A stretch of 64,000 nucleotides of DNA from Alphaproteobacteria bacterium (GCA_963422645.2 CAXXVO010000005.1:1-64000), one strand, 5' to 3'; positions 1 through 64,000 are shown, counted from the stretch's first letter. The notes: generated by a model not told the origin, from the letters alone. Numbers and translations: made by a program.

Positions 1-128
1 GCCCTCCATCACCGCTTGCTCCCCGCGCCTCAGTTCGGTTGACGCACCAATAGCACAGCCACCCCGATCTCTTCCTGTTGCCGGGAGCGGAGCGAACGCC
101 CGGCGCCTGAGGGATTTGAAAGAATCAC

Positions 129-362
129 GTGGCGGCGCATAATGGCGCCGTGATGTCGGCAGTAACGGTCGAGCAACGCAGACTTCGGCGCGGCACGCGC
201 CGCGGGCTCCTGATCGGGGCGGCGGCGGTGCTCGGCGTCGGGCTCGTCGCCGCGCACGCGGACACCTGCTACGCGCTGGCCACAGAGGCCTACCAGAGCG
301 TCACGGATTCCTACCTCGTCATGTGGATCGAGCGGGCGAGCGCCGCGCTCGGTTGCTTCTAA
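129..362 (+). CDS. small hypothetical membrane/secreted protein
   Basis: 77-aa ORF with a basic stretch and a hydrophobic segment (RRGLLIGAAAVLGVGLVAAHA), directly upstream of and co-oriented with hyi. Confidence 0.4.
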   Translation: MAAHNGAVMSAVTVEQRRLRRGTRRGLLIGAAAVLGVGLVAAHADTCYALATEAYQSVTDSYLVMWIERASAALGCF

Positions 363-401
363 CGCGCAGCCTCGCCGGAGCCGCCGGGCGCCGGAGGGAC
401 C

Positions 402-941
402 ATGCCGAATTTTGCTGCCAATCTCAGCTTCCTCTTCCAGGAGCACGACTTTCTCGACCGTTTCGAGGCGGCGCAGCGTGCGGGCTTCAAGGCGGTCGAA
501 TACCTGTTTCCCTACGATCTGGCGTCGCCGGGGGAGATCGCGTCTCGTCTCGACGACAACGGGCTCTCCCAGGTGCTCTTCAACCTCGGGCAAGGCAACT
601 GGCAGGCCGGCGAGCGCGGCATCACCGCATTGCCGGGCAGGCAGGACGACGTCCGCCGGGCGGTCGACAACGCGCTGCGCTACGCCGACGCGCTGGGCTG
701 CCTCCAGCTCCACGTGATGGCCGGAATCGTGCCGGAAGGGGCGGATGAGCGGGCCTACGAGGACACGTTCGCCGGGAATCTCGCCTACGCGGCGGAGGCA
801 CTGGGGCGCGAAGGCATCCGCGCGCTCATCGAACCGCTGAACACGATCGACAATCCAGGCTATCTGCTGTCAACCGCTGGCCAGGCGCAGCGGGTGATCG
901 AAAGGGTGGGAAGCGATAACCTCAGACTTTCTGACCTCTAG
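402..941 (+). pseudogene. hyi: hydroxypyruvate isomerase, 3'-truncated by IS
   Basis: N-terminus MPNFAANLSFLFQE..FLDRFEAA..AGFKAVEYLFPY and LIEPLN motif, with RBS GGAGG. Homology stops at VGSDNL (~921), where an IS end begins. Confidence 0.85.
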
Positions 942-1495
942 TGATTTGGTGTGACACCGGCTGGGTGGGTTCCGGGGCTGCGTCGATCTCGTAGACCATG
1001 CGCAGATCGGTCCCGGGGAAGAGCGTTTCGGTGGCGTTGAGCTCGTTCAGGAGGGCATCGATCTGGCGGTGGCAAGCGTCATTTGCGAGGCCGAGAATGT
1101 GGACCCGGAGAACGCCGTTGGCGGGGTCCGGCAGGATGTCGGCGTCGGCGGTCATGAGAGCCTGAAGCAGTTTCCGGGGATGAGGCTTCTTGCCTTGTCC
1201 CTGCATGACGGGGAGCATCATGCGGGTTTCGGCGCGGTAGGCGATCATGCGGATGATGTCGAGGAGGAGGCGGTCGCGTGAGGGCAGGGCATCGAGCTGT
1301 TGGTCTTCGTCGAGGTCGCCGGCTCGACAGTGCTTCGGCACGTTCCTGCGGCTGGCCCTGGCGATCTCGAGGGCACCCTCGAGGTCGCTGACTTCTCTCC
1401 TGAGCTGCGCCTTCGGCCTCTTTTTCCTGGCCGCGCCGGCGATCCGGTTGCGCAGGCGGGCGAGCCGGCGTTCGGCGCTGCGGATTGCCTTGTCA
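922..1495 (-). mobile_element. IS remnant: C-terminal part of an unclassified (ISNCY-like) transposase plus its right end
   Basis: IRMIAYRAET..LMTADADILPD..LNATETLFPGTDLRMVY..RGQKV*. Close paralogue at 52040-52621 with a matching end (TCAGACTT.CTGACCTCT). Confidence 0.75.
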
Positions 1496-1729
1496 TACCA
1501 AAGCCATGAATGATTGACTCGTCGGGCAAGGTATTGTGTTTGCGTGATATTTGTCCCCCTTTATGTTGTGATGTGGGGCTTTTCGGAGGTCTTTCGGAGA
1601 TGAGCGATGACGGTTCCCGTAACGCGTCTTGATCACACGGCAGGAGAGTTGCGCGATGCGGCGAGGCGCTGCGGGAACGAGCGGCAGGCGCGTCGTCTTC
1701 GTGCGATAGCGATGATCCTGGACGGGTGA
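1496..1729 (+). mobile_element. IS630-family left end and 40-aa transposase N-terminus
   Basis: Starts at a TA (1496). ATG at 1607 gives MTVPVTRLDHTAGELRDAARRCGNERQARRLRAIAMILDG, then it is cut by the IS3 end at 1727. Confidence 0.6.
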
Positions 1730-2990
1730 CCTGCCCCCGTCGACTGGTCCGGTTTGAATGTTAGTGCATTGACGGTTTCTCGGCCAGGCTGGATGGCCGG
1801 CGGAGCGTAGCGGAGCCGGGCGGCCAGCCTGGCGTGACGATCGTTTCCGGGGCCGGCGGCCGGTATCCCAGGCTGCTGTGTGGGCGTATGGCGTTGTAAT
1901 GGCGCCGCCAGGATTCGATGAGAACCTGGGCTTCCTTGAGGGTATAGAAGATCTCCCCGTTCAGGAGCTCGTCGCGCAGCCGCGCGTTGAAGCTCTCGAT
2001 ACAGCCGTTCTCCCAGGGAGAACCAGGCTCGATGAAGGCGGTCCGGGCCCCGACCGCGGCAATCCATCCCCGGACGGCCTCAGCGACAAACTCCGGGCCG
2101 TTATCGGAGCGGATCCAGGCCGGAATACCGCGCAGGATGAACAGGTCGGTCAGCGCGTCGATGACATCGGTCGAGGAGAGCTTGCGCCGGACACGGATCG
2201 CCAGGCTCTCACGGGTGAACCCGTCCAGGACGTTGAGCGTACGAAAGACCCGGCCATCATGGGTCTGGTGATGCACGAAGTCACAGGACCAGACATGGTC
2301 CGCCCGCTCGGCGCGTAGCCGGACGCAGGAGCCGTCGTTGAGCCATAGACGCCCTCGCCCGGGTTGTTTGGCGGGGCACCTTCAGCCCCTCGCGCCGCCA
2401 CAGGCGCTCGACCCGCTTGTCGTTGACCTGCCAGCCGGCGTCGCGCAGCAGGGCGGCGATCCGGCGATAGCCGTAGCGACCGTACCGGCGGGCCAGCTCG
2501 ATCATGTCCGCGACCAGGCGATCCTCATCGTCACGCCCGCGCGGGACATGGCGCCGGGCCGAGCGGTGCTGCCCCGGCACCCGGCAGGCGCGGCGCTCCG
2601 GGATCCCGAGCCGGTCGCGGACATGGTCGATGCACTGGCGGCGGCGCGAGGGGCTCACAAGTTTCCCTGGGCTGCCTCCTTGAGAATCTGCTTGTCCAGC
2701 GTCAGGTCCGGGACCGCGCGGCGCAGCCGCTCGTTCTCCTTCTCAAGCTCCTTCAGGCGCCGAAGCTGATCGCCGCTCATCCCGGCATACTCCTTGCGCC
2801 AGCGGTAGTACGTGACCTCGCTGATCCCCGGCTGCCGGATCGCGTCCGCCATCGACTTGCCCTGGCCGTGCAAAACCTCTGCTTGCCGCAGCAGACTGAC
2901 GATCTCCTCCGGCTTGTAACGCTTCCTTGCCATCTCTGATCCTCCTCATTCCCAAACCTGGGGATGGACCAATCCAATGGGGGAGGATCA
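1727..2990 (-). mobile_element. IS3-family element (orfA 2655-2933; orfB broken into 2281-2658 and 1761-2276)
   Basis: TG..CA inverted repeats TGACCTGCCCCC..TGGTCC / TGATCCTCCCCC..TGGTCC, GGGAAAC slippery site at the end of orfA, DDE motifs IRSDNGPEF and PWENGCIESFN, extra frameshift near 2350. Confidence 0.93.
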
Positions 2991-3280
2991 GCCAGCCGGC
3001 GGCGGAGCTCTGGATCGACAATATCGGCCGCGACCTGACCCAGTGGATCGAGGCGGCCGGCGGCGGCGCGGGCGCCACGGTGCGCGTGATGCAGGCGCTG
3101 CGCGCCACACGCAGCGATCGAGTGGGAGATGACGCTGGACGTGCTCCACGTCCGCGTCGACCAGGAGCGGGTGACGGCCAGGCTGGGCTTCGATCCGCTC
3201 CTGGACAGACCGGCCGTGCTCATGCGCCACGACCCCCGGACCTCGCCGGGGCTCTTTCTGACTTCCCTCGATTCGCTATA
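2991..3280 (+). pseudogene. phage tail protein fragment (DUF1833-like)
   Basis: LWIDNIGRDLTQWIE, then in a shifted frame IEWEMTLDV..RHDPRTSPGLF. The 5' part was removed by IS3. Confidence 0.6.
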
Positions 3281-3404
3281 ATCAGGCCGGCCTCGACTTC
3301 CGCTCGACGGCGGCCGGCCCGCTCCGCTCGCCTGCCTGCGCGCTACGCGCGGCGCGCGGTCGCGCGCGCCGGGCCGCTGCGCGGCCCGGCCCCGGACCGG
3401 CGCC

Positions 3405-3824
3405 ATGACGGTCACCCCTCACTGGTCCGGGCGCTATATCGGCCGCGCCCACGTCGAGGGCGCGCACGACTGCGCCGATTTCGTGGCGGACGTGCTGCGG
3501 GAGGTCTTCGGCCGGGTCTGGACGCCGCCGCCCCGGGCGCACGCCGTGCGCGGGCGCGACGCGCAGATCGCGGCGCTCGCCGCAGACCACGCCCGCCCCC
3601 TCGGTGCGGGCGAGACGCCGGAAGAGGGCGACGGGGTGCTGATGCGCATGGCCGGACGCCGCCGCCTCGCGGGCCACCATATCGGGCTCTGGTGCGCGCC
3701 CGCCGGCGAGCCGTCGGTGCTGCACTGCCAGGCCGGGCTCGGCACCGTCCTGCACCCGCTGCGCGGCCTCGAGGCGCGCGGCCTCGAGCCTGCGGGGATC
3801 TATCGGTGGACGACCCGGACATGA
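3405..3824 (+). CDS. phage tail assembly NlpC/P60-family protein
   Basis: W..RYIG..DCADFV (catalytic Cys), HIG and VLHC motifs; usual position between DUF1833 and TipJ genes. Confidence 0.8.
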   Translation: MTVTPHWSGRYIGRAHVEGAHDCADFVADVLREVFGRVWTPPPRAHAVRGRDAQIAALAADHARPLGAGETPEEGDGVLMRMAGRRRLAGHHIGLWCAPAGEPSVLHCQAGLGTVLHPLRGLEARGLEPAGIYRWTTRT

Positions 3825-6800
3825 CCCCTGCAAGGCCCGTGCACCGCCCCGTCACGGCTCCTGCATCGCGCGCTCATGCGCGCGCGGGCATAACGCTGGA
3901 TGCCTGGCCGCACCCGCTGACCTCGGAGGGGCGCGAGACCCGGCGGGTCTCGATCCGCCCCGGCGAGACCCTCGCCGGCCTCGCCGGGGCCGAGGCGCGC
4001 AGGCTCGGGCTCGACCCCGCCCTGGTCGCCGTCGAGCTGAACGGGACCCCCGTCCCGCGCGCGGCCCGGGACGCGACCCCGCTCCGCCTCGGCGATATCG
4101 TCACGCTCCGCCTGATACCGGCGGGAGGCGGTGACAGCGACCCGCTGCGCGCGATCCTCACCCTCGCCGTCGTCGCCGCCGCAGTCTGGGCCGGGCCTGC
4201 GGTCGGCGGCTTCATCTCGGAAGCCCTCGGCCTCGGCCTGACGACGGCGCAGGCCACCGCGCTCGGAAGCTCCGTCATCATGGTGGGCGGCACCCTGCTG
4301 GTGAATGCCCTCGTGCCGCCCGCGGCGCCGGAGATCCCGCCCCGGGCCTCCCTCGCCCGGGGCCCGACCCGGTCCACTCGATCTCGGGCGGGCGCAACCC
4401 GCAGCGCCCCTGCCAGCCCTTCCTGCTGGTCCTCGGCGAGCACCGCATCTTCCCCGACCTCGGCTCCCGGCCCTACACCGAGTACGTCTCCGGCGCCGAC
4501 GCCGTGGCGGACCAGGTCCTGCGCCAGATCTTCCACTTCGGCATCGGCGAGATCGAGATCGCCGGGGCCGATCTCCGCATCGGCGACACCCCGGTCGCGG
4601 ACTACGAGCACCTGACGCTCGCGCCGCCGGCCGACGCCCGCGGCGCGCTCGCCTGGCCCGGGGACGGCGGCGCGCCGAAGGCGGCCGAAGACCTCGGGGC
4701 GGACGAGGGGTGGGTGACGCGCACCACCGGGGACGACACCTACCGGATCGGCATCGACATCGCCGGCGCGCTCTACGGCTTCGACAGGCAGGGCAGGCCC
4801 GAGCGGCGCACGGCCGATATCGCCATCGAGGCGCGCAGGGCCGGCGGCGGCGGCGCCTGGACGCGGCTCGGCGCGGAGACGCTGGGCCACGACGAGACCG
4901 CGCCCTTCCGCCGGGGCGCGGCCTGGGATCTCGCGGGCGAAGGAACCTGGGAGGTCCGCGTGCGCCGCACCTCCGCGCCGGCGGACGACGACCGCTCGGG
5001 CGACGAGCTGACCTGGGCGGCGCTCAGGTCATACCAGACGGATGCGGCCGACTACACCGGCCAGAGGCGGCTGGGCCTGAGCATCCGCGCCTCCGGCCAG
5101 CTCTCCGGCCCCGTCGACCGGCTGAGCGCGCTGGTGCGCCAGAAGGCGCCGCGCTGGCGCGGGCGCGCCTGGTCCGCCGCGCCCGCGGCGTACTCCTCCA
5201 GCCCCGCCGCCGTCATGCTGCTCTACCTGCGCGGCATCCGCGTGCAGGGCCGCGTCGTGGCCGGCGCCGGCCTGCCCGACGACCGCATCGACCTCGCAGG
5301 CCTCGGCGCCTGGCACGACTGGTGCGCGGCCCACGACCCGGCGCTGCGCTGCGACCTGGCGCTGGACCGCACCATCGGCCACGCCCGCGTGATCGAGACG
5401 ATCGCCCGCTGCGGCCGCGCCTCGCCCACCTGGCAGTCGGGCCGGCTCGGCGTCGTGTGGGACGCCGCCGACAGGCCGGCGACGGCCATGATAACCCCCG
5501 GCAATATCGTCGCAGGCTCCCTCGAGGTGGACTGGGCCGCAGGCCGCGGCGCGGACGAGATCGCCTGCCGCTATCTCGAGCCCGGCCTCGACTGGCAGTG
5601 GAACACCGTGCGCCGCACCGTGCCGGGCGCGGACGACCCGCCTGCGTCCACCGCCACCCTCACGCTCGCCGGCGTCACGACGCGCGAGCACGCCGCCATG
5701 GAGTGCAACCTCCAGGCCGCGCGCCAGCGCTACCACCGCCGCAGGATCGCCTGGGAGACGGGGCCGGAAGGCCTCTCCATCAGGCGCGCCGACGTGGTCC
5801 ACCTCAGCCACGGCCTGCTCGACGGCGGCCGCACGGGCCGGCTCGTCGCCCTGCACGACGACGGATGCACCCTCGACCGCGCCGTGCGGGTCGCCGGCGA
5901 GGCGGCGACCGACTGGCTGATGCTGCGCCGGCCCGACGGCGCGCCGGAGACCGTGCGCGCCCATGCCGGCCCGCCCGCCTCCGACGCGCGCGCGAACGGC
6001 GCCGACACCGCCCGCGTGTGGACAGCGCCCGCGCCGGAGAGAGGCGTCGGCGAGCCCGTCGACACGCTCTGGCGCCTCTATCCCGCAGGCGCCGGGCCGG
6101 CGAAGGTCAAGGTCGTGGGCGTCAGCCCCCGCGCCGGGGACCGGGTGCGCATCGAGGCCATCGACGAGCTCGGCGCCTACTACGCCGCCGCCACCGCCGA
6201 CCTCTCGGTCGAGCTGCCGCAGATAAGGCGCAATCTGCCGCGGGTCCTGCACGCCGCCGTCTCCGAGACCCTGATCCGCGTCGGCGCCGCCTTCCTCGTC
6301 GAGATCGCGCTCTCCCTCACCGTCGCCGGCGACTGGCGCGGCGCCGAGGTCCGCGCGTCGTGGGAGCGCCGGCCCATGCGCACCGTCGCCAGCCTCGACG
6401 GCGGCGACACGGAGGCGCGCTGGACCAGCCCGCCCGAGGGCTGGATCGAGATCGTCGTCCTGCCCCGCGGCGGCGGACCGCCGCACCGCATCGCATACAC
6501 CGTCCGCGGCCTGCGCACGCCCCCCGGCGCGGTCACCGAGGCCCGTGTCGAGCGCCTCGGCGACGGCACCCGGCGCTTCCGCTGGGCCGGGCCGGCCGAC
6601 CCCGACCTGCTCGGCGTCCGCATCAGATACGGACCCGCGCCGGCGTATCCCGCAGACCCGGGCACGCCGTGGGAAGAGCTGCGCGCGATCCACCGCGGAT
6701 GGCTCACCGCAAGCCCCTGGGAGGCCGTCGAGCCCCCCGCCGGCGACTGGCTCTTCTCCTTCCGCGCCCTCGACACCGGCGGGCGCTACGGCCCCGAGAG

Positions 6801-7308
6801 CCGCGTCACCGCGCGCCTCGGCGCCCAGCGCCGGGGCGAGAGCCTGTTCTGGGCCTGCCCCAGCGCCGAGGGATGGACCCGAGGCACGCTCGCCGGCGCG
6901 GCCCTCGACTTCTCCTGGGCCGATCCCGCCACCGGCGCCGCCGACTACGCCTGGAGCGAACTCGCCTCCTGGGACGCCTGGACCGGATGGGCGCTCCCCG
7001 GCGCGGCCTGGGCGGCCCGGCCCACCGTCTACACCTCCATGCCGGCAGACCTCGGCCAGGAGGGCGTCGTCTCGGTGCTCGCCTGGGACTCCGACGCCGC
7101 CGTCCGGCCGACGGTGCGCGTGCGCGCCGCCGACTTCCGCGACGACCTCGCCTCCGCCGCCTGGACCGGCTACGCCGCCGGGGACAGGATTACAGGACGC
7201 ATCGTCCAGGTCGAGTGGACCTGGACCTGGGAGCGCGGGCAACTCCCCACCGTCAGATACCTCTGCTTCGGCCTCGCCCGCGCCCATATCGCCGCGCCGG
7301 CGGGCTGA
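3821..7308 (+). pseudogene. phage tail tip/host-specificity protein (TipJ-like) with N-terminal ubiquitin-like domain; one frameshift near 4365
   Basis: ATGA overlap with the NlpC gene. VELNG..LRLGDIV domain, then SISGGRN..LVLGEHRIFPDL..PYTEY continuing into the 934-aa ORF (IRASGQLSG, FN3-like C-terminus). Confidence 0.8.
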
Positions 7309-7329
7309 GCAGGCGCGAAAGGAAACCCC

Positions 7330-8106
7330 ATGACCGCATGGCCCACGCAGAAGATCGACACCACCCACCTCGACCAGGGCAGCGATTCGCCCGCCCACGC
7401 CCGCGCCGCCATCAAGGCCATGGCCGACACAATCAACGCCATGATCGACGCCTTCGGCGATCCGAACGGCGTCGCCACCCTCGACGCCGCCGGCCTGCAC
7501 CCCTTCCGCCAGATGCGGGGCGAGGTGTTCACCGCGACCGAGCGCACGCGGCTGGCCAACCTCAGCGAGCCCACGCCGACGCCCACGCCCACGCCCACGC
7601 CCCGGCCAACGCCGCGCGGGCGCAAGACCTTCACCACGCCCGGGTCCTTCACCTGGCGCGCGCCCGCGGGCGTGACCCGCGTGCGCGTGCAGTTGCGGGG
7701 CGGCAGCGGCGGCGACGGCGACGGCTATACCTGGACCTGGTCCGGCAGGGGCGGCACGCTACGCGAGACCTACAGCGGCGGCGACGGCGGCTTCATCTAC
7801 TTCGAGCTCGCGGTCTCGCCGGGCACCTCCTACAGCTTGACCGCGGGAGGCAACGGAGCGGACGGAGCGGACGAAGCGCCCATACCGAGCCATCGCCACG
7901 CCGCCGCCGGCGAGGACACCGCCGCCTTCGGCGGCACGGCGCGCGGCGGCAAGGGCGGCCGGGGAGCGGGGGGCGGGCGCAACGGCGCAGACGGCGCAGA
8001 CGGAGGCGCCTCCGCCCCCGCCGGCGCAAGCGGCGTCAGCCGACACACCCAGCTCACCGTGCCCTCCCCGGTCTCCGCCGGCTATATCGTCATCGAGTGG
8101 GGCTGA
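7330..8106 (+). CDS. putative tail fibre protein with Pro-Thr linker and glycine-rich C-terminal domain
   Basis: RBS AAAGGA, PTPTPTPTPRPTP linker, TFTTPGSFTWRAPAGVTRVRVQLRGG..GYIVIEW glycine-rich domain; follows TipJ. Confidence 0.7.
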   Translation: MTAWPTQKIDTTHLDQGSDSPAHARAAIKAMADTINAMIDAFGDPNGVATLDAAGLHPFRQMRGEVFTATERTRLANLSEPTPTPTPTPTPRPTPRGRKTFTTPGSFTWRAPAGVTRVRVQLRGGSGGDGDGYTWTWSGRGGTLRETYSGGDGGFIYFELAVSPGTSYSLTAGGNGADGADEAPIPSHRHAAAGEDTAAFGGTARGGKGGRGAGGGRNGADGADGGASAPAGASGVSRHTQLTVPSPVSAGYIVIEWG

Positions 8107-8111
8107 TCGCG

Positions 8112-8993
8112 ATGCGCCGCACCCTCGTCCCCGCAGGCGGCGGCATCGACAGCACCGCCCTCGCCCTCCTCGTCCTGCGCGGGACCGAAGACGAGGCCGT
8201 CCTCTCCTGCTACCGCGAGCCGGCCCGCGAACTCCCGGAGCGCATCGCCCGCGAGCAGGCCGCAAGCGAGGCCGTCGCAGACTGGCTCTCCCGCAACGTC
8301 CGGCCCGTGCGCCACGTCAGCCGCGACGCCCTGCGCGTGGAGACCGGCCCCCGCGCAAGATGGCCAATTCGGGACGGGAGAGGATGGGAGGGCGTCTGCG
8401 ACCCCACATTCGGCCCCTGGGGCCTCGACCGGTACGCAACCCACGCCGACGAGGCCGAACGGCGCCGCGCCGACCGGGTGATGCCCGGCATCACCTCGTG
8501 GGACACCGCCGACGACATGCACCGCATGTACTGGTATCCCGTCTGCCGCGCGCGCACCGCCGTCCCCATGGAACTCCCCTTCTTCCCCGGCCGGGAGGAC
8601 GGCGCGCAGTGGCCGCCGTCGCGGGACGACCCCTTCGGACCCGTCGCCGGGCGCTTCATGCTCCAGGCCCTGCTCCCGCCCGGGCTGGAGGCGCTCACCT
8701 GGCGATGCACCGTCGCGGCAGAGCCCTGCGGACGCTGCCCCGGATGCCGCCTCAACGCCTTCTTCGAGCGCTTCTGCCGGGGACGCCCGGCGGACCAGAT
8801 CGCGCGCATCGACGACGCCCTCGAACGACACCGCGGCGCAGGCCGATGGTACGCCGACGCCGACCCCGGAAGATGGACCGGTCACGACGGATACGACGCC
8901 GCAGAACGCGCCGTCGACAACCCCGAATGGTGGAAGGCCGAACTCGAACGCCCGTGCCGCCCCGGCGCCCGCCCCGGTCCCGACCGCGCCTGA
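8112..8993 (+). CDS. QueC-like PP-loop ATP pyrophosphatase (293 aa)
   Basis: N-terminal GGGIDST (PP-loop SGGxDS variant) and C-terminal TWRC-x6-CGRCPGC zinc motif. It is the last 293 aa of the 1562-aa track ORF. Confidence 0.7.
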   Translation: MRRTLVPAGGGIDSTALALLVLRGTEDEAVLSCYREPARELPERIAREQAASEAVADWLSRNVRPVRHVSRDALRVETGPRARWPIRDGRGWEGVCDPTFGPWGLDRYATHADEAERRRADRVMPGITSWDTADDMHRMYWYPVCRARTAVPMELPFFPGREDGAQWPPSRDDPFGPVAGRFMLQALLPPGLEALTWRCTVAAEPCGRCPGCRLNAFFERFCRGRPADQIARIDDALERHRGAGRWYADADPGRWTGHDGYDAAERAVDNPEWWKAELERPCRPGARPGPDRA

Positions 8994-9084
8994 AACCCTC
9001 ACGCACCGCCCGCGCACGGGCCATGAAACCCCCGCGAAGGGCCCGTTCATGGCCCATGCACAGGCCGGCTTTTCCAGCCCGGTT

Positions 9085-9165
9085 CAGCCCCGAAAACCAG
9101 ACGGTTTTCCAGGCCATTCGCAAAGACTTCCGGCCGCGATTCGCAAAGACTTTCGTCCGGCTACA
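9085..9165 (+). mobile_element. transposon-type (Mu/IS21/Tn7-like) terminus of the prophage remnant
   Basis: Two copies of ATTCGCAAAGACTT, ending ...GGCTACA at 9165. Bases 9138-9161 are identical in inverted orientation to 50844-50867. Truncates the adjacent gene. Confidence 0.75.
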
Positions 9166-9280
9166 CGCTCTCCGCCGCAACGCCCCCGGCCGCCCAGACC
9201 GTCGCCATCGCCGCCATCGCTCCCGCGGCCAGCGGCAAGCAGGCGATCCCGCGCCGCGCGCCGTTCGACCGTGTCTTCAT
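9166..9280 (-). pseudogene. signal-peptide-bearing gene truncated by the phage terminus
   Basis: ATG overlaps the upstream stop (ATGA). MKTRSNGARRGIACLPLAAGAMAAMATVWAAGGVAAES runs into the TGTAG end. Confidence 0.55.
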
Positions 9281-9732
9281 GGCTTGCCTCCCCTTTCCGT
9301 TGGAACGGCCTGCCGGTGGGTCACCGCGAGCGACGTGCCGTCCCCCGAGAGCGCGCCTTCAGGCGGATGCGGCAGATGCGAGAGCGCTTCGAACAGCGCC
9401 TGCGCGGCATCGGCGAACCCGCCCTCGAAGGCCGCTTCCCCCTCCAGCCGGTAGCGGCGGTCGGTCAGGAACACGACGTCCGTGCCGGCCCGCGCGCCCC
9501 AGCGCCAGAGCGCCTCGCGCAGCGTCTCCCCGGCATGCACCCGCCAGACACTCGTGCCGGAGACCTCCGGGCCGGTAGCGGGGCGGGGCTCGATTTCCCG
9601 GGCTCCCGCTCCCAGACCCTTCTCCGCCGGCTCCGCCGCGGCCTCCATTTCCGCCGGAGGCACGTAGCGGAACCCGGCCGAGGCGGGCGCCGCCCATGCC
9701 GCAAGCAGCGCGATCGCCAGAGCGCCGCGCAT
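9277..9732 (-). CDS. TcpQ-domain (PilL-like) periplasmic protein
   Basis: Signal peptide, then WRVHAGETLREALWRWGARAG..AAFEGGFADAAQALF, a TcpQ pattern. Confidence 0.75.
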   Translation of the reverse strand: MRGALAIALLAAWAAPASAGFRYVPPAEMEAAAEPAEKGLGAGAREIEPRPATGPEVSGTSVWRVHAGETLREALWRWGARAGTDVVFLTDRRYRLEGEAAFEGGFADAAQALFEALSHLPHPPEGALSGDGTSLAVTHRQAVPTERGGKP

Positions 9733-10004
9733 CACCCGAAGTCCGTGAAGCGCCGCAGGCGCGCGGCATGGAGCGCCCGGCGGCGTCCGGCTCCCAGCGC
9801 CCGGAGCGCGCGCAGCGCCGCGCGAAAGCGGTAGCCGCGCGCTTCCGCCGCGCGGCAGGCCAGCATCGCCGCCACGACCAGGACCGTCGTCCACCAGGTC
9901 GGCAGGAACAGCCACGGCACCGCCAGGATCAGCAGCCGGGCGTCGAACACGTAGAAGCGCACCGGGCGCATCGAATCCCGCCAAGCCACCTCCGCCGGGT
10001 CCAA
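9732..10004 (-). CDS. icmT: IcmT/TraK family protein
   Basis: WRDSMRPVRFYVFDAR signature, one or two TM segments, 90 aa. Confidence 0.85.
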   Translation of the reverse strand: MDPAEVAWRDSMRPVRFYVFDARLLILAVPWLFLPTWWTTVLVVAAMLACRAAEARGYRFRAALRALRALGAGRRRALHAARLRRFTDFG

Positions 10005-10019
10005 TTCCTTCCCCCCCTC

Positions 10020-11189
10020 TCATGTGTCGTCTCCCGTCATCGGCACGAGTGTCCGCTCTTTGTTTCCCGCGACGATGCGCCTGAACCCGTCGTCCTCGAT
10101 CAGACCCTCGCGATGGGCGCGCGCCGCCGCCGCCGCGAGGTCGTTGCCGGTGGCGGCCAGCGCCGCGCCGATCCTCGCGGGCCAGCTCGCCTGCGGGCTC
10201 TCCAGCAGCGCCGCCTTCAGGCCCGCATCGAAGGCGAGCCACTCGCGGAGCGCGGTGCGGCCTCCCCCGGGGTTGGGGAGCAGCACCTGCGTCACCACCA
10301 GGGTCATGGCATCGATCAGCGCGGCGCCCCGTTCCGCCCGCTCATGCGCGGGAAACTCCGCCAGCATGCGGCGCACCGCGGCCGCCACCCCGATGGTGTG
10401 CGCGGTCGAGAACACGGCGATGCCGTAGTCGGCGGCGCGCACCACCGCCTCGACGGTCTCGCGGTCGCGCGCCTCGCCCACGATCACCGCCGTCGGACGG
10501 CGCCGCAGGCTGGATCTCAGCCCGTCGGCGAAGCTCGCGAAGTGACGCGGGATCTCGGCCGACGACATCAGCGCGCTGTCGGCGGCGATGCCGTCGAACA
10601 CGTACTCGATGGGCGCCTCGTAGGACTGGATGCGCCCGGCGCCCCGCTCCAGCAAGCGCCGGGTGCCGGCGGCGAGCAGGGTCGACTTGCCCGATCCCGG
10701 CACCCCGGTGACCAGCGTGAGCCCCTTGCAGAGGTCCCAGGCCGCCACGATCCCCTCCTCGATCCCGAGCTCGGAGAAGGCGGGCGGCCTGCCGGGCAGC
10801 ACGCGGAGCGTGATGTTGACGGCGAAGCCGGCCGCGCCCTGCACCGGGGCGAGGTTGCAACGGAAGCGCTGCGAGAGGCCGCGCGCCAGCCGGATCGAGT
10901 GCGAGCAGTCGATGGCTCGCCCGGAGCGCAGGATGCCCTCGCCGGTGGCGTCGTAGAGGCGCTCGCAGAGCCGCCCCATGACCACGCCGTCGAGCGAGGC
11001 CGCGGTGGCCCTCTCCAGCCTGCCGTCGATCTCGACGAAGGCCGGGGAGCCGGTCTGGAAGGCGATGTCGGAGGCGCCCCGGCCCGACGCCCACAGCAGG
11101 AACGCGTCGAGCATCTCCGCCGGGAAGCCGTGCGCGGCCTCGGGCCAGAACGCGGTCCGGGTGCTCTGCGTCACGGACGGCGCCGTCAT
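10020..11189 (-). CDS. dotB: DotB/TraJ PilT-like ATPase
   Basis: GASDIAFQTG, Walker A GVPGSGKST, YEAPIEYVF, LRRRP..IVGEARDRET, STAHT; follows dotC. Confidence 0.88.
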   Translation of the reverse strand: MTAPSVTQSTRTAFWPEAAHGFPAEMLDAFLLWASGRGASDIAFQTGSPAFVEIDGRLERATAASLDGVVMGRLCERLYDATGEGILRSGRAIDCSHSIRLARGLSQRFRCNLAPVQGAAGFAVNITLRVLPGRPPAFSELGIEEGIVAAWDLCKGLTLVTGVPGSGKSTLLAAGTRRLLERGAGRIQSYEAPIEYVFDGIAADSALMSSAEIPRHFASFADGLRSSLRRRPTAVIVGEARDRETVEAVVRAADYGIAVFSTAHTIGVAAAVRRMLAEFPAHERAERGAALIDAMTLVVTQVLLPNPGGGRTALREWLAFDAGLKAALLESPQASWPARIGAALAATGNDLAAAAARAHREGLIEDDGFRRIVAGNKERTLVPMTGDDT

Positions 11190-12043
11190 CGGGCGCCTCC
11201 CGCCGGCGGCGCCCAGCGCCCGGCGTCCAGCTCGAAGCGCGCCGCCCGCGCGATCCGGGCCGAGGCCGCGCCGATCCGCACCAACCTCTCGTGGCCCGAG
11301 ACCCCGGCCCGGTCGATCTCGACGGTGGGCGCGGTGACCCGGCCGGCCCGGTGCAGCCGGTGCCAGAGGACGACGCCGGTGAAGGCGCGGTTCAGGCGGT
11401 CGAGGTCGGCGGCGAAGATGTCGTCGGCGAGCGCCCGGCCCTCCGCCCAACCCTCGGCGAGCAGGCGGCGCCAGCGCGCCTCTTCGTCCCCGTCCCTGGG
11501 GAACAGGACCGAGGCCGGCGGCTCGGCGGCTGCCCACGAGCGCCGCAGCCAGTCGCGCCAGCCGGGCACCGCACTCACCAGCCGTGCGGGCTGCACGATC
11601 CTGAGCACGCGCTCGGCGCTCGCCGCTTCCGAGCCCGCCCCATCTCCGGCACGACTGTCCAGCCGGAAGGCGCGGCGGGTCTCCACCACGACCGGCGGCA
11701 GCGCCGTGAACCCGTCCTCGCGCAGCACCAGGTCGCCGAAGCGGTAGATGGCGCTCAGCCTCGCCTCATGCCGGTCCAGCATCTCCCCGATCTCCCAGGC
11801 GCGGCGCGCAAGCCCCGCGCGCGCGCCGAACCCCAGCGCCGCCAGCCGCACGGCCGACGCGCGCTTCCCGGCGGCGAACGGGGACGCCGGCCCGGCCTCC
11901 GGCGCGAAGGTCTGCACGGACGCGAGGTCGGGCGGCGGCTTCGCGGCCGCCGCCACTGCCGGCAGGGGCGGCGGCAGGACCGCGAGCACGGCCGCAAGCC
12001 ACACCGCCGGAAACACGGCCCGGGAGGCGACGCGGCCCATCAC
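11186..12043 (-). CDS. dotC: DotC/TraI family T4BSS protein
   Basis: ALGFGARAGL, IYRF, LPPVV.E, IVQPARLVSAVPGWRDWL, GWAEG..LADDIF motifs. Confidence 0.82.
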   Translation of the reverse strand: MMGRVASRAVFPAVWLAAVLAVLPPPLPAVAAAAKPPPDLASVQTFAPEAGPASPFAAGKRASAVRLAALGFGARAGLARRAWEIGEMLDRHEARLSAIYRFGDLVLREDGFTALPPVVVETRRAFRLDSRAGDGAGSEAASAERVLRIVQPARLVSAVPGWRDWLRRSWAAAEPPASVLFPRDGDEEARWRRLLAEGWAEGRALADDIFAADLDRLNRAFTGVVLWHRLHRAGRVTAPTVEIDRAGVSGHERLVRIGAASARIARAARFELDAGRWAPPAGGAR

Positions 12044-12555
12044 CCGTCCTCTGCCGCCGACCGGGCAGAGTCGGGCCCTGTCCAGTCGAGCAGGACCGTG
12101 AGGCTCGCCGCATCCACGGTGAGCGTCGCAGCGCCGCCCGCGCGCAGACCGAGGTCCCGAAGCACCGCGATCAGCGGCTCTCCGTCCACCTCAACGTCAA
12201 CGATCAGCGGCCGCGCCGGCGCCTGACCCGCTTCCGCGAAGCGATAGCCCGCACGCCCGGCAAGCTCCGCCGCGAGCGTTTCGATGGGACCGGACCAGTC
12301 CATGGTCACGGGTCTCCGCAACGCAGCGGGAACCGCGTCCAGGCCGGGCATTCGCGATGCCGGGTCCGGCTCAGGCAGCGTGCGGGCGAGGGAGGCCAGC
12401 GCCCGTTCCGCCCGCTCCGCCGCCTCGACGAGGCGCATCTCGGCGGGATCGGGCCCCGCCGACTCCACGCTCACCGCCGGAAGCTCGCGCTCCCACGACA
12501 CGCATCCCGCGAGCGCCGCCGCGCCGAGCAGCGGCACGATGCGCGCCGCCCTCAC
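12040..12555 (-). CDS. dotD: DotD/TraH family lipoprotein
   Basis: Lipobox LAGC; VTMDWSGPIE.L...LA..AGY..LRDLG motif. Confidence 0.82.
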   Translation of the reverse strand: MRAARIVPLLGAAALAGCVSWERELPAVSVESAGPDPAEMRLVEAAERAERALASLARTLPEPDPASRMPGLDAVPAALRRPVTMDWSGPIETLAAELAGRAGYRFAEAGQAPARPLIVDVEVDGEPLIAVLRDLGLRAGGAATLTVDAASLTVLLDWTGPDSARSAAEDG

Positions 12556-13862
12556 CAGCCCGCCCCGTCGGCGTCGTCCACCACAAGGTGGCGATTCGCC
12601 GCATAGGCGCGGACGTCCAGCACGCGCCTGGTCGCCGGCCCGCTCAGCAGCAAGTCGGCGGCTTCCAGGAAGCCGCCCCCGAAGACCGCAGCCGCGCCCA
12701 GGCCGTAGTCGCGCTCCGCGTTCCACACCAGCGTCCAGCCGGCGCGCGCGGCCCAGCTCTCCAGCACGCCCCTGAGCGAGCGGTGCTCTTCCGGATCGAC
12801 GGTCCAGCCGCCGCCGCTGTCGGCCGCGCCGGCGGGACCTTCACCCTCTCGCGTCCCAGCGCCGCCGGTGCCCGCGCCCGGCGCCGGGCGGCGCTGGGCT
12901 GTGTCCCAGTAGCGGTGGAAGACGACGGTGCCGTGCCGTGGCCCAAGGGTCTGTGGCCCAAGGGTCTGTGGCCCGAGGGGCTCCGGCTCGGGAGTCTCTG
13001 GCACGAGTGCCTCCGGCCCGAGGGTCTCCCACGACCAGTCGTAGCCGCTGAGCGAGGCCACCCGGTCAAGCAGCCCGCCCAGAGACCCCTCCCAGACCAG
13101 GCGCAGCGGCCGCGGGTCGTCGAGAATCGCCGCGCCGCCTGCGATCCGCGCCGGGCGCTCCTCGACCCGCATCGCCACGCCCGCGATCCCGGACAGCCGC
13201 CTGACCAGGGCCGGGAACGGCAGGGCCTCGGTCTCCTCGACGGACACGACCCGCCCGGCCAGCGAGGGCGGAAGCCCTGCCGGTACGGGCGCAAGCTCGG
13301 TCGCCCGAAGCGCCGGCACGCCGCCCCCGGCCGATACGGCGGGCAGCGGAGCCGCCGTCACGTCCTCCCCGTCCCTCGCCAGGGCGACCCCGAAATTCAT
13401 GCAGAGGAACACCGTTGCGGCGCCGGCGCACATGCCGGGACCCAAAGGCACCAGCCCCTTGCGGAAGGGGCGGCCGCGCTTGCGCTGCACGCAGAAGCGG
13501 TGGACCAGCGCGAGGGCGGAGCCCAGGAGCATGGTCCAGGCGAGGCCCGGCACGCCAAGCAGGAAGCCCAGCGCACCCAGCATCATCGCGTCGCCCGGAT
13601 AGAGCGGCCAGCGCCGCCCGAGCCAGGCCGCGACGCCGATCGGGACCATTACGGCGGCCACCCCGAGCGAGGCGCCGAGCACGCCGGCCGCAAGGCGCGG
13701 CCACGCCCCCTCGGCGCCGCCCGGACCCGCGAAGCGCCACGCCGCCGCCGCTCCGAGCAGCGCCAGCACCATACGCGGATCGACCAGGGCGCGCCGCGCG
13801 TCGTGAACGGCCAGTCCCGCCATCGCCGCCAGCACCGCGCCCGCCAGAATCGCCTCCGTCAT
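12552..13862 (-). CDS. A24 prepilin peptidase fused to periplasmic STN-like and TcpQ domains
   Basis: N-terminal multi-TM part with HD, YPGD and VPLGP motifs. C-terminal WEGSLGGLLDRVA and SLRGVLESWAARAGWTLVW..YAANRHLVV. Confidence 0.72.
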   Translation of the reverse strand: MTEAILAGAVLAAMAGLAVHDARRALVDPRMVLALLGAAAAWRFAGPGGAEGAWPRLAAGVLGASLGVAAVMVPIGVAAWLGRRWPLYPGDAMMLGALGFLLGVPGLAWTMLLGSALALVHRFCVQRKRGRPFRKGLVPLGPGMCAGAATVFLCMNFGVALARDGEDVTAAPLPAVSAGGGVPALRATELAPVPAGLPPSLAGRVVSVEETEALPFPALVRRLSGIAGVAMRVEERPARIAGGAAILDDPRPLRLVWEGSLGGLLDRVASLSGYDWSWETLGPEALVPETPEPEPLGPQTLGPQTLGPRHGTVVFHRYWDTAQRRPAPGAGTGGAGTREGEGPAGAADSGGGWTVDPEEHRSLRGVLESWAARAGWTLVWNAERDYGLGAAAVFGGGFLEAADLLLSGPATRRVLDVRAYAANRHLVVDDADGAGW

Positions 13863-14251
13863 CGCTCCCCGTCCTTCCCCTGTCCGTGGTCCGCCGCCTC
13901 CGCCGCGCCCGTGCCGAAGGTGGCCGGCAGCACCCGGCACCAGATCTCGACTTCCGGCTCGGCGCAGAGCCTTGCGGACAGCACCGCCGGTCCGGCGCCG
14001 CTGTCCGGCCCGAGGGTCTCGGCGCGCTCGCGGTTCCAGGCCAGCAGCGCGGCCTGGGCGCGGGCGATGCCCTTCAGCACCGCCACCTCCGCCTGCAGCC
14101 GCTCCATCTCCATGAACGCCCGTTCCAGGTCCCAGGCCGCGCTCTCCGGCCCGGGGGTCTCCTGCACGAGTGTTTCCCCAACCCGCTCCTGCGCGACCGC
14201 CGGCACGGCCGTCATCGAGACGAGAAGCATCGCGAGCACCCGCGCGCGCAT
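13859..14251 (-). CDS. hypothetical secreted coiled-coil protein
   Basis: Signal peptide MRARVLAMLLVSMTAVPAVAQ; its stop overlaps the downstream start codon. Confidence 0.55.
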   Translation of the reverse strand: MRARVLAMLLVSMTAVPAVAQERVGETLVQETPGPESAAWDLERAFMEMERLQAEVAVLKGIARAQAALLAWNRERAETLGPDSGAGPAVLSARLCAEPEVEIWCRVLPATFGTGAAEAADHGQGKDGER

Positions 14252-14265
14252 CTCCGGCACGAGTG

Positions 14266-15381
14266 TCACCGGCACCCCTGGCAGCGTCCGACGACGAGAC
14301 GCGAGATGCCGGCGCTGTCGGCGTCGAGCCTGACGCCAAAGCGCATGCGCGCGGCGTTGGCGGTCGATGCGGACACCGTTCCCGCCGTCATCGTCCGCGC
14401 CGTCACCGAGGCGGCGTCGAGGCCGCCCAGACGCGCGCTGCCGGCGGCGACCGCGCCCGCCGCCCCGATCGAGCCCGCTTCGACCAGGCCCGCCGCCTCC
14501 ACGGTTCGCGCTCGCACCACGCCCGCCGCGGTGATCGAATCGCCGGTGACCGCGCCCTGGATGCGCGCGGCCCCGGCCGTCATCCGATCCGCCGCCTCGA
14601 CCGCGCCCGCCACCCGCATCGCGCGTCCCACCACGAGATCGCCCGTCACCGTGAGGTCGCCGCCGGCCTCCACGTCCGTCGCCACCTCCAGCCTCGCCGC
14701 CTCGACGGTGCCCGCGCCCTCGATGGCGTTGCCGCCCATGTCGAGATCGGCCTCCATGCGGTTGGCATCTGCGAAGCCGGGGATCGCGACCCGGTAGAGC
14801 GCGTCGCCGAAGACCCCGCCGTGGTCGAAGCGCCGGAGCGCCGCCAGGGCGCCCTCTTGCGGCGCGCCCGCGAAGGCGGCCCGGAAGGCGCCCAGGTCGG
14901 CGTCCACGGTGGGTCCCGAGAGCCGGGCCTGGCCGGCGAGGCCGATGCGGGGCCCGGTGGCCTCCAGCAGGGCCGCCGCCGGGCGCACCGTGTCGCCGGG
15001 GCGCACGGTCTCGGTCACCAGCAGGTCGAAGGCGTCCGCCCCCGCCGCCAGCATCAGCACCCGGTAGCCGCGCCCGAGCGCGCCAATCTCCGAGAACTCC
15101 CGCGGCAGCGCGCCGGCTGCTTTCAGGCCCGCCACGGTGAGCTCGGCCGGCCCGCCCTGCGCCTGCCCCAACAAAGCGGGGAAGCGGCTGTTCGCGTGCG
15201 CGGATGCAGCCTCCGCGAGCACCGCGAGCTGCACCGCCGCCAGGTGCCCGCGCCGCTCCAGCGCCCGGGTCTCGAAGAAGACCGTGGCACCCAGCACCAG
15301 CATGCCGAGCAGTCCCAGCGCCAGAAGCGCCCCGAAGACACTCAGTCCGCGCCCGAGCCGCAGGCTCCGTTTCCGCCTCAC
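14266..15381 (-). CDS. PilV-like type IVb minor pilin/adhesin (copy 1)
   Basis: Class III-like signal GRG/LSVFG, LKAAGALP, LYRVAIPGFADANRMEADLDMGGNAI PilV pattern, beta-repeat tail ending CQGC. Confidence 0.78.
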   Translation of the reverse strand: MRRKRSLRLGRGLSVFGALLALGLLGMLVLGATVFFETRALERRGHLAAVQLAVLAEAASAHANSRFPALLGQAQGGPAELTVAGLKAAGALPREFSEIGALGRGYRVLMLAAGADAFDLLVTETVRPGDTVRPAAALLEATGPRIGLAGQARLSGPTVDADLGAFRAAFAGAPQEGALAALRRFDHGGVFGDALYRVAIPGFADANRMEADLDMGGNAIEGAGTVEAARLEVATDVEAGGDLTVTGDLVVGRAMRVAGAVEAADRMTAGAARIQGAVTGDSITAAGVVRARTVEAAGLVEAGSIGAAGAVAAGSARLGGLDAASVTARTMTAGTVSASTANAARMRFGVRLDADSAGISRLVVGRCQGCR

Positions 15382-15421
15382 TCCCCGGCCCGGACGCAGG
15401 CTGAGGCCCCGGCCTCGTTCC

Positions 15422-15521
15422 GGGGATTATATCCAATGGTTGACGTGTTCTGCATGTAGTGCATCAAGCGTTTTTGAAACTACTACATGATGTAGTTGGT
15501 CAACCATGAGTTATAATCCCC
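15422..15521. mobile_element. 100-bp MITE with terminal inverted repeats and 8-bp target duplication
   Basis: GGGGATTATAnnnnATGGTTGAC ... GTCAACCATnnnnTATAATCCCC, flanked by CTCGTTCC at 15414-15421 and 15522-15529. Confidence 0.85.
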
Positions 15522-15583
15522 CTCGTTCCCGGTTCGACGACCGCCGGTGGAGCATGCATGTCAGTGTGCCTCGCATGGCGCCC

Positions 15584-16846
15584 TCACTCGCCCTCGCAGC
15601 CGGCACAGCTGCCGACGGTGAGAACCCCGATCGTGGCGTCGGGGCCGTAGACCCCGCCCGCCGCGCCTCGCGCGGCTCCCAGCGCGCCCGAGACACTCAG
15701 CCGCTCCCCGGCCAGGCCGTCCGCCGCCGCGGCGCCGTCCACCGCCACCGACAGCGACGCCGCGTCGAGGACGCCCGCCGTGCGCATGGCGCCGGCCTCC
15801 AGCCTTTCCGTGGCCTTCACCCGGCCTGCCTTCAGCCGGTCCGTCAGCGCGGCTCCCACCACGAGCTCGGCGGCGACGTCCAGGGCAGGAGCCGCGACGT
15901 CGCCGGCCTCGACCGTCGCCGCCTCTGCGTTCCCCGCTTCCGCCTGTCCGCCGATCCCGGCATTGCCGCCGACCGCGATGTCGGTTCCGGTCTCCACGTC
16001 CTCCGCCGCCACGTCGCCGGCGTCCTCGACGTCCCGCCGCGCCGGGTCCGCCGGGTCCGTCGCGCCGGGCGGGGCCATCGCGAGCGTCGTCTCCATGCGG
16101 TTGAGCCAGGGCCGTCCGGGCTGGGCGCGGCGATGCAGCGCGCGCTCCCGGTAGCGCAGACCCAGATCGGCGGTGACCCACAACGCGTCGCCGGCGAGGG
16201 GACGCCCGAGCGCGGCCTCGACCGCCAGCCGGTGCGCTTCCATGAGCGTGCCGCCGCCCGGCGCCAATGCAGCGAGGCCCGCGTCCAGCGCGCCCGCACG
16301 CATCGCCGTCGGCCGCGACGGGGCGCCGGGTTCCAGCACTCCAAAGGCCATCGGCACGCCCCGCGCGGTCTCGTCCGGGATCACGCCGAGCGTCATCGCC
16401 GCATCGCGCCCGGGACGCCCGGGCAGGTCCGGCGGAGCGGCGCCGAGCGCGCGCAGCCGCGCCACGGTGAGCAGGATGCCGAGCTGCGTCTCGAGCGCCG
16501 TCTCGAAGGCGTCGGCGTGCGCCTGGGTCGCCCGGTGCGCCGCCTGCACCCACCCGGCGAACACGCGTCCGGCGGCCCGGTCGAGAGCCACCGCCCTCTC
16601 CACCGCCCGCGCCTCGTAGTGGACGGCGAGCGCCGCGCCCGCCAGCGAGGCCAGCAGCAGAACGCCCAGCAGCGCGCCGGCGCCGCGCCGGTCACTACCG
16701 CGCCGGGAGACCCTCGTGCCGGAGAACGGCCGGAGCCTCATGAGCCACAGCGGGAGGCGCCGGAACAGGGGAACTCCCTGGTAGACGCCACGCCGGCGCT
16801 TCGCCATGCGGGGATTGCGCTCCCGTTTGTCGGTCTTCCTGCTCAT
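15584..16846 (-). CDS. PilV-like type IVb minor pilin/adhesin (copy 2)
   Basis: Hydrophobic N-terminal helix after RRG, LHRRAQPGRPWLNRMETTLAM PilV pattern, C-terminal CAGC; start position uncertain. Confidence 0.72.
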   Translation of the reverse strand: MSRKTDKRERNPRMAKRRRGVYQGVPLFRRLPLWLMRLRPFSGTRVSRRGSDRRGAGALLGVLLLASLAGAALAVHYEARAVERAVALDRAAGRVFAGWVQAAHRATQAHADAFETALETQLGILLTVARLRALGAAPPDLPGRPGRDAAMTLGVIPDETARGVPMAFGVLEPGAPSRPTAMRAGALDAGLAALAPGGGTLMEAHRLAVEAALGRPLAGDALWVTADLGLRYRERALHRRAQPGRPWLNRMETTLAMAPPGATDPADPARRDVEDAGDVAAEDVETGTDIAVGGNAGIGGQAEAGNAEAATVEAGDVAAPALDVAAELVVGAALTDRLKAGRVKATERLEAGAMRTAGVLDAASLSVAVDGAAAADGLAGERLSVSGALGAARGAAGGVYGPDATIGVLTVGSCAGCEGE

Positions 16847-16856
16847 CCCGATGAAC

Positions 16857-17495
16857 TCATCCGAAGGTGAACCCGATGTCGTTGGCCGCGTCGCCGTCGT
16901 CGCAGTTGGCCGTCACCTGGGCGTTGGTGACGGGCGAGGCGAGCGTGGTGCCGTTGATCCTCATCTGCACGAGGCCCGCGCGGGCGCGGCTGCGCCCGGC
17001 AAAGGCGTCGCCCAGCGCCGCGCAGATGGCGTCGTCGACATCCTCGAAGGTGATGCGGAAACGGTTGGTGACGCCGCCCGGCCCGCCCATCACCGTCACC
17101 GCGCCGCCGAAGGGGTGGCGGATCGAGACGCTGCTTCCCGACACCACCCGGGCGCCGCCGGGAATGCCTCCCCGGCGGTCGATGGCGGGCACAAGGTCCG
17201 CCTTGTTGCCGTAGCTGGGCGCGCCCGCGAAGGCCGCCTCGACGTTGGCCCGGAGCTGGCTGAGCAGCGTCAGCGCGGCAGAGCGGTTGGCGGCTTCCCG
17301 CCCCGCGTTGTAGGTGCCGACGGCGCCCACGATCACCACCGCGGCCAATCCAAGCCCGAGCAGGACGCCGAACAGGCTGAAGCCCCTGCGGTAGCGCCTG
17401 GCGGCGTAGCGCCGCATGAGGCGGCGTGTGCCGCGTCCGGCGCCGCCGGAAGGGGGAAGGGGGCCGGAGGGTCCGAAACCTGCGGTTTCTCTCAT
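16857..17495 (-). CDS. pilS: type IVb major pilin (PilS-like)
   Basis: Long basic leader, RRG/FSLFG cleavage site, HPFGGAVTV, F.ITF..V....C and a C-terminal Cys; RBS AAAGGAG. Confidence 0.82.
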   Translation of the reverse strand: MRETAGFGPSGPLPPSGGAGRGTRRLMRRYAARRYRRGFSLFGVLLGLGLAAVVIVGAVGTYNAGREAANRSAALTLLSQLRANVEAAFAGAPSYGNKADLVPAIDRRGGIPGGARVVSGSSVSIRHPFGGAVTVMGGPGGVTNRFRITFEDVDDAICAALGDAFAGRSRARAGLVQMRINGTTLASPVTNAQVTANCDDGDAANDIGFTFG

Positions 17496-17515
17496 CGTCT
17501 CTCCTTTCGCGTGGA

Positions 17516-18571
17516 TCAAGACCGTCCGGCCTGTTGCAGGATCGAGAACATGGCGTCGATGCCGGCAGCGACGCTGAGCGTGACCAGGATCAGGAGCGCC
17601 GCGTTCAGGCCGGCGGCGCGGGTTCGGAGCAGGTCCTCGGAGCGGTCCACCCAGCGCGCGACGAAGCCCGAGAGCTTCGCCTCCCAGCCGGGCACGCCGT
17701 CGAGCGCGGCCACCACCGGCACCAGCGAGGGGTCGGGGAAGCCGTGGCCGGTCAGCGTCATGGCGCGGCCGAGACCGGCGCCGCGGACCATGTGGTGCTG
17801 GATCGCGCCGATGCGGTGGCGGGCATAGGGTCCGGCGCGGCGCTTGAGGTCCTCGAAGGCGCGGTCGTTGAGGTCGAGGCCGGCGCCCAGGTACTCCAGC
17901 ACCACGAACAGGAAGGCCGAGCCGGTGACGGTGCGGTAGAGAGAGAAGGGGGCGATGCGGTCGAGCGCCGTCCGCCCCGGCCCGGTCCAGAGCACCATGG
18001 CGGCGCCCACCGGGGCCGCCACCGCCACGCACATCGGCGCAAACCCCAGCGGGTGCGCGAAGAGCCAGGACGAGGCGGCGCGGAACACCCCGGCTGCCGG
18101 CCCCCAGCGCTCGGGCGGCACCACGCCCTCCAGCACGTGCACGAACCAGCCGCCCGCCGCCCACAGCATGCTCACCACCGCCACGCCGAGAAGCAGCGGC
18201 ATGGCGAGCGCCTTCCTCACCGCCGCCATCTGGCGCTCGCGCAGCTCGGCCACGCGGGCGGCGGCGGCGAACAGCCGCCCCGCCTCCACCCGGCCATAGG
18301 CCTCGAATATCATCGCCTCGGCCGCCGGCACCGACGCCGCCATCGACTCGGCGAAGCGGCCGGCCGGCAGCGCCGCCCGCCAGGACCCGATCAGGCGGGC
18401 ACGGGCGCCGCGCCCGGCGAGCGCCCGCGCGGTCACGTCGAGCGCCCGCTCGAGCTCGAACCCTGCCTCCAGCAGGTCGGCCACGGTCTGGAAGCAGTCC
18501 ACGCGCGCCTTCCGTCCCATGACGAGCACGGCGTGGAGGCGGCGGAGCGGCGCGGCCAGCCGGGCGATCAC
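17516..18571 (-). CDS. pilR: type IV pilus inner-membrane platform protein (PilR/GspF family)
   Basis: ADLLEAG..LERAL, two GspF-like repeats with TM segments, GLGRAMTLTGHGFPD. Confidence 0.8.
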   Translation of the reverse strand: MIARLAAPLRRLHAVLVMGRKARVDCFQTVADLLEAGFELERALDVTARALAGRGARARLIGSWRAALPAGRFAESMAASVPAAEAMIFEAYGRVEAGRLFAAAARVAELRERQMAAVRKALAMPLLLGVAVVSMLWAAGGWFVHVLEGVVPPERWGPAAGVFRAASSWLFAHPLGFAPMCVAVAAPVGAAMVLWTGPGRTALDRIAPFSLYRTVTGSAFLFVVLEYLGAGLDLNDRAFEDLKRRAGPYARHRIGAIQHHMVRGAGLGRAMTLTGHGFPDPSLVPVVAALDGVPGWEAKLSGFVARWVDRSEDLLRTRAAGLNAALLILVTLSVAAGIDAMFSILQQAGRS

Positions 18572-20277
18572 GGGGAATCCCCGCCGCCGACGGGACCCTC
18601 GGGCCGCCGATCGGCCTGGGCCTCGTGCTCTCCCGCCCCGCCCTTCAGGAGAGCGTCGAAGGGATCGACGGCGCCCTGCTTCACCAGGGCGCGGATGCGC
18701 ACCCCGATGGGCACCCCGCCCATCTCCTTGCGCCAGTAGGCCCAGGCGCCCAGCGGATCGCCCTGTCGCACGAACCCCAGATAACCCGCGTCCGGGCGGA
18801 TGGTCTCGGCGATCGCGGTCTGGCCCAGGTAGCCGTTCCAGGCGCGCGCCGAGACCTCGCCGCCGTCCTTGCGCCGGCAGGCCTCGCAGCCCTCCGCGTT
18901 GCGGAAGCGCAGGCCCTCGATGCCACCGAGGCGGAAGATCAGCCCCTCCGGCACAGGGGAACTCCCTGGTGCCGCCCGCCCTTCCGCCGGACGCTCCAGC
19001 GCGCAGGACGGACACAGCTTCGGCAGCAGCGTCTGCTTCATCAGCAGCGCCACGTTGCCGGGCTTCGCCACCTCGGCCGGGCCCACCCCCATGTCGATCA
19101 GCCGGAAGGGGATGGCGTTGGCGTTGTGGACGTGGATCGTGGTCCAGATCTGGTGCCCGGTATCGACGCACTGCAGCACCTGGCGGGCGGCGTCTGCGTC
19201 CCTGATCTCCGAGACCATGCCGGACGCCGGATGGACCCGGCAGAAGTGCATCAGTGCCTGGCTGAAGTGCCCGGCCCGGGTCTCGCCGGTGCCGGCCGTC
19301 GGCACCGCGATCTGGATCGCCCCCGGGATGCGGTACTCGACCGGGTCCTCCAGCGTCACCAGGTTGAGCTGGCCCGCCATTTCCGCCATCTGCAGGGAAA
19401 GGTTGACGGCGAGCGTGGTGGACTTGCCGTCGCCGGCGCGCCCGCCGATGAAGACGCCGCCCTGCATCGCCATGCGGATCTCGGCGAAGAGCGCCGCCTC
19501 CTCCTCGCTGAACCCCAGCCGCTCCAGCGTCATGTCCGCATCCAGGCGGTCGGTGTAGAAGAGCCGCGCGAACAGGTGATCGGCGTCGGGATCGTGCGGG
19601 CCGCGCTCGCAGCGCAGCGCGGAGATGCCGCCCGGCAGCGGCACCGCGCCGCCGGCGCGGATCGAGAAGCCCTGGAAGGAGGCGCGGCGGTAGCTGGTCT
19701 GCGAGCTCCCCTCGTCCTTGCAGTGGAAGAGAAATCCCATCAGCCGGCGGCCTTCCTCGGCGGTCAGCGGAGCGGCGAGCGGCAGCTTGCGGTCATTGAC
19801 GATGCAGAAGACCTTGCAGGCGTCCTGGCCCTGCTCGAAGACGACGTCGCTTGCGCGCGCCGCCGCCGCGTCCGCCAGCAGGGAGCGCAGGCGCCGCGCC
19901 GATGCCCCGCCGTCTACCGTGGCGCCGGCGCTTCCCGGCACGAGTGTCCCGGCCGCTCGCCAGAGCGCGGCGATCTCCTCCAGCGGCACGCTCTCTTCCG
20001 TGAGCGCCGTAGGGATCGCGCCGGACTGGCGCAGCGCCACCAGGTCGAGGCGCAGGCGGTCGTCGGGCTCGTAGCCCTCGGTGATCAGGCAGCGCTCGTC
20101 GGCGAAGACGACGCAGATGCGCCGGAAGCGGGCGTCCATCGCGGGCACGCGGATCGGCAGATCTACGGCCCGAGGGTCGGTCCGCGCCGCCTCCGGGTCC
20201 GGCTTGCGCGCGTGCCCCGCCAGCGCCCGGCCGCCGAAGCCGCGGAACCGCGCCCGCAATCGGCCGTGCCACGTCAC
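18568..20277 (-). CDS. pilQ: type IV pilus assembly ATPase (PilQ/GspE family)
   Basis: Walker A GRAGDGKSTT, TLEDPVEY, SEIRD, TGHQIWTTIH, CPSC..CEAC. Confidence 0.88.
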   Translation of the reverse strand: MTWHGRLRARFRGFGGRALAGHARKPDPEAARTDPRAVDLPIRVPAMDARFRRICVVFADERCLITEGYEPDDRLRLDLVALRQSGAIPTALTEESVPLEEIAALWRAAGTLVPGSAGATVDGGASARRLRSLLADAAAARASDVVFEQGQDACKVFCIVNDRKLPLAAPLTAEEGRRLMGFLFHCKDEGSSQTSYRRASFQGFSIRAGGAVPLPGGISALRCERGPHDPDADHLFARLFYTDRLDADMTLERLGFSEEEAALFAEIRMAMQGGVFIGGRAGDGKSTTLAVNLSLQMAEMAGQLNLVTLEDPVEYRIPGAIQIAVPTAGTGETRAGHFSQALMHFCRVHPASGMVSEIRDADAARQVLQCVDTGHQIWTTIHVHNANAIPFRLIDMGVGPAEVAKPGNVALLMKQTLLPKLCPSCALERPAEGRAAPGSSPVPEGLIFRLGGIEGLRFRNAEGCEACRRKDGGEVSARAWNGYLGQTAIAETIRPDAGYLGFVRQGDPLGAWAYWRKEMGGVPIGVRIRALVKQGAVDPFDALLKGGAGEHEAQADRRPEGPVGGGDSP

Positions 20278-21341
20278 GGGGTATCTCCCGGCCGCGCCCG
20301 GTACGGCAGCGGGGTGGCTTCGCCCTTCTCCGGCACGAGTGCATCGCCGGGGCCCGTGACCCGGACCGCGGGCGGGCGCCCGGCGATGGCCGCGATCCTC
20401 ACGCCATCCGGCAGCACATCGCCCTCGCGCACGAACCACACCCCCGATCCGTCGGTGACGCCGGCGCGCAGTGCGCCCGCGGTGCCGACGATCGAGAACC
20501 ACGCGTAGCGTGGAGACACTCGTGCCGGAGCCTGCGGCTCCGTCTCCTTCTCTTTCTCCGCAGTGGAGGCCAGCGCCGCCCTCAGCGGCGACGGCGCGAC
20601 CGACTGCGTCGCGGAGGCGATCCGCCTCGCCGGCGCGGACGAAGGAGGCGCCACGGCGGGCTTCGCCGCCGCTTCCGGCGCCGGGTCCGGCCGAGGCGTG
20701 CGCAGCTCGCGCAGCGCCGCCTCCGCCTCGAACAGGCCGACCAGGATCTCCTGGCGTTCGCGGCAGAGGGTAAGTATCTCGCTCTCGATCCCGAGCGCCG
20801 ACAGCGCGTCCGCCTCGCCGGCCGCGCCCGCCAGCAGGCGCCGCAGCAGCGCGCGGGGGCAGCCCTCCGCGGCGAAGACACTCGTGCCGGAGACACTCGT
20901 GCCGGCGAGGGGCACGCCGCCCGCGGCACGGTCGTGCGGCGAGCCCGGCGCTTTCGGCGTCCCGGCCAGCGCCCGCAGCAGCCGGCTGCCGCCGGCGGGC
21001 GCGTTCGCTTCCGTTTCCTCTTCCCCATCTTCTGGCGCGTCGGCGCCCGTCGGCGTCCCGATCGCGGCGGGGACGACCGCCGTCGCTGGTACGGCGGGAC
21101 CTTCGGCCGCTTTCGCGGTCTCGTCTCCCGCCGCAGTGGGTCCGGCCGGCGCCACGGGGCTTGCCGCCGTCGCGCCCAGGGGTGTCGGCGCCGCTTGCGT
21201 CGTTCTCCCGCCGCCGTCGCTCGAGGCGCCGGGGAACGGCGCCAGGAGTTCCTCTCCCGCCCATGCGCCGTCCGGCCCCGCCGTCAACGCGGCGCAGAGG
21301 ACCAGGGCTGGGACGAGGGCGGTGCGGGCCGCAGCCTTCAT
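20274..21341 (-). CDS. PilP-like pilus biogenesis protein
   Basis: Signal peptide, Ala/Pro-rich linker, C-terminal SIVGTAGALRA..VREGDVLPDGVRIAAI. Confidence 0.6.
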   Translation of the reverse strand: MKAAARTALVPALVLCAALTAGPDGAWAGEELLAPFPGASSDGGGRTTQAAPTPLGATAASPVAPAGPTAAGDETAKAAEGPAVPATAVVPAAIGTPTGADAPEDGEEETEANAPAGGSRLLRALAGTPKAPGSPHDRAAGGVPLAGTSVSGTSVFAAEGCPRALLRRLLAGAAGEADALSALGIESEILTLCRERQEILVGLFEAEAALRELRTPRPDPAPEAAAKPAVAPPSSAPARRIASATQSVAPSPLRAALASTAEKEKETEPQAPARVSPRYAWFSIVGTAGALRAGVTDGSGVWFVREGDVLPDGVRIAAIAGRPPAVRVTGPGDALVPEKGEATPLPYRARPGDTP

Positions 21342-22510
21342 CGGATCCTCGTTCCCACCCGGTCGGCGAGCACCTGCCAGGGATAGCGGGCTTCCAACCC
21401 CGGCACGAGTGTCCCTTCCAGCGTCACCACGAGCTCGCCGCGCGACCAGCGCCAGGTCCCCGGCACCGCCCCCGTGCCGCCGCCCTCCGCCGCGAGCATG
21501 CCGTCGCCCGCCAGGCGCACCACGGTCTCCGTCCGCCCGGGGAAGGGCAGCACCACCGGCGTCCCCTCCGCTGCCAGCCGGTCGGTCATGCGCATCGCCG
21601 CGAACCGCTCGCTCGTCGGAAGGAAGGGGAGGGCGTCGCCGATCCGGTAGCGCGGCCGTATCGGCAGGCGCTCGTAGTGGACCGCGATCTCCGTCCCGCC
21701 CGACGCCGGCACCAGCAGTATCGGCCACCCGGCCGTCCTCGCCGAGCAGCCAGAGCTCGTCGCCCGCCTCGCCCAGCACCAGCACGTGACGGGCGCCGGC
21801 GGTGTCGGTCAGCACGAAGCCGTCGTTCTCCGCGAGGAACCTCGCCAGGTCCGCGCGCGACAGCCCGTCCCGGCCCTGCGCGGCGGCGATCCCGGTGGCG
21901 CCCGGTCCCCGCAGATGCGATCCCGGCGCGTTGCGCACCGGCGCATCCGGGTCCTGCGCCATCATGGCGGCGAAGGCGGTCGAGGTCTGGCGCTCGTTGA
22001 CCGGCAGCGAGGCCGGTACGGCAAGCTCCGGGCAGGCATCCTTCATCGACCGCGGCCAGCTCTCCTGCACCCAGCCGCGGGAGGCGACATGCCACCTCGT
22101 CCCCGACAGCGTCTCGTTGTGAAGCCCGCCGGTCTCCGGGTCGTGGAACATCGGCGTGTGCCCCCGGCGCCGGCCCGGATCCGGCTCCGCGCCCGGCTCG
22201 AGGTAGCTGTAGAGCGCCCGAAAGCCGCGGGACGGCACCACCCGCCACCGCGCCGTGGCTGGCGTATGGGCGCCGCCGAGATGGGCGCAGGCGAGCAGGG
22301 TGCCGTCGGGCGCGTGGTAGTGCGCCCACACCGTGCCCCGGTCGTCGGCGCGCGAGGAGTTCGGCCGCTCCAGGACCCAGACGCGCCCTGCGAGCAGTCG
22401 CTCGAAGAACGCCGCGCCGTGCGAGCTCAGGTTGGGCCCGTCATCCGGAGCCTGCCCCCAGGCCGCGTCCGCTGCGGCGAACATCGCGCCCAGCCCCGCC
22501 GCCGCCATTT
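21338..22510 (-). pseudogene. hypothetical secreted protein, frameshifted near 21715
   Basis: Globular-looking sequence (HGAAFFERLLAGRVWV..) in one frame continues as ORF 21338-21712 in another; start approximate. Confidence 0.5.
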
Positions 22511-23829
22511 CCGCCCAGCCCGCCGATGCCGTCGGCGCTGCAGACGCCCTCGCCAGCCTGGCCGCCGGTGTCCCCGCCCGCCGGGCCGTCGCTGTCCACG
22601 CCGCAGGCATCGCCGCCCGGTCCGGAGGTGCCGCCGCCGTCGGGGCCTCCCCTGTGGTCTCCGTGATCGGGACCGCTCCAGTCCGGCTCCGCCTCCGCGA
22701 CGCAGTCGTCCCTCTCGACCGCCCACGGCGTGCGGATGGTCTGCGTCACCGGAACCTCGTCCCAAGGAAATCGCGTGGAGCGAAACGTCACCGTGCGCCG
22801 GTAGCCGATCGAGCCGGCATACCCCGCCGGGCACGACCCGGATTTCGTCTCGCCGTGCGAGACCTCGGAGATCTCCGGGACGGGCGCCACCGGCAGGGCG
22901 TCGCCGGTCCAGCAGCTCGTCGACACGAACTCTGGCGCGCCCAGGCTCTCGCCCCGCGCCGTCACCGTCCGCAGCCGCCGCCACACCTCGCGCCCCTCCA
23001 TGCGCCGGTTGTGCGGTGCGCCTGCGCCCCAGTGGCAGGCCAGCGTGTAGTGCTCCCACTGGCTGTAATCGTCGCGGCAGAGGTCGATCGACACCTCCCA
23101 CGGCCCCTCCAACGGCGCGCCCGCGGGATCGCCGCGGCCGTCGTGCTCCTGCGTCACCTCGCGGACCAGGGTGCGGCCGTCGCCGTGGCTGCCCTCCGGA
23201 CAGGGCTCCCCGCGCCGTTCGCGCGTCACCCGCCCGACGGTGTTGAGGAAGGGGTCCGGCACAGCGCCCGCGAGCGCCGCGCGCCCGGACGGCAGCGGGC
23301 CGCCGCGCGAGGCCTCGGACAGGCAGGCTGGCAGGGTCGCGGCGGCGCGCCCGGCGCCGCCCCCGGCCCTGCCGTTCTCCAGCCAGTGCAGCACCGGCTG
23401 GTCGCCGCCGCCGTAGGCGTGCGGCGCGGCGTGGACCGCCCGGTGGTCGTCGCCCGTCCCCTTCAGCTCCTCCGGCGCCAGGTAGACCAGCAGGACATCT
23501 TCGCAGTACCTGGCTTCCAGCCCGCGCAGGGTCCACGACGCCCGCCACCCGGTCTCGGCCGGCGGCACCGGACCGGTCCACGCCGTGGCCCCCGCGGACT
23601 CCTCCAGGATGAAGGTCTCGAGCCTGCGCCACGCCGACTCGACCGCCTGTGCGTGCGCCAGCGCCTCGCGCCGGTAGACCCGCTCGTCGGCCGGGACCTG
23701 CGCCAGCGCAGGCCACACCGCAAGCGGTCCCGACGCGAGCAGGACGCCCACGCTCACGCCCCCGAGCAGCCAGGCCCGCAGGCTCCTCCTGCCGCCCGTC
23801 GATGCTCGCGTCCTTTCCTCACGTTCCAT
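22441..23829 (-). CDS. secreted Cys-rich putative adhesin
   Basis: Signal peptide; repeated CP.G..G....R units followed by W..C; acidic Gly-rich tail. Confidence 0.55.
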   Translation of the reverse strand: MEREERTRASTGGRRSLRAWLLGGVSVGVLLASGPLAVWPALAQVPADERVYRREALAHAQAVESAWRRLETFILEESAGATAWTGPVPPAETGWRASWTLRGLEARYCEDVLLVYLAPEELKGTGDDHRAVHAAPHAYGGGDQPVLHWLENGRAGGGAGRAAATLPACLSEASRGGPLPSGRAALAGAVPDPFLNTVGRVTRERRGEPCPEGSHGDGRTLVREVTQEHDGRGDPAGAPLEGPWEVSIDLCRDDYSQWEHYTLACHWGAGAPHNRRMEGREVWRRLRTVTARGESLGAPEFVSTSCWTGDALPVAPVPEISEVSHGETKSGSCPAGYAGSIGYRRTVTFRSTRFPWDEVPVTQTIRTPWAVERDDCVAEAEPDWSGPDHGDHRGGPDGGGTSGPGGDACGVDSDGPAGGDTGGQAGEGVCSADGIGGLGGNGGGGAGRDVRRSGRGLGAGSG

Positions 23830-25245
23830 GGTCCGTCTCCGCTTGATGTCCGCCCGCGGGTCCTTCGCCGGATCCCGGCGCGCGGTCCGATCGCTCTCTC
23901 CGGCCCGAGGGTCCCTTGCCGTTCCCCGGCACGGGTGTCTCCGGCACGAGTGTCTCCGGGGCTCCTCCGGCGCGAGGGTCCTCGACGGAGACGCCCAGCG
24001 CCCGCAGCTGCGAGGCTGCGAGCGTCACCGGCGCCGCCGGCCGGCCGGCCAGGCGCCAGCCGCCGGTCTCGCCGCGCGAGAGCGCCGTGAGCTCCAGCCC
24101 CTCGATTCCGCCGACCAGCCCCACCAGGCGCGGCAGAGGCCCCGGATCGTCGATGCGCACCGACCAGCCGCCGTCGGCGCCGCGCGCATAGCCGATGCGC
24201 GCTCCCGCGGTTCCCAGGGACCGGTCCACCGCCCGGCGCAGCTCGAGCAATGCGGGCGGCGCCACCTCCGTCGTCCGCAGCACCGGCGCCATCGGCGCCA
24301 GCGCCCAGGCGCGCCCGTCCGCGACCATCGCCGCGTGCCACCCGCCCAGGTGCCGCTCCGCGACGCGCCGCTGCACCGCCTCGGCATGGCCCGAGGCCAG
24401 GTGCCAGCGCGCCAGCAGCACCGGACGTCCCGCGAGCTCCGGCCTGACACCGCTCAGCTCGCCGTCGGCGAAGCGCGCGGCGCATTCGATGCGCTCGATC
24501 CGCCACCCCGGCAGAAACGGGGGGTTGTCGATCAATGCCTGCCGGCAGGCGGCGATCAGCGCCGCCCCGTCCACCGAGACCGCGGACGTCGGCTCCGACG
24601 ACGCCACCGGGGCGGGCACGGGCGCGGGCGATTCCAGCCACGAGAGAAGGGCGTCCCGCTGCAGCCACACCGCAACCGCCGCGGCCAGCGCGGCGACGCC
24701 GATCGCGGCGGCCGCCGGCGCCCGCCTTCGCCGCGCGGACGGCTCCGCGCTCCGGAGCGCGATCGCCGCCCCCAGCCTCGAGGCCGTCTCGTCGAGGGCC
24801 GCCGGGTCGATGGGCGCGATCCCGGAGCCCCCCAGATCCTCCAGCAGCCCCGGCGTGGCAAACAGCGCCCAGCCCAGCGTCCGCGCCCGCTCGAAGGCGG
24901 CGACGGCCGCCGCCCGGCCGTCGAACGCCTCGTCGCCGTCGACCAGCGCCATCCAGAAGGCGCCAGCGCCAGCGCCGCCAGACCCGCAGGGTCAAAACTC
25001 TCAGAGTGAAGACCCGCAGGGCCGAAACCCGCAGGGCCGAAACCCGCAGGATCGAGGCCCTCCGGGCTCCCGGTCGCGTCACCGGCACGAGTGTCCGCGG
25101 CGGCAAAGCCCGTGCGCTCGCCATGGTGCACGCACCAGGGCCGCCTGAGCCTGCGCGCCGTCCGCGCGGTGGCCCGCGCCCCGCCCCGCCCGAGCCAGTA
25201 GAGCCCGCAGGCTTAGCGCCGACCGCCTATGGCGATGACGCTCAC
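23819..25245 (-). pseudogene. PilO2-like type IVb pilus protein
   Basis: GTG at 25245 gives VSVIAIGGRR*ACGLYW (TAA at 25213-25215), frameshift near 24960, then a TM segment and LPGWRIERIEC; lies directly after the secretin. Confidence 0.65.
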
Positions 25246-26835
25246 AGCGGCTCTCCCGGCCCGCCGGGGCGTTCCCCTGTACCAGGGCGTTCCCCGGTCT
25301 CGGCGATACCCAGGGGCGCGCCGATCTCCGCCTTCACCAGCAGCACCTGCTCGGTGCGGGCCAGCGCCCCGCGGCGCCCGCCGCCCGGAAACGGCACGTC
25401 CTCGCTGAACGTCCCGGAGCCGTCCGCCTCGGCGCGCCGGGTCGAGAACCCGGTCACCAGCAGGGTCTCGCCGCGCCGGATCCTCTGGGTCACCTGCACC
25501 GCGCGGCTGGCATAGGCCGGAAGCTGGATCGTGGCGCCGCCGCCCGAGACCTCCCGGAACACCGGGCGGTCGCGCAGGGAGGCGAACAGCCGCACCAGAA
25601 CCTCGCCCGGACCGGTGATGCGCGGGATGTAGCTCGCGGCGAAGCCCGACGAGACCGTGCCCGGCACGATCTCGGTCTGGGCGATGCCCTCGCCCGCGGT
25701 GGTCCGGTGCTCCCTGACGTAGGACTCCTTGTAGAGCTCGAAGAACTGCGCCGGCTTGCCGTTGAGCGAGGGGATGTCGGCCGACAGCACCCGCGAGACC
25801 GTGCCCGCCCGCGACAGCGCGTTCACCGTCGCCGCCAGCGTGTCGCCCACCGCCGCCGCCGGCCTCACGATCGCCACCGACTCCGGCGAGACCGCGAGCT
25901 CCGCCGAAGTGCCGAACAGCTCCTTCACCAGGGCCGCGAGGCCGAACCCGTAGTCCCCCTCCCGCTCCATACGCACCGCGTAGACGTGCACCGACAGCGT
26001 CACCGGGCGCAGCACCTCGCGGTTCAGATGGTCGAGGAAGCGCCGTACACGCTCGACATCCCGCGGCGTGCCGCTCACCAGCAGCGAGGCGCTCGACCGC
26101 GCCGCCTTCGTCGCCGCCGTCCGCCCCGTCGTCGGTCGTCGCGGCGGCCCGGTAGCGCTGCGTGCCCGCGAGCGCACTGATGCGGAACACCGCCGTCTCG
26201 CGGCGCACGATCTCGATCGCGCCCTCGCCGCCGAGGTGGCGCCAGGCGTAGCCGCGTCCGCCCGTCCAGGCATCCAGCAGCGCATCCAGAGGCCCGGTCC
26301 ACACGCCACCCTCGGGCGAAAGCCGGTCGATGCCGGCCCCGGCCAGCGAATCCGCGGGGGAGGATCCTCCGTTCGCGGCCGCGGGACCGGTGAAGCGCAC
26401 CGGAATCCCCGTCGCCGCCTCGATCCGCCGCGCCAGCACCGGGTCCGCCCCGGTCCCGGCGAGAGGCAGCGTGACCGCGTCCGCCCGCAGGAGCCGCGCG
26501 GGCAGGCCGTCCTGCGCGGCCCCGTCCCGCCTCTCCAGCCCCAGCCAGGGCCGCCGCTCGATCACGCGGATGGTGGAGAAGCGCGGCCCCTCCGGCGCCT
26601 CCCTCAGCGCCGCGACTTCGCGGACCGTATCTTCGCTCTCTCCGCGCGCCGCCTCCCATGCCGCCGAGCCGCAGCCCGACAGCAGAGCCGCACAGACCAG
26701 CGCCGCGGCGGCGCTCCCGGCACGGGGAAAGCGCCGCCCGGAGCCTGCGGCAGGGACGGTCCGATCACCGCCACGACAGTCTCGGGCACGGATATCTGCG
26801 GCACGGGTGTCTGGGGAACTGCGTCCTGCCGGCAT
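25242..26835 (-). pseudogene. pilN: type IVb pilus secretin lipoprotein (PilN/BfpB-like), frameshift/deletion near 26090
   Basis: Lipobox LSGC and WTGPLDALLD in one frame; VSGTP..V.RV..FL..LN, SLNGKPA and GETLLVTGF in the other. Confidence 0.82.
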
Positions 26836-26879
26836 CGCCTGTGCGTCTCCTTCGCTCGTCGAAGGCGCGCAGGAAACCC

Positions 26880-27015
26880 CCGGAGATTCAGGCTGTCAAC
26901 AGAGAAAATATAACGATATCAACGGGTTAATCATACTCCAGAGGGCTCCAGGAAAGCCCGTAGGGCTCAGTAGGGCTCAGGACCGTGAAAAAATCTTGTG
27001 AATTTTTTTCGCCCC
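26880..27015 (-). promoter_or_regulatory. putative promoter/operator region of the pil-dot operon
   Basis: AT-rich intergenic DNA with three AGGGCTC copies (tandem TAGGGCTCAG x2 at 26961-26980) and an imperfect inverted repeat GTGAAAAAA..TTTTTTTCGC. Confidence 0.45.
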
Positions 27016-27026
27016 GCCCCCGCATC

Positions 27027-27356
27027 TCACTTCCCGGGACCGGAATCGTCCTTCGAACCGTCCCCTTCGCCGGGACGCGAGTCGTCTTCCGGACCCTCCC
27101 CGTCCTCGCGGTCCGGTTCGTCCTCGTCGATCGGGTCGTCCGCGTCCACCGACTCGCCGGTAAACCCGCGCTTGCGCTCCGCCACCCACCTGTCGAGGTC
27201 GCGGCGGTCGTAGATCACCCGGCGTCCGGCCTTGGCGTAACGCGGACCCCTCCCGGTGACGCGCAGCTTCTCCAGCGTCTTCACGCTCAGCCCCACATAG
27301 GCCGCGGCCTGCTTCGTATCCAGATAACGCAGCTCCCCGGCGCGAGTGTCTCCCAT
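27027..27356 (-). CDS. excisionase/RDF-like HTH protein with acidic tail
   Basis: YLDTKQAAAYVGLSVKTLEKLRVTGRGPRYAKAGRRVIY...DLDRW. Confidence 0.85.
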   Translation of the reverse strand: MGDTRAGELRYLDTKQAAAYVGLSVKTLEKLRVTGRGPRYAKAGRRVIYDRRDLDRWVAERKRGFTGESVDADDPIDEDEPDREDGEGPEDDSRPGEGDGSKDDSGPGK

Positions 27357-27494
27357 GGCGCAGATCCTCCCTTGTTCGGGAGGGCATTTGAGCGCCCCGT
27401 GCCGCGGCCGGACAGGGAGGGAGTCGGCGGGCAGCCCCCAGCCTCCCCCCTCCCGCGGCCGCGCACGCCGCGGCCCGGCAGGAACGCCAGCCGC

Positions 27495-28213
27495 CTAGCC
27501 CCGGCCCGCCGCAAGCTCCAGGTAGCCGCCGCGCATGAGCGCCAGCGCCGTCCGCACCCGCCAGCGCACCTGCGCCCGCAGCGCGCTGTCAGGCGACCAT
27601 TTCGCGGCCACCTTCGCCTCGTCGTGGAGCTCGACGGCGATCTCGCGCAGGCTCCCGCCGGCCAGTCTCGCGTCCAGCACCTGCAAGAGCTCCCCGTCCG
27701 GGATTCGCCGTCTGCTTTTTTGGAATCGACCGCCACCGCCGGCCACAGGCCGGCGACCCGGCGCAGGCGCACGGGAAACCGCGGGTCCGCCGGCGACGAC
27801 ACCCACACCCGGACCCCGGCCTCCGGGTCGAACCCAGCCCCGTCGGCCACGCGCAGCTGCACCGCCGCCCGGCCGTGCTCCACCTTCAGCGTCACCGCGC
27901 CGTCCAAGAGGCGCAGCCCCGAAAGCCGCCATCCCGGCTCCGCCGCCAGCGACACCACCGGCGGACACCCCGACGGCACCGCCTCCAGCATCGGCGCCTC
28001 CGCCCAGAAGGGCGAGGCCGGGCCGTCATCCGCCAGCGGGTCCTCCCACGCCAGAAGGCCCCACTTCGACGCCGCCAGGTCGGCCCCGGTCTGCACCCGC
28101 ATCGGGAACGGCGCCGGCTCCATCGCCGCGGGCGGCGCATCCGCCGCCTCCTCCCTGTAGCCGGGGTTGCGCTGCAGGAACTCCCAGGCCCTCTTTCCTC
28201 CGGTATCGCTCAT
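27495..28213 (-). CDS. FseA-like activator (DUF6499 + DUF2285), split across two frames near 27720
   Basis: AWEFLQRNPGY N-terminal motif; LDARLAGGSLREIAVEL..W..LR..ALALMRGGYLEL C-terminal domain in the -1 frame. Confidence 0.75.
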
Positions 28214-28839
28214 GGCTTGCTCCTTTCCTCTCTCCGGTTGGAATTGCGGTCCGGCCCCCGCCGCGCGGCCCTCCGGGCGCGCGGGGAATACGAGCGGCAT
28301 GACCGCCGCCTCCGGCAGGCGCCGCACGGGCGCACTGACGGGTGACGGGGGGAGTGAAGGGGTGTCGTTCCGCGTGCCATCGCATCCCGGTCCCGGGAGC
28401 GGCAGGCAGGCGATATCCGCGCGGCAACGCGATCGGCAGCGGCCGGCACATGCATGCGCGCATGCTTGCGGCGGTGCGGAGCCACGCTGATGCGGTGACG
28501 ATGACCGGAAAGCAGGAAGGACCGCGGCCGGCGCCGCCGGGCGCATCGGCGCGATTGCGCCATGACGGCCGCCGGGAGTGCGATGAGACCGGACCGCGCA
28601 GGCCCGAACGGATCGGCCCGTCCCGGCACGGCTGTCTCCCTGGTCGACCCGGCCCGCGACCCGAAAGGCGGGACCCCGGAGACGCCGGCGAAGACACTGT
28701 TCCGCCGGACGGGGCCGCTACCTCCCGGAGCTGCACGGAATCCCCCGTCCACGCGGCGTTCACGACACGCCCGGAAGAGAGCGCCGGCTGGATACGGACC
28801 GGGCAGGGCACGGCGGTCGGTCTCCCCGCCGCGCGCGCC

Positions 28840-29946
28840 TCACTCCGCCTGCCGGCGGGAACGGGGAGGACCGCCATAGTCGCGGTCGAGATCGCGGTAG
28901 ACCGTGTGCACGTGATCCACGGGATTGCCGGCGTCGGCGCCGCCCCGCGCGTCGTTGGCATACTCGATGACCATCGACGGCCCCTGGATGGTCCAGGACA
29001 CGTCGCTCCCGGCCGCGACCGGGCCGCTCCACGCGAACCGGATTTCGCCCATCCGGTCGAGAAACCGCTGCTTCCGCGCCCGCGCATGGGCCGCCGGCAT
29101 GAGATCGAACCACTGCCAGGCGAGCGCGAGAAGCGTCTCCTGCTGCGCCCCGTTCAGCAGTCCGCCGGGGATGCCGGCGGGCTCCGGGACGACGCCGTCC
29201 CGGCCGGGACCGACCCGGAGCGCGCCGCGCCTCTCGCCGATCACCGCCAGCGCGCGCTGAGCCGCCGTCAGACTGGCGACCAGCTCGCGCGCGATATCGG
29301 TCTCCGCCCCTGGCGGCCGCAGCTCCTTGCCCGCCACCTTGAACGCCTGCGGGTAGGTGCCGATGAAGCTGGGCGACAGCGAATACGCATCGCCGTCCAG
29401 CGTGATGTTGAGCGCGACGTGATGGCCGTCCAGCTGCACCGCCCATCGCGACGTCGCCGAAGGGTCGCCGAACACGGAGAAGCGGAAGGCCTCGATCCCC
29501 ACCCCGTCGTTCGGCTCGCCGTCGACGGTAGCGCGCAGATCGTCCCCCAGCATGACATCCCGCACCTTGCCGTAGCCCTTCGCGCTCAGCAGCGCCGCCA
29601 GAAGGTCCGAGAAGGCGCGGAGCCGGGCGTCGTCCAGATCGCCCAGCGCCACGCCGCCGGCCTGCCCGCGCACCGGGGCGTTGGTCCATCGGCGTCTCTC
29701 GGGGTGAGCCATATCGTAGTGCGCGGCCCGCCTCTGCCCCGCGTTCAGCGAATCCAGGAACCGGGCCGCCGCGCGCGCCATGGTTTGCGGCGAGCGGTCC
29801 GGCGGCGCCGGACGGTACGTCACCAGAACCGCGCCGGCGCGCGATGCGTAGCCCGTGGTCCCCGCATCGCCGTCCCCGGCGGAAGCGCCGACGGCCGCCA
29901 CCGCGAAGCATGCGCAGAGAAGAATTGATGCCAGCATCCGTTTCAT
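28840..29946 (-). CDS. DUF3500-family secreted protein
   Basis: Signal peptide; AARFLDSL, W.N.P, LLSAKGY.K, VFGDP, W..QLDGHH, HVHTVYRD...DYG. Confidence 0.8.
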   Translation of the reverse strand: MKRMLASILLCACFAVAAVGASAGDGDAGTTGYASRAGAVLVTYRPAPPDRSPQTMARAAARFLDSLNAGQRRAAHYDMAHPERRRWTNAPVRGQAGGVALGDLDDARLRAFSDLLAALLSAKGYGKVRDVMLGDDLRATVDGEPNDGVGIEAFRFSVFGDPSATSRWAVQLDGHHVALNITLDGDAYSLSPSFIGTYPQAFKVAGKELRPPGAETDIARELVASLTAAQRALAVIGERRGALRVGPGRDGVVPEPAGIPGGLLNGAQQETLLALAWQWFDLMPAAHARARKQRFLDRMGEIRFAWSGPVAAGSDVSWTIQGPSMVIEYANDARGGADAGNPVDHVHTVYRDLDRDYGGPPRSRRQAE

Positions 29947-30604
29947 CGCAACCTCCCCTCGACCGGCGCAGCCAAATGCCGCCGCCACTTATCGCCCGGG
30001 AGCGCTTGTAGCCCGATTCCTGGCCTCGGTCATCGCTCGAACGGGTCTCGGTCGCGCTCCCGCAACGCCGGCCGCCCGGCGACAATCCCGGCGCGACGCG
30101 CTTCCGCTGTTCCCGTTCCTGTGCCGCAAGATATGAGGCAGGCCTCGTGATGCCCGAGGATTTCGTGTTCAGCGCCAGCCGACTTTGTCGCGCGCACCCG
30201 CATTCCCGCGCCCGCGTGCGGCGACGGTCTCACGGGCAGACGGAACGTTTGCCGGCGACGGGCAACTGTTCGTTCAGGCCGTGGAGAATCGAGTCTCGGG
30301 ACGCAGGAAAAAGCCGTGGCTTCAGTGATGACTGGCGGCTGCGCCCGCCGACTTCACGCGCGGGGAGGTCGATTCCACGGCTTCGCCGAACAGATTCAGC
30401 GCCGAAACGGTCACAATGATGGACAGCAGCGGTCAGTGTTGCCTTGGTGATGACTTCAATGATTATCATCATGCTCCGGCGAGCGCCCTAGTTCACTCGA
30501 CAAACCATCCTGTTGTTTTATAGACCTAATTCTCTCCTATGTCCACCGCACCGGAGACCGCGTACACGTCCTGCACCACCGCTGGGAATACGTCAAGTAC
30601 GATT

Positions 30605-30830
30605 GCATCGAGCTGCCGGATTCGAAGACTGGGGGGCGGATCGTCCCGCTCGAGTCCGAGGCGCGCGCCGTGCAGGCAAACCTGCCTCGCGAGGGCGGCA
30701 ATCCCTGTGTCATCCGCGGCAGACTGCCGGGCTCCCACATCACCGATCTGCAGCAGAAGCCCTGGCGCCGCATCCGCGCGCGCCGGGCTGTAGGACGTGC
30801 GAATTCACGACCTGCGCCACTCTTGTGCGG
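30605..30830 (+). pseudogene. tyrosine integrase remnant
   Basis: LPDSKTGGRIVPL..GNPCVIRG..PWRRIR, then frameshifted DVRIHDLRHS; resembles 62658-63521. Confidence 0.7.
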
Positions 30831-31048
30831 CGTATATACCTAACCCACCGTATCTATTGGCATTACCGTGCCTATCCGGTTAGCGCAGACACCCACTACA
30901 TGTGGATGCTCCCACTCACGATCCATTCTGGTGACGACTTGTCCCTAGCGGGTGTATGTGACAAGCGGGTAGGCACGGGCATTACTTCACCGATACAAGA
31001 TCCGTAATCAAATAGTCACCGGATTCGATCGCATTCCAGTCGTCGCAT

Positions 31049-32498
31049 GATCGTGTCCCGAGCCGTGGTATAAGAGCCTGGCGTCCGTCGCGGTATCCGG
31101 CGGGCAGGGCCGGTTCGCTCAGGCTGCCACGGCGGGCAGCTTGACGGTGAGATTGTCGCTCACGGGAGCGATCGATTCCAGCGTCATGTATCTCCTCGCG
31201 ACGGCCCATTCGTCGTTCTGCTCGAGGAGGACCGCGCCGACCAGGCGTGTGATGGCGCCCTCGTCGGGGAAGATTCCGACGACGTTGGTGCGGCGCTTGA
31301 TCTCGGCATGGAGCCGCTCGATCGGGTTGGTCGAGTGTAACTTCCGGCGGTGCTCCCTGGGGAAGGTCATGCAGGCGAGGACATCGTGCCCGGCCTGGTC
31401 CATGAGGGTAGCGAGCCTGGGCGCCCTGGGCCTGAGCTGGTCGGCGATCAGGCGCCACTGCGCGCTTGCGGCCCCGGCGTCCTCCCGAGCGAAGGCGGTG
31501 GCGACGAAGGCAGACACCACGCGCCGGCCCTGGCGGCCAGCATGGGCGAGCAGGTTGCGCATGAAGTGCACGCGGCAGCGCTGGGTGGTTGCGCTGAGGA
31601 TCCGGGTCGCGGCGGCCTTCAGGCCCTTGTGGTCGTCGGCGATCACCAGCTTGACGCCGCTCGGCCCGCGCCGGGCGAGGCCGCGCAGGAACTCGGTCCA
31701 GAAGGTCCCGGCCTCCGACGCGCCGGTCGCCATGCCGGGGACCTCGCGCCGGCCCTGGTCGTTGACCGCCACCGCAACGGTCACCGCGACCGAGACGATG
31801 CGCCCGGCCTCGCGCACCTTCACATAGGTCGCATCCAGCCGGAGACAGGGCCACTCGCCCTCCAGCGGGCGCTCGAGGAAGCTCTGGATCTTGCCGTCGA
31901 TCTCGCCGCACAGCCGCGACACCTGGCTCCTGGAGATGCCCGACATGCCCATGGCCTGCACCAGGTCGTCCACCGAGCGGGTCGACACGCCCTGGATGCA
32001 GGCCTCCTGGATCACCGCCGTCAGCGCCTTCCCGGCCATCCGCCTGGGCTCCGGGAAGCCGGGGAAGCAGCTCCCCTTGCGCAGCTTCGGGATCTTCAGC
32101 TCGACCCTGCCGGCGCGGGTCTCCCGGACCCGGTCGCGGTAGCCGTTGCGATGGGTGATCCGCTCCGGCGAACGCTCGCCGTGAGCGGCGCCGGCAAGGC
32201 CCTCGACCTCAAGCGCCATCAGCCGCTCGGCCGCAAAGCCGATCATCTCGCGGAGCAGGTCGGTGTCGGAGCTCTTCTCCAAAAGCCCTCGCAGGGTCAT
32301 CATGTCGTTGGTGGTCATCGTGGTACTCCTCCGGTCGGGTGGACTGAGCAAGCCCAACCCTAAACCGGAACCGCGATGGCCTCCGCTGTGGATAAGCAGC
32401 CCGCCGCCGCCAGACTCGCGGCGGTCGCTGCGGCGGGCTGCTTACCCACAGCTGCCAACGAAAGCCAAAGCTCCTGCACCACGTGTGGGGACACGACC
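31049..32498 (-). mobile_element. IS256-family element (transposase ORF 31119-32357)
   Basis: [37 protein letters not shown] motifs; ends GATCGTGTCCC / GGGACACGACC. Confidence 0.93.
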
Positions 32499-33495
32499 AT
32501 AGGTTGTCCATCCGGGACCGAATCTCGGAAGCTGATGGGTGATGAAATCCTGTCAACGAACCGAGTAGAGAGCCCCGGATGAACGTTCATAAGAATGCAA
32601 AACTCGCGCCACGCGGTCGAGCCGAGATCGTGCGACGGGTCATCGACCAGGGGCAGACCCCGACGTCCGTGGCCACGGACGTCGGGGTTTGCGAGCGCAC
32701 CGTACGCAAGTGGGTCGCGCACTTCCGGGCCGAGGGAAGCCAAGGCCTGCAGGACCGCTCGTCACAACCGCATAAGTTGCGCCGGCCGACGCCCGCGCCG
32801 GTGGTCCGCCAGATTGCCGCACTACGCCGGCAAGGGTGTACCGGCGCGCAGATCGCAGCTCAACTCGGCGTCTCCACCGCCACCGTCAGCCGTGTCCTCA
32901 GGCGCCTCGGCCTCAACCGCCTGAGCGCGCTCGAGCCGGCCCCGAGCCGGTCCGGCGCTACGAGCGCGAGCACCCCGGTGAGCTCATCCACAGCGACATC
33001 AAGAAGCTCGGCCGCTTCGACCGCCCCGGACATCGCGTCACCGGCGATCGCACCGGCCAAAGCAACTCACGCGGCATCGGATGGGAGTATCTGCACGTCT
33101 GCATCGACGACCACTCCCGTGTCGCCTTCAGCCAGATCATGCCCGACGAGAAGAAGGAGAGCGCCACCGCCTTCCTCAAGGCCGCCCTCGACTACTACAA
33201 GAGCCTCGGCGTCAGCGTCAGCCGCGTCATGACCGACAACGGATCCTGCTACAAGGCCTTCGCCTTCCGCGACGCTTGCCGAACCCTCGGCCTCAAGCAC
33301 ATCCGGACCAGGCCATACACGCCAAAGACCAACGGCAAGGCCGAGCGCTTCATCCAGACCGCCCTGCGCGAATGGGCCTACGCACGTGCCTGCCGGAACT
33401 CAGGCCAACGCGCACAGCAGCTGCCGCACTAGCTCCACCGATACAACTGGCACAGGCCTCACGGTAGCTTGAAGGCTAATACGCCCATCAGCCGG
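32499..33495 (+). mobile_element. IS481-family element, degenerate and truncated at both ends
   Basis: MNVHKNAKLAPRGR, RYEREHPGELIH.DIKKLG, DDHSR, MTDNG, TNGKAERF; frameshift near 32940 and TAG at 33430. Confidence 0.9.
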
Positions 33496-34576
33496 CGCGG
33501 AAGGCGCCGATGCAGCCGACTCGAAAACTCTCCTCCTGCGCGAGCTTGCCGGGATAGATCACGAAGCCGCGCTCCGCGAGCCGGTCGTAGAACGCCTGGA
33601 ACTGCCAGGCGGGATCGGCCGGCGCGCGGAAGGTCACGATGATCGGGGCCTGGACGGCATCGCCCAGCAGCGTCTCGAAGCCGAGGCCGCGCATGCCCTC
33701 CACCAGGGTGCGGCAGTTCTCCCAGTAGCGGGCGAAGCGGCCGGCGACACCGCCTTCGTCGTCGAGCGCATCCAAAGCCCGGTCGAGCGCCGCGAGGATG
33801 TGGGTCGGCGGCGTGAAGCGCCACTGGCCGTTGGCCTCCAGACCCGCCCATTGCGCGTGCAGATCGAGGCTCACGGCGTGGGCGTTGTCGGCGCAGCCCG
33901 AGAGGTGGTCGGCCCGCACGATGACGAAACCGACGCCGGGCGCGCCTTCCAGGCACTTGTTGGCGGACGCCGCGAGGCTCGTGAGCGGCAACCGAGCGAG
34001 GTCGACGGGGATGCCGCCGAAGGAGCTCATGGCATCGACGTGCAGCCGGCGCCCGGCTTCGCTCACGGCAGCGGCGAGATCGGCGAGTGGATTGAGAATC
34101 CCGGTCGTGGTCTCGCAGTGGACCAGCGCGACATCGGTGATGTCGGGCTCGGCCGCGAGCCGCTCGGCAAGTGCCGCCGCTCTCCTGGGCGGCTCGGTCT
34201 CGCCGGTCTCCAGCACGCTATGGGCGCGGCCCGCGCGGCGGCAGATCTCCGCCATGCGCCGGCCGTAGGCGCCGTTGACGAGAATTAGCAGCCGGCCGTC
34301 GCGCGGGACCAGCGTGCCGAGCTGAGCCTCCACGGCGAAGGTGCCGCTGCCTTGCATCGGCACGCAGGTGAAGGCCTCGCCGGCGTTGGCGAGCGCGAGC
34401 AGGCGTCGGCGCACGCGCGCGGTGAGTTCGATGAACGCGGGGTCGCGCGAGCCCCAGTCGCGGTCCATGGCCGCGCGGGTCTCGGGTCGGGTGGTGAGCG
34501 GGCCGGGAGTGAGGAGGACAGTCCCGGCACCCCCGCCGGCTCCGCCCTCAGCGGGCGGCGGCACGGCCGAGGGCAT
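33488..34576 (-). pseudogene. phnW: 2-aminoethylphosphonate-pyruvate transaminase, C-terminus probably clipped
   Basis: LLTPGPLTT, DWGSRD, QGSGT, HCETTTG, DAMSSFG, SANKC, QWRFTPPTH; ends a few residues after FRVGCIG at the IS481 junction. Confidence 0.85.
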
Positions 34577-36215
34577 CCAGGGCTTCGGGCGTATCCACGT
34601 CGATGGTCACGGAGTGATCGGGGCTCTCGATCTCGTACACCGCGTCCGCATGGTCGCCGATCAGGTGGCGCGCCCCGACATCGCCCGAGAGGTTCCGCAT
34701 CTCGCCGAAGAAGCGCGCCGCCCAGAGAACGGGATTGCCGCGCTTGCCGCGATAGGTCGGCACGCCGATGGCGCGGCCCTCCAGCGGGTCGAAGCCCGCG
34801 ATCAGCCGGTCGATCAGGTCCGCCGAGGTGCGCGGCATGTCGCCGAGGCAGACCACGGCACCGTCGATCCCGGGGGCGCGCGCGGGGTCGAGCACTTCGA
34901 TGCCGCAATGGAGCGAGCTGCTCATGCCCTCGGCGTAGTCGGGATTGTGCGTGAAAGTCACATCGAGCCCGTCGAGCGCCGCTTGCACGCGATCGGCCTG
35001 GTGGCCGGTCACGACGACCACCGGCGCGGCCTTGGATGCGAGCGCGGCGGCCGCGACGCGGCGCACCATCGGCTCGCCGTCGACCTCGATCAGGAGCTTG
35101 TTGAGCGCGCCCATGCGGCGCGACTGCCCGGCGGCGAGCACCACCGCCGCGATGCGTAGCGGCGCTGCGGGGGCCACCGCCTCGTCCTTGCGTTCCGCGC
35201 TGCGCGGCGAGGCGCGGTTACGGGGCAAGGGCCGGCTCGGGATCTCCATCAGCAGGCCGCCCGCCCCCATGCGCATGATGTCGGAGGCGGTGATATCGAC
35301 GCCCGCGAAGATGCGCTGCAGCACCCAGTCGAAGCCGTTGAGCTTGAGCGAGCGGGCGCAGCCGGGGAGCCCGAGCACCCGCGCCTTGCCGAGACGCGCC
35401 AGGAGCAGGAGATTGCCGGGGTCCACCGGCATCCCGAAATGGTCGATGGCTCCGCCCGCCTCCACGACCGCTGCCGGCACCACGTCGCGGCGGTCCACGA
35501 TGGCGGACGCGCCTGCGATGAGGATGATGTCGCAACCCTTGCCGTGAAGTTGGCCCACCGCCTCCGCCACTTCGGCGCGGCTGTGGGCGCAGCGGACCTC
35601 GGCGGAGAGCACGCCGTCGAGCTGGGCTAGACGCGTCGCGACCGCGCCCGTGGTCGAATCGAGCACGCTCTCCCGCATCCCCGGCAGGCGGGTCTGGATC
35701 AGACCGACCGAGCGCGCCTCAAGCGGCGCGAGGCGCAGCATCGGCCCGCCCTCTTCCGCGATCTCCACGCAGCGATCGACGACCGCGCGCGCGGCGGCGA
35801 AGGGGATGACCTTGACCGTCGCCACCATCTGGCCTGCTTCGACCAGGGCGTGGGGTGCCACGGTGCCAAGCGTCATGGCCTCGTCGAGGAGGTTGAGCCG
35901 GTCCACCCGCTCATCGTCGATGAGGGCGAGCCCGTGGCCTTCGGCGAAGATGTTGCAGCGGCCGGTGAAGGCCTTGCCGAGCGTGAGCCCCGGCCCGGCG
36001 ACCGCGCGCGCGACGGCTTGCGCAGCCTCGTCCTCGCCCACGTCGTCGGGCTCCAGCCGCGCGCCGGAGACGGTCTCGATCTTCGCGGCCAGCAGCGTCT
36101 GGATGTCCTCTGCGGAGAGCACGCGCCCCTTCTTGAAGGCGCCGCCGGGCAGGCGGACGCTGTGGCCGAGGATCAGCCCTTGCGCCTCCGCGACCGGGAC
36201 GTCGCCGAAGATCAT
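34548..36215 (-). CDS. molybdopterin-binding domain / molybdenum cofactor cytidylyltransferase (MocA-like) fusion
   Basis: GMPVDPGNL, GLPGCARS; C-terminal LAAGQSRRMG..NKLL, LGDMP, RGNPV, GDVGAR, DVDTP. Confidence 0.88.
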   Translation of the reverse strand: MIFGDVPVAEAQGLILGHSVRLPGGAFKKGRVLSAEDIQTLLAAKIETVSGARLEPDDVGEDEAAQAVARAVAGPGLTLGKAFTGRCNIFAEGHGLALIDDERVDRLNLLDEAMTLGTVAPHALVEAGQMVATVKVIPFAAARAVVDRCVEIAEEGGPMLRLAPLEARSVGLIQTRLPGMRESVLDSTTGAVATRLAQLDGVLSAEVRCAHSRAEVAEAVGQLHGKGCDIILIAGASAIVDRRDVVPAAVVEAGGAIDHFGMPVDPGNLLLLARLGKARVLGLPGCARSLKLNGFDWVLQRIFAGVDITASDIMRMGAGGLLMEIPSRPLPRNRASPRSAERKDEAVAPAAPLRIAAVVLAAGQSRRMGALNKLLIEVDGEPMVRRVAAAALASKAAPVVVVTGHQADRVQAALDGLDVTFTHNPDYAEGMSSSLHCGIEVLDPARAPGIDGAVVCLGDMPRTSADLIDRLIAGFDPLEGRAIGVPTYRGKRGNPVLWAARFFGEMRNLSGDVGARHLIGDHADAVYEIESPDHSVTIDVDTPEALDALGRAAAR

Positions 36216-36225
36216 GGCGCGGAAA

Positions 36226-36936
36226 TCACTTGCTCTTGCCCTCGGGCGGCTGCCGGCGCACCTGCGTCACCTCGGCCATGATCGAGACCGCGATCTCGGC
36301 TGGGGAGCGCGCGCCGATGGCGAGCCCGATGGGGGCGTGGATGCGGCCGAGCTCGTCGTCGGAAAAACCTTTCTCGCGCAGGCGCTCCAGCCGCTTGCCG
36401 TGGGTCCGGCGGCTGCCCAGCGCGCCGATGTAGAAGACCGGCGCACGCACCGCGACCTCCAGCGCGGGGTCGTCGATCTTGGGGTCGTGGGTCAGCGTCA
36501 CCACGGCGGTGCGGTGATCCGGCACGAGCCGGTTCAGCGCGTCGTCGGGCCACTCGATCGAGACCTCGATGGCGGGGAAGCGCGCATCGTCGGCGAAGGC
36601 GCGGCGCGGATCGCAGACGATCACGGAATAGCCTGCGGCCTCGGCCATCCCCGCCAAGGCCTGCGTGATGTGGACGGCGCCGACGATGACCATGCGCGCC
36701 GGCGGGTTGTGGACGTGGACGAACCAGGTCTCGCCCCCCTCCTCCACCTGCCGGCTCCGGTCGGCGCGGAGGGCGTGCCGCGCCGCCTCCGCCGTCGCGT
36801 CGGGCAGCGCATCGCCCGCGGTCGCGCCGTCGGCGTAGACCAGCGCCTGCGCGCCACCGTCGAGAGCGGTGACGAGGGCGACCGCGCGGTCGGCGGCGCG
36901 GTCGCCGTTCAGCCGGTCGAGAATTTCGCGGCGCAT
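36226..36936 (-). CDS. XdhC/CoxF family chaperone (Rossmann part)
   Basis: IVGAVHI, LTHDPKIDD, YIGALGSRRT, APIGL.IGA.SPAEIAVSI. Confidence 0.9.
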   Translation of the reverse strand: MRREILDRLNGDRAADRAVALVTALDGGAQALVYADGATAGDALPDATAEAARHALRADRSRQVEEGGETWFVHVHNPPARMVIVGAVHITQALAGMAEAAGYSVIVCDPRRAFADDARFPAIEVSIEWPDDALNRLVPDHRTAVVTLTHDPKIDDPALEVAVRAPVFYIGALGSRRTHGKRLERLREKGFSDDELGRIHAPIGLAIGARSPAEIAVSIMAEVTQVRRQPPEGKSK

Positions 36937-36946
36937 CGCTATCCGC

Positions 36947-37297
36947 TCACTCGACCCGTTCGACCAGCACGCGAACGGTGCCGCCGCAGGCGAGCCCAAC
37001 CTCCCACGCCTGCTCGTTGGAGACGCCGAACTCGAGCACGCTTGGCCGGCCTGCGCCCATGACCTTGCGTGCTTCCTCGATCACGGCGCCCTCGATGCAG
37101 CCGCCGGAGACGGAACCCTCGAAGCGTCCGTCGCCATCGGCGACGAGCTGGCTTCCGACCGGGCGGGGCGACGAGCCCCAGGTCGCGATGACGGTGGCGA
37201 GCGCCACCTCCTTGCCCTCGTCGCGCCAGCGGGCGGCGGTGCCCAGAATATCCTCTCTTCCGGCCTCTTCCGGGTTCATCCGGCTTCCCTCCCTCAC
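36947..37297 (-). CDS. XdhC/CoxI family N-terminal domain protein
   Basis: ALATVIATWGSSPRPVGS, GSVSGGCIE, GLACGG. Confidence 0.9.
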   Translation of the reverse strand: MREGSRMNPEEAGREDILGTAARWRDEGKEVALATVIATWGSSPRPVGSQLVADGDGRFEGSVSGGCIEGAVIEEARKVMGAGRPSVLEFGVSNEQAWEVGLACGGTVRVLVERVE

Positions 37298-37327
37298 TAT
37301 GCCGAAACGCGGGGCAGCGGGCGCCCC

Positions 37328-38254
<927 letters not shown>

Positions 38255-38255
38255 C

Positions 38256-38723
38256 TCAAGAACTTTCCTCGGAAAGACGCTCGATCAGATCGGCGATCGC
38301 CCCCGGCTTGTCAAGGCGAAACGCCGGCCGGCGGCCATCCTCGGCCAGCACCCTGAGTGCCCGGCCGGGCTCGCAGCCGGTGCCACTCTCGACCGTGAGC
38401 CGCGGCGCCGCGTGGTCGTCGAAACCCAGCGCGAGCACAACCTCCGCGTCATCCGCGAGCGCCGAGAGTGCGTCCCTTCGCGGGGATACCGGCGGGTCGT
38501 TGCGGTGCACGCGCGCCCAACGCCGGCCGGAGACCACGACGACATCGCGGGCACCGGCGGCTGAATGCTCGTAGCTGTCCTTGCCCGGTGCGTCGATGGC
38601 GAGCGGGTCCGGGCTCGCCGCGATCACGGCGACCCGCCGCCCGCGCCCGGTCAGCGTCTCGATCAGCTGCGTCGCCATCGCGTCCCGCTCCTCGGCAGGC
38701 CCGGCAATCGCCACCACCACCAC
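38256..38723 (-). CDS. MobB-like protein with degenerate Walker A
   Basis: G.RVAVI..IDAPGKDSYEHSAAGA motif, but no GxxxxGKT. Confidence 0.6.
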   Translation of the reverse strand: MVVVAIAGPAEERDAMATQLIETLTGRGRRVAVIAASPDPLAIDAPGKDSYEHSAAGARDVVVVSGRRWARVHRNDPPVSPRRDALSALADDAEVVLALGFDDHAAPRLTVESGTGCEPGRALRVLAEDGRRPAFRLDKPGAIADLIERLSEESS

Positions 38724-38730
38724 GCGCGGC

Positions 38731-39513
38731 TCAGATCACGCCGGTGAACACGAGGATGAGCACCACGGCGACGACCACCACCGCCGCCGCCCAGGCCGCG
38801 GTGGGAAGCCCTTTGCGCTGCACCGCCGCCGGGAGCGGCGGACCTGCATCCGCTGCTGGGGCGCCTTCCGGCGGAGCGTCGGCAGGCGGCGCGGTTGGCT
38901 CCGGCGATGCCGGGGCGGGATCGGGCAAAGGCGCGGGCTCTGCGGACGGTGGAACGGACTCGGCGGGCTTGGCAGCCTCGGTTTCCGGGGCGGGGTCGGG
39001 CGAAGGCGCGGGCTCGTCGGGCGCGGCGGCCGCGGCTTCCTGGGCAGGCTGGGCGGCGGTCTCCGCGTTCTCGCCACCGCCGAGCTTCTCGGCGAGCTTG
39101 TCGAAGAACTGCTTGGCGAGCTTTTTCGCCGTCGAATCGATGAGGCGCGAGCCGATCTGCGCGAGCTTGCCGCCGACCTTCGCATCGACGTCGTACTGCA
39201 CCACCGTCGCGCCCTCTTCCGCCACCAGCTTGACCTTGGCCTCGCCGGAGGCGAAGCCGGCAGTACCGCCCTGCCCCTGACCCGAGATTGTGTAACCGTT
39301 GGGCGGATCGAGGTCGGAGAGGGTGACTCCGCCCTTGAAGGTCGCCTTGACCGGCCCGACCTTGATGACCAGCGTCGCGGCCATCTCGGTGTCGGAGGTC
39401 TTCTCGATCTCCTGACAGCCGGGCAAGCACTCCTTCAGGACCTCGGTGTCGTTGAGCGCGCGCCACACCGTTTCCCGATCGGTCGGGACCTGGAACTCGC
39501 CCTTCATCTTCAT
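38731..39513 (-). CDS. coxG: CoxG/SRPBCC family protein with Pro-Ala linker and C-terminal TM
   Basis: VWRALND..L..CLPGC, KVGPVKATF.G, VGGKLAQIGSRLI. Confidence 0.9.
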   Translation of the reverse strand: MKMKGEFQVPTDRETVWRALNDTEVLKECLPGCQEIEKTSDTEMAATLVIKVGPVKATFKGGVTLSDLDPPNGYTISGQGQGGTAGFASGEAKVKLVAEEGATVVQYDVDAKVGGKLAQIGSRLIDSTAKKLAKQFFDKLAEKLGGGENAETAAQPAQEAAAAAPDEPAPSPDPAPETEAAKPAESVPPSAEPAPLPDPAPASPEPTAPPADAPPEGAPAADAGPPLPAAVQRKGLPTAAWAAAVVVVAVVLILVFTGVI

Positions 39514-39551
39514 GGCCGCATCGCTCCCTGCCGCGCAGGCGTTCAGCGCCG

Positions 39552-41246
39552 CTAAACGTAGTAGATGACCAGGCAGGCGCCAAGCAGCACCAGGATCCAG
39601 AGCGCGGCGGCACCGGTCGGCCAGGTGCGCGCCAGCACCCCGCCCGGCCTGTGCTGCTGCGCGACCAGGAAGAAGAGGCGATCGAGGTCGCGTGCGAATT
39701 GTTCCCGAACGAGCCCGGCGAGGACGGCCGCCGCACCCTCGACACGGCGCGCGGCGCCCGGCAGCAGGCGCCGGTAGAGCCAGTCGCTGTCGATGTTCAC
39801 CGAGCGCAGCTCGGGCGGATAGAGCCTGACCAGGTTGAGAAAGACGAAGGCCAAGGCAGAGAAGAACAGGAGCTGGACCTGCACGAGCACATGGCTGCCG
39901 GTGTAGGGCACATAGTCCACCGGGTAGGGCAGCAGCGAATAGAGCCACGCCGGATAGCAGCCGATGACGATGCAGAGGATCGCCGCCATCGCCATGGCGA
40001 TCCGCATGTTGAGCGGCGGCTCGCGGGTGCGGATGCCGCTGTCGTGGGCGAAGAAGGCGAAGTAGGGAATCTTGATGCCGGCATGGTGGAAGACGCCGGC
40101 GGAGGCGAAGAGCAGCAGGATCCAGACGATCCAGTAGCCCTCGGCCGCCGCCGCGCTCATCACCATCGACTTGCTGACGAAGCCCGAGAAGAGCGGGAAG
40201 GCGGAGATCGACGCCGCGCCCACGATGCAAAGCCCGGTCGTCTGCGGCATCGACTTGTAGAGCCCGCCAAGCTCCGAGCCGTTGATCTTGCCGGTCTGGT
40301 GCAGCACCGCGCCCATCGACATGAGCAGCAAGCCCTTGAAGATCACGTCGTTGAAAGCGTGGGAGACGGCGCCGTTGAGCGCGAGCGACGTACCGATGCC
40401 GATGCCCACCACCATGAAGCCGATCTGGTTTATCATGCTGTAGGCGAGCACGCGGCGGAGGTCGTTCTCGATCACGGCATAGAAGATGGGGAACGCGGTC
40501 ATCGCCGTGCCGATGGGGATCAGCACCTCGGTGCCGGCATAGCCGCGCGCGAGCGCGTAGACAGCGAGCTTGGTCGTGAACGCGCTGAGAAACACCATGC
40601 CGGTCGGCGTCGATTCAGGGTACGCGTCGGTGAGCCAGGTGTGCACCAGCGGGAAGCCGCACTTGATCCCGAAGGCGACGAAGATCAGCACGCCGCCAAG
40701 GCTGTCGATCCCGATATGCCCGAAAGCGCTGGAGCCGGTGGCGCCGATCACGATGATCGCGCCGCCCAGCAGCAGGAGGCCGGAGACCAGCTGGAACACC
40801 AGGTAGCGCATGGCGGCGCGCACCGCCCGGGGCTCGCGCCGGGCGAGGATCAGCAGCACCGAGCCGAGCGTCGCCCCCTCCCAGAAGATGACCAGGCTGA
40901 TGAGGTCGCCGGTGAACACCGCGCCGAGCGCGGAGCCCGCGTAGAGCAGCATGCCGGCCTGCTGCAGGCGGTCCCGCACGTGGAAGGCGAAGATCGCACC
41001 GAGGAATGCCGCGATATGGAAGAGGAGGCCGAAGAGCAGGCTGAGCAAATCGGCGCGCAGCAGGGTGAGCCGCGTGTCGAGCAGGGGGACCTCGAGCCCG
41101 CCTGCGCCGTTCCACACGAACCAGAGATTGATCCCGCCGAGCAAGGGGACGGCAGGCAGCAGGAGACGGCGCACGCCCACCGGCAGCAGCAGGACGAGCA
41201 CTGCTGCGACGAGGAAGATAAAGGCGGGCGGAATGCTACTCGTCAT
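39552..41246 (-). CDS. Mrp-type Na+/H+ antiporter subunit D-like
   Basis: Multi-TM protein; HTWLTDAYPE, LSAFTTK, LAYS, FPLFSGFVSK. Confidence 0.88.
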   Translation of the reverse strand: MTSSIPPAFIFLVAAVLVLLLPVGVRRLLLPAVPLLGGINLWFVWNGAGGLEVPLLDTRLTLLRADLLSLLFGLLFHIAAFLGAIFAFHVRDRLQQAGMLLYAGSALGAVFTGDLISLVIFWEGATLGSVLLILARREPRAVRAAMRYLVFQLVSGLLLLGGAIIVIGATGSSAFGHIGIDSLGGVLIFVAFGIKCGFPLVHTWLTDAYPESTPTGMVFLSAFTTKLAVYALARGYAGTEVLIPIGTAMTAFPIFYAVIENDLRRVLAYSMINQIGFMVVGIGIGTSLALNGAVSHAFNDVIFKGLLLMSMGAVLHQTGKINGSELGGLYKSMPQTTGLCIVGAASISAFPLFSGFVSKSMVMSAAAAEGYWIVWILLLFASAGVFHHAGIKIPYFAFFAHDSGIRTREPPLNMRIAMAMAAILCIVIGCYPAWLYSLLPYPVDYVPYTGSHVLVQVQLLFFSALAFVFLNLVRLYPPELRSVNIDSDWLYRRLLPGAARRVEGAAAVLAGLVREQFARDLDRLFFLVAQQHRPGGVLARTWPTGAAALWILVLLGACLVIYYV

Positions 41247-41478
41247 AGTGGTCCTCGCGCCGCATCACGAGCTTGCGCAGCTCCTTCGCGGCGAGAACGA
41301 GAACGACGCAGGCGATGAAGCCGAAGAAACCGTAGAAGCCGAACCAGCCCTCCCAGAAGAACTCCTCGTGCCGGTGGAAGCCCGCGTCGATCACCAGCAC
41401 GCCGACGCAGAGCGCCGCGAAGAGCCAGATGAGCCGCATCACGTTGCGGCGTTCGTCGAGCCAATATTTCTTCTTCAT
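41236..41478 (-). CDS. small 2-TM protein in the Mrp cluster
   Basis: 80 aa, GFYGFFGFIACVVLV..R.EDHY; overlaps the next gene. Confidence 0.75.
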   Translation of the reverse strand: MKKKYWLDERRNVMRLIWLFAALCVGVLVIDAGFHRHEEFFWEGWFGFYGFFGFIACVVLVLAAKELRKLVMRREDHYDE

Positions 41479-41487
41479 GGCAATGCC

Positions 41488-42951
41488 TTAGCGGATAGCC
41501 CCAAGCGGCTCCACGAGCGTGAGCAGGGCCTGCGGGTAGAAGAAGAGCGCGGCCGTGCCGAGCGCCGCCACCAGGGTCGCCGCGAGGATCGGCCAGGGTG
41601 CTTCGGCGCGGCCGGGCGCCACCGGCAAGCCCGAGGCCGGGAAGAAGGCGCGGACGAGAATGGGCACGAAGTAGAGCGCGTTCAGCAAGGAGCTGCCGAG
41701 CAGTACTGCGATCACGGCGATGTGGCTGCCTTCGTCGGCGCCCGCCACCAGGTACCACTTGCTCCAAAGCGCGGCGAAGGGCGGCAGCCCGATCAGGCCG
41801 AGCGCGCCCACGGCGAACGCGCCCATGGTCACGGGCATGCGGTAGCCGATGCCGTCGAGCTCGCTCACCAGCCGCTTGTGGGCCGCGGTGTAGATCGCGC
41901 CCGCGCAGAAGAAGAGCGTGATCTTGCCGAAGGCGTGGGTGGCGATGTGCATGGCGCCGCCGACGACGCCGGCGCTGGTTGCGAGCGCGCCTCCCAGCAC
42001 CACGTAGGAGAGCTGGCTCACGGTCGAATAGGCGAGGCGGCGCTTCAGATCGTCCTGACGCAGCGCGATCAGCGAGGCGATCACGATGGTCGCGGATGCG
42101 ACCGCGATGAGCCATTCGCTGCCCGCCATCGCGCGCAGGAAGTCGATGCCGAAGATGTAGACAATAACCTTGAGCACCGTGAAGACGCCGGCCTTCACCA
42201 CCGCGACGGCGTGCAGGAGCGCGCTCACCGGTGTCGGCGCCACCATCGCCGCCGGCAGCCAGCCGTGGAGCGGCATGAGCGCCGCCTTGCCGATGCCGAA
42301 CATGTAGAGAACCAGCAGAACGGCGGCGGTGCGCTCGCTGACCGCGCCGGCGAGAATCCCGCCCATCTGGAAATCGAGCGTCCCCGCCTCCACCCAGGTC
42401 CAGAGGATCGCAAAGAGCTGCAGAACGATCGAGGTGGAGAGCAGGATGCCGAGATAGGTCCTGCCGGCGCGGCGTGCCTCCTCGGTACCGCTATGGGTTA
42501 CCAGCGGATAGGTGGAAAGCGTCAGCGCCTCGTAGAAGAGGAAGAGCGTGAACATGTTGCCAGCGAAGGCGATGCCGATGGCGCTCGCGAGCGCGGCCGC
42601 GAAGCAGACGTAGTAGCGGGTGCGGTGCTCCTCCTGGTTGGCGCGGACGTAGCCGATGGAATAGACCGTCGTCGCGATCCAGAGAAACGACGCGATCAGC
42701 GCGAAGAGCATGCCGAGGGGCTCGAGCGCAAACGCGATGGGGAGCCCCGGCACGATGTCGAAGAGCGCGACCCGGGGCGCGCCGCCCGCCGCAACCGCCG
42801 GTGCGAGAGAAAGGACAAGGCCGAAGAGCGCGACGGCGGTGACGACGGAGACCGCTTCCTGCAGCACAGGCCACCGCGCGGTCGCCCAGATCAGGAACGC
42901 GCCTGCGATTGGCACCGCGAGCGCCGCCAGGATTTGCGCGGCGTGGCTCAT
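41488..42951 (-). CDS. Mrp antiporter subunit D/A-like
   Basis: HGWLPAAMVAPTPVSALLHAVAVVKAG, LAYSTVSQL. Confidence 0.88.
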   Translation of the reverse strand: MSHAAQILAALAVPIAGAFLIWATARWPVLQEAVSVVTAVALFGLVLSLAPAVAAGGAPRVALFDIVPGLPIAFALEPLGMLFALIASFLWIATTVYSIGYVRANQEEHRTRYYVCFAAALASAIGIAFAGNMFTLFLFYEALTLSTYPLVTHSGTEEARRAGRTYLGILLSTSIVLQLFAILWTWVEAGTLDFQMGGILAGAVSERTAAVLLVLYMFGIGKAALMPLHGWLPAAMVAPTPVSALLHAVAVVKAGVFTVLKVIVYIFGIDFLRAMAGSEWLIAVASATIVIASLIALRQDDLKRRLAYSTVSQLSYVVLGGALATSAGVVGGAMHIATHAFGKITLFFCAGAIYTAAHKRLVSELDGIGYRMPVTMGAFAVGALGLIGLPPFAALWSKWYLVAGADEGSHIAVIAVLLGSSLLNALYFVPILVRAFFPASGLPVAPGRAEAPWPILAATLVAALGTAALFFYPQALLTLVEPLGAIR

Positions 42952-44429
42952 GGCTCGCCCGCCAGAAGCACCGCCGCCGCGCGCCCGGCAATGCCGACGG
43001 TGAGGTCCGTGTGGAGCCCGAAATAGACCGAGCCCGCGATCAAGGCCCAGGTCGAGAGCTGCATGGGCCAGGGCGCCTCTTTCACCGGCTCGCTATCCGG
43101 CGGCGGCGGGCGGAAGTACGCGGCCTCGATCACGCGGCCCACGTAGGCGAGCGCGATCAGCGAGCCGGCGAGCACGAAGAGCGCCACCGGCCAGAAATCC
43201 TGCTCGAAGGCCGCCTGCACCAGATACCACTTGCTCACGAAGCCGGAGGTGATGGGCACGCCGACCAGGCCGAGGCCGCCGATCACGACCGCCGCCATGG
43301 TGAAGGGCATGCGCCGGCCGAGGCCGTGCAGGGCGCTCAGATCGGTCGCGCCCAGGCGATAGGCGATGGCGCCGGCGGCGAGGAAGAGGCCGCCCTTCAT
43401 CAGCGCGTGGTTGAAGATGTGGACCAGGGCGCCGGTCACGCCGGTGACCGAAGCGAGCCCGATGCCGACGCCGAGATAGCCGATCTGGCCCACGCTGGAG
43501 AACGCCAGCAGGCGCTTGAGATCGCTCTGGAAGACGGCGACGAGCGAGCCCGCCAGCACGGCAATGAGCGAGAGCGCGAGCAGGATCTCCGTCAGCGGCA
43601 GGGTCTCGAAGGCGAAATGAATGCCGAACACGGTGAAGACGAAGCGGAGCAGCATGTAGGCGCCGACCTTGGTCGCGGTCGCAGCAAGGAAGGCGCTCAC
43701 CATCGAGGGCGCATACGCATAGGCGTTGGGCAGCCACATGTGGAAGGGGAAGAGCGCGAGCTTGATCAGCACGCCCACGGTGATGAAGGCGAAGGCCGTA
43801 AGTATCGCCGGGGTCTCTCCGAGCGCCGGGACGCGCTCGGCAAGGTCCGCGATGTTGAGGGTTCCGGTCTTGGCGTAGAGGAAGCCGATCCCGACCAGGA
43901 TCAGCGCGGCCCCGATCGTGCCGATGATGAGGTATTGGTAGGAGGCCGTGAGCGCCCGCCTGTGCTTCCCTTGTGCGATGAGCACGTAGCTCGCGAGCGA
44001 GGAGATTTCGAGAAAGACATAGATGTTGAAGGCGTCGCCGGTCGCGGTGATGCCGAGCAGGCCGGTGAGCGCGAGCAGGAAGATCGCGTAGAAGAGATGC
44101 CGCCGCTCGGGCCGGACCTCCTGTTCCACGCTCGCCCGCGCGTAGGGCATCATGAGCGCAGCGGTGCCCGCGATGATCAGCAGGACGAAGGCGTTGACCC
44201 CGTCCAGCCGGTACTCGATGCCGATGGGCGGCGCCCAGCCGCCGAGGCGGTAGGAAATCGGGCCGCTGCTCATGACCTGCTCGAGCAGCAGCGCCGCGAT
44301 CGCGAGCAGCCCCCAACAGACCACGGTGGTGAAACCCCAGGCGTAGGACCCGCGCCGCAGCAGCACGCAGACAGGCGCCGCGATCAGCGGCACCGCCACC
44401 TGGAGCACCGGCAGATGAGTCGCGATCAT
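42948..44429 (-). CDS. mrpD: Mrp antiporter subunit D
   Basis: FNIYVFLEI, HMWLPNAYAYAP, NHALMKG. Confidence 0.9.
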   Translation of the reverse strand: MIATHLPVLQVAVPLIAAPVCVLLRRGSYAWGFTTVVCWGLLAIAALLLEQVMSSGPISYRLGGWAPPIGIEYRLDGVNAFVLLIIAGTAALMMPYARASVEQEVRPERRHLFYAIFLLALTGLLGITATGDAFNIYVFLEISSLASYVLIAQGKHRRALTASYQYLIIGTIGAALILVGIGFLYAKTGTLNIADLAERVPALGETPAILTAFAFITVGVLIKLALFPFHMWLPNAYAYAPSMVSAFLAATATKVGAYMLLRFVFTVFGIHFAFETLPLTEILLALSLIAVLAGSLVAVFQSDLKRLLAFSSVGQIGYLGVGIGLASVTGVTGALVHIFNHALMKGGLFLAAGAIAYRLGATDLSALHGLGRRMPFTMAAVVIGGLGLVGVPITSGFVSKWYLVQAAFEQDFWPVALFVLAGSLIALAYVGRVIEAAYFRPPPPDSEPVKEAPWPMQLSTWALIAGSVYFGLHTDLTVGIAGRAAAVLLAGEP

Positions 44430-44794
44430 CGCCGATCCTGCTCGTCGATCTCGTCCTCTTCGACGGTCCCGTAGTCGCGCTTGATCGCCACGGTGAGCGC
44501 GAGCCCGACCGCGAGAGTCGAGACGGCAACGACGATCGCCGTGAGGATCAGCACGTGGGGGAGCGGGTTGGAGTAGACCGCGTGGCCGGCGTCGATGATC
44601 GGCGCGGTGCCGCCCTCGACCTTCCCCGCCGTGATGTAGATCAGGAAGATCGCCGACTGGAAAATGCCGAGGCCGATCAGCTTCTTGATCAGGTTGGAGG
44701 GCGCAATGACAGCGTAAAGCCCGATCATCGCCAGCACGATCGCGGCCCAGTAGTTGACGTGTGTGAGGGCCTCCACCTCAGCGCCACTCGGCAA
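44426..44794 (-). CDS. mrpC: Mrp antiporter subunit C
   Basis: NLIKKLIGL, NPLPHVLILTAIVV. Confidence 0.9.
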   Translation of the reverse strand: MPSGAEVEALTHVNYWAAIVLAMIGLYAVIAPSNLIKKLIGLGIFQSAIFLIYITAGKVEGGTAPIIDAGHAVYSNPLPHVLILTAIVVAVSTLAVGLALTVAIKRDYGTVEEDEIDEQDRR

Positions 44795-45191
44795 GAGCGC
44801 AGAAGATGATGGTCATCACGGCGGCGACCGCGACGCCGACACCGATCTCGATGATGATGATTCCGACGTGGTTGCCATGCGTGGCGTCAGCGCTAAGCGC
44901 GCCGTATTCCAGGAAGCTCCCGCCGCCGATCATGCTGGCCACGCCGACGCCGGCATAGAGCAGCACACCGAGACAGGCGAGCACCGCCAGCAGACGCGGC
45001 GGCGCCACGCTGCGCACCGCCTCGGTCCCGAAGACGAGACCGTAGAGGATAAGACCCGAGGCGAAGATCACGCCAGCCTGAAAGCCGCCGCCCGGCCCGT
45101 AGTCGCCGTGCATCTGGACGTAGAGGGCGAAGAGCAGGATCGGCGGGATCAGCAGCTTCGAGACCACGCGCAGGACCAGATGCTCGGTCAT
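44778..45191 (-). CDS. mrpB: Mrp antiporter subunit B
   Basis: HGDYGPGGGFQAG, EIGVG. Confidence 0.9.
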   Translation of the reverse strand: MTEHLVLRVVSKLLIPPILLFALYVQMHGDYGPGGGFQAGVIFASGLILYGLVFGTEAVRSVAPPRLLAVLACLGVLLYAGVGVASMIGGGSFLEYGALSADATHGNHVGIIIIEIGVGVAVAAVMTIIFCALAEWR

Positions 45192-45769
45192 TCGCGGTCC
45201 CTCTCGCCTGGCCGGCGGCGGCGCGTGATGCCCAGCATCAGCAGAACCCCGATGCCTGCGGTGAAGATCACCGTGACCTCGCCCAGGGTGTCGAAGCCCC
45301 GGTAGGAGGCCAGCACCGCAGTGACGATGTTGGGGACGCCGGTCTCTGCCTCGCCCTGCTCGATATAGTGGGGCCCGACGTGCTGTTGCGCGGGCGCTTG
45401 CGGGTCGCCGAAGGCCGGCAGGTCGAGCGTGCCGTAAATCAGCAGCCCGCCGACCGCGAGCGAGGCCAGGATCGGGAGCCACGGCCTGCGGTGCGCGATC
45501 TTCTCGTGCCGGCCGGTGGCGGCGATAGCGAGCAGCATGAAGACGGTGGTCACGCCGGCGCCGACGGCGGCCTCGGTAAAGGCCACGTCGACCGCGTCGA
45601 GCACGACCCAGAGCAAGGCCATGACCAGGCTGTAGATGCCGAGCACGAGCGCGGCCGCCAGCAGATTGTGCATCGAGACCACGATGAGCGCCGCCGCGAC
45701 CAGCAGGGCCAGGAGCAGGATATCGACGTAGATAACTATGGCGCCGGGTCCTTGGGCTTGCGGGTCCAC
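45188..45769 (-). CDS. DUF4040/MrpA-C-terminal-like antiporter subunit
   Basis: DVAFTEAAVGAG, NIVTAVLASYRGFDTLGE; start uncertain. Confidence 0.85.
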   Translation of the reverse strand: MDPQAQGPGAIVIYVDILLLALLVAAALIVVSMHNLLAAALVLGIYSLVMALLWVVLDAVDVAFTEAAVGAGVTTVFMLLAIAATGRHEKIAHRRPWLPILASLAVGGLLIYGTLDLPAFGDPQAPAQQHVGPHYIEQGEAETGVPNIVTAVLASYRGFDTLGEVTVIFTAGIGVLLMLGITRRRRPGERDRE

Positions 45770-46053
45770 GGCCGGACCCCGTCGAGCAGCGCCGCGTGGG
45801 CGAGCGCATGCGCGGCGGTCGGCCCGGTGAACACCAGGAACACGAAGATCAGCACGAGCTTGAACGAGGTGAGAGAGAGCCCGGCCTGCAACATGAGGCC
45901 CAGCAAGATGAAGCCCGCACCGGCAGTATCGGCCACGCTCGCCGCATGAAGCCGCGTGAACAAGTCCGGCATGCGGACCAGCCCGAGCCCGCCCACTATG
46001 ACGAAGGCCGCGCCGATGCCGATGCTGATCCAGCTCAGGATATCGACGATCAC
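45736..46053 (-). CDS. mrpG: Mrp antiporter subunit G
   Basis: GLVRMPDLFTRLHAA, PTAAHAL. Confidence 0.9.
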   Translation of the reverse strand: MIVDILSWISIGIGAAFVIVGGLGLVRMPDLFTRLHAASVADTAGAGFILLGLMLQAGLSLTSFKLVLIFVFLVFTGPTAAHALAHAALLDGVRPWTRKPKDPAP

Positions 46054-46325
46054 GGCGCCTCCTCGGCGTCGCGTGCGCGCCGGCGCTTGATGTAGCGGAG
46101 AACGGCGATGGTGCCGATGAAGTTGATCAGCGCGTAGACCAGCGCGATGTCGAGAAAGTCCGGGCGCTCCATGAGGAAGCCCACGGCCGCGATCAGCAGC
46201 ACGGTCATGGTCCCGATCGCGTTCACGCTGAGCACGCGGTCGTAGAGCGTCGGCCCCAGGTACGCGCGGATCAGCGCGAGAATGACTGTCACGACCAGTG
46301 CCGCGACGGCGGCGAGGAACATCAT
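46050..46325 (-). CDS. mrpF: Mrp antiporter subunit F
   Basis: GPTLYDR, DIALVYALINFIGT. Confidence 0.9.
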   Translation of the reverse strand: MMFLAAVAALVVTVILALIRAYLGPTLYDRVLSVNAIGTMTVLLIAAVGFLMERPDFLDIALVYALINFIGTIAVLRYIKRRRARDAEEAP

Positions 46326-46798
46326 GTCCGGCCCTCGACCGCGCTGACGCGGCGGTCCATGTCGCCGGTCTTCAGCTCGTTCATGCCCTGCCGGGTGAGC
46401 GCGTGGACCTCGATGCCGTCCGCCGTCACCGACGTGGTGAGCGTGCCGGGCGTCAGCGTGATCGAGTTTGCGAAGATCACCTTGCCGAGGTCGGACTTTT
46501 GGCTCGACGGCACCGTCTCCAGCACTGGGTCGATGCGCGGGCGGGGCGACAGCACGATGCGGGTGACGGCGAACGCCGAGAGCAGGATCTGGATCGTCAG
46601 CCAGCCCCAATAGAGCGGGATGCGCAAGCCGAGATGGATCGGGTGCCCCTCGTGGTCCACCACGTCCATGCGCATCGCCACCGCCACCGCGAAGGCCGTG
46701 CAGGCGGCACCGATCGCGAGCAGGAAGGGCGTGTAATGACCGGACAGTGCGAGCCAGAGCCCGTAGAGCACGGCGAACAGACTGAGCGCGTGACGCAC
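46322..46798 (-). CDS. mrpE: Mrp antiporter subunit E
   Basis: FANSITLTPGT, VHAL. Confidence 0.9.
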   Translation of the reverse strand: MRHALSLFAVLYGLWLALSGHYTPFLLAIGAACTAFAVAVAMRMDVVDHEGHPIHLGLRIPLYWGWLTIQILLSAFAVTRIVLSPRPRIDPVLETVPSSQKSDLGKVIFANSITLTPGTLTTSVTADGIEVHALTRQGMNELKTGDMDRRVSAVEGRT

Positions 46799-46912
46799 GC
46801 GAATCCCTCGTGCGGAGGCGGGAGCGCCCGGATTATGCCCCTCGCGCCGCGCCTCGCAACAAGGAAAGACCCCGACGAAGAGCCGCGCCCGCTGTTGGGA
46901 AAGCGGACGGGC

Positions 46913-47374
46913 TCATTCCAGCTCGCCGCCGCCTCCATTGGGCCGGCGCCGGCCCAGCCGCTCCTGATAGTCGTGGGATTGCCAGTTCGCGCGGAACAGC
47001 CATTGTTCCTCCGGCTGCCGTGCGGCCAGCTCCGGGTCGATTTCGACCTCGTCGAAGCCGCTTCGCCGGGCCATGGCGTATTGATCTGCGAGGATGCGGC
47101 CGGACGCGCGAAGCCGGCCGCGGTAGCCGAGCAGGCGCAGATGGCGGGCCAGCGAAAACCCCCGGCCGTCCATATGCGACGGAAAGGCAATGCGAATCAG
47201 CGCGATGCGCCCGAAGAGAGGCACGATGTCCTCGGCCGGCGCGGCGTTCTCGACATCGAGCGCGGCGCCGTCCGTCAGCGCGGATAGGTCGATGGCGCCG
47301 CTCCATGGGGTGAAGTCGCCCGACCGGTCGTCGTCGTGAAAGCCGGTATCGCGCACCAGCACGTTTCGACTCAC
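46913..47374 (-). CDS. DUF934 family protein
   Basis: IAFP...DGRGFSLAR.LR..GY.G.LRA.G....DQY....R.GFD; start could be 47428. Confidence 0.85.
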   Translation of the reverse strand: MSRNVLVRDTGFHDDDRSGDFTPWSGAIDLSALTDGAALDVENAAPAEDIVPLFGRIALIRIAFPSHMDGRGFSLARHLRLLGYRGRLRASGRILADQYAMARRSGFDEVEIDPELAARQPEEQWLFRANWQSHDYQERLGRRRPNGGGGELE

Positions 47375-47463
47375 GATGGCCTCACCCGCGTCCGAGCCAT
47401 CGTCCGCAGCGCGCGTCGGGGCAGGCATGGCAGTCTCTCCATCGAGCTCTTGCCGCGCCCGGG

Positions 47464-49140
47464 TCACAGCTCTGGCGCTCCGCCCCCGGCGATGTCGGCA
47501 TAGAGCGCGGCCTTGAAGGGCTGCATCCCGACCCGACGGTAGGTCTTGAGAAAGGTCTCGCCCTCGTCGGACCGGAGTTCGAGGTAAGTGCCGATCATTC
47601 GCTCGACGGCGCCAACGATCTCGCCTGCAGGAAATCCCGGTCCTGTGCGCTCGCCGAGAGCGGCGCTTTCGGTTCCGTCGCCGCCGAGCGTGATCTGGTA
47701 GTTCTCGGCGCCGGCGCGATCGAGCCCGAGAATCCCGATATGGCCGACATGATGGTGCCCGCACGCATTGACGCAGCCGGAGATCTTGATCTTGAGATCG
47801 CCGACCTCGCGTTCGGTGCCGAGCTCCTTCATGCGCTCGGCAATGCCCTGGGCGATCGGAATTGAGCGCGCGGTCGCCAGGTTGCAGTAGTCCATCCCCG
47901 GGCAGGCGATGATGTCGGACGCCAGACCGACGTTGGCGGTGGCCAGTCCCTCCTGCCGCAGCGCGTCGTGAACAGCGGGCACATCGCCCCTGTGCACATG
48001 GGGAAGTATGCAGTTCTGTTCGTGGCTGATCCGAATCTCGTCGTGCCCGTAGCGCTCCGCCAGATCGGCGATGACGCGCATCTGGCCTGCCGTCGCATCT
48101 CCCGGGGTCGCGCCATGGGCCTTGAGCGAGATGGTGACGATCGCGTAGCCGGGAGCCTTGTGCGGGTGGAGATTGGTATCCGCGAAGGCGCGGAACGCCG
48201 GATCGCTCTCCAGAGCCGTCTCGAACGCGCCGGTCGGGGCCTCTTGGTACTCGGGCGCCGGGAACATCGCGCGGATGTCCCGCAAAAGTGTCCGGTCCGC
48301 GCCGCTGAAGGTCTTGCGCTGAATCCGGAAGCGCTCCTCGACACCTTGGCGGAAAGCATCGAGCCCGAGCTCGCGCACCGTGATCTTGATGCGCGCCTTG
48401 TACTTGTTATCGCGGCGCCCGTGGGTGTTGTAGATCTGCAGGATGGCCTCGACGTAGGGAAGCAGGTCGGCCTCGGGCAGGAAGTCGCGAATCACCGATC
48501 CGATGACCGGCGTGCGGCCGAGCCCGCCGCCGACGGAGACCCGGTAACCAACCTCTCCAGCTGCATTGCGAACCAGGCACAGGCCGATGTCGTGGGCACG
48601 GGTGACGGCGCGGTCGACCGGCGAGCCGCTCACCGCGATCTTGAACTTGCGCGGCAGGAAGGCGAATTCGGGATGGTCCGTCGACCACTGCCTGAGCAGT
48701 TCCGCACTCGGGCGCGGATCGCAGACTTCGTCGGCGGCCGCGCCTGCGAAGTGGTCGGCCGTGACATTGCGCACGCAGTTCCCCGATGTCTGGATCGCGT
48801 GCATGTCCACATCGGCCAGGGCGTCGAGGATGTCCGGCACATCCTTCAGCTTCGGCCAGTTGAACTGCACGTTCTGCCGCGTCGTGAAGTGCCCGTAGCC
48901 CTTGTCCCAGCGCTCCGCGATGCGGGCCAGCTGCCGCATCTGGCGACTGTCGAGCGTCCCGTAGGGGATTGCGACCCGGAGCATGTAGGCGTGCAGCTGC
49001 AGGTAGAGCCCGTTCATCAGCCGCAGGGGCTTGAACTCCTCTTCGCTCAGGGAGCCGTCGAGCCGCCGGGCGACCTGCCGGCGGAATTGTTCGACACGGG
49101 TTCGCACGAACTCTCGGTCGAAGGAATCGTATCGATACAC
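47464..49140 (-). CDS. cysI: sulfite reductase hemoprotein
   Basis: NGLYLQLHAYMLR, TTRQN, SGNCVRN, LPRKFK, ACPG.DYC.LA, SGC.NACGHH. Confidence 0.92.
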   Translation of the reverse strand: MYRYDSFDREFVRTRVEQFRRQVARRLDGSLSEEEFKPLRLMNGLYLQLHAYMLRVAIPYGTLDSRQMRQLARIAERWDKGYGHFTTRQNVQFNWPKLKDVPDILDALADVDMHAIQTSGNCVRNVTADHFAGAAADEVCDPRPSAELLRQWSTDHPEFAFLPRKFKIAVSGSPVDRAVTRAHDIGLCLVRNAAGEVGYRVSVGGGLGRTPVIGSVIRDFLPEADLLPYVEAILQIYNTHGRRDNKYKARIKITVRELGLDAFRQGVEERFRIQRKTFSGADRTLLRDIRAMFPAPEYQEAPTGAFETALESDPAFRAFADTNLHPHKAPGYAIVTISLKAHGATPGDATAGQMRVIADLAERYGHDEIRISHEQNCILPHVHRGDVPAVHDALRQEGLATANVGLASDIIACPGMDYCNLATARSIPIAQGIAERMKELGTEREVGDLKIKISGCVNACGHHHVGHIGILGLDRAGAENYQITLGGDGTESAALGERTGPGFPAGEIVGAVERMIGTYLELRSDEGETFLKTYRRVGMQPFKAALYADIAGGGAPEL

Positions 49141-49143
49141 GGT

Positions 49144-49446
49144 TCAGTTCCCTGCCTGCTTGCCATGTCGGTAGTTGGAGGGGCCAAGGGCGCGGAAGGC
49201 CTCGCGAAAGTGAGCCGGCTGCAGGCCACCGTCCCTGTCCGGCATGGCAGCCGCCAGGTACGGCTCAACGATTGCGCCCTGTTGCGATTCCGCCTCGGCA
49301 AGGCTGCGATTGGCTTCCGCCTCGTCCACGAAGAGGCGTGCCGAGACGAGATGGCGCGTCCAGGCTCCGTCCGGGGCGAGGTAGACGACGTCCCCCTCCA
49401 GGAGATCGTTCGCGGTCAGCACGCAAGGGGCAAAGGAAGGTGCCAT
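49144..49446 (-). CDS. DUF2849 family protein
   Basis: VLTANDLLEGDVVYL..HFREAFRALGPS; lies between cysG and cysI. Confidence 0.85.
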   Translation of the reverse strand: MAPSFAPCVLTANDLLEGDVVYLAPDGAWTRHLVSARLFVDEAEANRSLAEAESQQGAIVEPYLAAAMPDRDGGLQPAHFREAFRALGPSNYRHGKQAGN

Positions 49447-50743
49447 CACAGCGCACGCTCGCGGACCTCGCACCCCGCCCGGGCCTCCCGCACGGCCTCG
49501 CGGGGCAGCAGGCCCAGCATCAGGACGACCGCGCCCGCACAGCGTTGCTCCTCCAGTGTCTCCGGCAGCCGGAGCAGCGAGGTCGCGACGATCCGCTCGT
49601 CCGCAGCCGAGGCGTTCTCGACGATGGTGACCGGCGTCGACGGCGCAGCCCCGTGCATCAGGAGACGCCCGCGCAGGAAGGTCGCCGCCCGCTTGCCCAT
49701 GTAGATCGCGGCAACGGACCCCGGCCGGGCCAGGCAGCCCAATCGTGCTCGGCGAGTCCGTCGGCGTCCTGGCCGGTGAGAAGGCGAAGCTCGGAGTTCC
49801 GCCCGCGCCGCGTCAGCGAGACCCCCATGTCGGCTGCGGCCGAGGACGCAGCCGTGATGCCCGGAACGATCTCCCACGGGATGCCTGCGCCGTCGAGCGC
49901 CTCGATCTCCTCGTCGAGCCTGCCGAATAGGGTGGGATCGCCGGACTTGAGGCGGACCACGTGATTCCCTGCTCGGGCACGACGCACCAGCAGCGCGTTG
50001 ATGCTCGCCTGCGACCACGAGGGGCCGAACCCCTGCTTGCCGGCGCAGACCCGCTCCGCCTCCCGCCGTGCGAGCTCGAGCACCTGCGCGGAGACCAGGC
50101 GATCGTGCACCACGATGTCGGCGTCATGCAGGCGGTTGCGCGCCTTGAGCGTGAGCAGCTCCGCATCGCCCGGCCCGGCGCCCACGAAGGAGACGAAGCC
50201 GGGCGGGCGGATTGCCGCAGCGGCCTCGTCAAGCAGCGAGCGCAGCGCAGCGCGGGCGCCGCTCTCGCCCTCCCTGGCGTAGCCGCGTGAGCCGCGCCGG
50301 AAGAAGTACTCGGACCAGAGAGCCCGTCGCATGCGGCCGGCGGGCACGCTCTCGCACTTGCTCCGGAATGCTTGTCCGATCCGCGCCAACGGCCCCAGAG
50401 AAGTCGGCAGCTGAGCTTCGAAGGCTGCCTTGAGAGCCCGCGCGAGCACCGGGGCCGTGCCTTCGGTCCCGATCGCGACCGTGACCGGATCGCGGTCGAC
50501 GATCGCCGGCGTGATGAAGTCGCTGTCCGTGAGATCGTCGGCGATGCTGACGCGAATCCCGTGACGGCGGGCGAGCGCGGCCGCGCGTGCGTCCGCCGCT
50601 TTGTCCCCATTCGCGCAGTAGAGAAGCGCCGCGCCTTCCAGGTCTGCGCTCTCGACGGGGCGCGCCTCGTGTTCGAGCCTGCCCGCACGCTGCCACGCAA
50701 GAAGTTCCCGATTCGGATCGGCACCGAAGACGGCGAGTTGCGC
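49446..50743 (-). pseudogene. cysG: siroheme synthase, 5'-truncated and frameshifted near 49735
   Basis: DFITPAIVDRDPVTVAIGTEG, VGAGPGD.ELLTLK, VRLKSGDP, PGITA; N-terminus replaced by the element end at 50744. Confidence 0.9.
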
Positions 50744-51715
50744 TGTAGGGGGACGAAAGTCATTGCGAATCCGGAAGATGCCGGGAAGAAGGCGGAAGAG
50801 GGCGGACGGTCAAGGGGTTGGCGGCGTTTCCGGGGTCTGGCGGGCCGGACGAAAGTCTTTGCGAATCCGGCCCGGAAAGGGCCGTGAATTGGCTGGAAAC
50901 GGTGATTTTCGGGGCGTTTCAGGGGTGCTGAAAGGCCTGTAAATCGGGGCGGTTCCGGGGGTGCGGATTCGCCGGTAAATCGGGGTGCGGCGCGGGGCTT
51001 CGCCTCGCCCGGTCTACGATGCCGGCGTTGTCCCCGCGCCGGCCTCCTTCCCTTCGAGATCGGCGCGCCGCGGGTCGCGTGCGATCTCCTCGTCGGAGAA
51101 CGGCTTTCGCCCGGGGTTCTCGACCTCCCAGCTTTCCATCCATGGCAGCGACTGGCATCCGCAGTTGATCGTCTCGGCGGCGGGTCCGGCGGGATCGCGG
51201 GGGTACATGAGCGAAGCGCCGCCGACGTCGAAGGGCCTGGCGGCTTCCCTGGTCTGTCCGTCGACGGCGTCGTGGGCGATGCGGCTTCTGAGCTTTCCGG
51301 AGCGTCGCCACTGCTTCCTCAGCCCCGGCAGGATCCCGGCGGCCTGCTCCATGCGCTGCTGTCCGGCCATGGAGTATGCGCGGCCGAGCTCGGTCCGCAC
51401 GATTGTCAGGGCGCGGGACCTGCCGCCGCTCTTGAGGATGGCGGCGACGCGGCCGGTGGTCTCGCCGACGGGGACCGAGCCGGTCATGGCGAGGCCGAGT
51501 TCGGTATTGACGCGCTCGGCAAGCGTCGTGGAGACGTCCTTCATCCTGTCGGTGAGGAAGGATCGCATGGCGAGGAGCTGGCGGGTGTCGACCTCGGGCA
51601 GGACGGCGGCGATGCGGAAGTCGGGGGCATCGAGGCGCATGGCGGCGTCGACGGGGGCGTCCATGGTATCGATGCCGGCGTCCCAGGCGCGGGTTGCGCC
51701 CTCGGCCATGGCCTG
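50744..51715 (-). mobile_element. second transposable-phage-like remnant (terminus plus head gene)
   Basis: Begins TGTAG; two copies of GGACGAAAGTC.TTGCGAATCC (50751, 50847); subterminal DNA resembles 9085-9120. Confidence 0.75.
51014..51715 (-). pseudogene. phage head morphogenesis protein (Mu gpF-like), 5'-truncated
   Basis: RALTIVRTE, KQW, SR..H...DGQ, F.VGG..L.YP.DP......INCGC. Confidence 0.8.
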
Positions 51716-52187
51716 CCGTTGGATCGATGCGGTTCTGAGCGACCTGAACGCCACCGAAACGGTCTTCCCCGGCACCCGTCTGCGCATAGTCTACGACATC
51801 GACGGGGCCTCGGAATCCGCGCGGCTCGTGTCACCTAAAATCAGCAGAGGTCAGGAAGTCTGAACCTATACAGTCAAGCGGGGATCAACGACGCGCCGAC
51901 GGCGAAACGGCACCGACGGCAAGCAACATCAGCACGCACTCAGAACTGGCGGCGGGGTACCTGGGTAGTTACGAATATTTTCCCAAATAAGCGCAATATC
52001 GTGGAAAAATAAGTATTTAATTACTATATTCATACAAGTTCAGACTTCCTGACCTCTGCTGATTTTAGGTGACACGAGCCGCGCGGATTCCGAGGCCCCG
52101 TCGATGTCGTAGACTATGCGCAGACGGGTGCCGGGGAAGACCGTTTCGGTGGCGTTCAGGTCGCTCAGAACCGCATCGATCCAACGG
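51716..52187. repeat. 150-bp inverted duplication of an IS right end with a 172-bp spacer
   Basis: 51716-51865 is the reverse complement of 52038-52187. Confidence 0.9.
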
Positions 52188-52630
52188 TCGCAGGCGTCGT
52201 TTGCGAGGCCAAGAATGTGGACCCGCAGGAGGCCATTGCCAGGATCCGGCAGGATGTCGGCATCGGCGGTGAGCAGCGCTTGAAGCAGTTTCCGGGGATG
52301 GGGCTTGTGGCCCTGCGCCTGCATGACGGGAAGCATCATGCGGGTTTCGGCGCGGTAGGCGATCATCCGGATGACGTCGAGGAGGAGGCGCTCGCGCGCG
52401 GGCAAGGCATCGAGCTGCTCGGCTTCGTCGAGGTCGCCGGCCCGGCAGTGCTTGGGCGTCTCCCTGCGGCTGGCCCTGACGATGTCGCGGACATCCTGGA
52501 GGTCCCTGACTTCCCTCCTGAGTTCCGCCGTCGGCTGCTTCTTCCGGGCCGTGTCGGCGATGCGGTTGCGCAGGCGGCCAAGCTGGCGGTCGAGGCGATG
52601 GATTGCCTTGTCAGCCGCCACTCGGGGGAA
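52040..52630 (-). mobile_element. IS remnant, same transposase family as 922-1495
   Basis: IRMIAYRAETRMMLPV..LNATETVFPGT..RGQEV*. Confidence 0.75.
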
Positions 52631-52634
52631 AGAG

Positions 52635-53319
52635 CCCTGCCATAGGGAGACGGAAAGCAGACCTTGTCTTGGGTCAGCACCAGCACAACCTGGCGTGCGC
52701 TGCCCAGTTCTCGGAACCTTGCAAAAATCAGCCGGATCGTCTCCTGAATGCGCAGATCAGGATTGAAGACGGGGCCGCCGCCCTCGCGATGCCAGACATA
52801 CCCGATCGGCACGTTGAGGCGCAGCTCGCCGCGGCACGCCTTTTCCCGAAGCGCGTCAAGCATGCGGGCGCGAAGGACGCCGGTTTCGAACTCAAAGATG
52901 CTGCCTTTCATTCCCAGGAGAAGGCGATCGTTGGGAAGGCGAGGGTCGTAGACCCCATCCATGTCGATCACTCGCGCGTCGAACAGTCCGCACAACTCGA
53001 GGAGATGATGCCAATCACGACCGTTTCGCGAGAGCCTGGAAGCATCGAAACACAGAACTGCGCCGACCCTTGCCGCGCATAGCCACGCGCACAACCGCTC
53101 GAAGCCAGGCCGCTCCATCGCGCCGTTTGCCGAGATGCCAAGATCATCGTCGATCACTTCGACATCTCGGAATCCCCGACGCCGGGCGAGCTCGACGAGT
53201 TCGTATTGTCGCCTCTGGCTTTCCAGGTTGGAGCTGACCTGATGGGGGGTGGATTGCCGCACATAGATCACCGCTTTGCGCTTCAGGACCGCGGCGGTTA
53301 AGGGATCAGATCCGTTCAT
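52635..53319 (-). pseudogene. large serine recombinase, C-terminally truncated
   Basis: YVRQST, DDDLG.S, RPGF, ASRLSR, DRLLLGMKG, PIGY. Confidence 0.85.
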
Positions 53320-53485
53320 GGTTGTCCTCCTCCCTGTTGAGATCTGCCGCTTCCATCAGCAGCCAGGCGAGTCGCAGGACGGCTTGGTCGCGCTCGGATA
53401 GGGTCATCTTTCGTAGTTCGCCTGTGTCGAGAGCCATCGCGAGCTGGTCATTCGACGGCCATGGTATCGGGCGAGGGGTTTTCAT
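53306..53485 (-). CDS. 59-aa accessory protein of the recombinase element
   Basis: Own translation MKTPRPIPWPSNDQLAMALD..VLRLAWLLMEAA..HERI*; overlaps both neighbours. Confidence 0.5.
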   Translation of the reverse strand: MKTPRPIPWPSNDQLAMALDTGELRKMTLSERDQAVLRLAWLLMEAADLNREEDNHERI

Positions 53486-53879
53486 CGGTGTCCTCCCGGG
53501 AACGGCTTATGTTCTGCCGGGAGTGTTTCCTGAAACCAGATTCGATCAAGAAGTAGTGGAGTTCGACCAGCGCCGACAGCGATACCAGAGGCTCACCAGA
53601 TCCCAATCGGGCACAGGCGACGGGATCCAGCATCCATGCGGCGATCAGCGCAACTTCACCAGGGTCCGCCTCGACACGCACGAACTCACCTGAAGCGTGA
53701 CGCTCGCGCCTCAGCTCCCGGACATCGAGCCCATGAAAAGGATGCCAGCGGTAATGGACCCTGTGGCTCTGCTTGATATGGGCAGAATGATTAGGGCTCC
53801 AATGGGCCTCGACCACGACCCACTCCTGACCACGGGCCCGGACAAGCTCACCCGGCGAGAACTGCGCCACGGCGCCCAT
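53448..53879 (-). pseudogene. chimera: SNF2 (DrmD-like) helicase N-terminus joined to a recombinase-element accessory ORF
   Basis: FSPGELVRARGQEWVV start 4 bp after the large helicase, then VHYRWHPFHG..AWMLDPVAC typical of ORFs upstream of such recombinases. Confidence 0.6.
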
Positions 53880-53882
53880 GAC

Positions 53883-56800
53883 CTATCCCTTCAACAATTC
53901 AGTGAGTTCCTCTTCGAACGCGATGAGGCGCCCAGGATCACCGGGGCGCTCCAAGACCCTAACGCCCTTCGAAGCCAGCTTCCCAACCATGGCTTCATCG
54001 GTTTCGCCCTCCTCGACAACAACGAGGCGCGCCTTGCGCCAAATATTCGGGAAGGCGACGCCGTCGACGGTGAGCGGTTTTTCGTCTGGAGGCGCTCGAT
54101 CCGGCGTTCCCGACGCCTGCGTTCGATCAGTATCGGAGGGACCAGCGTGGGCAAGCCGCAGCAGGAATGAGAGAGCAGCGGGATCGCGCCGATCGATTTG
54201 CTCGTGATCGGGCTGATTGAAGTAGGAAAGGACACAGCGGTAGCATCCGGCGACACATTCCGGGTCGCCGGTCTCGGACAGACGGCCAGGATCCTCCTTC
54301 GCTTCACCTAAGCTGGCCTGATCGTAGTGCATGATCTCAAGTGCGCGTCCGGCGACCTGCATGAAGCCGTCATTCCAACTCACAAGTTGCGCCAGTGCGC
54401 CAGCGCCGCCCTCCGCCGCCTCATAGAACAGGAGGGCGTTTCTCTCGTCGGAGCTGGGCGCCGGCTCGACGAGGATCTCGCCCTCTTCCAGCTGGAATAC
54501 AGCCTCGATGCCGCGCGCCAGTGCATGCTGGATCGTGGTGAGCGTTCTCCGGCTTTCGGGTCCGAGCTGGGCAAGCCAGCGCCTGGGAAAACGAAGCAGA
54601 AGCGCATTCTTGCGGTCTTCTACCAGCGGAACGATAAGCTGGCGCAGCGTATCCGGACGGCTGTCGTCGTCGCCGCCTTCTTTCTTCTCGCCGATCCACG
54701 CGCCGGACTTGGGATTGATGAAAAAACCGATCTTCTCCTTGTCCTTGCGGCGCCGCAGCCCCTTGTTGATCCGGCTGATCCGCGCGGCCTGTGCAAAATC
54801 CAGCGTCACGATTTCCCCTCCGGCATCACGAACGATCTGGCGGGACGTAGAACCGGCGCCCTCAAACGAAAAGGTTGTCTGAAGCTCGAACCCCTGCCGC
54901 TTCCGGTCCTCGTCGTTCGATGTGATCCGCTCGGCAGGCCGGCTGCCGACATTCTCGATCCGGTAGAGGTTGTGAACGAGAATCGCCCCGCCGAGCGCAA
55001 CTCCGCAGACGTGGCACATCTCGGGGTGTTCCCCGGGGTGTCCCGCGCCGTAAGTCTTGCAAATCGCCCGGCTCTGCGTCGTCAACATGCCGTCGGGGCG
55101 GTCTCCGGCATCTTTGAGGAGCGCGCGGTCCACGCGGAACGCACGGCCTTCATGGTAGACGAGGCTCTGCGGGCCGAACTCGGAAATCGCAAGAAACCTG
55201 GCGCGCTGGATGTAGCGCTGGCTCTTGCCGTCCGAACTACCCTGAACGTAGGCCATAAGCGGCAGGCGCGGGAAATTGTATCCCGGAAGAAACCCCTCAG
55301 TTGCGAGATACCGGTACAAATAGAAGTCGTTGTTCTGGGTCGATGCAGATTGAAGCAGTGTCTTGCGTTGCCAGTTCCCCATGGCGAGACGGCTTTCCGA
55401 CGCCTTCCGCTCCCGCGGCGAGATCGAGTAATCGTCAAGCGTTTGCGTTGCCAGTTCCACCGCCCGCTCGGCGGCGGCGAGAAGGTCGCGCCAGCGATCG
55501 AAGGACCGGTCGAAGTCAATGGGCGCACGTTCGATCAGCGAGTGGGCCAACGCCTCGCGGCCGGAATACCAATACGGGGGGTCTCCGGCGAAATCGTCTT
55601 CGAGGGCCGCGAGGACCGCTTCGATGCACGAAGCCGCACCGCGTGAGGCCTCCGCAGACTTGATGGCCTCGGAAATATGCGAATGCAGCGGGCGTTCCGA
55701 ACTCGACATGTCGAGGTTGTCGGGGATACGAGATTGAAACTCCGCCCCGCTGGCGGCCAACCACTCCGCGTGCAGGTGGCTCTCGACCAGATCCCGGTTT
55801 CGAAGATCGATCGATGGCGGGACGACAACCCCGTCGACCAGATCCTGCATGCGGTCGAAGAAGTACTGATCATGCGGGCTCTGTGCGGCGCAGTAGGTCA
55901 GGATCATGGCCGCCTGGCCACTGCGACCGGCGCGTCCGCTGCGCTGGGCATAGTTCGCCGCCGTGGGTGGGGCATTCCGGAGATAGACGACATTCATCGA
56001 GGAGATGTCGACGCCAAGTTCCATGGTCGGCGAGCAAAACAGCGCCGGCAGGAAACGCGCGCCTTCGCGATGTTCACTCAGTTCATCCTGTCGCTCATCG
56101 AGCTTCTTTCGGTCGTCCTCTCCGTACCTGAACCGAAACTCGCGTAGCTCCCGGAGTTCGCTCTCCACCTGCGCCGTGTGCTCGCGTCCCTCGAGCCCGA
56201 AGAGGGGTGCCGCGTCCGCTGCGAGAGCATCGGATACGGCTTTGTAGAGGCCGGCAAAGAAGCGGTTCGTCACTTCCGCGCCCTGTTCGCCGGTCTGCGA
56301 GCGGTATTGAATGGTCTTGGCAATGAGCCGCCAACCCATGCCGCCGACCGGCGAAGACACCTCCTCGACGAGGCCGTAGTTCTTCGCCCCGTTCAGCAAC
56401 GTCTTCAGGACATCCGGAACATCCCCGGCGCTCAGTTGTCTGGCGCCGAACCGGATCGCGCGGATTTTCCGTGCGAGAGCGCTTTGGCGCGTGCCACGCA
56501 CGAGGCGCTCCTCGTCCCGTGGACCGATCCTTGCGCGCTTCGGCGGTTCGAGCATAAGGACCGACGCCCCGACCGTGGCCTCTTCCTCGAGCGACCAGGG
56601 CGCCTTGATCTGCCCCCGCATCGTTTGTGCGATCGCATCGACCTTCTGGCGTCCGAGGGCGGCGGTGTTGACCGCCAACCCCTTGCGCATGTGGTCGAGA
56701 AGCTCCTGAAGCGCGGCCTGCCGCGCTGCAGCGGACGCCGAGCGCAGGATGGGCGAGGCAGCGAACTCCTCATCGTCCCGGGCCAGATCTTCGATGTACT

Positions 56801-59084
56801 GGTACTCGGCGCGAACGAGGCCGAGCTGTTCGAGATTCGGATTGGTGAAGCGCCATCCCCGGCGCTGATCGATCCAGAAACGAAGCTGCAGCCCTTCACG
56901 AAGCACGGCTTCCGCGTCCTCCCGTGCCTGTCCTTTCAGCCCGGGATTTTCCAGCCACTCTTCGGCGCGATGGGCAAACGCCCCATCCGCAAGGAAACCG
57001 AGCGCTGTCTGGACTCGCGCGCCGATCTCGGGCTCGGGTATTGAGCCGCCAGGCGCCAATTTGAGAGCGGACAGGATTGCCGCCCTCAAGAGGGACACGA
57101 AAATGAAATCGTTGAAATGACCGGCCTGAAGCGCTGCATCCTGCCGGTTGTCGGTGAAGGCCAGCAGTTTGCGCGTGTGCTCGGGGAGGTCCGATGCATC
57201 GCCGTTCATCCAATGCAGGATGCTGGAGATCAGGATCGTCGTCGCCGAGCTCCGGCCCTCGCCGCTCAGGGACGCAAGCTTGTTAATGTCGCGGGCAGAC
57301 GTGTTGGAAACGTCCTTGCACATCGGACAGAAACGGAACTTGCCGGGCATGAACCAGCTTCGATGCCCCATTCCGCAATTGCCGTTCGGCGCCACGTCAT
57401 GAAGGCTGGCCCGGCGTTTGCGGTAGGTCGATTTCAGGCGCCTGTCGCCGCGCTTCGTCTCCTCCAGCCACGCTTCCGGATAATCCTCGTCATCGCCCTT
57501 GAACGTGAATTCGCGGTCGTCAGGTTCGGGCATCAGAAAGCCCCACTCGGCGCCTTCGTCCTCCTCGTCCGCCTCAACGGGAATATCGTCGATCTCCCGC
57601 TTCTCGAAATACTCGCGCCCCCGGTCAGTCCGCAACGTGACCGGGTGGAATTCCTGACCGCAGTTCCGGCAGAAATGGACCGGGTACAGGCGCTCTTCCT
57701 CATTGCGCGGGTTGAATACTTGCCCCGAAAACGTCACGTCGCGCTGGCCTTCTGGGCGAAGGGTCGCATACAGGCGCCCGGCGCCGGCGATGAATTGATG
57801 GAGCTTGAAGGCGAACAACGGCTCGCTGCTTCCACCGGCTACACCGCGCTGGTTCTCCGGAGTGCTGAACCCGATCAAGGCTTTCCGGAGAGCCGCCGCG
57901 CAGACGTCTTGGGATAGCCCGCAATTCCCGGCCAGCGCCACGGCGGCCCGGTCGAGCGAAACGGGGCTCGCCCGCTCGGGCTTGTGATCGACATTCTTCA
58001 AGCCGATCCGTGTCTCGATCCAGGCGGCCAGATCGTCCCTCGCCAGTTCATCGTTCGTGAGTCCATGCCCGACGCTACCTTTCAGGGCTGTCTCGACCGC
58101 CGCCGTCAGTCCAGGCAGTTCGCGTTCGCCGCTCCTGCTCGCATCGGTCACGCGGCGGAGCGTTTCCGTAACGACCGCATCCGGGCCGATTCTGGCGCTG
58201 AAGATTTTCGAGGCGACCCGTGCCACCGCGGCGCGCTTCTCTTCCGGCGCGCCTTCGCTTGCCATGGTCGCTGACGTGCCGACGCAGATTGGCGGATGCT
58301 TCGGATCGCCTATCCGTGCCTTAAGGCGGCGCATCAGCATCGCCACATCCGCGCCCTGGCGCCCGCGGTAGGTGTGCAACTCATCGAGCACGACGAACCG
58401 CAGGCCGCGGCAATTCTCGATGACCTTCCGGTCCAGATCGTTCTGCCGCGTCATGAGCAATTCGAGCATCATGAAATTGGTAAGCAGAATGTCCGGCGGG
58501 TTGTCCCTGATGCGCTCGCGTTCGTCGGTGCCTTCCTGTCCGGTGTATCGCGCGAACGTGGGAGAATTCGGGCGCCCTGCGCCCAGATAGCGCCGCAGCT
58601 CTTCTGCTTGGCTGTTGGCAAGGGCATTCATCGGATAGATAACGATGGCGCGGGTGCCCGGGGCACGGCCCGCTTTCCGGGCCTTGATCGCGGCGTCGAT
58701 GATCGGGATGAAGAAACACAGCGACTTCCCAGAGCCGGTGCCAGTCGTCACGGCGTAACTCTGATTGTTCAGAGCATAGCCGACGGCCTGCTGCTGGTGC
58801 TTGCGGAGCCTCAGCGTTCGATCCCTGCGGTTTCCGGAGGCCGAGAGGTCCCGAAATACCTCGGCACATTCGGGTTCCAGATCGCCGGCGTCGATGAAAT
58901 CCTGTATCGAGCCGCCGTCGGCATAGTGCGGGTTGAGCTGAATCAACGGCTCGGGCCAAAATCGCCTGGTCGCGTACAGCTCATCGACCTGCGCATTCAA
59001 CTCCGGCGAGCGGATATTTGTAAAAGAGCGTGCGAACGCCTTGTAGTGATCGATGACAGTTTCATCGAGATTGAAGACGTCCAT
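53883..59084 (-). CDS. large DEAD/DEAH helicase with C-terminal DUF1998/MZB-like domain (DISARM-like defence helicase)
   Basis: TGTGSGKS, YPMNAL, DELHTYRG, SAT, FTDNRQDA, SPTMELGVDI, QRSGRAGR, YEAAEGGAG..CVAGCYRC. Confidence 0.88.
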   Translation of the reverse strand: MDVFNLDETVIDHYKAFARSFTNIRSPELNAQVDELYATRRFWPEPLIQLNPHYADGGSIQDFIDAGDLEPECAEVFRDLSASGNRRDRTLRLRKHQQQAVGYALNNQSYAVTTGTGSGKSLCFFIPIIDAAIKARKAGRAPGTRAIVIYPMNALANSQAEELRRYLGAGRPNSPTFARYTGQEGTDERERIRDNPPDILLTNFMMLELLMTRQNDLDRKVIENCRGLRFVVLDELHTYRGRQGADVAMLMRRLKARIGDPKHPPICVGTSATMASEGAPEEKRAAVARVASKIFSARIGPDAVVTETLRRVTDASRSGERELPGLTAAVETALKGSVGHGLTNDELARDDLAAWIETRIGLKNVDHKPERASPVSLDRAAVALAGNCGLSQDVCAAALRKALIGFSTPENQRGVAGGSSEPLFAFKLHQFIAGAGRLYATLRPEGQRDVTFSGQVFNPRNEEERLYPVHFCRNCGQEFHPVTLRTDRGREYFEKREIDDIPVEADEEDEGAEWGFLMPEPDDREFTFKGDDEDYPEAWLEETKRGDRRLKSTYRKRRASLHDVAPNGNCGMGHRSWFMPGKFRFCPMCKDVSNTSARDINKLASLSGEGRSSATTILISSILHWMNGDASDLPEHTRKLLAFTDNRQDAALQAGHFNDFIFVSLLRAAILSALKLAPGGSIPEPEIGARVQTALGFLADGAFAHRAEEWLENPGLKGQAREDAEAVLREGLQLRFWIDQRRGWRFTNPNLEQLGLVRAEYQYIEDLARDDEEFAASPILRSASAAARQAALQELLDHMRKGLAVNTAALGRQKVDAIAQTMRGQIKAPWSLEEEATVGASVLMLEPPKRARIGPRDEERLVRGTRQSALARKIRAIRFGARQLSAGDVPDVLKTLLNGAKNYGLVEEVSSPVGGMGWRLIAKTIQYRSQTGEQGAEVTNRFFAGLYKAVSDALAADAAPLFGLEGREHTAQVESELRELREFRFRYGEDDRKKLDERQDELSEHREGARFLPALFCSPTMELGVDISSMNVVYLRNAPPTAANYAQRSGRAGRSGQAAMILTYCAAQSPHDQYFFDRMQDLVDGVVVPPSIDLRNRDLVESHLHAEWLAASGAEFQSRIPDNLDMSSSERPLHSHISEAIKSAEASRGAASCIEAVLAALEDDFAGDPPYWYSGREALAHSLIERAPIDFDRSFDRWRDLLAAAERAVELATQTLDDYSISPRERKASESRLAMGNWQRKTLLQSASTQNNDFYLYRYLATEGFLPGYNFPRLPLMAYVQGSSDGKSQRYIQRARFLAISEFGPQSLVYHEGRAFRVDRALLKDAGDRPDGMLTTQSRAICKTYGAGHPGEHPEMCHVCGVALGGAILVHNLYRIENVGSRPAERITSNDEDRKRQGFELQTTFSFEGAGSTSRQIVRDAGGEIVTLDFAQAARISRINKGLRRRKDKEKIGFFINPKSGAWIGEKKEGGDDDSRPDTLRQLIVPLVEDRKNALLLRFPRRWLAQLGPESRRTLTTIQHALARGIEAVFQLEEGEILVEPAPSSDERNALLFYEAAEGGAGALAQLVSWNDGFMQVAGRALEIMHYDQASLGEAKEDPGRLSETGDPECVAGCYRCVLSYFNQPDHEQIDRRDPAALSFLLRLAHAGPSDTDRTQASGTPDRAPPDEKPLTVDGVAFPNIWRKARLVVVEEGETDEAMVGKLASKGVRVLERPGDPGRLIAFEEELTELLKG

Positions 59085-59492
59085 CACCAACTCCCGCTCG
59101 GAGAGGTTCGGGCCACTTCGCTCGGTGCGAACACTTGTAGGTCTTGTGGGCGGCGTGCCGCCGAGCCCGGCGGCTTCCTCCGCCCTCGGCATTTCACGCT
59201 CCGAACCCACATCTTTTCACGATATTCTTGCCGAATATGCGATGCTGCATCCAGACGGGCAGCAGTCCATCCGTCAACCCCGTGGCCGGATTGGCTTTTC
59301 CCAGCGCCGGCCGGGCACCTCGCAGAGTGCCCGTCATCGCATAGCAATCGGCTGGATTCTACATTCAGGCGGTCTGAGGCGCTCCGAGTCGCGGTCGGCT
59401 GGCGTGGTAGCATCAAGACCCTGGACCCTCCTTCACGGTATCCTTGTTCATCCCTTCTCCACCCCGCCATCCTATCCTGTCCCGCTCCCCGA

Positions 59493-60629
59493 TTACCCGT
59501 AGGGCAAGGCATCGGTCAACGGCCGCTCCCGAAGAGACCGCGCATCGTGGGCGATTCCGACTTGCGGACCGTCCTTCGCGCCCGCCAGCCATTCGTCCAG
59601 CTTCGACCAGCGCCGGCGCCCGGAGGCATTGCGAACCGCGATGGCCACCGCTTTTTTCTGCCCCACCAGCACCACAAGCCGCTTGCCGCGCGTGACCCCG
59701 GTGTAGAGCAGGTTTCGCTTGAGCATCGCGTAATGCTGGGTCAGCACAGGGATCACCACCGCCGGATATTCCGAGCCCTGGCTCTTGTGCACTGTCGCGG
59801 CATAGGCCGGCACCAGGGCGTCGAGTTCGCCGAAACCGTAGAGGAGATCGCGCCCCTCGAACCGCGCGGTCAGCTCGCCGGCCTCGGGGTCTACATCCAT
59901 GATCGCCCCGATATCGCCGTTATAGACCTCCTTGTCGTAATCGTTCTCGATCTGCATCACCTTGTCCCCCGGTGCGAAGGTCCAGCCGAAACGCTCGACC
60001 TTGCGCTCGCCGGCCGGGTTGAGCGCCGCCTGGAGCTCGATGTTGAGCGAGCGGGCGCCCGCGCCACCCCGGTTCATCGGGCACAGCACCTGGATGTCGC
60101 GCACCGGGTCGAGGCCAAAGCGCTTCGGGATCCGGCTCTTCACCAGCTCGACGATCCTGTCCGCCGCCGCCTCGGGGTCCTCGGCCGGCACGAAGTAGAA
60201 GTCGCTTTCGCCCTCGGGCCGGGAGAGGTCGGGGATGGCGCCCCGGTTGATGCCGTGGGCGCTGGTGACGATCCGGCTCTGCGCCGCCTGGCGAAACACC
60301 TCGGTCAGGCGCACCACCGGCGCCGCTCCCGAGGCGATGATGTCGGCCAGCACCTGGCCGGGCCCGACCGAGGGCAGCTGGTCGACATCGCCCACGATCA
60401 GCAGCGCCGACCCGTCGGGGACCGCCGCCAGCAGCGAGCGCATGAGCAGGACATCGACCATCGAGGTCTCGTCGATCACCAGCAGCCCGCAGTCGAGCAG
60501 GTTCTCCGCATCTCGCCTGAACCCGCCATTCCTGGGATCGACCTCAAGCAGTCGGTGGATCGTCTTCGCCTCCAGCCCGGTGGCCTCGCTCATCCGCTTG
60601 GCGGCGCGCCCGGTCGGCGCGCACAGCAT
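59493..60629 (-). pseudogene. recD2: RecD2-like helicase, C-terminal half only
   Basis: [46 protein letters not shown]; Walker A region missing. Confidence 0.85.
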
Positions 60630-60775
60630 GATAGCCCCAGCCGCGCGCCGCGATGTCCCGCTCGATCAGCTTCAGCATCTCCACGAACTGGGAGAAGACC
60701 AGCACCCTGCGCCCCTCGGCGACCAGCTCCTCCAGCAGCGCGAGAAGCCGCGCCCGCTTGGCGCTCGCGGTGATG
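60630..60775 (-). pseudogene. SNF2 helicase C-terminal-domain fragment
   Basis: [34 protein letters not shown]. Confidence 0.7.
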
Positions 60776-60893
60776 CATCCTTCGGAGGCACCCTCATCCA
60801 CGCCGGAGGTAGCCAGTACCGTGGTTCCAGGCATCGGGCGCTGACCACTGTTGCCCTTCGCCACGATGCGAGGCTTCGTAATCCTCCCCGATA

Positions 60894-60991
60894 TGTCGTC
60901 GAACACAGACATTTGTGAGAGTCGTCGATCGCGGACATTTTGGTCTTGTCGCCGCACGACGACATATGTACATTGTTGGCGTTCGACGACA
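60894..60991. promoter_or_regulatory. four palindromic HipB-type operators
   Basis: 18-bp TGTC-N10-GACA-type boxes at 60894, 60920, 60947 and 60974, directly upstream of hipB. Confidence 0.75.
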
Positions 60992-61002
60992 TCGGGGCCA
61001 TC

Positions 61003-61293
61003 ATGCAAATCCGAACTTCCCTGGACCTGGGTCTGGCCATCCGCGACAGACGCCGCAAACTCAAGCTGAGCCAAACCGAGCTCGCCCGCAAAGCGGGAGT
61101 CGGACGACAATGGGTCGTGGCCATCGAGCACGGCAAGTCCCGTGCCGAGCTCGGTCTGGTTCTCCGTACCCTTGCCGCCCTGGACCTCCCGTTGACGATC
61201 GGTCCCGGCGATCGCCGGTTTCCGCCGAGCGACGACCTGAACCCCGTCGATATCGACGCCATCGTGAATGCCGCCAAGGAAGATCGGACATGA
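61003..61293 (+). CDS. hipB: HipB-like HTH antitoxin
   Basis: IRDRRRKLKLSQTELARKAGVGRQW...IE.GK; ATGA overlap with hipA. Confidence 0.88.
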   Translation: MQIRTSLDLGLAIRDRRRKLKLSQTELARKAGVGRQWVVAIEHGKSRAELGLVLRTLAALDLPLTIGPGDRRFPPSDDLNPVDIDAIVNAAKEDRT

Positions 61294-62576
61294 CCGAGCT
61301 TCTTATCGTCGTTGCCGATCGCCGGATCATGGGCGAAATCCGACGCGATCGGCGCGGCCGGCTGACATTCGTCTACGACGACCGCTGGCGCTCCATGGAT
61401 GCAGCTTATCCACTTTCTCTCTCGATGCCGCTCGTGGTCGCCGAACATGAGCACCCCAGGATCGAGCCCTGGCTCTGGGGACTGCTTCCCGACAACGAAG
61501 CCATCCTGGCCCGCTGGGGACAGCGGTTTCATGTGTCGCCCCGCAACGCCTTTGCCTTGCTCGGTGCGGTAGGCGAGGACTGCCCCGGCGCCATCCAGCT
61601 GGTACGACCGGACAGGGTCGATGACATTCTCCAGGCCGACGACCAGCAGATCGAATGGCTGACCGAGGCCGACATCGCCGAACGCCTGCATATCCTGAGA
61701 CAAGATCAGGCGGCGTGGCGCATGGCGCGCGATGCCGGCCAGTTCAGCCTCGCCGGCGCACAGCCGAAGACGGCGCTCCTATTCGACGGTCAGCGCTGGG
61801 GGGTGCCCAGCGGCCCGACGCCGACCACCCACATCCTGAAACCGCCCATCGACGGGCTCGACGGACACGCCGAAAACGAACACCTGTGCCTGGCGCTGGC
61901 TCGCGCGCTCGGGTTGCCCGCGGCACGTTCGGAGGTGCGCAGATTCGGGGATGAATCGGCAATCATCGTGGAACGGTATGACCGGACCAGGCTCCCCGGA
62001 TCGATCCGGCGCCTTCACCAGGAAGACATGTGTCAGGTCCTGGGGCTTCCCCCGACGAAGAAATACCAGAATGAGGGCGGCCCCGGGTGCGCGGAGCTGA
62101 GCGAAGCGATCTGGACACACTCGGGAGAGCCCGGCGACGATGCGTGGACCTTCGCGCGCGCCATCATGCTGAACTGGATCATCGGCGGCACCGACGCGCA
62201 CGCGAAGAACTTCTCCATGCTGATCGGTCCGCAAGGGCGCGGACGCCTCGCACCTCTCTACGACGTGGCAAGCATGTTGCCCTACGACGTAGATCCCAGG
62301 AGGCTGAAGATGGCCACCAAGATTGGCGGGAAATACCTGCTCGAAGAGGTTCAATCGCGCCATTGGGTGAAGTTCGCAGCTGAAGTGCGCCTGCCACCCG
62401 CCGAAGTCATCGACATGGGTAAAGCCATTGTTGCGACGTTGCCGACCCTGGTTACCGAAGCCGTCGACGACGCCCGTGCCAATGGGCTCGATCACCCGAT
62501 TCTGCAGCGTTTGATCGGGGTGTTGAACGCCCGTTCGAATCATTGTGCCCGCATCTTGGAAGCGGCGACAGCCTGA
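61290..62576 (+). CDS. hipA: HipA-family kinase toxin
   Basis: PLSLSMP, GLLPDN, SLAGAQPK, THILKP, HQEDMCQ, DAHAKNFS, LAPLYD. Confidence 0.93.
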   Translation: MTELLIVVADRRIMGEIRRDRRGRLTFVYDDRWRSMDAAYPLSLSMPLVVAEHEHPRIEPWLWGLLPDNEAILARWGQRFHVSPRNAFALLGAVGEDCPGAIQLVRPDRVDDILQADDQQIEWLTEADIAERLHILRQDQAAWRMARDAGQFSLAGAQPKTALLFDGQRWGVPSGPTPTTHILKPPIDGLDGHAENEHLCLALARALGLPAARSEVRRFGDESAIIVERYDRTRLPGSIRRLHQEDMCQVLGLPPTKKYQNEGGPGCAELSEAIWTHSGEPGDDAWTFARAIMLNWIIGGTDAHAKNFSMLIGPQGRGRLAPLYDVASMLPYDVDPRRLKMATKIGGKYLLEEVQSRHWVKFAAEVRLPPAEVIDMGKAIVATLPTLVTEAVDDARANGLDHPILQRLIGVLNARSNHCARILEAATA

Positions 62577-62599
62577 TCCGCTCCTCGCGTACGCAGGGA

Positions 62600-63521
62600 C
62601 CCGATCCCGCCTGAGCCCGAGCCCGACCCCACCGTCGCCGATCTCGCGGCCCGGTGCATGCGCGCCTACGTCAAGGTCCACTGTAAGCCGAAGACCGAGA
62701 AGCTGTACCGCACCGCCATCGACCGGCACATCGTTCCGGCGCTCGGCGCCATGGCGGTGAAAGACGTCCGATCGAAGCATGTGATCGAGCTCCATGACCG
62801 CCTGCGCGACACACCCTCGATGGCCAACCATGTCGTCAGGATGCTCGGAAAGATGTTCTCGCTCGCCGAAACATGGGACTTGGTCCCCCGGGGCCGCAAC
62901 CCCTGCAGGGCGGTGCTCCAATACCGCGAAGAGCCCCGGGAACGCTTCCTGGCGCCGGAGGAATACCGGGAGGTCGGTGCGGCGCTCCGGGCAGCGGAGG
63001 CCGAGGGCTGGATGTGGCCTGCCGCGATCGCGGCCATCCGGCTCCTGATGCTGACCGGCTGCCGCAAGTCGGAAATCCTCACGCTCCGCTGGGACGACGT
63101 GGACCGCACGGTGGGCGAGTTGCGGCTCCGCGACGGCAAGCGTGGCCCGCGCATGGTGCCGCTCACCACGCCTGTCCTGAAAGTGCTTGATGGCATCGAG
63201 CGCATCGAAGGCAATCCCTGGGTCATCCGCAGCAAGAAGCCCGGCGCCTGCTTGTCCGACCTCACCTACTACTGGAACCGCATCCAGGCACATGTCGGGT
63301 TGGAGGGCGTGCGCATCCATGACCTGCGCCACAGCCATGCCTCCCGGGCGCTCGCGCTCGGCGAGAGTCTGGCCATGATCGGCCGCATTCTCGGCCACTC
63401 CAAGGTCGGCACCACCGCCCGGTATGCACATCTTGTGCACGACGCCGAGAAGGCCGCCGCCGCCCGCACCGGCGACAGCATCGGCGCCCACCTCGCGCCG
63501 CAAGACGCCGAGGCGGCGTAG
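62600..63521 (+). pseudogene. tyrosine integrase lacking its N-terminal arm-binding domain
   Basis: TGCRKSEI, HDLRH, LGH, YAH catalytic motifs; homology starts at PTVADLA just after hipA. Confidence 0.85.
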
Positions 63522-63535
63522 GGGAGGCACGGGCG

Positions 63536-64000
63536 ATGGCGGTACTGCAATACAAGACGCTCTCCAACCGCACGGTGGCGGCGCTCGCCGTCGAGCGCGA
63601 CACGGTGTTCTGGGACCGCGAGCTCACCGGCTTCGGGGTCAGGGTCTATCCGACCGGCGGCAAGGTCTTCGTCGCCCAGGCGCGCGGTCCGGACGGGCCG
63701 GACAGGCCGAACAAGCCACGGCGGATCACGGTCGGCCGCCACCCGGTGCTCAGCGCCGAGCAGGCGCGCCAGCGGGCCGCCCTCATCATCGCGCGGGTCA
63801 AGGCCGGGGAGGATCCGGTTCCCCTGCCGCTCCCGGCGAAGTACGCCGGTGGACCGACGATCACCGACCTGGCGGCGCGCTATCTTGAGCAGCATGTCGC
63901 GGTCCGCTGCAAGCCGAAGACGCAGCGCACGGCGCGCAGCGTCGTCAACCGCCACCTCGTGCCGGCGCTCGGCAAGCTCCCGATCGCCGCCGTGGAGCGC
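63536..64000 (+). CDS. tyrosine integrase with arm-binding domain (runs off the window)
   Basis: RBS GGAGG; MAVLQYKTLS..FWDRELTGFGVRVYPTGGKVF..ITVGRH..AEQAR..GEDP. Confidence 0.85.
   Translation, partial: MAVLQYKTLSNRTVAALAVERDTVFWDRELTGFGVRVYPTGGKVFVAQARGPDGPDRPNKPRRITVGRHPVLSAEQARQRAALIIARVKAGEDPVPLPLPAKYAGGPTITDLAARYLEQHVAVRCKPKTQRTARSVVNRHLVPALGKLPIAAVER

Follow-up and report, generated by a model that had tools for sequence, protein, structure and literature searches.

The window, by which we mean the whole stretch of 64,000 nucleotides analysed here, holds the remnant of a pilus and transfer island whose G+C content is about 75% and which blastn finds collinear with islands of other genomes in the genus. 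The remnant is cut at about 9.2 kb, where its relatives go on with DotI/IcmL and DotH/IcmK. The window contains two kinds of short repeat, a 15-base unit, here called motif A, and an 18-base unit, family B, whose positions are collected in Table 1. Pfam matches place the island genes on the minus strand, which corrects an initial annotation of this DNA, and most copies of motif A are therefore AGACACTCGTGCCGG in the mRNA.

Table 1. Repeat units in the window and their state in related islands
Feature	Position	Strand	Reading and context	Related islands
Type IVB (IncI/Dot-Icm-like) pilus/transfer island remnant	9208..28214	-	blastn collinearity, Pfam, G+C	
Motif A, exact	9546..9560	-	CCGG... form in mRNA, reads SGTSVW; immediately ahead of TcpQ domain, ORF 9280-10341(-)	1-5 units
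Motif A, 2 mismatches	10040..10054	+	reads RTLVPM; 10 residues from stop of T2SSE ATPase ORF 10023-11765(-)	length equal
Motif A, 2 mismatches	11646..11660	+	reads DSRAG within T4SS_TraI-domain ORF 11189-12190(-)	insertion, see text
Period-15 array, six units	12940..13029	+	CCGGCCCGAGGGTCT form plus 12998/13013 copies; reads ..ETLGPEALVPE.., linker ahead of TcpQ domain, PilN-like ORF 12555-14387(-)	0 to 4 or more copies
Motif A, C/G variant	14005..14019	+	clean 15-base insertion	window's island only; absent from sister G001 and 8 others
Two adjacent motif A units, 3 and 2 mismatches	14146..14175	+		three units in G001, zero in five other clade-1 islands
Motif A over stop codon	14254..14268	+	first three mRNA bases TGA, the stop of PilV-like ORF 14269-15426(-)	common to G001 only
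Motif A, 1 mismatch	16708..16722	-	CCGG... form in mRNA strand; frame call uncertain	
Family B core CAGGGGAACTCCCTGG, exact	16766..16781	+		
Family B core, exact	18954..18969	+		
Motif A	19935..19949	+	reads GTLVPG; just ahead of T2SSE domain, PilQ-like ORF 18571-21423(-)	15-base insertion common to sister island G001 only
Motif A (ALVPE)	20330..20344	+	near end of ORF 20277-22745(-)	two units in G001, none in others
Motif A, exact, opposite orientation	20514..20528	-	reads PARVS in ORF 20277-22745(-)	1-4 units
Motif A exact tandem, two units	20876..20905	-	reads GTSVSGTSV in ORF 20277-22745(-)	one unit in G001
Motif A, 1 mismatch	21400..21414	+	reads GTLVPG	
Motif A cluster, four units (23900, 23926, 23941, 23967)	23900..23981	+	3, 1, 0, 3 mismatches respectively, 11-base partial units in between; reads ..PETLVPETPVPG..	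poorly aligned linker
Motif A, 1 mismatch	25082..25096	+	clean 15-base insertion	window's island only in first alignment; L009, L012, L019 without
Family B tandem, two units 18 bases apart	25264..25297	-		
Two weak motif A units, 3 and 2 mismatches, 30 bases apart	26768..26812	+		same length
Motif A, 1 mismatch	27337..27351	+	reads M-G-DTRAG-EL; right behind candidate start codon of HTH_17 (excisionase-like) ORF 27030-27494(-)	
Motif A, 2 mismatches	28623..28637	+	reads ETAVPG; frame call weak	

At two mismatches or fewer, CCGGCACGAGTGTCT has 21 matches in the window, 16 on the plus strand and 5 on the minus strand, and every one of them lies within 9546-28637; 100 dinucleotide-preserving shuffles give an expectation of 0.26 and at most 3. 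The initial annotation had listed its copies from the sequence, and all are recovered at this threshold, with two adjustments: the copy given as starting at 10041 begins at 10040, and the form at 14146 is present with 3 mismatches, which puts it beyond the two-mismatch set. The tandems at 20876/20891 and 23926/23941 step by exactly 15 bases, both orientations occur as described, and the phage-tail, IS and core parts of the window, said to be free of full copies, contain zero matches at up to two mismatches; a single match with 3 mismatches lies at 35681. The observation of the motif is thereby confirmed, and the interpretation that came with it is partly supported.

The genome-wide count that was proposed as a check gives a density far from even: the 5,906,602 bases of the genome contain 40 matches, 21 of them in the 19-kb island and 19 elsewhere, and an exact tandem is found in another mobile region, at contig C5:541262. 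As a control for composition, 198 one-kb windows outside the island with a G+C of at least 0.73 contain one match. Motif A is also present in 16 of 20 other genomes of the genus, in up to 60 copies; among 20 genomes of other genera, four have a single match each, with one mismatch, and 16 have none. The genus itself is uncultured, Rhodospirillales-like and apparently host-associated. The hosts of the motif include I-type (T4BSS) islands, F-type TraL/TraV/TraC/TraN genes, the T4CP neighbourhood, a TrwC relaxase gene and a Strawberry-notch helicase gene, and rarely genes of chromosomal type. The motif is thus not specific to the island, as was first thought, but genus-wide and shared by several unrelated conjugative element types. 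The idea that it marks the element as self is not supported, given the same sharing, the different, 18-base unit of a sister island clade and the load of two related islands of genome G003, which have 33 (G003a) and 4 (G003b) places. The orientations in the G003a island are 22 versus 17.

Counting both strands, five reading frames are used to translate the 15-mer. Out of 288 copies, 117 have flanks that agree on the frame and were kept, 168 have flanks that disagree and were dropped, and 3 lie too close to the end of a locus to be scored; the retained copies read TLVP (50), GTSV (31), DTRAG (26), RHEC/RPEG (6) and PARVS (4). Three different readings occur inside the single window ORF 20277-22745, and the copy at 14254 is non-coding, since it begins with the stop codon TGA and the remainder is intergenic. 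Five units were tested, and all are free of stops in the six frames. The positions of the copies track protein linkers and termini, not promoters, and G+C at third codon positions is very high. Unit repeats can mislead gene callers, and they break up assemblies made from short reads.

The history of the copies can be followed in an alignment of ten islands, seven related ones and three outgroups, which contains 141 copies of motif A at 45 sites; the outgroup islands have zero copies. At 24 of the 45 sites, the difference between islands is the clean presence or absence of 15 bases: ten of these sites are occupied in one island only, six in one sister pair only, and eight in several lineages. 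The other 21 show no length difference, and some of them are chance matches or overwritten linkers. Copy number varies at 17 of the 25 shared sites, and arrays run from 2 to 7 units. Insertions in orthologous genes are clean and measure 15 or 30 bases: in the TraI-like domain, the window's island has five additional residues, G001 has ten, and 19 other homologues have none; an insertion found in G011 only, at about W17491, stands directly behind the start codon. Orthologous genes thus differ by entire units at many sites, through gain as well as loss, in both orientations and five frames, singly and in variable tandems. The comparison with homologues suggested in the initial annotation hence finds that many copies are indeed 15-base in-frame insertions; together with the five frames and the two strands, it bears out the proposals that the motif is read as different peptides and that propagation acts on the DNA rather than on the protein. 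A frame-preserving micro-element, the third option offered at the time, fits these data.

Motif A is one of a small set of micro-repeat families: family A consists of the 15-base unit and a C/G sub-variant, and family B of an 18-base palindromic unit, CRGGGGAWCNCCCYGGYN, carried by the sister island clade without motif A. Six of the seven clade-2 islands have family B, at 6-21 places, and their length differences step by 18. The window has 4 matches to its core, for 0.08 expected, which were absent from the earlier list. The family B unit behaves like family A, and both families live mainly inside conjugative-element genes of one genus.

The core of motif A is a small imperfect palindrome, GGCAC-GA-GTGTC, with arms of 5 bases and one G-T mismatch; the hairpins predicted for it as DNA are weak, at about -3 kcal/mol. 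Positions 6 and 11 co-vary in 226 copies (A-T 152, C-G 50, mixed 14), counts that are not independent, since the copies are related by descent. In the 68 of the 226 copies that are isolated, the bases just upstream are T in 75%, C in 86% and T/C in 79%. A larger set of 458 copies, 130 of them isolated, has a mean junction microhomology of 1.85, against 0.95 in displaced controls, and a microhomology of at least 3 in 36% of cases, against 10%. Empty sites have one NGA only. A typical insertion lies between a GGA that resembles the target and an AGA that resembles the unit, and conservation of the flanking RGA falls outside any single codon frame. In most isolated copies the junction is near AGA. 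A different register has to be assumed for two of about 12 well-resolved events, those near W14019 and W23685.

We lean, somewhat beyond even odds, towards micro-repeat families that are neutral to the reading frame, spread in the DNA itself through insertion of units at microhomology and through tandem slippage, and are then filtered by protein tolerance, a mechanism that we infer from the junction patterns. New copies would originate in the DNA: array length would change through slipped-strand mispairing, whereas a new site would be founded by a nascent strand, or a single strand of unit length, that is synthesised on an existing unit and then rejoins the DNA through a microhomology of 2-4 bases, most often (R)GA, with RGA-CACTCGTGCCGG-RGA as the outcome. 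The insertions would survive inside genes because the units are 15 or 18 bases long and have no stops in all six frames. Selection would then retain copies in linkers, loops, termini and benign frames (TLVPE, DTRAG, GTSVS) and purge the rest. The central palindrome may favour stalling or recognition, and no benefit to host or element need be assumed. However, template switching alone explains neither the strong preference for conjugative elements nor the different loads of the two G003 islands. The clustering of junctions at AGA also hints at a specific enzyme or structure, since free template switching would scatter them around the unit.

The joint change at positions 6 and 11 preserves the palindrome, and so keeps a protein-binding role under consideration: it agrees with a hairpin or with a dimeric protein that recognises the site, and the repeats may be functional sites. 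They could be docking sites for an element-encoded DNA-binding protein, such as a ParB/BisD-like clamp loader, a silencer or regulators of the HTH_17/DUF2285 type, with one site family per clade, and intragenic spread would be selected since many sites would help regulation, partition or self-recognition. Different island clades do have different unit families, regulator genes lie at 27030-28025, and the bisS loading sites of ICEclc, described in PMC12409273, are also palindromic and intragenic, inside inrR and ssb. We nevertheless consider this unlikely: the units originate as whole insertions and stand in arrays with a 15- or 18-base phase, they follow protein linkers and termini rather than promoters, they are shared by element types with no relation to each other and by a few genes of chromosomal type, their load differs about eight-fold between two related islands of one genome, and their mismatched arms compare with 11 bases in bisS (PMC12409273). 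In addition, the filtered ORFs scanned in the window and in the G003 element have no ParB-type Pfam match. The tandem phase, the fact that copies arose as insertions and not through point mutation, and the placement by protein tolerance also tell against the parS-, Chi-, matS- or uptake-sequence-like role first suggested.

The bias of motif A to conjugative elements raises the question of an enzyme of conjugation that acts on single strands, the candidates being the element's Toprim primase and a HUH relaxase of the TrwC type, which has two catalytic tyrosines. Cutting an array behind RGA, such an enzyme would take up an oligonucleotide of 15 bases and join it on behind a further RGA of the transferred strand, and insertions would thereby accumulate in DNA passed by conjugation. 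The GGA and AGA flanks of the typical structure agree with such a cut, the complete G003 island has TrwC relaxases, as do 21 of 21 genomes of the genus, with up to 14 per genome, and neither a RAYT nor a consistent reverse transcriptase was found as an alternative. However, an alignment of the regions upstream of 14 TrwC genes yields a conserved oriT-like core, CACACCTGTGC, with a GCAAGC/GCTTGC inverted repeat and without motif A; relaxases of the same clade occur in motif-rich and motif-poor islands (G003a/G003b, G004), TrwC is also present in motif-free genomes, the two events in another register do not fit, and no strong single-strand orientation bias appears, as the G003a counts illustrate. 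An enzyme of this kind is thus a doubtful author of the units. There is little chance, in our view, that units of 15 and 18 bases represent the smallest mobile DNA seen so far, unit-length single strands moved by relaxase or primase during the single-stranded phase of the element that diversify its own envelope and pilus proteins; if conjugation machinery did move them, each transfer could write in-frame insertions of five or six residues.

A reverse transcriptase that extends nicked DNA along a short RNA template, in the manner of telomerase or prime editing, would produce unit-length additions and arrays from an alignment of a few bases. The short junction microhomology and the processive-looking arrays are compatible with it, and separate unit families could mirror separate templates. 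It is nonetheless very improbable: RVT_1 has no match in the motif-rich genomes G001 (92% complete, 31 motif A copies), G003 (100%, 28 copies) and G019 (96%, 43 copies), and the reverse transcriptases found elsewhere, present in many identical copies, are probably of the group II intron type. Finally, ordinary peptide linkers such as ETLVPE repeats, with a DNA word produced by extreme codon bias and local tandem duplication, would account for the commonest reading, (E)TLVP(E/G), for the arrays in linkers and for the third-position G+C, but can hardly be maintained given the frame counts over five frames and both orientations, the copy over a stop codon and intergenic DNA, the identical nucleotide word in unrelated genes and element types, and the RGA flanks outside any one codon frame.

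Several known systems resemble the micro-repeats that we favour. Small dispersed repeats (SDR), from a study of 2008, reportedly have units of 21-27 nt in cyanobacteria, lie mostly outside coding constraint and keep a shared stem through compensatory changes. Like our families, they are very short and dispersed, reportedly with nested or tandem copies and traces of recent mobility; the co-variation at positions 6 and 11 may parallel their compensatory changes, but comes from copies related by descent and with weak predicted stems. Our units are shorter, have lengths divisible by three, lie inside genes and are tied to mobile elements. PARCELs are likewise tandem intragenic coding repeats with dyad symmetry, linked to mobile elements and spread within genomes; they are domains of 25 residues (75 bases) that belong to dedicated repeat proteins and are defined by their amino-acid sequence, unlike units of 5-6 residues scattered in conserved functional genes with no constant frame. 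In the IncI shufflon, the Rci tyrosine recombinase is encoded next to pilV and the sfx sites stand in inverted pairs confined to the 3' end of pilV. A recombination site was also suggested at first; one of this type does not suit copies spread over 19 kb in many genes, and Pfam has no integrase-family match among 150 ORFs between 2.3 and 34.6 kb.

Rickettsia palindromic elements, as described in the relevant part of PMC10969869, are about 150 bp long, encode a conserved peptide each and lie in-frame in unrelated genes. They resemble our families in that in-frame insertion into unrelated ORFs is tolerated as an added peptide and in that one genus has several families; they differ from units of 15 or 18 bases, in five frames and phased tandems, inside conjugative elements. 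REPs are extragenic palindromes of 20-40 bp, often with a GTAG or CGTC tag (PMC3733652, in its description of these repeats), and REPs and REPINs are short palindromic repeats amplified inside a lineage (PMC3116915, PMC3733652). Our units are shorter, mostly inside ORFs and restricted to mobile elements, whereas REPs are genome-wide, and inspection finds neither tag on either strand of the unit. The RAYT domain Y1_Tnp (PF01797) matches none of the 21 genomes of the genus, against 6 of 14 reference genomes in the control search, and we reject a REP/REPIN-RAYT system. In ICEclc, the ParB-like clamp BisD binds bisS, of which two copies are functional and have arms of 11 bases; they too are palindromic sites inside genes of an integrative conjugative element, and the part of PMC12409273 that describes them mentions neither tandem arrays nor unit indels, unlike dozens of copies with imperfect arms and an insertion origin. 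A ParB loading site of the parS/bisS type, for which one would expect a ParB-like protein on the element and a small number of long, nearly perfect inverted repeats, does not match the 21 copies, their arms, their tandems and the Pfam result for filtered ORFs; a genome word of the uptake, Chi or KOPS kind, which should be over-represented evenly throughout the genome and show strand polarity, does not match the concentration of copies in 19 kb and the strand counts of the window and the G003a island. A MITE, which should exceed about 50 bp and have the terminal inverted repeats of a parent IS and a fixed target-site duplication, was set aside on the 15-base unit and the variable junction register, and no larger element with split motif A ends was found in G000. 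Variable tandem arrays are a trait of coding minisatellites (VNTR), but motif A is not confined to its own locus, being found at 45 alignment sites and in unrelated elements.

If the favoured reading is correct, families A and B are among the smallest self-spreading DNA repeats known, and the size limit for self-propagating DNA is lowered: repeats far shorter than transposons, without inverted ends and with no dedicated transposase found, would still spread through genes, provided that the unit length is divisible by three and that no frame contains a stop. Conjugation and pilus proteins would have a simple route to gain and lose short linker segments, and exchange among the mobile elements of this uncultured genus could be traced with the units as natural markers.

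As a side observation on the arrays, contigs in public runs terminate near them.

The 15-base repeat described by the initial annotation is real, and the finding is stronger than was reported: the repeat is one of two unit families that occur across the genus in elements of several types, and many of the insertions are specific to a lineage. The word CCGGCACGAGTGTCT has 21 matches with up to two mismatches in the 64-kb window, all of them within positions 9546-28637; with 100 dinucleotide-preserving shuffles, the expected number is 0.26 and the maximum is 3. Each coordinate listed by the annotation was found again by this pattern search, the form at 14146 at the cost of a third mismatch; the copy announced at 10041 exists, with its true start at 10040. 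The phage, IS and core-gene parts of the window were said to lack full copies, and indeed all 21 matches lie in the same interval.

The whole assembly (5,906,602 bases in 23 contigs) contains 40 matches, 21 of them in this 19-kb stretch. The G+C content of the island is about 75%, versus 67% for the genome, but composition does not account for the excess, since the 198 one-kb windows with a G+C content of at least 0.73 found elsewhere in the genome hold a single match; this control takes in the phage-tail block between 3 and 9 kb in the window, where there is no match. Both that GpJ-like block (3000-9200) and the transfer island (9200-28700) have 73-77% G+C. A small gene with a copy of an IS on either side contains an exact tandem of the motif at its C-terminal end (C5:541262/541277). 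This genome has some 100-123 near-identical copies of an IS-like element (counts of 123 and 98 for two internal 16-mers), and two of these, at C5:533444-535300 and C5:541490-543346, flank the C5 region that has the only motif tandem outside the island.

Seven motif-rich islands (clade 1, 77-88% identical, window included) were aligned, with three islands of the sister clade 2 as outgroups. The seven islands have 141 copies at 45 alignment sites, and the outgroups have none. If a site is called indel-type when the islands with copies exceed the median length of the rest by 12 bases or more, then 24 of the 45 sites are of this type: ten are occupied in a single island (three in G008a, two each in G003a, G011a and the window, one in G001, where the suffix designates one of the islands of a genome), six are limited to one sister pair, and eight are occupied in several lineages. 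Copy number varies at 17 of the 25 sites common to more than one island. Among the 21 sites without a length difference, some are chance matches at two mismatches and others are linkers that have other sequence in other islands. The gaps measure exactly 15 or 30 bases, and a separate alignment of eight sequences agrees, showing one more unit, at 25082-25096, that only the window possesses. Units are gained and lost whole, at the level of DNA. The suggestion that island genes be aligned to their homologues in search of 15-bp in-frame insertions is answered by clean 15- or 30-base gaps at many sites, and this variation in steps of 15 supports the annotation's idea of a frame-preserving micro-element.

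At the protein level, the TraI-like protein has five additional residues (DSRAG) in the window and ten in the sister island of G001, in a context conserved in 19 homologues; the predicted structure of this segment is poor (mean pLDDT 50, and about 30 in the coil that contains the insertion) and has no evidential use. Shared copies are 89.5% conserved versus 82% for their flanks, a figure biased by how the copies were picked. The contigs of four public runs show no clear whole-unit polymorphism; they have ends near arrays and, in the run of a relative, one back-joint, 20905>20877. In runs X1-X3, contigs tend to stop near arrays within 9200-28900, for example around 12577/13472, 19287/19796 and 21308: motif units apparently break short-read assemblies.

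Lineage-specific units and Pfam-annotated genes of the island (W, window numbering)
Feature	Position	Strand	Present in	Source
Single unit right after start codon	about W17491		G011 only	alignment
Single unit	14005-14019		window only	alignment
Two units	about W13147		G001 only	alignment
Two units	about W23685		G008 only	alignment
TcpQ-domain ORF	9280-10341	-		Pfam
T2SSE ATPase	10023-11765	-		Pfam
T4SS_TraI	11189-12190	-		Pfam
DotD	12043-12840	-		Pfam
PilN-like TcpQ protein	12555-14387	-		Pfam
PilV-like Shufflon_N protein	14269-15426	-		Pfam
PilS	16860-18644	-		Pfam
PilQ-like T2SSE ATPase	18571-21423	-		Pfam
HTH_17 protein	27030-27494	-		Pfam
RovC/DUF2285-type DNA-binding domain	27498-28025	-		Pfam

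The gene content of the island comes from a Pfam scan of 150 open frames. Its genes are on the minus strand, so that most copies read AGACACTCGTGCCGG in mRNA. The island is a truncated remnant that ends abruptly at about 9.2 kb: past the matching point, related islands continue with DotI/IcmL, DotH/IcmK, a TrbI-like gene, a coupling protein and a TrwC relaxase, whereas the window enters GpJ-like tail genes on the other strand. Near the opposite end, a Trans_reg_dom match (27290-28717) and the RovC/DUF2285 match of the table lie in two overlapping minus-strand frames, an arrangement that may recall FseA, the frameshift-dependent activator of a Mesorhizobium ICE.

For 288 copies, G+C at third codon positions on either side served to call the reading frame: the flanks agree for 117 copies and disagree for 168, which were dropped, and the other three are at locus ends. 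The 117 copies are read as TLVP (50), GTSV (31), DTRAG (26), RHEC/RPEG (6) and PARVS (4), and never as RHSCR; these five readings confirm that one DNA word is read as different peptides. The single minus-strand ORF at 20277-22745 reads it as ALVPE, PARVS and GTSVSGTSV, and the copy at 14254 lies partly on a stop codon and partly in the spacer that leads to the next gene. In the Pfam-annotated ORFs of the window, copies are mostly just outside domain envelopes or at termini, with the exception of 11646. The unit and its variants, five in all, are stop-free in six frames, even in tandem, which is weak evidence since 43-69% of random units of that kind are stop-free as well.

The term “island-specific”, used by the initial annotation, does not survive a survey of 41 genomes with at most one mismatch, in which a reversed-pattern control gives 0-2 matches per genome. 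Of the 20 other genus genomes, 16 have the motif, in clusters and frequently as 15-base tandems, and the highest count per genome is 60; in other genera, four genomes out of 20 have a single one-mismatch match each, and 16 have none. It also extends beyond the homologous I-type islands, to F-type transfer genes (TraL, TraV, TraC, TrbI, TraW, TraN), a TrwC relaxase gene, Strawberry-notch helicase genes and the neighbourhood of a coupling protein gene; a DotI gene has seven tandem units. With a motif that is genus-wide and present in several element types, the proposal of a binding site marking the element as self is left without support.

Five genomes without the motif-rich island form supplied 14 contexts for inspection: conjugation-associated genes account for ten, a single TPP-enzyme orthologue for two, both with the copy in the linker between domains, and a giant adhesin-like gene for one, and the last has no gene assignment. 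In metagenomes, the exact 18-mer occurs in 43 stretches, of which 37 were scored after six overlapping duplicates were dropped. G+C is at least 0.72 in 23 of them, with several copies each bar one exception, and their Pfam-matching genes are again I-type transfer, TrwC or TraN; six have a G+C of 0.65-0.70, with copies in, among others, an RsmB-type methyltransferase gene and a hydantoinase gene, taken as chromosomal-type; and the other eight, contigs of 36-57% G+C with one copy each, are taken as chance. The viral contigs searched gave a single copy, in a contig of 39% G+C and also taken as chance, and the plasmid library one weak match that tells nothing.

Judged by the TraI-like marker, the island family is found only in this genus, in 13 of the 49 genomes of the order, and splits into a clade of 72-90% identity and one of 57-62%. 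Seven islands of the latter, clade 2, contain no copy of the 15-mer, but six of them have an 18-base unit, such as CAGGGGAACTCCCTGGTA or CCGGCACGGGGGAACACC, at 6-21 places; the seventh, in G015, has neither unit. The 18-base unit is palindromic (GGGGA-AC-TCCCC), stop-free in six frames, and both dispersed and in tandem, with island length differences in steps of 18. Reading the sequences reveals eight bases, CYGGYACR, common to both units. Clade-1 islands have the 18-base unit at 2-9 places, and the window has four copies with core CAGGGGAACTCCCTGG (16766-16781, 18954-18969, and 25264-25297, that is, 25264 and 25282), versus 0.08 expected, which the initial annotation missed.

The anatomy of the 15-base unit was derived from 226 copies, 68 of them isolated, and later from a larger set of 458 copies, 130 of them isolated. 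The bases just upstream of the 68 isolated copies are conserved (T 75%, C 86%, T/C 79%), hence the full pattern TCY-CCGGCACGAGTG-TCY, or RGA-CACTCGTGCCGG-RGA in mRNA sense; empty sites have a single NGA. Junction microhomology in the larger set averages 1.85 bases, versus 0.95 in displaced-flank controls, and reaches at least three bases in 36% of cases, versus 10%. The register is variable: at about W14019 and W23685, the junction has to be shifted by one or two bases. The core is an imperfect palindrome, GGCAC-GA-GTGTC, whose positions 6 and 11 co-vary and keep the symmetry (A-T 152, C-G 50, mixed 14 of 226), which is suggestive only, since the copies are related by descent. Predicted hairpins are weak, about -3 kcal/mol as DNA for the 15-base family and -5 to -7 for the 18-base family, and cannot decide anything.

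As to how the units spread, we infer that tandem arrays would gain and lose units through slipped-strand mispairing, and that at new sites, whose flanks have 2-4 bases homologous to the unit, one unit would be copied from an existing copy and rejoined via microhomology. Survival inside genes would be permitted by a length divisible by three together with the lack of stops, and the surplus of benign frames, and of positions in linkers or at termini, might stem from later selection. Two observations keep rivals alive, namely that a conjugation enzyme writes the units, or that the units are protein-binding sites: junctions cluster near AGA, and two related islands of one genome, G003, have 33 and 4 motif places. 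The second points to a cis-acting or element-specific factor, and both argue against plain template switching.

Other candidates were rejected. A RAYT mobiliser is disfavoured by the absence of Y1/RAYT transposases from all 21 genus genomes, in a search whose control works, and a reverse transcriptase by the absence of RVT_1 from the motif-rich G001, G003 and G019. For 14 aligned TrwC genes (L129-L155, from several genus genomes), the region about 330 bases upstream contains an invariant CACACCTGTGC and then the inverted repeat GCAAGC-N4-GCTTGC, likely the oriT core; this core is devoid of the motif, which speaks against the latter as a relaxase pseudo-nic site. A motif-like hairpin upstream of one TrwC gene is not conserved, and TrwC relaxases occur in 21 of 21 genus genomes, motif-free ones included. 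No larger parent element with split motif ends was found in the window's genome, where a half-motif search gave only an unrelated IS with about 100-123 copies, and capture of restriction fragments at CCGG sites fails because the far side lacks CCGG in most copies. Mobile-gene loads are very high in G004, G011 and G005, with up to 14 TrwC-type relaxase matches per genome; RVT_1 matches number 57 in G011 and 36 in G004, many of them identical copies.

Intragenic palindromic repeats are an already known kind; the distinguishing features here are the small size, the triplet unit length, the phased arrays and the tie to conjugative DNA. Among the nearest described systems are the small dispersed repeats of Nostoc, reportedly 21-27 nt long. 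Rickettsia palindromic elements (PMC10969869) share in-frame insertion into genes, but are about 150 bp long with a conserved peptide, versus units of 15 or 18 bases. REP/REPIN-RAYT elements (PMC3116915, PMC3733652), PARCELs (coding palindromes of 75 bases associated with mobile elements) and the intragenic bisS sites of ICEclc (PMC12409273) are also close. In the literature searched, neither the 15-mer nor its complement was found in print, a 12-mer occurs in one unrelated paper, and no account was found of in-frame repeats 15 or 18 bases long within conjugation genes, though one may exist.

No known RNA family reaches the gathering score in positions 1-34000 of the window. Further tandem arrays of in-frame length, with unrelated units, are found at 24982-25050 and 27030-27146: their periods are 15 (ACCCGCAGGGCCGAA, 4.6 copies), 36 (2.1 copies) and 18 (2.5 copies).
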